From the IMG/VR virus record IMGVR_UViG_3300045988_099736, positions 1 through 15,861 of that record: a stretch of DNA of 15,861 nt, one strand, 5' to 3'. The position numbers and the translations under genes were made by a program. Below are positions 1-15,861 of this stretch, in pieces; within the stretch, counting starts at the first letter, position 1; each line of letters begins with the position of its first letter. The DNA comes from a virus. Under the pieces are notes generated by a model. The model did no database searches, had not been told where the DNA came from, and was given only the letters and a program-made list of their open reading frames with translations.

Positions 1-152
1 GTCGACATAAAATAAAACGATATTTAGAACATTCCCCCATTCAGTTTGCACGGTTGACTAAAAAGAGTGAACACGAATAAAAATATTTTAAAAATACGCT
101 TGACATTTCTATGCGTGTGTGCTATTATATAATTACAGAAAGGAAAAGGAGG
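1..152. repeat. Left inverted terminal repeat (ITR-L)
   Basis: The reverse complement of 15710-15861 equals 1-152 base for base (checked by eye). Similarity continues at 16/19 positions to 171, covering the ATG and first codons. Confidence 0.97.
100..128 (+). promoter_or_regulatory. Sigma-A type promoter inside ITR-L, firing inward
   Basis: TTGACA (100-105), a 17-nt spacer, then TATTAT (123-128) preceded by TGc (extended -10). GGAGG at 148-152 and ATG at 161 follow. Confidence 0.8.
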
Positions 153-160
153 ACAAGAAA

Positions 161-478
161 ATGACTAAAAAGTACAGAGTGAACGAGAGCGAATATTTTA
201 ATTTGTATTCTATGTATGACCGTTTAAAGTGCATTGAGATTGATATGAGAGAGGACACAGAACACTCATACATAGAAAAGCAATGGGATGAAATAGAAGC
301 TCGAATAAGTGAGGTTGAAGAACTTATGGAAAAAGCCTATTGCGTAGGTGCTTTAGTAGACTGGGTGACATTAAAGAGAATTAGAGAGATTAAAGCGGAA
401 CGGCAGCTTATTAGATATAACAATTGTATGCAGCAGGGGGCAACAGAGAAAGAAGCGGCAATGGCATTTTTATTGTAA
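161..478 (+). CDS. Hypothetical early protein (105 aa)
   Basis: ATG at 161 lies 8 nt after GGAGG (148-152). The ORF-track start at 119 is a GTG inside the promoter and was rejected. No recognisable domain. Confidence 0.75.
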   Translation: MTKKYRVNESEYFNLYSMYDRLKCIEIDMREDTEHSYIEKQWDEIEARISEVEELMEKAYCVGALVDWVTLKRIREIKAERQLIRYNNCMQQGATEKEAAMAFLL

Positions 479-495
479 AAGGAGGGAAAGAAAAA

Positions 496-744
496 ATGTC
501 CGAAAGTATAGCACAGCGTATTGAACAGGAACAGATTATTGACGCGAAATATGAGCAGCTGGCAGCTGAATATGCCAGAATCTGCGGTACAATGAAATAT
601 ATGTTAGTGATAAAACAGCTTGATTCTGAGATGTATAAAAGCAATAAAGTTCATATTGATAATGAGCTTGAAAGATTAGATATAGAAAGTGAAAGAATAT
701 TAACTGAACTTGAAAACCTAGTAAATGAAAAAGAACCCGTTTAG
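496..744 (+). CDS. Hypothetical early protein (82 aa, predicted helical/coiled-coil)
   Basis: ATG at 496 is preceded by AAGGAGGG (478-485). The sequence is charged with a heptad-like pattern. The stop codon TAG (742-744) lies in the loop of the terminator hairpin. Confidence 0.7.
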   Translation: MSESIAQRIEQEQIIDAKYEQLAAEYARICGTMKYMLVIKQLDSEMYKSNKVHIDNELERLDIESERILTELENLVNEKEPV

Positions 745-756
745 AACGGGTTCTTT
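730..756. terminator. Bidirectional intrinsic terminator between convergent units
   Basis: AAAGAACCCGTT (730-741) pairs with AACGGGTTCTTT (745-756) to give a 12-bp stem. T-rich tracts follow on both strands. It sits between the + gene ending at 744 and the - gene ending at 768. Confidence 0.85.
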
Positions 757-767
757 AATTTTATACC

Positions 768-1538
768 TTACTCTTTCCTCAGCATCCCTTTCGCAAGCAG
801 CACCACCAATTCCGTATTCTGCTCTGCCGTCCCGGTATACTCTGTAATCCCATTCGCCCTTGCAATTTCTTTCCGGTGCGCAAAACTGCTATCAATTCCG
901 ACCGTGTTTAACGCAGCTACCAGATTAATACCCGGATAGAATTTTTCCGATTTTATCTTTTTTGACATGTCAAATTTTTTACCTCCGATTTTACCGCTGT
1001 TAGTATACTGCCACAACGTAGCATTTTTACTATACTCGTCCTCTTTTGTAGTATATCTTGCATACCACAAAGGAAAATCTTTTAGTTTGCCGTGTAGCAA
1101 GTGGTTTATTAGATAATCCCGGTTAGCATAGTACCCACATTTATACCCGTAAAAGTTCATCGTCTGACAGAAGTTTGCAATCAATGTACTTCTGGAAATG
1201 CGCGTCAATGTGTTCGTATCATATCTGGATAGCTTTTCTTCTGTATCATATTCAAAGTCACACCAAACCCCCAGATTTATTTTATCTTTGTACGGTCTGA
1301 TTGTCTGTTCAAACTTGATGCAATTCGCAGCGATTGTCCTGCCGGAATGAATATACACAAACCAGTAAAACCCGAGATCAAGACTGCGCTTTATGACTTC
1401 ATTCGCAAAATATTTCATCCGTTCATCTTCTGTCACACCACTTCCCGCGCGAACAATAACACCAGTAATACCCGACTTGACAACAGCGTCCCAGTCTATC
1501 GGATAATTCCATTTTGACACGTCTATGATTTTACTCAT
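768..1538 (-). CDS. Endolysin: GH25 muramidase plus a C-terminal ~55-aa putative wall-binding module
   Basis: The N-terminus IDVSKWNYPIDWDAV, the motif WCDFEYD, and LWYARY / LWQYTNSGKIGGKKFD are typical of Glyco_hydro_25 (Cpl-1-type) lysozymes. The C-terminal stretch GIDSSFAHRKEIARANGITEYTGTAEQN resembles a module I recall on Firmicutes wall hydrolases (unverified). It is the last gene of the lysis cassette. Confidence 0.9.
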   Translation of the reverse strand: MSKIIDVSKWNYPIDWDAVVKSGITGVIVRAGSGVTEDERMKYFANEVIKRSLDLGFYWFVYIHSGRTIAANCIKFEQTIRPYKDKINLGVWCDFEYDTEEKLSRYDTNTLTRISRSTLIANFCQTMNFYGYKCGYYANRDYLINHLLHGKLKDFPLWYARYTTKEDEYSKNATLWQYTNSGKIGGKKFDMSKKIKSEKFYPGINLVAALNTVGIDSSFAHRKEIARANGITEYTGTAEQNTELVVLLAKGMLRKE

Positions 1539-1746
1539 GCTCTGATCTCCTTTCTAGTTCTTTTACCCTGTTCGTAATATCGTTGACTTTTGTTTCAATT
1601 ACGATCAGTCTGTCATCCATGCCTGAATGCCTGTCCATTCGTTTCTCTAAAGCATCTAAACGATATTTTATTAACGAATTATTCATAATTGCGACAAGCA
1701 ACGCAGATGCCAAACTACAACTAGCCGTTATAATAGACTCAATCAT
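1531..1746 (-). CDS. Small membrane protein (71 aa), BhlA/UviB-like architecture (possible second holin or holin accessory)
   Basis: An N-terminal hydrophobic helix (IITASCSLASALLVAIM) is followed by a charged coiled-coil tail. The gene lies between the holin and the endolysin and overlaps the endolysin start by 8 nt. The call rests on architecture only, with no sequence match verified. Confidence 0.55.
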   Translation of the reverse strand: MIESIITASCSLASALLVAIMNNSLIKYRLDALEKRMDRHSGMDDRLIVIETKVNDITNRVKELERRSEHE

Positions 1747-1748
1747 GG

Positions 1749-2009
1749 TTAGTCCTCTTTTGTAAGCTGTTTTGGAATCTGATTGATACCAACTGCGGAC
1801 AACCCACTGGCAATGGAAATTGCAACAGCATCCAGCACGTTAGTAGCTCCAATATCAATTCCGGTCACAATCGCAACAACTCCGCAAACGCAGCCAATTA
1901 AAACAGACAAAACAGGCAGCCAGTTGTCTTTTACAAGCTGTGTACGTTTGGCAACCTCTACCAAACCGTAACAAATAACTGTGATAGATAAATAGGGAAT
2001 AACTGTCAT
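1749..2009 (-). CDS. Holin, Listeria phage A118 Hol118-like
   Basis: Three hydrophobic segments are present. VEVAKRTQLVKDNWLPVLSVLIGCVCGVV resembles Hol118 [29 protein letters not shown] (from memory). The C-terminus is charged. An ATGA start/stop overlap links it to the upstream gene. Confidence 0.85.
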   Translation of the reverse strand: MTVIPYLSITVICYGLVEVAKRTQLVKDNWLPVLSVLIGCVCGVVAIVTGIDIGATNVLDAVAISIASGLSAVGINQIPKQLTKED

Positions 2010-2788
2010 AATTTTGTACCTCCTTGTAATAATTTATACACGCTTTCTGATAATTTTATATACGTACTACCATTAACACGCAAGAAAACCCCGTCAAGCT
2101 GCTTTGGTGTTTTGTTAAAGAAAATTGAATTTATCAATCTGTCCCCGTTTGAAGGCAAAAACATGTCCTGCACTTTGAATAAATATCTCGGCGCTTCCGG
2201 TACGATCGGCGGGTCTGGGTCTGGTGGTTCTGGAGGGTCGGGTGGCGGGTCTGGTTTAGGGTCGATATCTTCCCCGTTATATAGTTTTTGCCAAAAATAC
2301 CATCCCATTTCTCCCCGGTTTGGCTGGTTTAGATTTTTAGGGCGCTCATAGTTCCGCAAAAACATGTCGGCTAACATTTTTATCATTGCTTCCACGCTTT
2401 CGCCCGTCTGCCATTGCGTAAACTCGTAAAAGCTGTAAGGATATTTCGAAGTCGCAGCCCATTGTTTTTTGTTTGCAACCTCCCACTTTATACGCTCTAA
2501 CTGTCCTGTCCCGCTGTCGTGTGGGTATCCGTTTGCATCCATCCAGCTAAAAAGCTTTGTTGCGGGTGTCCACTGTACAAGCCCAAAACCTAAGTCGGTA
2601 TTCCCGGCATCTAGATTTTGCCATATTCCCGGGTTGACATGTGATTCCGCCCACATATTTCCCAACATTGCGCAGACTGCATAAGATGTCCATCTGCCTT
2701 GTACGGTGCTGCCCGCAAGGTAGTCGTAAACCTCGCGGGCATTTTCCAACGCTTCGGCAAGCGTTATCCACCTGTTGCCACTTATCAT
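2006..2788 (-). CDS. Tail-associated peptidoglycan hydrolase (phage tail lysozyme type) with Pro/Asp-rich linker and small C-terminal domain
   Basis: MLGNMWAESHVNPGIWQ...GFGLVQWT matches the signature I associate with the Phage_lysozyme2 family. The linker is DPKPDPPPDPPEPPDPDPPIVPEAP (nt 2189-2263). Its position after the fibre genes is analogous to phi29 gp13. Confidence 0.75.
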   Translation of the reverse strand: MISGNRWITLAEALENAREVYDYLAGSTVQGRWTSYAVCAMLGNMWAESHVNPGIWQNLDAGNTDLGFGLVQWTPATKLFSWMDANGYPHDSGTGQLERIKWEVANKKQWAATSKYPYSFYEFTQWQTGESVEAMIKMLADMFLRNYERPKNLNQPNRGEMGWYFWQKLYNGEDIDPKPDPPPDPPEPPDPDPPIVPEAPRYLFKVQDMFLPSNGDRLINSIFFNKTPKQLDGVFLRVNGSTYIKLSESVYKLLQGGTKL

Positions 2789-3540
2789 GCGTTTATACGA
2801 TAAGTAAGAGCCACCTCAGCCGTACTCCATCCCTCACTAGTATTAGGACGACCAATACCAATACGCTCACCTTTGAAGTCACTCTCCGTATAAGTTACTG
2901 GCACAGAACCCTGTTGAATTGTAGCGCTACTTGTTAAACCTTGCACATTGACAGTTCCGAAAACGTTTGACACAACCATTTTTATCAAAGTCATGTTATC
3001 AAGATTTTTATAAAAAAATGTGGCTGTTCCGGTGTTTGGTCTAGATGCTCCGACCGCTATAACTTTAAACACAACCTCCGTAGATGGTTTTGGCGCACTT
3101 TCCAGTGCCGTCACCCTACGATCAAGCTCTGCGATCGTCGTTTTGTTCCCATCCGCTGTCTGCTTTGCTTTTGTCGCGTTCGCACTAGCCGCATTCGCAG
3201 CGTTTACAACATCGGTTGCCGCCGTCTGTGCGGCGGCTGCTTTCTGCTCTGCTCTGTTCGCAGCTTCCTGTGCTGCTGTCACGTCTCCGGTCATGCCGTC
3301 CGCGGTTTCTTTCAGCTGCGCCACCTGTTTTTTGACATCCTCGTGAACGGCTTTCAGATCTGCCTGAGCGCTCTTTACAGTTTCCACATCATTAACTGCT
3401 TCCTCAGCTGTCTGACTAGCAGTAAATAAAGCACCGTCAATTATCTCCATGTCGTTGTTATAGTCTCCCAGAAAGGTTGGCTTGTCTGTCCCGATAAACT
3501 GGGATAATTTAAAATTGGCTGTTTTGTTTGTGCTACTCAT
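2785..3540 (-). CDS. Fibre protein (251 aa): N-terminal anchor motif, Ala-rich coiled coil, C-terminal beta-rich domain
   Basis: GGAGGT lies 7 nt before the ATG. The N-terminus NFKLSQFIGTDKPTFLGDYNNDMEIIDGAL is a motif common in Firmicutes phage fibre proteins. A long A/E/Q-rich helical region is followed by ~100 aa rich in T/V/G. Confidence 0.65.
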   Translation of the reverse strand: MSSTNKTANFKLSQFIGTDKPTFLGDYNNDMEIIDGALFTASQTAEEAVNDVETVKSAQADLKAVHEDVKKQVAQLKETADGMTGDVTAAQEAANRAEQKAAAAQTAATDVVNAANAASANATKAKQTADGNKTTIAELDRRVTALESAPKPSTEVVFKVIAVGASRPNTGTATFFYKNLDNMTLIKMVVSNVFGTVNVQGLTSSATIQQGSVPVTYTESDFKGERIGIGRPNTSEGWSTAEVALTYRINA

Positions 3541-3554
3541 TTTTTTACCTCCTT

Positions 3555-4001
3555 TTATGCAGTCTCTAAAGCTGCAATCCTTTCCTGTAAATTTGTGATC
3601 TTTCCAGCGTTCGCGCTGTTTGCATCGTTCGCAATTTCAACAGCTTCTTCAGCTGCGGTCACCATGCTTTGGGAATTGACGATGTTCTCAACTGCTTCCG
3701 CAGCTTTTTCTTCTGCACCGCTGGCAACCTGTGTTAAAACATTCAGTGCGGGCATCACAGCTAGCAATTTACCCTGCGATAATGTAATTGTGTTTTTTAA
3801 TGTTTCATTTTCTTCGGTCATGTTTGTGATCTCTGTCTGGACTGTTTTCATTTCGTTTTTTACGCCGGATGTTTTACCTTTCAGCGATTGTAAGGCTGCA
3901 TCAATCTTTTTGTTGTTTTCGTTCCAATCCCCCATGAGGTCAACAGCATCTTTTTTTTGATACATTCCGAAATTAAAAAACCTTGTGTGACGTGTAAACA
4001 T
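3555..4001 (-). CDS. Short fibre-like coiled-coil protein (148 aa), paralog of the 251-aa fibre lacking the C-terminal domain
   Basis: It shares the N-terminal motif (NFGMYQKKDAVDLMGDWNENNKKIDAAL) and the C-terminal coiled-coil ending (LQERIAALETA versus LDRRVTALESA). The ATG directly abuts the upstream stop (TAAATG). AAAGGGGG lies upstream. Confidence 0.65.
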   Translation of the reverse strand: MFTRHTRFFNFGMYQKKDAVDLMGDWNENNKKIDAALQSLKGKTSGVKNEMKTVQTEITNMTEENETLKNTITLSQGKLLAVMPALNVLTQVASGAEEKAAEAVENIVNSQSMVTAAEEAVEIANDANSANAGKITNLQERIAALETA

Positions 4002-5336
4002 TTATTGCACCCCCTTTTTAACTGGTAACTCCTTTAGTAAAGCGTTTTCGCAACATAAAACCCCTCTAATTGATGCAAAAGCAAAATTATCAAGAGAGGA
4101 TGTCTCTCCGGGTGCGGCTAAACCGTAAACATTAAAACGGAACTGAATAACTGTTGGCAATCCGTCTTTATATTTATTTTCCGCTTGATAATAATAAATA
4201 CCATTGCCGCTGTTTGTCTCTATGCACAGCCACGCGTGCCACTCATTATCATTAGTGATTTCTACGTTGAAGCCAACTACTGCCGTCCACGTATATGGGT
4301 ATGTTTCAGTTGTTGGCTTTTCTGGTGGTGTTATACTCGTTACGCATTTTTTAATAAACCCGTGTGCACTTCTTCCAATTGTCCGCACTCCAAGTCCATT
4401 ACCAACGTTATAGGTATCATAATAAGTCGCGTTTTCGGTATCCCACCACAACGCATCCTTATTTTTTGCTTTGATTGCCTGACAAGTTTCTGCCATAACA
4501 GTGTCAAATTCCTGCGCGGTAAGGTGCAATTCTGCGTCCACCTGCATAACTTCGTCAAGTGCTCTGGCATGGGAAATCAGATCTCCACTTCCGGGACTGT
4601 TAACGCTTGCATCAAAAACGCCGTACATTTTGCAATAACTTTCCGCATCGAACGCACCCGCGCGGATATACAACGCTTTAAAATCTTCACAGTCCTTGTC
4701 AAAAGCCGGAAACCACGCATCGAACTGTCCACAAGTGATAGCGCACACTCTCAGAACATCGTATACATTATTTACAGTGTTTCCCACTCTGTCCCGGTAT
4801 CCGGTTGTCGGGTCAAAAATACGAAAACCATCTTCGTTTACTTCGTCAATCTCAAGACGCAGCTTTTCCAGCTGCTCTTCAACCCACTCTTTCAAACGTT
4901 CAACCGCAAAGTCTGTGTACTGCTCCAGATATGCTTTTGTCTCGTCAATCTTGCCGTTCAGCTGCGCAACGTCTTTTTCATGTGTAAGTTTGATACTGTC
5001 AGCATACGCCCGCAATTCTGAGATCAAAGTTTCAAGCCGCTTAACGTCTTTTGTATGCTCTGCCCAGTAGTATGCGTCCTGAGTGTCAATGTAGACGCGC
5101 AAGTCTGCCACAGTCTTATCAAGAGTTTTCAAAAGCTCTGCTTTTAATTCCGCCACTTTTGTGTCTGTATAATTTTGATAATTTGTCTCTAAGTCAGTAA
5201 GAAATTGAATAATCTGATTGATATTGTATGCAATCTTCTGCATCATTTCCAACTGACTAATAGACGCATCCCATTCAGATGGCAGTGATAAATAGGCGTT
5301 ATTAAAACATAGCTTTTCCGGTAACTTTTTATCCAC
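4002..5336 (-). CDS. Tail fibre / appendage (receptor-binding) protein, 444 aa
   Basis: The only start in frame near an RBS is a GTG, with GGAGG (5347-5351) 10 nt upstream. The N-terminal half is a long coiled coil and the C-terminal half is beta-rich (YYYQAENKY, WTAVVGFNVE). Its position after the collar genes is analogous to phi29 gp12. Confidence 0.6.
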   Translation of the reverse strand: MDKKLPEKLCFNNAYLSLPSEWDASISQLEMMQKIAYNINQIIQFLTDLETNYQNYTDTKVAELKAELLKTLDKTVADLRVYIDTQDAYYWAEHTKDVKRLETLISELRAYADSIKLTHEKDVAQLNGKIDETKAYLEQYTDFAVERLKEWVEEQLEKLRLEIDEVNEDGFRIFDPTTGYRDRVGNTVNNVYDVLRVCAITCGQFDAWFPAFDKDCEDFKALYIRAGAFDAESYCKMYGVFDASVNSPGSGDLISHARALDEVMQVDAELHLTAQEFDTVMAETCQAIKAKNKDALWWDTENATYYDTYNVGNGLGVRTIGRSAHGFIKKCVTSITPPEKPTTETYPYTWTAVVGFNVEITNDNEWHAWLCIETNSGNGIYYYQAENKYKDGLPTVIQFRFNVYGLAAPGETSSLDNFAFASIRGVLCCENALLKELPVKKGVQ

Positions 5337-5351
5337 CTCTTTTTTACCTCC

Positions 5352-6041
5352 TTAATAGATTTTTAAGAAAAGAGAACGAGAAACCGTGTCCGAGAATTGC
5401 CCAACCACGTCCATAAGCGTTTCCCGGTATTTTAAAATCAGCTCTGCTTGTGGCACATTGTACCCGCTTTCCTGATAATTTTCTGAGTACACCTCTTTTC
5501 CGTTTGAAGATGTTGTTCCGTTCCCGCTTCCCTGATCTACTGTAATTGTAGTAGCATAATCCGCGTTTGTCAAGCGGTTTTCCGGCGTATCGTCAAAAAT
5601 ATTTTTGTTGTTGCTTTCGCTCGTGCTTTTTCCGCTTGCGGTTGTTTCTCTGTCCCCTGACCGTGAACTTTCCCGGCTGTAGCTCTTTAGTTTGTCCAGT
5701 TCCAACAAACACGATTCATAAAGTTTATTATACACGGGCAGCCAGCGCGAAACATTCTGATTGAATTTAAGAATAAAATATTCCGGTGTTTCGTATTCGA
5801 TTTCCCGCATCATATTGTCGATGCAGAACTGCTGGAAAAACGCGTTTCTGAATTCTTCATTGAAAAAATTGTTTGTGTTATACAGCATTTTAGATCGCGC
5901 TTTTTCGATTCTTTCCATAACGCCCATTTCATCTTCCAGTCGGATAAAAGGATATCTTTTTTCTTCCTGTGGATGCAGCGGGTTGTTGTCCTGTGAATAG
6001 TGATAAATGATATTTCGCAAGGTAGTTGTGTGATTACTCAT
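5352..6041 (-). CDS. Lower collar protein candidate (229 aa)
   Basis: Called from synteny: it lies immediately downstream of the connector with an ATGA overlap, as gp11 follows gp10 in phi29. No motif was independently recognised. Confidence 0.5.
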   Translation of the reverse strand: MSNHTTTLRNIIYHYSQDNNPLHPQEEKRYPFIRLEDEMGVMERIEKARSKMLYNTNNFFNEEFRNAFFQQFCIDNMMREIEYETPEYFILKFNQNVSRWLPVYNKLYESCLLELDKLKSYSRESSRSGDRETTASGKSTSESNNKNIFDDTPENRLTNADYATTITVDQGSGNGTTSSNGKEVYSENYQESGYNVPQAELILKYRETLMDVVGQFSDTVSRSLFLKIY

Positions 6042-7012
6042 TTTTTTATGTTTCCCTCCGCGTTATTCATAACGATTTCAGTACCGCCGCCTTTTGAATC
6101 CATGCTGCCTATTCCTGCAATTTCCTGCGTTCCCAGACTTAAACGGTTGCAATTAGGATTAAACTCTACACTAATTCCAGATAAATCTGGGAAAAGTCTT
6201 TTAATTTTCTTAAGTGCTTCTCTGCGCATAAACAGCCCACCGTCACGCAGCGCAAGAATATGTTCTTCGTTCGCTTCCGCTTCGGATTCTACCAGACGTT
6301 CTTTTTTGTAAATGTTCAAGTTATTGTACCCTAACCGTGTAAGGTATTCGCTCCAGATGCAGTTCTTTTCTTTTTCCAGCTGTTCAAGAATACACGGAAC
6401 AGAAAAATCTAACACTCCCTTTGTATCTGCAGAAAAACCGTCTGTATCGTCTACCAAAACAAAAGGCTTCCCGTCCTCCGCTTCGTTAATCGCGTGTTTC
6501 GCGCTATTTACGTTATCCTTATTTACAAAAATTCCTTTCGGTTTCATCTGCAATCTGGTGTTCACGTCTTTCGCTTTTTCAATCATAGTAAATTTCTTTG
6601 CGAAATAATAAATTTCAGGCATAAACGGGCGAAATGTCTGATCGTTAAAAATAATAGCGCTGTCTTTTTCGGTTGCCTTATGGTGGTATCCGCTGGCTGT
6701 GTTGATATAGCGGGTTGTCGGTATATTGTAGATATTAAAGCTTCCCGCTTTTGCGCAAGGTAAACACAGATACCCCATTACATTATCTTTAAAAAAGCAC
6801 ACTGCACCGTTAAAAATTAACGCATGTTCCAAGGCGCGGGTGCTTACTGTGTCTGGCAACCCTGTCCATGTATAGCGGTTTATTGCTAATAAGTACAGCT
6901 GGCACACAAAGTGGTCAAACGTCACGCGTTCATCAAATTTTCTGACGATTTTTGCATCATAACCGACACCACACAATCCAAGCGGGTCGGTTGAAAAGCC
7001 TGTTCTTCCCAT
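6038..7012 (-). CDS. Head-tail connector / portal (phi29 gp10 upper collar type), 324 aa
   Basis: KKERLVESEAEANEEHI aligns with phi29 gp10 KKERMVTDEVSSNDEQI (from memory). The N-terminal LAINRYTWTGLPDT is analogous to LAYQLFEWENLPPT. GGAGG lies 8 nt before the ATG. Confidence 0.88.
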   Translation of the reverse strand: MGRTGFSTDPLGLCGVGYDAKIVRKFDERVTFDHFVCQLYLLAINRYTWTGLPDTVSTRALEHALIFNGAVCFFKDNVMGYLCLPCAKAGSFNIYNIPTTRYINTASGYHHKATEKDSAIIFNDQTFRPFMPEIYYFAKKFTMIEKAKDVNTRLQMKPKGIFVNKDNVNSAKHAINEAEDGKPFVLVDDTDGFSADTKGVLDFSVPCILEQLEKEKNCIWSEYLTRLGYNNLNIYKKERLVESEAEANEEHILALRDGGLFMRREALKKIKRLFPDLSGISVEFNPNCNRLSLGTQEIAGIGSMDSKGGGTEIVMNNAEGNIKK

Positions 7013-7029
7013 TGTTTCTTCCTCCTTTT

Positions 7030-8700
7030 TTACTTTTCATTGTTTCCGTATGTTCCAACATTGTTTTTGTCATGCCACACCGTAAAGCCGTTTATAAACA
7101 TATTGCGTAACGGCTGTAAAAATTCATTCGGAATATTGCCATAAACATTTACATTGTTGCATTTAATATAGTTGTAACGCGGTCTGCTGTTTAAGTTCGG
7201 TACGCCGAAACGACTAACCTTGTACCCGTAAACATCAAAAAACTGCTCGATCTTTTCCGCAAACTCCGGTTTTACTGTCCACCATCTGTAGAGGATTTCC
7301 AGCTTTTTTGAAGCAATAAACGTTGCAAGCCCGCCACCGCTCGCACCCGTCAAACTGACATTCGTTTGCATCTGTCCGATACGCTGTCTGTCCCGTTCGG
7401 AACTCTGTAGTTCAGAACGCACATTTTTGTATGCGTCTATTCCGGTGGAAAGCACGTTCAGCGGGTCACCTGTAAATACAGATTGCACCACGTTTCCAAC
7501 TGTGTCCCAAAAAATATTCGACCTATTTTGTGAGTGCACGAGAGTGTTTGTAGCTTCTGCCTGCGCGGTCTGTAGTGGGTAGGTATTATTTTGTACCGGG
7601 AAGCAAGGGAAACCGCTGATATTGTTTGAGTTCAACAAAAAATCTTCTTCTGCACCACAATAGTTTTCTGTGTACATGTATAAATTCGGCGCGGGAATAA
7701 GTGTTCCAACTACTTTTACAGAGGGAATACCCTCCGGCAAAAATTCCGGTTTTAATACAGTTCTCGCCCCATTCGGCAGCACAACCTCAATGAAAGAAAA
7801 CTGTGACGTGTACATTTTTTTATTTTTATATGCCGGGAATTTTGATAGCCAGTTTGCAAGCACACCGCCTACTGGGATTACAGACGGAGCAGAACTATCT
7901 GCAATTACACCCACAGAAAATCCCATTGCCGACCGCTCCACGGTGACTGCTCCACCTATATTATAGGATGTCACAGCATAAATTGCCAGTATACTCTGAG
8001 ACACCCACGGAAACGATGAGAGTGAATCCATTACGGAGGAAATGGAACTAGTTCCACGTCTAGGACTTACTAAGTACGCTCTAGCACCGGACGGCAAACC
8101 AGCATACATTCCGCCTTTTGCTCCGGTAACGTTTGGTTCTTCCAGTGTCCCTGGGTCTGCCAGGATGTCTATAGCAGAAATAATAACAAACTGATAGTCT
8201 GTGCCCTCATCCAGTTTATCAAGATCAAACGTTTCTTCATGCGCGATCACATAATCACCAACGTCTACAGGTTCTTGCACCGTGTTTGTTTTAAAATCAT
8301 CATTAGCAACATGTTCTCTGCTTATGTCGCAGTCCCTTATAACCATGTCAAACAAAAACGTCTGGTATACGTCTATTTCAAAATTCACAAGAGACGTTTC
8401 CGGGTTGATATAAATAACCTGCGTCACAAAAGCATAGTACCATTTTCCACTTGCCTGATTTTTAAAACATAGGTAGCAAGCGTTTCCTATTTCCTCCGCG
8501 TTTACCGGAACTTTTACGCCACGGTGTTCCCGGATATATTTAAAATCGTTAAAAATACGGATTGCTTTTGTTCGGAAATAATTGTACTGCTCATCTTTAT
8601 TATTAAAAGATAGTTGCCGAACCTGAGAAGCGTCAAGCGGAACGTCAGCACATATCATCAATTCGTTCGCCTGCATTGCGTATACAGTTTCTAGTGCCAC
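7030..8700 (-). CDS. Tail knob / distal tube protein (phi29 gp9 type), 556 aa
   Basis: GTG start with AAGGAGG 8 nt upstream. GKWYYAFVTQVIYINPETSLVNFEIDVYQTFLFD resembles phi29 gp9 [33 protein letters not shown] (from memory). Size and synteny fit. Confidence 0.78.
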   Translation of the reverse strand: MALETVYAMQANELMICADVPLDASQVRQLSFNNKDEQYNYFRTKAIRIFNDFKYIREHRGVKVPVNAEEIGNACYLCFKNQASGKWYYAFVTQVIYINPETSLVNFEIDVYQTFLFDMVIRDCDISREHVANDDFKTNTVQEPVDVGDYVIAHEETFDLDKLDEGTDYQFVIISAIDILADPGTLEEPNVTGAKGGMYAGLPSGARAYLVSPRRGTSSISSVMDSLSSFPWVSQSILAIYAVTSYNIGGAVTVERSAMGFSVGVIADSSAPSVIPVGGVLANWLSKFPAYKNKKMYTSQFSFIEVVLPNGARTVLKPEFLPEGIPSVKVVGTLIPAPNLYMYTENYCGAEEDFLLNSNNISGFPCFPVQNNTYPLQTAQAEATNTLVHSQNRSNIFWDTVGNVVQSVFTGDPLNVLSTGIDAYKNVRSELQSSERDRQRIGQMQTNVSLTGASGGGLATFIASKKLEILYRWWTVKPEFAEKIEQFFDVYGYKVSRFGVPNLNSRPRYNYIKCNNVNVYGNIPNEFLQPLRNMFINGFTVWHDKNNVGTYGNNEK

Positions 8701-8716
8701 TTTTAAACCTCCTTTT

Positions 8717-8742
8717 GAAAAAAGGGAACGTTTCCGTTCCCT
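8717..8742 (-). terminator. Intrinsic terminator after the capsid gene (probably partial)
   Basis: On the minus strand, GGGAACG-GAAA-CGTTCCC is followed by TTTTTT. It lies between the capsid stop (8755) and the tail knob RBS. Confidence 0.85.
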
Positions 8743-8754
8743 CTTATAAAATCT

Positions 8755-10041
8755 TTAGCCTGTTATCGTCACGGCTTTTGTTGTCTGTACACTTGTCTGT
8801 CCTGCGACAACTGCTTTTAATGTTAATGTTTTTGCCGTTTCATTCGGGCTAACTTCGATCGTTGCGCTCTTGCTATCGCTTGCAACAATTCGTGTGCTGG
8901 TTGCGTTCGCTCCCTCTAAGGAGAAAATCACTCCACCATTTACCGGAGTTGTTGCGGCTGTATATTTACTCTGTGCGCCTTTTTCAATCGACTCCGCACC
9001 TGTGATCGTCACGGCTGTGTAATTCTGTACCTGATCGGTAGTAAGGGCAACCGCGTTATGGAATGGACTGGTAAAATAAATCTGCCATACGTGTAACCAG
9101 TAATTCCAGTACAGCTTTTCACCGTTAAAAAAATCGGATGTTTCAAACAACTGGTCGTAGATATTCAACCAGTCATCATCTGCAACAATTGCCAAAATTT
9201 CCGGGTGTCCGGGAATTTCTGGAATTACGGTGATTCTGCCTAAAATCTGCGCTTCGTCCATATGGAACGCATACGCAAGTGCCCGCACAGAAGTAACAGC
9301 GTCTGCTTTAGGTGTAATAAATACTCTCTGGCTTTTCCTAGCTGTTGTATTTAAAACCCCCGCAGCGTTGTAATTTTCCGATGGAAACAGTAAATTGTTT
9401 GACACAATACGCATGGTAGTCAAAAAATCCTGTGCGGTGTCCGCGTCAACAGGATCGACCGTGTGTACAAGCTTGACAAAACCGTTATCAAGCGCGGATA
9501 CGATTGCACCCATTGCGTAAAGCATTTCCGATACTTCGTTTCCGGTATACATGGAATCAATCACACGATCAACGAAATTTACCAGCCCCTGCGCACTGTA
9601 AAATGCGCTTCGCAGCATTTCACGATTCACTGTCTTTTTGAAAAACTCTTCGCGGTTTCGATTCATAAAAGCAACCGCGATATCGGGTTTTTCCTGTTTT
9701 AACATTGCCCAAGGGTCGGTATCCGAACAGAAAGAGTGCGCCGCTGCGATCTTTACCCAAACGGATTCAATTGTTTCTCCGTATTCCAGCATACCCCTTT
9801 TTGCGAACGCGAACGGGCTAGTGAAATACATTTTGTCGATCTTCTGCAGCGCCCAGACGTTTACGAGCTGGTTCATGAACCGATTCATAATAGGTTGATA
9901 CTGCATCATGATCTGCCCAAACTCTTTGATGTTCGTATTTGTAACTTCGGGAAGTAATCCCTCCCATTCTGTGCCTTTTAAACTGGCTCTAAAGCTATTC
10001 AACGCTAAAGGCACATTTTTTAAAACTCCTTTTACTGCCAT
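8755..10041 (-). CDS. Major capsid protein with C-terminal bacterial Ig-like (Big_2-like) domain, 428 aa
   Basis: It follows the scaffold gene and has a strong RBS (GGAGGT). The size is close to phi29 gp8. The C-terminal ~85 aa (TAVTITGAESIEKGAQSKYTAATTP...LTLKAVVAGQTSVQTTKAVTITG) look like a Big_2 fold, as in phi29 gp8. Confidence 0.8.
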   Translation of the reverse strand: MAVKGVLKNVPLALNSFRASLKGTEWEGLLPEVTNTNIKEFGQIMMQYQPIMNRFMNQLVNVWALQKIDKMYFTSPFAFAKRGMLEYGETIESVWVKIAAAHSFCSDTDPWAMLKQEKPDIAVAFMNRNREEFFKKTVNREMLRSAFYSAQGLVNFVDRVIDSMYTGNEVSEMLYAMGAIVSALDNGFVKLVHTVDPVDADTAQDFLTTMRIVSNNLLFPSENYNAAGVLNTTARKSQRVFITPKADAVTSVRALAYAFHMDEAQILGRITVIPEIPGHPEILAIVADDDWLNIYDQLFETSDFFNGEKLYWNYWLHVWQIYFTSPFHNAVALTTDQVQNYTAVTITGAESIEKGAQSKYTAATTPVNGGVIFSLEGANATSTRIVASDSKSATIEVSPNETAKTLTLKAVVAGQTSVQTTKAVTITG

Positions 10042-10054
10042 TTTTTACCTCCTT

Positions 10055-10309
10055 TTACAAGTCGAGAAAATCTTCTGTTTTGATTTCCTCTTTTTCCTCC
10101 ACTTCTTCTTTGTTTTCGGTTTTCGTGCCAGACAGAAAAGCGTCTGCATACTGTTTTCTAACGTCCGCTACTTCTGTTTCCAGACGGTCATTTTCGTCTG
10201 CAATTTCCGCAATCAAATTCAAAATCGCGGATTCATCCAGCGCACCCTCTTCAGGTGCATCAATCCGCGCGATCAATCGCGCTTTTGAAATTAAATCATT
10301 CCTTTTCAT
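10055..10309 (-). CDS. Scaffolding protein candidate (84 aa, acidic, helical)
   Basis: ATG at 10309 (MKRNDLI) follows the GGGAGAAAGGGA purine tract. The protein is highly acidic and lies directly upstream of the capsid gene, as gp7 does in phi29. The ORF-track extension to 10375 lacks an RBS. Confidence 0.6.
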   Translation of the reverse strand: MKRNDLISKARLIARIDAPEEGALDESAILNLIAEIADENDRLETEVADVRKQYADAFLSGTKTENKEEVEEKEEIKTEDFLDL

Positions 10310-10433
10310 TTTTTCCCTTTCTCCCGTGTGCGGTTTATAAGTAAGGGAAAACACGCGCATAATCCGATGCGCCACACAGACAAGCCGAATTCACACGGGG
10401 ATTTCCTGCCTATGCTGTAAGTTCTCCCTCTAT
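10310..10433 (-). promoter_or_regulatory. Structured ~125-nt leader or candidate small RNA upstream of the late genes
   Basis: Non-coding. It contains a GCGCAT-N6-ATGCGC hairpin (10355-10372) followed by GUGUUUU. A UUUUCCCUU tract (10343-10351) is complementary both to the SD region (10311-19) and, over its 10345-10352 part (GUUUUCCC, one G.U), to a 5' GGGAGAAC (10421-28). There is also an 8-bp long-range pairing between 10323-30 and 10392-99. Confidence 0.5.
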
Positions 10434-10439
10434 GGTTTT

Positions 10440-10468
10440 ATTATAGCTTCCTTTTGTACCGATGTCAA
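10440..10468 (-). promoter_or_regulatory. Perfect consensus sigma-A promoter for the structural (late) operon
   Basis: On the minus strand: TTGACA (10468-10463), 17 nt, then TATAAT (10445-10440). The ATPase TGA stop is embedded in the -35 hexamer. Confidence 0.8.
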
Positions 10469-11514
10469 CCCCTAATTCCTAAAAAATCCATGCCTATATT
10501 TTTACATTCCTGCGATTCAAACCGGAAATTCCCGGCATTAAATTGCTTTCTACACATCGACACTTGCGCGGATATTGCGCCTGTTAGACAAGTGTTTTCG
10601 TCATGATCTTTTGTGGATATGGCAAAAAGTCTGTGAAAATTTCTGTCTGCTTTTAACGATATATAATATCTTCCATTTTGTAGCATCCACAACCCATAAA
10701 AAAGACCATTGTGTTTTATTGTCATTAAATACCTTGCCCCGGCAAGATTCTGTTTTGCAATAAATTGCACATTGTCCAACAAAAAGATATTGTCAATACT
10801 ATAGTTAAAATAAGAAGCATCGGAGAAAGCACGATAAAATCCGTTTTGTTGTTTTTCCTCTGCTACGTATTTATTTCTATAAACTTCCATCACCCAACCA
10901 TGCCCGCGCATAAAATGAATACCGGATTGCCAGCGCTTATGAATCCCTAAAGCGACAAAATACGGATTCAATAACGAAACCATGTTGCTAACTAAAAAAT
11001 AAGTAAGTTTCCGTGTTAATTGTTCAAAACCTCTTCCAACTGCGTCATTGATTGCAAAAAACTTCGTGATCTCGTCCGCGCAATAGTCCCCGGTTTCGCT
11101 TTGGAACTCGTCAAGAAAAATATTATCTGCATCGTTAAAAAATGTAGATATTCGTTTCACTTTATCGACCATACTCAGTGCAATTACATATCCGCAAGAT
11201 ATTTCAAAATCTTCGGTCTTTATAAAAACTTCTGCGAATTTACCAGAACCGCTGGATACTGAATATAAATCGGTATTAGGAAATTTGTTTTTCACATCCG
11301 CCCAAAATGCAGGAATATAACTGTTTAATTCATCTTTTTTGCGAACTAGACAGATAAACTTTTTACTTTTATGCAAAAATTCATTGATTAAATATTCTTT
11401 CACGGCAAAAGATTTTCCGCCGCCTTTCGAGCCTGTTATAATAAAAATGTCGGGTGTATTGCCGTCTAAGTCTTTTGTTTTTAAAATACTGTCTAACCTG
11501 TAATGTTTTTCCAT
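10465..11514 (-). CDS. DNA packaging ATPase (phi29 gp16 type), 349 aa
   Basis: Walker A is IITGSKGGGKSF and Walker B is NIFLDEFQ. The size is about that of gp16. ATG at 11514 follows AAAGGGG. The ORF-track TTG start at 11529 was rejected. Confidence 0.88.
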   Translation of the reverse strand: MEKHYRLDSILKTKDLDGNTPDIFIITGSKGGGKSFAVKEYLINEFLHKSKKFICLVRKKDELNSYIPAFWADVKNKFPNTDLYSVSSGSGKFAEVFIKTEDFEISCGYVIALSMVDKVKRISTFFNDADNIFLDEFQSETGDYCADEITKFFAINDAVGRGFEQLTRKLTYFLVSNMVSLLNPYFVALGIHKRWQSGIHFMRGHGWVMEVYRNKYVAEEKQQNGFYRAFSDASYFNYSIDNIFLLDNVQFIAKQNLAGARYLMTIKHNGLFYGLWMLQNGRYYISLKADRNFHRLFAISTKDHDENTCLTGAISAQVSMCRKQFNAGNFRFESQECKNIGMDFLGIRG

Positions 11515-11531
11515 GTTACCCCTTTCCAATA

Positions 11532-11559
11532 AAAAAGAGGAACAATTGTTCCTCTTTTT
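11532..11559. terminator. Perfect 28-bp palindrome; terminator-like hairpin or operator upstream of the ATPase gene
   Basis: AAAAAGAGGAACAA/TTGTTCCTCTTTTT is fully self-complementary. It lies between the stop at 11571 and the ATPase RBS, and A/U tracts flank the GC core. Confidence 0.6.
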
Positions 11560-11570
11560 ATGCTGCCCTG

Positions 11571-11906
11571 TTAAACAAGAACAACTGTCAAAAACTCATT
11601 CTTATTGTTTGACTTTCTATATTCCGCCCTTAATGTAAGGGGATTATCTGCTGCCGGCGCTCCGACAAACTGATCAAGGGTCTGAATACAATCTGCAACT
11701 GTTGGTGAGAGGGTTGTAATGCAGCGTCCGTCTTGAAGTACGAACCCGGTGCATACGCAAGCGTCTCCGGTGGCTTTTCTAGTAGTTTCCCACTGTGCAA
11801 TCCCAACTACCACCATATCTTCACCTACGTGATCGGTTAAGCCCTCGCTATTCTGCGAAAGGCTATACAGCTGTTTTTTGTCGGTTACTGTGTTGATTAA
11901 ACTCAT
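11571..11906 (-). CDS. Hypothetical protein (111 aa), possible replication accessory (SSB/DBP position)
   Basis: AAGGAGAG lies 8 nt before the ATG. No motif was recognised. Only position suggests a function, by analogy with phi29 genes 5 and 6. Confidence 0.7.
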   Translation of the reverse strand: MSLINTVTDKKQLYSLSQNSEGLTDHVGEDMVVVGIAQWETTRKATGDACVCTGFVLQDGRCITTLSPTVADCIQTLDQFVGAPAADNPLTLRAEYRKSNNKNEFLTVVLV

Positions 11907-11920
11907 AATGATCTCTCCTT

Positions 11921-12220
11921 TTATTCTGCTTTTTCTGCTTCGTCAACTGTTACGACTTCGGAATACTTCAGAAAATCTTCAACGCTTAAACGTCTCAGCT
12001 CTTCTCTGTATTCAGTATTCACACAGAAAAGTCCTTTTTCATCGGGATATGCTTTGTTGATTTCCCGCGTAATTGCCATATTAGAGGCTACTCTAACAGG
12101 TACAACAACATCAGGAAGTGCAACTACCTGTCCATCTGCAAACTGTGACACCTTAATAACGGTAGTTGTCACAGTTCTTGTGAAAAACCGTGTCCTTGCG
12201 TCTCCGTCTCCTTTTCTCAT
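11921..12220 (-). CDS. Hypothetical protein (99 aa)
   Basis: It is the first gene after the internal promoter. AAAGGAG lies ~10 nt before the ATG. No motif was recognised. Confidence 0.7.
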   Translation of the reverse strand: MRKGDGDARTRFFTRTVTTTVIKVSQFADGQVVALPDVVVPVRVASNMAITREINKAYPDEKGLFCVNTEYREELRRLSVEDFLKYSEVVTVDEAEKAE

Positions 12221-12267
12221 TTTTGTACTGCTCCTTTCTTTTTTGTTGTGTTTTTTATTACATTATT

Positions 12268-12296
12268 ATAATAGCACAAACCTTTTAAAGTGTCAA
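12268..12296 (-). promoter_or_regulatory. Internal sigma-A promoter sharing the ITR promoter module
   Basis: On the minus strand: TTGACA (12296-12291), 17 nt, then TGcTATTAT (-10 at 12273-12268). The string TGTGCTATTATA is identical to the ITR promoters. The polymerase TGA stop is embedded in the -35. Confidence 0.75.
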
Positions 12297-14143
12297 CATC
12301 TTTTTGCGCGTAAAGTATAAAAATCTTCTACTAACACCATTCCGCCACTAATATATTTTGGTTTTAATTTTCCGCCCACTTTCAAGCCGATTTTAAAGTC
12401 CGTTATTGGGTGACTTGCTAAAAATAACTTTTTTGATTTTTCCGGCATCCCTGCACACTTGATCTCCCAGTGTCCTGTCACTTTTTTACCGTCCTCTTTT
12501 TGCACAAACTCTGCATATGTCTTTTGTCTTATAAATATAGCACTGCTCCAATTGCTTTCCCGTTTCCAGTGCAATAGCTCTGTAGCGTGTTCTTTTATCA
12601 TTTTCACTGGTTTTCCATCGTCCAGCATATGTATAGAGTCCGTGTCACTGTATACAAAGTTTTCATAATTAGCTTGTGCATGCGTTATGGTAAAATATCG
12701 GGCGTATGCTGTCACGGCTGCTCCCGCTGCGATATATAGCGTGTCTTTTTCATGCTCCGGGTGCAATTCAAAGCCTATGGAATCTGTTTCAGGGTCGATG
12801 TACGGCTCACGGTAAGAACTATTATCGTTAATGGCAAGCCGTCCGTATAAATTATTCAAAAACAATTTTGCTTCTGTGCGCTCTCCCTTGTCTTTTGTAG
12901 TCATTTTTATTTTCATATAGTGATTGATATAAGTATCAAAAAGACCTATTGCGCCATGAAAATAACAACCGTCTAAAATCTCTAAGTCATACACTTCATA
13001 ATGCTCCAATAAAAGAAAATAGTCTGTCATAAAAAGCGTTAATTCCGGTTTTGCTTCCTCTTTTTGTCCCTCTTTATTTGTAAAATATCTATAATATTTT
13101 CCGCGATAATAAATATCAGATGTTTCCAACCATTGCGTAGAGTTATACCGATAGTCTCCTTTAATCTGCACAGTCGGCAAAAAACCGCCTTTTATCTTAA
13201 ACCGACAGCGCAATCTAACATAAAACGGATAGACGCGCGTTTCTAAGCATTTATAGGGGATTTCTTTTTCGAAAAAAATTGGCTTGCCTGTTGGATAATA
13301 GTTCCCGCTTTTACTGTGCATAACACTGGGATAAAGAGAATTAACATCAAACGTCATGCCGCTCTGCGTGATATGTTTTCTTTGCTTGTATTTGTAATAG
13401 CAATAACCTCCTTTGTAAGCTTTACGAATATATTCATCAACATTATCACTTCCACGCTCATATTTTATTAGCACTATATCTTTTAAGTTCGGAAAAGCTG
13501 CGTTAAAATCCATAGCGTCAAATTTGTTTTTAAACTCGTCCATACAGCACGAACCAATTGTCAATTTATCATGCCCGCTTTTTATCATAACTTCCAGCGC
13601 TTCCTTCAATACATAGATATCGTTAATAATATAAGCATATTCTTCCGGTGTTATTTCACAGTTTGCGTGACGCATTCCTACATATTTCATTTCTAACTTC
13701 CTATGCTGCGTATTAAATGCAGAACCTATTTGAGCTAATGTCATGGGCATCAGTTTAACGCTGTCCCTAAACTCGATCACTGTGTCAAATTTTGGTTTAA
13801 CTGTAACGGTATACCATTTATTTGTATCCGAAATTAGGGTTTTAAACTCTTTTGCGTTCATGTCTTTATTGCGGGCATTATTCCATGTATAGCCGTTCTT
13901 TAACAGCCAATACACAATAAAAGCGCCATCAAAACGCAGATTATGAAAATAACAGAGAACGTTTTTATTCAAATTAAAAATATCGTTCAAAAAATCTTCT
14001 ATGTTACCCCGCAAGTGCGGTTGCTCTGTAAATAATTCTATCCATGCAGCGCTCCAAACTTCTGTTGATGTCTGACCGGGATACACTGTTGTTTCAAAGT
14101 CTGCCGCTATTATAACGGGTTTTTTCGCTGATTTTTTTGGCAT
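12293..14143 (-). CDS. Protein-primed family B DNA polymerase (phi29 gp2 type), 616 aa
   Basis: Motifs found: ExoI AADFETT, ExoII FHNLRFDGAFIV, ExoIII PEEYAYIINDIYVLKEAL, motif A GMTFDVNSLYPS, motif B KLFLNNLYGRLA, pre-C AVTAYARYFTI, motif C VYSDTDSIHM, KxY RQKTYAEF, and KCAGM. All are collinear with phi29 DNAP. Insertions occupy the TPR1 and TPR2 positions. Confidence 0.97.
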   Translation of the reverse strand: MPKKSAKKPVIIAADFETTVYPGQTSTEVWSAAWIELFTEQPHLRGNIEDFLNDIFNLNKNVLCYFHNLRFDGAFIVYWLLKNGYTWNNARNKDMNAKEFKTLISDTNKWYTVTVKPKFDTVIEFRDSVKLMPMTLAQIGSAFNTQHRKLEMKYVGMRHANCEITPEEYAYIINDIYVLKEALEVMIKSGHDKLTIGSCCMDEFKNKFDAMDFNAAFPNLKDIVLIKYERGSDNVDEYIRKAYKGGYCYYKYKQRKHITQSGMTFDVNSLYPSVMHSKSGNYYPTGKPIFFEKEIPYKCLETRVYPFYVRLRCRFKIKGGFLPTVQIKGDYRYNSTQWLETSDIYYRGKYYRYFTNKEGQKEEAKPELTLFMTDYFLLLEHYEVYDLEILDGCYFHGAIGLFDTYINHYMKIKMTTKDKGERTEAKLFLNNLYGRLAINDNSSYREPYIDPETDSIGFELHPEHEKDTLYIAAGAAVTAYARYFTITHAQANYENFVYSDTDSIHMLDDGKPVKMIKEHATELLHWKRESNWSSAIFIRQKTYAEFVQKEDGKKVTGHWEIKCAGMPEKSKKLFLASHPITDFKIGLKVGGKLKPKYISGGMVLVEDFYTLRAKRC

Positions 14144-14144
14144 T

Positions 14145-14178
14145 GTGAAACCTCTCCGAATGTTTCACGTGAAACATT
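14145..14178 (-). promoter_or_regulatory. Intercistronic element with three GTGAAAC/GTTTCAC half-sites (20-bp perfect palindrome plus an alternative hairpin around the polymerase SD)
   Basis: AATGTTTCAC/GTGAAACATT (14159-14178) is a perfect palindrome. GTGAAAC (14145-51) is complementary to GTTTCAC (14162-68), which places the SD (GGAGAG on the minus strand) in a 10-nt loop. The polymerase ATG (14143) lies 1 nt after the stem. Confidence 0.6.
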
Positions 14179-14805
14179 TTAATATTCGCCCCAACCGTTT
14201 TCATAGTCGAATGAATCTAAAAATTCTTTTTGCCGATCTCGTGATAAACCTAAGTTATCTGACAATTCCGATAAAAATTCAGGGACAATTGATTGCCCGC
14301 CATTTTTTTCTGCGTCATAGCTTTCATGGATAGTTAGCCAGGGTACAGCCTCTAATGCTTCCGCTGTTGCTATTTTCCCGTTCTTATTTAAGCTATTTTC
14401 TAGCCATTGTCTGCACATGCGCTCAGCTACCGGAAAATATGTGTATGTCGTATTTATAAAATTCTCTATAATAATATCCGCACTAGAGGGATAATCTACT
14501 ACACGCCCTCTTTTCTTTTTTGCTTTTCGTCTTTTTGACTTGTATTCTCCCCGACCTATTTTCTTTTTTGCTTTTCGCCTTTTTGACTTGTAACCGCTGT
14601 CTGTTATTAAAGATTCCGCTGTTTTTTGTATGGCATCCGGTGTTATTTTTTTCAGCCGCTGCACATCTGCTTTTGTAGGCTGCTTCTTTGCTTTTGGAAT
14701 GCCAATAGATATTGCATAGCCCTGCGCAAGCAATTTATTTACTTGCTTTTCAATTCTTTTAAGTTCTTGCGCGTATACTTTCGCGTACCTGTTTTTTCTT
14801 GCCAT
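14179..14805 (-). CDS. Candidate terminal (priming) protein, 208 aa
   Basis: It lies directly upstream of the protein-primed polymerase, as phi29 gene 3 does. The N-terminus is basic and helical and begins MARKNR (phi29 TP begins MARSPR, from memory). It has an internal Lys/Arg-rich repeat and an acidic C-terminal third. AAGGAGG lies 9 nt before the ATG. Confidence 0.6.
   Translation of the reverse strand: MARKNRYAKVYAQELKRIEKQVNKLLAQGYAISIGIPKAKKQPTKADVQRLKKITPDAIQKTAESLITDSGYKSKRRKAKKKIGRGEYKSKRRKAKKKRGRVVDYPSSADIIIENFINTTYTYFPVAERMCRQWLENSLNKNGKIATAEALEAVPWLTIHESYDAEKNGGQSIVPEFLSELSDNLGLSRDRQKEFLDSFDYENGWGEY
14511..14592. repeat. Tandem direct repeat inside the terminal-protein candidate (two 34-nt copies, 48-nt period, 33/34 identical)
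   Basis: TTTTCTTTTTTGCTTTTCG(T/C)CTTTTTGACTTGTA occurs at 14511-14544 and 14559-14592. It encodes YKSKRRKAKKKIGRGE and YKSKRRKAKKKRGRVV (aa 72-103). Confidence 0.95.
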
Positions 14806-14836
14806 ATAACAAAACCTCCTTTTATAGTATGATTAT

Positions 14837-14865
14837 ATTGTATCATATTTTCATAAAAAATACAA
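14837..14865 (-). promoter_or_regulatory. Probable promoter for the terminal protein-polymerase unit
   Basis: On the minus strand: TTGTAT (14865-14860), 17 nt, then TGaTACAAT (-10 at 14842-14837). A TATAAT overlaps at 14837-14832. It lies just downstream of a terminator hairpin. Confidence 0.55.
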
Positions 14866-14868
14866 TAA

Positions 14869-14893
14869 GAAAAGCCGCTTTGCACGGCTTTTC
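14869..14893 (-). terminator. Intrinsic terminator after the right-end early genes
   Basis: On the minus strand, GAAAAGCCG-UGCAAAG-CGGCUUUUC is followed by UUAUUGUAUUUUUU. It starts 3 nt after the stop at 14896. Confidence 0.7.
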
Positions 14894-14895
14894 CT

Positions 14896-15264
14896 TTATT
14901 TGTAAATCATATAAAACACAGCCAACATGTTGTTTGCTTTTGCATATTCAAGCTGTGTCTTTTTTGCTTCCTCCGGTGTTTTACCGTTTCGCAGTTCTGC
15001 GTAGAACAATTCTACCAATATTGTCACCTTGTCATACAACTGTCTTGAACGTTCCCATTCTTTAAAGTTCCATAACGTTACTGTTTTTGTATAACTGTCT
15101 ATGTCAATCTTGACACCTCTCTTGAATAATTCGGTTATGTTGGTAAGTTCATAACCAGTTCTGTAAGGGATGCGAACTGTGTCACAGCCCGACTGCATCG
15201 GAATTATTTCATAGTTTGTTATTGAGTTTTTATGCAGTTTCTTTATTATGTTTTTTATTTCCAT
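14896..15264 (-). CDS. Hypothetical early protein (122 aa)
   Basis: GGGAGG lies 7 nt before the ATG. No motif was recognised. Confidence 0.75.
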   Translation of the reverse strand: MEIKNIIKKLHKNSITNYEIIPMQSGCDTVRIPYRTGYELTNITELFKRGVKIDIDSYTKTVTLWNFKEWERSRQLYDKVTILVELFYAELRNGKTPEEAKKTQLEYAKANNMLAVFYMIYK

Positions 15265-15319
15265 TTTTTATCCTCCCATGATAAGCACTACTATTTCTTC
15301 CATTTCTTTAGTTGCCCCT

Positions 15320-15520
15320 TTAAATTTTCTCGTTAATTACCGTCCCAATTGCGTTTAATATGTCATTAGCTTCCTTTTTAAGTTCATCAAGTCTATTGTC
15401 TATTATAATTTTATTAAATCTATATGTTTTATTTTCAAAATCTTTTAACTGTTTATAATATGTTATCTTAGCAGTTACCATTGCATATCTTTCTGTCAAT
15501 GAATCATAATTTCTTTCCAT
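15320..15520 (-). CDS. Hypothetical early protein (66 aa, helical)
   Basis: ATG at 15520 (MERNYDSL) lies 8 nt after GGAGG (15529-33). The ORF-track start at 15574 would overlap the upstream gene and lacks an RBS. Confidence 0.7.
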   Translation of the reverse strand: MERNYDSLTERYAMVTAKITYYKQLKDFENKTYRFNKIIIDNRLDELKKEANDILNAIGTVINEKI

Positions 15521-15533
15521 TTTGTTGTCCTCC

Positions 15534-15701
15534 TTAAAATTCACTGTCCAGAACATTCTGGAAATCCGGTGCAAGTTCTAAGTAACGATTTAAAAATTCT
15601 TCATTGGTGCACGGCGCTAATTCGAACGCAACCAATTCGCGGATATCATCGTCCATCATGTTCACGATTGCTTCCCAATACTTGTCTAAATTTTTAGTCA
15701 T
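15534..15701 (-). CDS. Hypothetical early protein (55 aa, strongly acidic)
   Basis: ATG at 15701 is the mirror of ATG 161 and shares its ITR-borne RBS. It has 13 Asp/Glu against 4 Lys/Arg. The ORF-track start at 15743 lies inside the promoter. Confidence 0.75.
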   Translation of the reverse strand: MTKNLDKYWEAIVNMMDDDIRELVAFELAPCTNEEFLNRYLELAPDFQNVLDSEF

Positions 15702-15709
15702 TTCATTGA

Positions 15710-15861
15710 CCTCCTTTTCCTTTCTGTAATTATATAATAGCACACACGCATAGAAATGTCAAGCGTATTTTTAAAATATTTTTATTCGTGTTCACTCTTT
15801 TTAGTCAACCGTGCAAACTGAATGGGGGAATGTTCTAAATATCGTTTTATTTTATGTCGAC
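15710..15861. repeat. Right inverted terminal repeat (ITR-R)
   Basis: It is the exact reverse complement of 1-152. Confidence 0.97.
15734..15762 (-). promoter_or_regulatory. Sigma-A type promoter inside ITR-R, firing inward
   Basis: It is the mirror image of 100-128: TTGACA (15762-15757), 17 nt, then TGcTATTAT (-10 at 15739-15734). Confidence 0.8.

What the first reader, a model, noticed from the sequence alone, without database searches (positions are those of the whole stretch)
1..15861. The window is a whole, very small protein-primed podovirus genome
Both ends are the same 152-bp sequence in inverted orientation. Between them lies a full virion, replication and lysis gene set with a phi29-type DNA polymerase. 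The polymerase motifs are close to phi29 (PEEYAYIxNDI, GMxFDVNSLYP, YxDTDSIH, KCAGM). Most other proteins are recognisable only by short motifs or by synteny, and 7 of the 21 genes have no recognisable function. At 15.9 kb it is smaller than the Bacillus phi29 group (about 19-21 kb, from memory). This suggests a divergent lineage, but I cannot test novelty here.
Basis: partly seen in the sequence, partly recalled or inferred. Interest (0 to 1): 0.65.

Follow-up and report, generated by a model that had tools for sequence, protein, structure and literature searches.

The report
Small gut phi29-like phage genome
The window is a nearly complete (about 5 bases short at each end) linear genome of a small phi29-type phage that is common in human gut metagenomes; the phage type is ordinary, but beside its packaging-motor gene lies a small structured RNA that looks like the packaging RNA so far known only from Bacillus phages.

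Summary
Window 1-152 is the exact reverse complement of 15710-15861, and between the repeats lies a full phi29-type gene set: a protein-primed family B polymerase, gp16 ATPase, capsid, connector, collar, tail knob, tail lysozyme, holin and endolysin.

Independent assemblies of relatives end at the same place. Two carry sequencing adapter directly on 5'-CCCAC + the window's first base, so these are real DNA ends and the window lacks about 5 nt per end.

The novelty claim is weak.
- No GenBank phage matches at nucleotide level.
- IMG/VR holds relatives at 80-85% intergenomic similarity, which is the same genus but a different species.
- The polymerase's 90% cluster has 431 public members.
- Cultured gut phages of 14.2-16.5 kb already exist, so 15.9 kb is not unusually small.

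The terminal protein is assigned by position only. No homology to phi29 TP was detectable.

New points:
- The first right-end gene is an AcrIC5-family anti-CRISPR.
- The ITRs carry the early promoters.
- The 155-nt gap after the ATPase gene encodes a ~100-nt RNA with the topology of phi29 pRNA, including covarying complementary loops.
- The same design follows the ATPase gene in four to five other clostridial phage clades.
- Rfam's pRNA model does not detect any of these RNAs.

The parts
1..152 (+). Left inverted terminal repeat (exact part; similarity runs to 171). It holds an extended -10 sigma-70-type promoter at 100-128 and the RBS of the first left gene. About 5 nt (CCCAC) are probably missing before base 1.
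15710..15861 (-). Right inverted terminal repeat, with the same promoter (15762-15734) driving the rightmost genes leftwards.
161..478 (+). Left-end early gene, 105 aa, no family match. It shares promoter, RBS and first codons (MTK) with the right-end gene.
496..744 (+). Second left-end gene, 82 aa, function unknown.
730..756 (.). Bidirectional intrinsic terminator between the converging left-end genes and the long leftward operon.
768..1538 (-). Endolysin: GH25 muramidase with a C-terminal DUF3597-like wall-binding region.
1531..1746 (-). 71-aa protein in the lysis cassette (phrog_1863, function unknown). The N terminus is hydrophobic and the rest heptad-rich in the translation; no topology or coiled-coil predictor was run.
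1749..2009 (-). Holin (phrog_1129 and phrog_1299).
2006..2788 (-). Tail-associated peptidoglycan hydrolase (Phage_lysozyme2), in the position of phi29 gp13.
2785..3540 (-). 251-aa fibre or appendage-like protein (weak tail-fibre PHROG hits). Its C-terminal half is replaced in relatives, as expected of a receptor-binding part.
3555..4001 (-). 148-aa protein in the appendage block with weak coiled-coil-family hits; function inferred from position only.
4002..5336 (-). 444-aa protein in the position of phi29 gp12 (appendage). No family match. Its C-terminal ~100 aa diverge between relatives.
5352..6041 (-). Lower collar / adaptor (phrog_3225, 2.8e-55).
6038..7012 (-). Upper collar / connector (portal), Pfam Phage_connector.
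7030..8700 (-). Tail knob protein (phi29 gp9 type).
8755..10041 (-). Major capsid protein (Phi29_MCP) with a ~90-aa C-terminal extension.
10055..10309 (-). 84-aa acidic protein directly before the capsid gene. It is called a scaffolding protein from position only.
10335..10433 (-). Candidate packaging-RNA-like structured RNA. It has an outer helix, a three-way junction, a helix with a 5'-side bulge (AAAUCC) capped by a short hairpin, and a second hairpin whose loop (CGGAUU) is complementary to the bulge.
10440..10468 (-). Perfect TTGACA-17-TATAAT promoter, invariant in relatives. Its -35 box overlaps the ATPase stop codon, and the predicted start (~10433) is the first base of the RNA's outer helix.
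10465..11514 (-). DNA packaging ATPase (phi29 gp16 type), 349 aa from the ATG at 11514.
11532..11559 (.). Palindromic terminator hairpin between the SSB-like gene and the ATPase gene.
11571..11906 (-). Single-stranded DNA-binding protein (Phi29_Phage_SSB, 5.9e-6, above the Pfam cut-off).
11921..12220 (-). 99-aa dsDNA-binding protein family (phrog_6370, 2.3e-8), the counterpart of phi29 p6.
12268..12296 (-). Promoter that is a near copy of the ITR promoter (30-nt similarity). It overlaps the polymerase stop codon.
12293..14143 (-). Protein-primed family B DNA polymerase, 616 aa, 34% identical to phi29 polymerase, with the TPR1 and TPR2 regions.
14179..14805 (-). Putative terminal protein, 208 aa, directly upstream of the polymerase gene. 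It contains a tandem 16-aa basic repeat (YKSKRRKAKKKxGR) in a low-confidence linker; relatives carry 1, 2 or 3 copies.
14834..14895 (-). Terminator of the right early operon (14895-14867), followed by a TTGTAT-17-TGaTACAAT promoter for the terminal protein-polymerase operon.
14896..15264 (-). 122-aa early protein, function unknown.
15320..15520 (-). 66-aa early protein, function unknown.
15534..15701 (-). 55-aa AcrIC5-family protein (a candidate type I-C anti-CRISPR). It is the first gene behind the right ITR promoter.

Best explanation
The window is the linear double-stranded DNA genome, complete except for about 5 terminal bases per end, of an uncultured phi29-type short-tailed phage from the human gut. 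Its host is most likely a clostridial Firmicute.

Shown:
- ITRs of 152 bp, and physical ends that are reproduced in independent assemblies.
- A phi29-type polymerase with the protein-priming subdomains.
- A full phi29-type virion, packaging and lysis gene set.

Inferred replication: the 208-aa protein encoded upstream of the polymerase serves as the primer. Replication would start at the 3'-GGG ends with terminal protein-dCMP and sliding back, then proceed by strand displacement helped by the SSB-like and p6-like proteins.

Inferred expression:
- Identical strong promoters inside both ITRs fire first. On the right they express an AcrIC5-type anti-CRISPR and two small proteins; on the left, two small proteins.
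- Separate promoters then drive the terminal protein-polymerase operon and the DNA-binding genes.
- A consensus promoter drives the late operon, from scaffold through to endolysin.

Inferred packaging: unit-length DNA is packaged by the gp16-type ATPase on the connector. The ~100-nt RNA encoded between the ATPase gene and the late operon probably bridges the two as an oligomeric ring, as pRNA does in phi29.
For: ITR.

Real ends:
- Two IMG/VR relatives begin and end exactly with CCCACGTCGACAT.
- Two others carry the Illumina adapter tail (...GCTCTTCCGATCT) directly before CCCAC.
- An ENA assembly holding the identical sequence equals window 153-15709, as expected when an assembler breaks at a repeat.

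Gene set. Polymerase aligned to the phi29 structure through TPR1 and TPR2.

The terminal-protein-like family is conserved in the same position in the cultured Clostridium phage CS229P2 (hhalign probability 100%). It has about 128 representative homologues of 190-250 aa.

Transcription signals.

Anti-CRISPR: Pfam AcrIC5 at 40.6 bits against a cut-off of 27. The same family sits at the same place in a relative.

Host and habitat:
- AAGGAGG ribosome-binding sites and TTGACA/TATAAT promoters throughout.
- The nearest cultured relatives infect Clostridium symbiosum.
- Every labelled contig that carries the RNA motif is from a human gut metagenome.

RNA:
- z-score -3.55.
- 97.5% of cells paired, and 6 pairs with compensatory changes across 19 distinct sequences.
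- Same topology as the authentic phi29 and GA-1 pRNAs folded with the same tool.
- The same design follows the ATPase gene in other clades.
Against: - No similarity of the putative terminal protein to phi29 or GA-1 TP by sequence, profile or fold. A review reports that such similarity is not detectable outside close relatives (PMC11476376).
- The window itself does not contain the CCCAC ends; they are inferred from relatives that are 80-85% similar.
- The host was not determined. The only genome-collection hit is a 3.9-kb contig in a rabbit Ruminiclostridium MAG, and one homologue is labelled Bacteroides in NCBI.
- Rfam's pRNA model finds nothing in the window.
- The RNA in this clade has no strong terminator of its own, so it could be only the leader of the late mRNA.
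Confidence: 0.88

Rival explanations
1. The structured RNA at 10335-10433 is not a packaging RNA. It would be a 5' leader, attenuator or stabiliser of the late operon that happens to form a three-way junction.
For: - In the window clade and its sister clade the RNA lies directly between a promoter and the RBS of the scaffold gene. No strong terminator intervenes, only a weak hairpin plus U-rich tract.
- Rfam RF00044 does not match it.
- A model built from this clade alone finds no other clade.
- My loose descriptor search gives dozens of hits per genome.
- Covariation inside the clade rests on few haplotypes.
Against: - Where the ATPase gene is inverted relative to the late operon (CS229P2, L034, MT835814), the RNA stays downstream of the ATPase gene and ends in a strong terminator. 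There it cannot be a late-operon leader.
- In Clostridium phage HM2 it is a separate unit with its own promoter and terminator.
- The bulge and hairpin loop are complementary in each clade with different sequences: AAUCC/GGAUU, AUCCC/GGGAU, GGGA/UCCC, GACA/UGUC, GUAGU/ACUAC. The joint chance is about 5e-8 with random loops and about 1e-6 with shuffled loops.
- The order of elements is the same as in authentic phi29 and GA-1 pRNA.
Confidence: 0.27
2. The inverted repeats are an assembly artefact, or the contig is a fragment or a permuted circle rather than a unit-length linear genome.
For: - One ENA assembly of the identical sequence lacks both repeats.
- The window starts 5 nt inside the ends seen in relatives.
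Against: - At least eight independently assembled relatives carry the same ITR at both ends, starting within 0-24 nt of the window's end.
- Two contigs stop exactly at CCCAC at both ends, and two have adapter joined there.
- The gene set is complete, and nothing is cut by the ends.
Confidence: 0.03
3. The host is a Bacteroides, as suggested by the NCBI label 'Bacteroides sp. CAG:1076' on a 93% identical homologue of the terminal-protein-like protein.
For:: CCY92840.1 carries that organism name.
Against: - The label comes from a co-abundance gene group, not an isolate. This rests on my own knowledge of the CAG naming.
- The genome uses strong AAGGAGG ribosome-binding sites and TTGACA/TATAAT promoters. 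From general knowledge, these are typical of Firmicutes and not of Bacteroidota.
- All cultured phages whose polymerase or ATPase matched in these searches infect Gram-positive hosts. The nearest infect Clostridium symbiosum.
Confidence: 0.03

Closest known systems
Uncultivated viral genomes IMGVR_UViG_3300045988_085158, _088596 and _115612, with more than 10 others, and NCBI 'MAG TPA Caudoviricetes sp.' (DAO48635.1 / DAO48651.1)
   Same: - Same gene order.
- Polymerase 95-97% identical.
- 80-85% intergenomic similarity.
- Same ITR sequence, same promoters, same RNA element.
   Different: - Below the 95% species line.
- Early genes differ.
- The C-terminal parts of the two fibre-like proteins differ.
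- The endolysin differs (91% identical at best, about 51% in most relatives).
- ITR length ranges from 152 bp here to about 320-340 bp.
Sister clade: MT835904.1 (human faeces, Mexico, 15.6 kb) and about 14 IMG/VR contigs
   Same: - Collinear genome.
- Polymerase 53% and capsid 56% identical.
- Promoter plus structured RNA between the ATPase and scaffold genes.
   Different: - 12.6% intergenomic similarity.
- ATPase only 35% identical.
- The RNA has a 17-bp outer helix and a GGGA/UCCC loop pair.
Clostridium phages CS229P1-3 (host Clostridium symbiosum, 16.2-16.5 kb), the nearest cultured relatives
   Same: - phi29-type gene set.
- Polymerase 45.6% identical.
- The same terminal-protein-like family upstream of the polymerase gene.
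   Different: - 3.2% intergenomic similarity.
- The ATPase gene is on the opposite strand.
- Many more small early genes.
- The RNA model is hand-made there and lies 5.4 kcal/mol above the MFE.
Bacillus phage phi29 (Salasmaviridae, 19.3 kb)
   Same: - Protein-primed polymerase with TPR1 and TPR2.
- gp16 ATPase, capsid, connector, collars, tail knob, tail lysozyme, SSB, p6-like protein, holin and endolysin.
- Terminal repeats with a 3-base homopolymer at the tip (AAA in phi29, CCC here).
   Different: - Polymerase 34% and ATPase 26% identical; 1.5% intergenomic similarity.
- ITR of 152 bp against 6 bp.
- Almost all genes lie on one strand, whereas phi29 has divergent early and late blocks.
- The ATPase gene lies before the capsid genes, not at the end of the late operon.
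- The RNA candidate lies next to the ATPase gene, whereas the phi29 pRNA gene is at the left genome end.
- No homologue of the late activator p4 was found.
- An anti-CRISPR gene is present.
phi29 pRNA (Rfam RF00044)
   Same: - Order of elements: outer helix formed by the 5' and 3' ends, a three-way junction, a helix with a bulge on the 5' side only, a capping hairpin stacked on it, then a second hairpin.
- The bulge is complementary to the second hairpin's loop (phi29 AACC/GGUU).
- Similar size class and similar folding z-score.
   Different: - No match to the Rfam model even at E up to 10, although the same search gives 145 bits on phi29 itself.
- The outer helix is only 10-14 bp in this clade.
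- The genomic position differs.
- Function is untested.

Membership tests
phi29-like protein-primed podoviruses (Salasmaviridae and relatives, former Picovirinae) | Family B DNA polymerase of the protein-primed type, with TPR1 and TPR2 insertions | tested here: met
   Pfam DNA_pol_B_2 at 1.6e-45. phrog_1907 over the full length. Aligned to phi29 polymerase 1XHX over residues 15-612, E 1.7e-87, through both insertions.
phi29-like protein-primed podoviruses (Salasmaviridae and relatives, former Picovirinae) | Inverted terminal repeats at defined genome ends | tested here: met
   152-bp exact ITR. The ends are reproduced in independent assemblies, some with adapter attached.
phi29-like protein-primed podoviruses (Salasmaviridae and relatives, former Picovirinae) | Terminal protein gene next to the polymerase gene | tested here: inconclusive
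   A conserved 208-aa gene sits directly upstream of the polymerase gene, as in phi29 and GA-1 and in CS229P2. No similarity to phi29 or GA-1 TP by Pfam, PHROGs, PDB sequence or profile search, Foldseek or hhalign.
phi29-like protein-primed podoviruses (Salasmaviridae and relatives, former Picovirinae) | Protein covalently bound to the 5' ends of virion DNA | not testable with these tools
   Needs virion DNA, for example protease-dependent mobility of the end fragments.
phi29-like protein-primed podoviruses (Salasmaviridae and relatives, former Picovirinae) | phi29-type virion module (capsid, connector, lower collar, tail knob) and gp16-type packaging ATPase | tested here: met
   Phi29_MCP 1e-80, Phage_connector 3e-39, phrog_3225 3e-55, phi29_gp9_C 6e-18, Podovirus_Gp16 2e-32.
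Salasmaviridae (ICTV family of phi29) | Placement inside the family by shared-gene or phylogenetic criteria | not tested
   Only pairwise figures were obtained: polymerase 34%, ATPase 26%, 1.5% intergenomic similarity to phi29. The nearest cultured relatives (CS229P) are unclassified Caudoviricetes. No tree or gene-sharing network was built.
Genus-level group of gut UViGs (IMG/VR 3300045988 set) | More than 70% intergenomic nucleotide similarity (genus) and at least 95% (species) | tested here: met
   The genus level is met: 85.2, 82.5 and 79.7% to three full-length contigs. The species level is not met with any contig compared. Most of the 431 members of the polymerase cluster were not compared.
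phi29 pRNA (Rfam RF00044) | Match to the family covariance model | tested here: not met
   No hit in the window at E up to 10, and none in HM2, L034 or CS229P2. In the same search phi29 scores 145 bits.
phi29 pRNA (Rfam RF00044) | Architecture: end-to-end outer helix, three-way junction, bulged helix plus capping hairpin, second hairpin, and complementary bulge and loop for ring formation | tested here: met
   The MFE fold of the window RNA, and of the sister-clade, L034 and HM2 RNAs, has this topology. So do phi29 and GA-1 pRNA folded in the same way. Loop complementarity is 4-5 bp in each, with a joint chance of about 5e-8. It covaries within the clade.
phi29 pRNA (Rfam RF00044) | Bound to proheads and required for DNA packaging | not testable with these tools
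   Needs experiments. CS229P1-3 and HM2 are cultured and could be used.
AcrIC5 anti-CRISPR family (Pfam PF22147) | Sequence match above the curated cut-off | tested here: met
   E 2.9e-10, 40.6 bits against a cut-off of 27, covering residues 8-42 of 55. A homologue sits at the same position in relative L041. The family is reported across Proteobacteria, Firmicutes and Actinobacteria (PMC7913775). Inhibition of a type I-C system was not tested.

The most novel reading that the evidence does not exclude
The ~100-nt RNA encoded just downstream of the packaging ATPase gene (window 10335-10433, minus strand) is a true packaging RNA. Its counterparts occur in at least four other clades of clostridial phi29-like phages, including the cultured phages HM2 and CS229P. 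If so, an RNA ring in the packaging motor would not be a peculiarity of Bacillus phages. It would be an old and widespread trait of phi29-like phages, too diverged for the Rfam model to detect and genetically linked to the ATPase gene.
Probability: 0.6. Interest if true: 0.65.

Novelty: new member of a known kind. Interest (0 to 1): 0.42.

Why it matters
As a genome it adds one more species to an abundant, uncultured human-gut genus of phi29-like phages, which is useful for catalogues but not surprising. Three things give it more value.

1. Exact physical ends. The adapter-tagged ends of relatives give the termini (5'-CCCAC...), which metagenomic assemblies seldom reveal. They suggest a terminal protein-dCMP start with sliding back.

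2. A compact early programme. The promoters lie inside the ITRs, and a type I-C anti-CRISPR gene comes first. This points to hosts with type I-C CRISPR systems.

3. The pRNA-like RNA next to the ATPase gene.
   - A 2024 review states that pRNA is unique to phi29 and related Bacillus phages (PMC11476376).
   - A candidate present in cultured Clostridium phages would make it directly testable whether the RNA component of this motor is ancestral.
   - It would also supply new natural self-assembling RNA rings for RNA nanotechnology.

Tried and rejected
- Megablast of the whole window against GenBank phages: no hit.
- tRNA scan: none.
- Rfam at E up to 10: only chance-level hits and no pRNA.
- Terminal protein homology: all negative. 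This covers Pfam, PHROGs, PDB by sequence and by a 55-sequence profile, an AlphaFold model (pLDDT 84.6) searched with Foldseek against PDB, and hhalign against phi29 plus GA-1 TP. BFVD gave only uncharacterised gut podovirus proteins.
- Host search:
  - A polymerase scan of 185,579 species genomes gave one 3.9-kb MAG contig.
  - Endolysin homologues are almost all on similar small phage contigs.
  - A CRISPR spacer search was not feasible with these tools.
- A covariance model built from the window clade alone did not find the RNAs of other clades.
- My own descriptor search for the pRNA-like topology was too permissive, with dozens of hits per genome, so I do not use it as evidence. The window candidate was nevertheless the top score on both strands.
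- For CS229P2 the pRNA-like fold is hand-made and 5.4 kcal/mol worse than the MFE. For MT835814 the loop complementarity is weak, 3 Watson-Crick pairs plus a G-U.
- A linear plasmid or a prophage was considered and rejected. The virion module is complete, there is no integrase, and the ends are defined.

Full report
**1. Observation**

The two ends of the window are inverted copies. Bases 1-152 equal the reverse complement of 15710-15861 without a mismatch, and similarity runs on to 171 nt with three mismatches.

The repeat is not inert. It holds a TTGACA-17-TATTAT promoter with a TG extension (100-128 on the plus strand, 15762-15734 on the minus strand). It also holds an AAGGAGG ribosome-binding site. 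The 171-nt extension includes the ATG and the first codons (MTK) of the first gene at each end.

All but two genes lie on the minus strand and are read from the right end leftwards. Two small genes at the left end are read rightwards. The two directions meet at a bidirectional terminator at 730-756.

**2. Gene content**

Profile searches confirm a full phi29-type set:

| Product | Window coordinates | Evidence |
|---|---|---|
| Family B polymerase | 12293-14143 | DNA_pol_B_2, 1.6e-45 |
| Packaging ATPase | 10465-11514 | Podovirus_Gp16, 2e-32 |
| Major capsid protein | 8755-10041 | Phi29_MCP, 1e-80 |
| Tail knob | 7030-8700 | phi29_gp9_C plus Caud_tail_N |
| Connector | 6038-7012 | Phage_connector, 3e-39 |
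| Lower collar | 5352-6041 | phrog_3225, 2.8e-55 |
| Tail lysozyme | 2006-2788 | Phage_lysozyme2 |
| Holin | 1749-2009 | phrog_1129, phrog_1299 |
| GH25 endolysin | 768-1538 | Glyco_hydro_25 |
| SSB | 11571-11906 | Phi29_Phage_SSB, above the cut-off |
| p6-like dsDNA-binding protein | 11921-12220 | phrog_6370 |

The polymerase aligns with the phi29 enzyme (PDB 1XHX) from residue 15 to 612, E 1.7e-87. The alignment runs through the TPR1 and TPR2 regions that are special to protein-primed polymerases.

I count 22 protein genes. Four have no clue at all (161-478, 496-744, 14896-15264, 15320-15520). The scaffold (10055-10309), the three fibre or appendage-like proteins (2785-5336) and the terminal protein are assigned from position only.

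**3. Are these real genome ends?**

Yes, with a small correction.

- IMG/VR holds at least 13 contigs whose polymerase is 95-97% identical. Eight of them carry the same ITR at both ends and start within 0-24 nt of the window's end.
- Contigs 085158 and 088596 begin and end exactly with CCCACGTCGACAT.
- Contig 115612 has 19 nt of Illumina adapter (...GTGCTCTTCCGATCT) directly joined to CCCAC at both ends. Contig 119472 keeps the last three adapter bases.
- Adapter joined to the same base in different samples means that this is where the DNA molecule ends.
- The window starts at GTCGAC, so it lacks CCCAC on each side. The full genome would be about 15,871 bp with a 157-bp exact ITR. This is inferred from relatives, not seen in the window.
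- An ENA assembly (ERZ28575032, scaffold_2994, 15,557 bp) is identical to window 153-15709. That is the window minus both repeats, which is the usual result when an assembler breaks at a repeat.

A CCC tip fits the homopolymer tips used for sliding back in protein-primed replication (AAA in phi29). The mechanism itself rests on established knowledge of phi29, and its application here is inference.

**4. Terminal protein**

The 208-aa gene at 14179-14805 lies 35 nt upstream of the polymerase gene. That is the position of gene 3 in phi29 and GA-1.

The family is large: 128 representatives at the 50% identity level, mostly 190-250 aa. A profile of it matches, with hhalign probability 100%, the gene upstream of the polymerase gene in the cultured Clostridium phage CS229P2.

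It shows no similarity to phi29 or GA-1 TP by any method I could run. A 2024 review reports the same limit for TPs in general (PMC11476376). For Clostridium perfringens podoviruses the TP was likewise assigned by position and then supported by a protease test (PMC3362512). So I call it a putative TP.

A 48-bp tandem duplication gives two copies of a basic 16-aa unit, YKSKRRKAKKKxGR. It sits in a low-confidence linker of the AlphaFold model. Relatives have one, two or three copies, giving proteins of 192, 208 and 224 aa.

**5. Expression plan (inferred from signals)**

- The right ITR promoter drives a 55-aa AcrIC5-family protein (40.6 bits against a cut-off of 27) and two small proteins. This unit ends at a terminator at 14895-14867.
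- A TTGTAT-17-TGaTACAAT promoter follows, for the terminal protein-polymerase operon.
- A near copy of the ITR promoter at 12296-12268 overlaps the polymerase stop codon. It drives the p6-like and SSB genes, which end at a hairpin at 11559-11532.
- The ATPase gene starts at the ATG at 11514.
- A perfect consensus promoter at 10468-10440 overlaps the ATPase stop codon and heads the late operon.

AcrIC5 homologues are reported in Firmicutes and Actinobacteria, and the Pseudomonas protein also blocks the Eggerthella lenta I-C system (PMC7913775). An anti-CRISPR as the first gene behind a terminal promoter makes sense for an immediate-early defence blocker. That is inference.

**6. Relatives and novelty**

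| Comparison | Result |
|---|---|
| GenBank phages, nucleotide | no hit |
| MT835904.1 (human faeces), polymerase | 52.9% |
| CS229P1-3 (host Clostridium symbiosum), polymerase | 45.6% |
| phi29 and B103, polymerase | 34% |
| Three full-length IMG/VR contigs, VIRIDIC-style similarity | 85.2, 82.5, 79.7% |
| MT835904.1, VIRIDIC-style similarity | 12.6% |
| CS229P2, VIRIDIC-style similarity | 3.2% |
| phi29, VIRIDIC-style similarity | 1.5% |

The window is therefore a separate species, by the 95% rule, inside an already sampled genus.

The lineage is common.
- The polymerase's 90% cluster has 431 members.
- NCBI already holds 'MAG TPA: DNA polymerase B [Caudoviricetes sp.]'.
- A 2013 entry for a terminal-protein-like homologue is labelled 'Bacteroides sp. 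CAG:1076'.
- All labelled metagenome contigs are from the human gut.

Size is not remarkable. Cultured phages of 14.2 kb (CI55P1), 14.6 kb (CI461P1), 15.9 kb (Hungatella CH17P1) and 16.0 kb (Eggerthella LE1-1) are in GenBank.

Differences from close relatives are concentrated in four places:
- the early genes;
- the C-terminal parts of the 444-aa and 251-aa fibre-like proteins;
- the endolysin;
- ITR length, 152 bp here against about 320-340 bp.

**7. Host**

The host was not determined.
- The strong AAGGAGG sites and sigma-70 promoters point to Firmicutes, most likely gut Clostridia, as do the clostridial hosts of the nearest cultured relatives and the GH25 endolysin.
- The endolysin's nearest cultured homologue appears to be in the Hungatella phage. 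That link rests only on a matching contig length of 15,915 nt.
- The Bacteroides label is probably a binning name.
- The one hit in species genomes is a short contig in a rabbit Ruminiclostridium MAG.

**8. A packaging-RNA-like RNA (found in passing)**

*The element in the window.* Between the ATPase stop codon (10465) and the scaffold start codon (10309) lie 155 non-coding bases. The consensus promoter would start transcription at about 10433. From that base the RNA folds as follows (trimmed RNA z = -3.55):
- a 10-bp outer helix;
- a three-way junction;
- an 11-bp helix with a bulge on its 5' side only (AAAUCC), capped by a short hairpin;
- a second hairpin with the loop CGGAUU.

The bulge and this loop can form five Watson-Crick pairs.

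*Covariation.* In 30 relatives (19 distinct sequences), 97.5% of cells pair. Four pairs of the long helix and two of the loop-loop pairs show changes on both sides: AAUCC/GGAUU in one set, AUCCC/GGGAU in the other. No shuffle out of 500 reaches the observed covariation score. The alignment was fitted to the model and the haplotypes are few, so this is supportive rather than proof.

*Comparison with authentic pRNA.* The authentic phi29 and GA-1 pRNAs, folded with the same tool, give the same order of elements, with AACC/GGUU in phi29. Their z-scores are -2.18 and -1.94.

*Other clades.*
- The sister clade has, at the same place, a promoter and a ~105-nt RNA with a 17-bp outer helix and a GGGA/UCCC loop pair (z = -4.53). 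This RNA is invariant in 15 contigs although the neighbouring gene varies.
- In three clades the ATPase gene is inverted relative to the late operon. There the RNA stays downstream of the ATPase gene and ends in a strong terminator.
  - L034: GACA/UGUC.
  - CS229P2: CUGUA/UACAG, from a hand-made model 5.4 kcal/mol above the MFE.
  - MT835814: weak loop pairing.
- I looked at Clostridium phage HM2 only after forming the model. It has a separate unit with its own promoter and terminator. Its MFE fold has exactly this topology, with a GUAGU/ACUAC pair.

*Chance estimate.* The chance of such loop complementarity in the four MFE-defined cases is about 5e-8 with random loops and about 1e-6 with shuffled loops.

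*Against.*
- Rfam RF00044 scores 145 bits on phi29 but finds none of these RNAs.
- A single-clade model does not cross clades.
- In the window clade the RNA could simply be the late-mRNA leader.

*Literature and probability.*
- A 2024 review calls pRNA unique to phi29 and related Bacillus phages (PMC11476376).
- An earlier paper notes that a Bacillus-based model could not reliably find the pRNA of Cp-1 (PMC6266182), so a pRNA had been proposed at least for that Streptococcus phage.
- I put the probability that this is a functional pRNA counterpart at about 0.6.

**9. Verdict**

As a genome it is a new member of a known kind. Most of the interest lies in the RNA, and to a lesser degree in the mapped termini and the anti-CRISPR at the terminus.

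Noticed in passing
window 10335-10468 (minus strand); also L001 5361-5468, L040 (HM2) ~6100-6200, L034 downstream of the ATPase gene, L002 (CS229P2) 5675-5790 minus strand: A ~100-nt RNA with the topology of phi29 pRNA and a complementary bulge and loop lies directly after the packaging ATPase gene. In the window it sits behind a perfect promoter. The same design occurs in four to five other clades, and Rfam's pRNA model does not detect any of them.
   Followed up: yes
window 15534-15701 (minus strand): The first gene behind the right ITR promoter matches Pfam AcrIC5 (a type I-C anti-CRISPR) above the curated cut-off. A homologue sits at the same place in relative L041.
   Followed up: partly
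L012 1-24; L046 1-19; L047 last 19 nt; L008 1-3: IMG/VR contigs of relatives keep Illumina adapter sequence (...GTGCTCTTCCGATCT) directly joined to the phage terminus CCCAC. This is a contaminant in the public records, and it marks the true DNA ends.
   Followed up: yes
window 14499-14592 (minus-strand gene 14179-14805): A 48-bp tandem duplication encodes a basic 16-aa unit (YKSKRRKAKKKxGR) in the putative terminal protein. Relatives carry 1, 2 or 3 copies, giving proteins of 192, 208 and 224 aa.
   Followed up: partly
window 100-129, 15733-15762 and 12267-12296: The ITR promoter has a third, near-identical copy (30 nt, 77%) that overlaps the polymerase stop codon. One promoter type therefore heads three transcription units.
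   Followed up: partly
window 2788-3101 and 4090-4350: Alignments with relatives that are 85-89% identical elsewhere break exactly at the C-terminal parts of the 251-aa and 444-aa fibre-like proteins. This suggests swapped receptor-binding domains. The endolysin is also exchanged (about 51% identity in most genus members).
   Followed up: partly
NCBI CCY92840.1 (protein P0024): A 93% identical homologue of the terminal-protein-like protein is deposited as 'Bacteroides sp. CAG:1076' on a 15.8-kb contig. It is most likely this phage genus filed under a bacterial name.
   Followed up: partly
L035 (ENA ERZ28575032 scaffold_2994): A public assembly holding the identical sequence is exactly the window without its two 152-bp repeats. 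This shows how ITRs get lost in metagenome assemblies.
   Followed up: yes
UViG_088596 and UViG_115612 (L051+L048, L046+L047): ITRs in the same genus reach about 320-340 bp, against 152 bp here. In those genomes the repeat probably takes in the whole first gene.
   Followed up: no
L001 and L016-L029, ~60 nt downstream of the RNA's outer helix: In the sister clade a GGGAUU motif just after the RNA is a perfect 6-nt complement of the second hairpin's loop (AAUCCC). It could offer an alternative pairing. I have no explanation for it.
   Followed up: no
window 14179-14805 N terminus versus L037 2886-3686: The putative terminal protein and phi29 TP both begin MARxxR, followed by a basic helical stretch with a Tyr and then ...IP. 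hhalign gives this no weight (probability 1%).
   Followed up: partly

Follow-up and report, generated by a model that had tools for sequence, protein, structure and literature searches.

The question raised by this locus is what is encoded in the 155-nt gap at 10310-10464, which the initial annotation had described as larger than any other non-coding gap apart from the ITRs. This is confirmed for the window (the whole stretch of 15,861 nt that was analysed; ITR length, 171 nt), and its other minus-strand intergenic gaps measure 90 nt or less. The genome is that of a small gut phage of phi29-like type, with a terminal protein, a protein-primed PolB, a p6-like protein, an SSB, a gp16 ATPase, capsid, tail knob and connector, and the window contains matches to the phi29-like families PF05894, PF05352, PF25622 and PF03175, as well as to the matching PHROGs. 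With a probability of roughly 70%, the gap encodes a divergent pRNA-type prohead or packaging RNA, transcribed here ahead of the head genes, as the 5' leader of their operon: a promoter signature, a defined fold, a co-varying bulge/loop complementarity and an association with gp16 genes in relatives are observed, and a function in packaging is inferred. The features of the locus, in the direction of transcription, are the following:

10465-11529, minus strand: gp16-type DNA encapsidation ATPase gene (PF05894, 2e-32; PHROG 2150, 1e-94), directly upstream of the RNA.
10463-10468, minus strand: -35 hexamer TTGACA, invariant in 15 of 15 close relatives.
10440-10445, minus strand: -10 hexamer TATAAT, separated from the -35 hexamer by a 17-nt spacer and likewise invariant in 15 of 15 close relatives.
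10337-10433, minus strand: pRNA-like structured RNA, ~97 nt long, in which helices A, C/E and D meet at a three-way junction.
10421-10430, minus strand: 5' strand of helix A, GAGGGAGAAC, with one-sided changes that preserve pairing (C-G to U-G, G-U to G-C).
10405-10415, minus strand: 5' strand of helix C, four pairs of which show two-sided changes (e.g. C-G to U-A, C-G to A-U).
10399-10404, minus strand: CE-type bulge AAAUCC, with AAUCC (10403-10399) complementary to the D loop.
10385-10398, minus strand: helix E (CCG/CGG) with loop UGUGAAUU, which includes a GUGAA-like motif also found in the E loops of relatives.
10374-10384, minus strand: 3' strand of helix C, partner of 10405-10415, with the covariation given there.
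10355-10372, minus strand: helix D, hairpin GCGCAU-CGGAUU-AUGCGC, with its loop at 10366-10361 (GGAUU, 10365-10361).
10343-10352, minus strand: 3' strand of helix A, GUUUUCCCUU, followed by ACU (10342-10340), a possible 3-nt bulge, and by UAU (10339-10337).
10310-10336, minus strand: linker to the scaffold-like gene, with an AU-rich stretch, a small CCG-NACA-CGG hairpin and a purine-rich ribosome-binding region.
10055-10309, minus strand: acidic ORF of 84 aa with its ATG at 10309, a putative scaffold by position and size.
8755-10041, minus strand: phi29-type major capsid gene (PF25622, 1e-80), downstream of the 84-aa ORF.

The textbook TTGACA-17-TATAAT promoter previously noticed at the head of the gap was located at these positions and is the sole 12/12 promoter match in the window; the stop codon of the ATPase gene (TGA, 10467-10465) sits within its -35 hexamer. 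Among the 15 close relatives, 13 of the 17 spacer positions are variable, while both hexamers are kept. Judging by the distance to the -10 hexamer, transcription would start at about A10433. The 84-aa ORF matched no family in the Pfam and PHROG searches, and the linker between the RNA and this gene contains no terminator. Indels of 1, 2 and 5 nt occur in the linker among relatives, so that the linker is non-coding. A coding gap was also considered and rejected: an in-frame GTG at 10375 is disrupted by indels of the same lengths in relatives.

From the predicted start, the first ~97 nt would fold into a three-way junction, with helix A formed by the ends of the RNA, an arm made up of C, the bulge and E, and hairpin D. 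The calculated energy is -36.4 kcal/mol (z = -3.55; MFE and centroid structures coincide) against z = -1.54 for the opposite strand, and a longer stretch of 135 nt gives a z of only -1.9. In dinucleotide shuffles of the RNA the same topology appeared in 27 of 20,000 cases, and topology together with at least 4 nt of bulge/loop complementarity in none of the 20,000. The structure thus stands above shuffled controls. All five elements of the initial annotation are present, three of them as follows: the complementarity of GGGAGAAC (10428-10421) to GUUUUCCC (10352-10345) falls within helix A, GGGAGAA does occur twice (10428-10422 and 10325-10319), and the hairpin at 10372-10355 is present as helix D. 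The U-run behind that hairpin, which had been called terminator-like, turned out to be the 3' strand of the conserved helix A. Moreover, AUA (10433-10431) can pair with UAU (10339-10337), extending helix A; if it does, the 3-nt bulge ACU is formed in the 3' strand, where the RNA of relatives also has one.

Conservation and covariation in close relatives are in agreement with this fold. In 18 distinct variants of the window clade, 97% of the cells are paired versus 34-58% in slid-partner controls, and helix A reaches 99%. Six pairs show two-sided changes, four of them in helix C and two in the pairing between the bulge and the D loop, and the observed covariation score was reached by none of 500 shuffles. 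The bulge and D loop of close relatives fall into two classes, AAUCC/GGAUU and AUCCC/GGGAU, which differ in two columns changed on both sides; with only two such kissing classes within the clade, they may go back to a single evolutionary event. The stem of helix E is invariant among the variants and gives no covariation evidence, and the pairs of helix D vary to G-U wobble only, a pattern that fits an RNA read from the minus strand and not one from the plus strand. Beyond the clade, no match was obtained when 50,697 phage records were searched with the region (blastn), nor did model R1, built from the window clade, match in distant relatives.

Topologically equivalent RNAs are carried just 3' of the ATPase gene by distant relatives (ATPase 33-40% identical), among them the cultured Clostridium phages CS229P2 and HM2; the nearest cultured relatives of the window phage infect Clostridium, and 559 stretches from relatives were confirmed in IMG/VR. 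A second model, R2, of an RNA of ~115 nt, was built from the RNAs of 28 relatives, and contains only 25 of the ~40 pairs because MAFFT aligned the outer part of helix C and helix D inconsistently. It matches at 58 of the 74 relatives' loci fetched: 55 of these matches share the strand of the ATPase gene, beginning no more than ~240 nt past its stop codon, and the other 3 are on the opposite strand, ~135-250 nt past it. R2 found no match, even with filters off, in the gap of the window, in the lineages L022, L041 and L045 type, in L031, in HM2 or in phi29; elsewhere in the window its matches are at chance level (E = 1.4-6.9), and L086 has a weak score (E = 1.8) at the right place. These RNAs of relatives are 111-119 nt long, and their covariation is strong as well, with 316 compensatory cells where shuffles give 97 +/- 8. 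In CS229P2 (OP172773) the RNA, at L096 2572-2686, is unannotated, and forms with the ATPase gene a lone plus-strand pair amid minus-strand genes.

The complementarity between bulge and D loop extends to this wider set. In 40 non-redundant RNAs, the mean Watson-Crick run between a bulge and its own downstream D region is 4.23, versus 3.31 for non-cognate combinations, and none of 100,000 permutations gave so high a cognate match (four bulges were set by hand, and the structure parser was anchored because terminators misled its generic version). The pairs found in relatives include GACA/UGUC, AGGC/GCCU, ACUCA/UGAGU, AAACA/UGUUU, AUGCA/UGCAU and UGGGA/UCCCA. The RNA of the window has in common with the ~115-nt RNA its position directly 3' of a gp16-type ATPase gene, the topology of the three-way junction, a bulge on the 5' side that complements the D loop, an E loop of the G-U-G-R-A-A-like type and, if helix A is extended, a 3-nt bulge in the 3' strand of this helix. 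It lacks, in contrast, the conserved GGUAUC...GAUAUA ends and the ~25-bp helix A, and runs into the scaffold gene, whereas most of the RNAs of relatives are followed by an intrinsic terminator of their own and usually by convergent genes, CS229P2 being one example. Furthermore, in the collinear relatives (L022, L041 and L045 type), whose capsids are 52-56% identical, the order ATPase-RNA-scaffold-capsid is kept, with an RNA of the same topology as that of the window and of unrelated sequence; the L045-type RNA is identical in 16 contigs and therefore holds no covariation information.

One of the closest known RNAs is the phi29 pRNA; in both cases the RNA comes from a phage of the phi29 type whose ATPase is of the gp16 type. 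The order of elements in the RF00044 consensus (A, C, 5'-side CE bulge, E, C', D, A') is identical in the window RNA; both have a complementarity between CE bulge and D loop that co-varies (the "interlocking loops" of PMC5066667) and their own sigma-A-type promoter, and a 3-nt bulge like that in helix A of phi29 would form in the window RNA if AUA and UAU pair. Structure is conserved and sequence barely so among the Bacillus pRNAs (12% similarity; PMC5066667), to which the divergent GA-1, SF5, M2 and B103 belong, and the same is seen in the window RNA. There are differences too. The helix-A bulge of phi29, CCA, which contacts the ATPase, is on the 5' strand, while that of the window RNA would be on the 3' strand; the pRNA, with 117-120 nt in its domain I (PMC5066667) and a helix A of ~25 bp, is larger than the window RNA, with 97 nt and 10 + 3 bp; and the U-rich junction lies between C and D in phi29 but between D and A here. 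The phi29 gene is located at the left genome end, whereas that of the window lies between the ATPase gene, which it directly follows, and the scaffold gene; a terminator and a domain II are found in phi29 and are both absent from the window RNA, which forms the leader of the operon of head genes. In phi29 the product is a discrete small RNA of 174 nt trimmed to 120 nt, which is needed to package DNA, binds proheads and is missing from virions; the window RNA has a promoter, and most relatives have terminators. Finally, phi29 grows on Bacillus, which is not the host of the window phage, and the N-terminus of the window connector has a single arginine, at residue 3, and no RKR-type basic cluster like that of phi29 gp10.

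The search with the Rfam pRNA model proposed at the outset was negative: RF00044 matched neither the window nor the 201-nt region alone at E <= 10, with only chance-level matches to Rfam as a whole, and a scan of the loci of 11 relatives gave no RF00044 match at E <= 1 and nothing else of relevance. The same model gives phi29, as positive control, 145 bits. Membership of the window RNA in RF00044 at the sequence level is thus not supported, and no sequence homology is detected between the window RNA, the 115-nt RNA and the Bacillus pRNA, the link among which would consist of position, topology and the kissing signature. According to reviews of 2016 and 2024 (PMC5066667, PMC11476376), pRNA occurs only in phi29 and its Bacillus relatives. 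The only non-Bacillus case found cited is the putative pRNA of the Streptococcus phage Cp-1 (Martin et al. 1996, cited in PMC6266182), an old and unverified prediction; according to PMC6266182, this RNA of a non-Bacillus phi29-like phage is missed by pRNA covariance models, as is that of the window. The Cp-1 candidate would probably lie at the genome ends and not beside the ATPase gene, since outward-facing promoters are annotated within the ITRs of the Cp-1 record; the late leader of Cp-1 (4740-4875) has no pRNA-like fold.

As it belongs to the 5' leader of an operon of head genes, in the window as well as in the L022, L041 and L045 types, the RNA could act in cis, as a riboswitch-like or protein-responsive three-way junction gating the expression of scaffold and capsid. 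The contact between bulge and D loop would then be an intramolecular tertiary contact, and either GUUUUCCCUU would switch between the 5' strand and the ribosome-binding purines as its partner, or hairpin D and the U-run, flagged as terminator-like (GUGUUUU), would terminate transcription. Purine-riboswitch-type three-way junctions have loop-loop contacts. The window RNA resembles them as a 5'-leader junction with a tertiary contact between two arms and a closing helix whose 3' strand could pair elsewhere, but its contact is from bulge to loop, it has no covariation in an expression platform, and the RNA of relatives is a stand-alone gene; moreover, no riboswitch or leader family was matched in the Rfam scan of the window and gap. 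The complementarities behind the switch of the initial annotation do exist, one of 9 bp between UUUUCCCUU and AAGGGAAAA and one of 8 bp between CCCGUGUG and CACACGGG, and are uncommon by chance. In each of the four collinear lineages, SD-like purines with which the helix-A 3' strand can pair lie downstream, a 16-nt complement of the D region adjoins the SD in the L045 type, and a shifted register UUUUCC/GGAAAA is possible in all relatives, so that pairing with the SD may occur. As alternatives to the maintained helix A in a termination or translational switch, however, the two complementarities gained no support: in 14 distinct relatives they have no compensatory changes and are broken where variable; 9 of 14 variants break the central C-G pair of the 9-bp element, and 11 of 14 break one pair of the 8-bp element. 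The MFE of the whole leader maintains helix A and leaves the SD open. Furthermore, the position upstream of regulated genes holds only in the four collinear lineages; most of the gp16-adjacent RNAs of relatives (58 of 74 loci) have their own terminator or are on the other strand, many of them followed by convergent genes, and there the RNA cannot be a leader. Gating in cis is, on this balance, unlikely.

Other roles have also to be weighed. In Gram-positive bacteria, mRNAs are known to be protected by stable structures at the 5' end, and the RNA might be a module that stabilises or processes the 5' end of the late mRNA, or else a trans-acting small RNA not devoted to packaging, which could act on host or anti-defence targets, the likeness to pRNA being convergent. 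Such a role would accord with the length of helix A and the strand of its bulge, both unlike phi29, and with the lack of detectable sequence homology to Bacillus pRNA. A stabiliser, though, could do without a three-way junction in which bulge and loop co-vary, the RNA stays beside the gp16 gene whatever the gene order (e.g. CS229P2), and its size in relatives matches the 117-120 nt of pRNA domain I (PMC5066667): we therefore give this explanation a quite low probability. It is far less probable still that there is no functional RNA, and that a real promoter precedes complementarities due to chance or to signals at the DNA level. The modest z of the 135-nt stretch would agree with it; the comparative data argue strongly against it, as the covariation and the G-U-only changes are specific for the minus strand, the RNA on its own has the lower z of the two strands, and the shuffles never combined topology with complementarity. 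The pRNA analogue, offered at first as an alternative to the switch, is the reading that topology, the co-varying bulge and D loop and the equivalent RNAs beside gp16 genes support.

Were the RNA a packaging RNA, host RNA polymerase would start at about A10433 from the consensus promoter overlapping the ATPase stop codon, and, as no terminator precedes the scaffold-like gene, the RNA would be made as the 5' part of the transcript that carries the head genes, to be then excised or to work while attached. By analogy with phi29, the bulge AAUCC of one molecule would pair with the D loop GGAUU of another, so that the RNAs would close into a ring on the portal of the prohead; on sequence alone, intramolecular and intermolecular pairing cannot be told apart. 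The E/C/D region would face the prohead, and helix A would dock the gp16-type ATPase to package the protein-primed genome. The ring, the binding to prohead and ATPase, the packaging role and the processing are all inferred.

It seems rather probable, moreover, that packaging RNAs are not confined to Bacillus phages of the phi29 type but are a general partner of gp16-type ATPases in small protein-primed podoviruses of gut Clostridia, that of the window being fused to the head operon; they may have been kept beside the ATPase gene and have diverged too far for existing models to detect them. A single consensus promoter would in that case yield both the packaging RNA and the scaffold/capsid mRNA, the RNA being processed out of the mRNA or the leader having a dual role, and this leader-embedded arrangement would be a new way of expressing a packaging RNA. 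If the window RNA and the related gp16-adjacent RNAs do serve in packaging, the RNA component of this motor would be widespread in human-gut phages. RNA nanotechnology relies on the phi29 junction, and at least dozens of natural variants of three-way junction and kissing loop would become available both for it and for structure-function work. The Clostridium phages CS229P2 and HM2 are cultured systems which permit direct tests.

As a separate observation on the window, the plus-strand ORFs at its left end (172-767) are paralogous to ORFs at the right end.

The gap between the packaging-ATPase gene and the head genes of this phage (10310-10464, 155 nt, minus strand) encodes a conserved structured RNA, which has both the defining architecture and the loop co-variation of a phi29-type packaging RNA (pRNA); the proposal of a pRNA analogue, put forward in the initial annotation as the alternative to an attenuator or Shine-Dalgarno (SD) switch, is thus favoured. 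The window is the entire genome of a phi29-like podovirus, linear and 15.9 kb long; it ends in inverted terminal repeats (ITRs) of 171 nt, and almost all its genes are carried by the minus strand:

14179-14805, minus: terminal-protein candidate, by position (no family hit)
12293-14143, minus: protein-primed family-B DNA polymerase
after the polymerase, minus: p6-like dsDNA-binding protein
between the p6-like gene and the ATPase gene, minus: SSB
10465-11529, minus: gp16-type encapsidation ATPase
10055-10309, minus: 84-aa acidic ORF, putative scaffold, the first gene after the gap
8755-10041, minus: phi29-type major capsid protein
last in this order, after the capsid gene, minus: tail knob and connector genes

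The gap is indeed longer than any other non-coding stretch outside the ITRs, the remaining ones being of 90 nt or less. A coding role was also considered and rejected, the in-frame GTG at 10375 being disrupted in relatives by indels of 1, 2 and 5 nt. Human faecal metagenomes are the source of the close uncultured relatives, and the nearest cultured ones are all Clostridium phages, with ATPase identities of 34% (CS229P1-3, from C. symbiosum) and 32% (HM2).

The promoter described at the head of the gap, TTGACA (10468-10463), 17 nt and TATAAT (10445-10440), is the sole 12/12 match in the window, and the ATPase stop TGA (10467-10465) sits within its -35 hexamer. Neither hexamer varies among 15 close relatives, and the spacing is always 17 nt, except for one case of 18 nt; within the spacer, just 4 of the 17 positions are the same in all. 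Invariant hexamers around a variable spacer of maintained length are the signature of a working promoter. Transcription would start at about A10433.

All the sequence elements listed in the initial annotation were found in place. The RNA 10433-10337 (97 nt) is predicted to adopt one dominant fold, in which MFE and centroid coincide (-36.4 kcal/mol, 27% of the ensemble), and its stability exceeds that of shuffled controls (z = -3.55), as against -23.9 kcal/mol and z = -1.54 for the plus strand. The fold is a three-way junction, composed of helix A, helix C with a bulge and hairpin E, and hairpin D:

10430-10421 with 10352-10343, minus: helix A, GAGGGAGAAC with GUUUUCCCUU
10342-10340, minus: possible extension of helix A, AUA/UAU across the 3-nt bulge ACU
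10415-10405 with 10384-10374, minus: helix C
10404-10399, minus: six-base bulge AAAUCC, on the 5' side
10398-10385, minus: hairpin E, loop UGUGAAUU
10372-10355, minus: hairpin D, loop CGGAUU

Helix A and hairpin D had already been recognized as a leader pairing and a hairpin, respectively, but the exact complementarity between bulge AAUCC and D-loop GGAUU had been missed. The same topology arose in 27 of 20,000 dinucleotide-shuffled versions of the 97-mer, none of these 27 having a bulge/loop complementarity of at least 4 nt.

Covariation in homologues, which had been suggested as a check, was found among 18 distinct RNA variants, obtained from fourteen IMG/VR contigs (L001-L014) and further metagenome contigs. 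In the IMG/VR contigs the RNA region (window 10300-10480) has a DNA identity of 84-97% and is thus more variable than the adjoining ATPase (90-98%, protein), yet base pairing is maintained. Among the 18 variants, standard pairs occupy 97% of cells, versus 34-58% after a shift of the partners by 1-3 columns, six pairs have changed on both sides, and the covariation score was reached by none of 500 shuffles, an alignment of 13 sequences giving the same picture. Helix C shows C-G to U-A and C-G to A-U changes and A-U/G-C/G-U alternation; those in helices A and D are solely to or from G-U wobble, which fits the minus-strand RNA and not its complement. Within this clade, D loop GGAUU always occurs with bulge AAAUCC and D loop GGGAU with a CCC-rich bulge, being AUCCC (5 bp) in most cases and UUCCC (4 bp) in L008 and L133, while L149 retains three G-C pairs only. 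In the 13-sequence alignment, 98% of the cells of this kissing helix are paired and two of its five columns are fully compensatory; as there are only two kissing classes, they may reflect one evolutionary event.

The architecture extends well beyond the clade. No ATPase homologues were found between 40% and 97% identity, and hundreds at 30-40%; in these relatives the DNA 3' of the ATPase stop repeatedly folds in the same way. In most of the distant ones the RNA has 111-119 nt with ends GGUAUC...GAUAUA, a helix A some 25 bp long whose 3' strand has a 3-nt bulge, an E loop of G-U-G-A-A-A type and a D hairpin CGGU-loop-ACCG, and is followed by an intrinsic terminator and then often by convergent genes. 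A covariance model built from 28 such RNAs (R2) matched in 58 of the 74 loci from relatives, with 55 of the matches on the ATPase strand, starting no more than about 240 nt past the stop codon. These RNAs contain 316 compensatory cells (97 +/- 8 in shuffles) and are 90% paired (36-50% when slid). The three opposite-strand matches (L030 3688-3800, L035 3681-3793 and L043 3686-3798, minus strand of the loci) lie some 135-250 nt past the ATPase stop, so that the ATPase-RNA neighbourhood is maintained there and the orientation is not. In two cultured Clostridium phages the RNA is absent from the GenBank annotation: in CS229P2 (OP172773; 2572-2686 of locus L096) it forms with the ATPase gene an isolated plus-strand pair among minus-strand genes, and in HM2 (LT600745; 2541-2650 of locus L097) it follows the ATPase gene, with the same MFE topology, its own promoter (TTGACC-17-TAAGAT) and a 7-nt bulge/D-loop complement (GUAGUCU/AGACUAC).

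The ATPase-RNA-scaffold-capsid order, all on one strand, recurs in three other lineages (L022, L041 and the L045 type), whose capsid proteins share 52-56% identity with that of the window; L041 also has a consensus TTGACA-17-TATAAT promoter. Their RNAs show the window topology with unrelated helix sequences, and have in common an E hairpin AGCG-N6-CGCU and a kissing pair GGGA/UCCC, of polarity opposite to the window's. In the L045 type (L113-L127 and L130) the RNA is identical in all 16 contigs.

The kissing signature was assessed in 40 non-redundant RNAs by comparing the bulge with the 32 nt following helix C, a stretch that includes hairpin D and was not picked for complementarity. The longest Watson-Crick run averaged 4.23 nt for cognate and 3.31 nt for non-cognate combinations, the cognate mean being reached in none of 100,000 permutations. 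The pairs vary widely by lineage: GACA/UGUC, AGGC/GCCU, AGCA/UGCU, UGCC/GGCA, ACUCA/UGAGU, CUGUA/UACAG, AAACA/UGUUU, GGAA/UUCC, AUGCA/UGCAU, ACGC/GCGU, GGGA/UCCC, UGGGA/UCCCA, UGCAA/UUGCA, AAUCC/GGAUU and AUCCC/GGGAU.

The RF00044 consensus line and the window RNA are built alike, in the order A with a 3-nt bulge, C, 5'-side bulge, E, C return, short junction, D and A return. The Rfam pRNA search, also suggested initially, was negative in the window and its relatives, the same model scoring 145 bits on phi29 pRNA, and R2 matched neither the window, L022, L041 and the L045 type nor phi29; in the sequence-model sense, therefore, the window RNA does not belong to RF00044. Common descent with the Bacillus pRNAs is plausible; these share 12% sequence similarity among themselves (PMC5066667), and the pRNA proposed for Cp-1 was likewise missed by a pRNA model (PMC6266182). 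Unlike phi29, the window RNA has a shorter helix A with the bulge on the opposite strand, a U-rich junction between D and A, a gene adjoining that of the ATPase instead of lying at the genome end and, throughout the clade, no terminator after it. The pRNA has been described as a peculiarity of phi29 and its relatives among the Bacillus phages (PMC5066667, PMC11476376, PMC6266182, PMC9965433), with the unverified Cp-1 proposal as the one exception. A description of the gp16-adjacent RNA family was not found in the openly accessible literature; both the sequence family and the genomic context of the window's packaging-RNA-like RNA are new. In the Cp-1 record, outward-facing promoters are annotated within the 236-bp ITRs (150-177, minus; 19166-19193, plus), probably the site of the putative pRNA in the 1996 paper; no pRNA-like fold was obtained for the 135-nt leader between PL1 and the scaffold gene.

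For the switch, two alternative pairings listed in the initial annotation were assessed, of 10343-10351 with the purine tract before the scaffold ATG and of 10392-10399 with 10323-10330. Both are present in the window, but neither shows compensatory change in 14 distinct relatives, the central C-G of the former being broken in nine and one pair of the latter in eleven. What was taken for a terminator-like U-run is helix A's conserved 3' strand, the U-rich stretch 3' of hairpin D being a family-wide junction feature, and the whole-leader MFE retains helix A with the ribosome-binding region open. In a shifted register, a low-complexity pairing of the pyrimidine tract with the purine-rich SD region can form in every relative, and in the L045 type (slice 1000-1800, about 360-520) the D-loop region UUGCAAUCCCGCAUUU is a near-perfect 16-nt complement of AAAUGUGGGAUUGACGAA, just 5' of the scaffold SD, and the two may form an alternative structure. 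Scaffold translation may therefore be subject to a secondary cis effect, but nothing positively supports this.

As a packaging RNA, it would be transcribed from the consensus promoter without a phage activator, the 5' end of the nascent transcript forming the pRNA-like junction. By analogy with phi29, intermolecular bulge/D-loop pairing would build an RNA ring on the prohead portal vertex, helix A would dock the ATPase, and the motor would then package the genome linked to its terminal protein. Since the scaffold and capsid genes are presumably part of the same transcript, the RNA would have to be cut off within the AU-rich linker (10336-10331) or be a product of inefficient termination, and its supply would thereby be coupled to that of head proteins.

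Elsewhere in the window, a perfect 13-bp palindromic hairpin (AAAAAGAGGAACA / UGUUCCUCUUUUU) flanked on both sides by A/U runs separates the SSB gene from the start of the ATPase gene (11530-11560) and resembles an intrinsic terminator acting in both directions, immediately 5' of the latter gene; it was absent from the terminator scan because its loop is too short, and came to light solely through weak plastid psbA 3'UTR-like hits. At the left end, 172-767 holds plus-strand ORFs, and two small ones (119-744) have their paralogues at the right end, on the minus strand (15534-15743 and 15320-15574); the left pair is closed by a 12-bp bidirectional terminator (730-756) facing a lysin-like gene (768-1538). 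The two genome ends carry duplicates of the initial 11 codons of their terminal ORFs (MLLYNYRKEKE). Finally, the ITRs (1-171 and 15691-15861) carry inward-facing 11/12 promoters (100-128, plus; 15762-15734, minus), a third copy of which, 77% similar, precedes the p6-like gene (12268-12296, minus).
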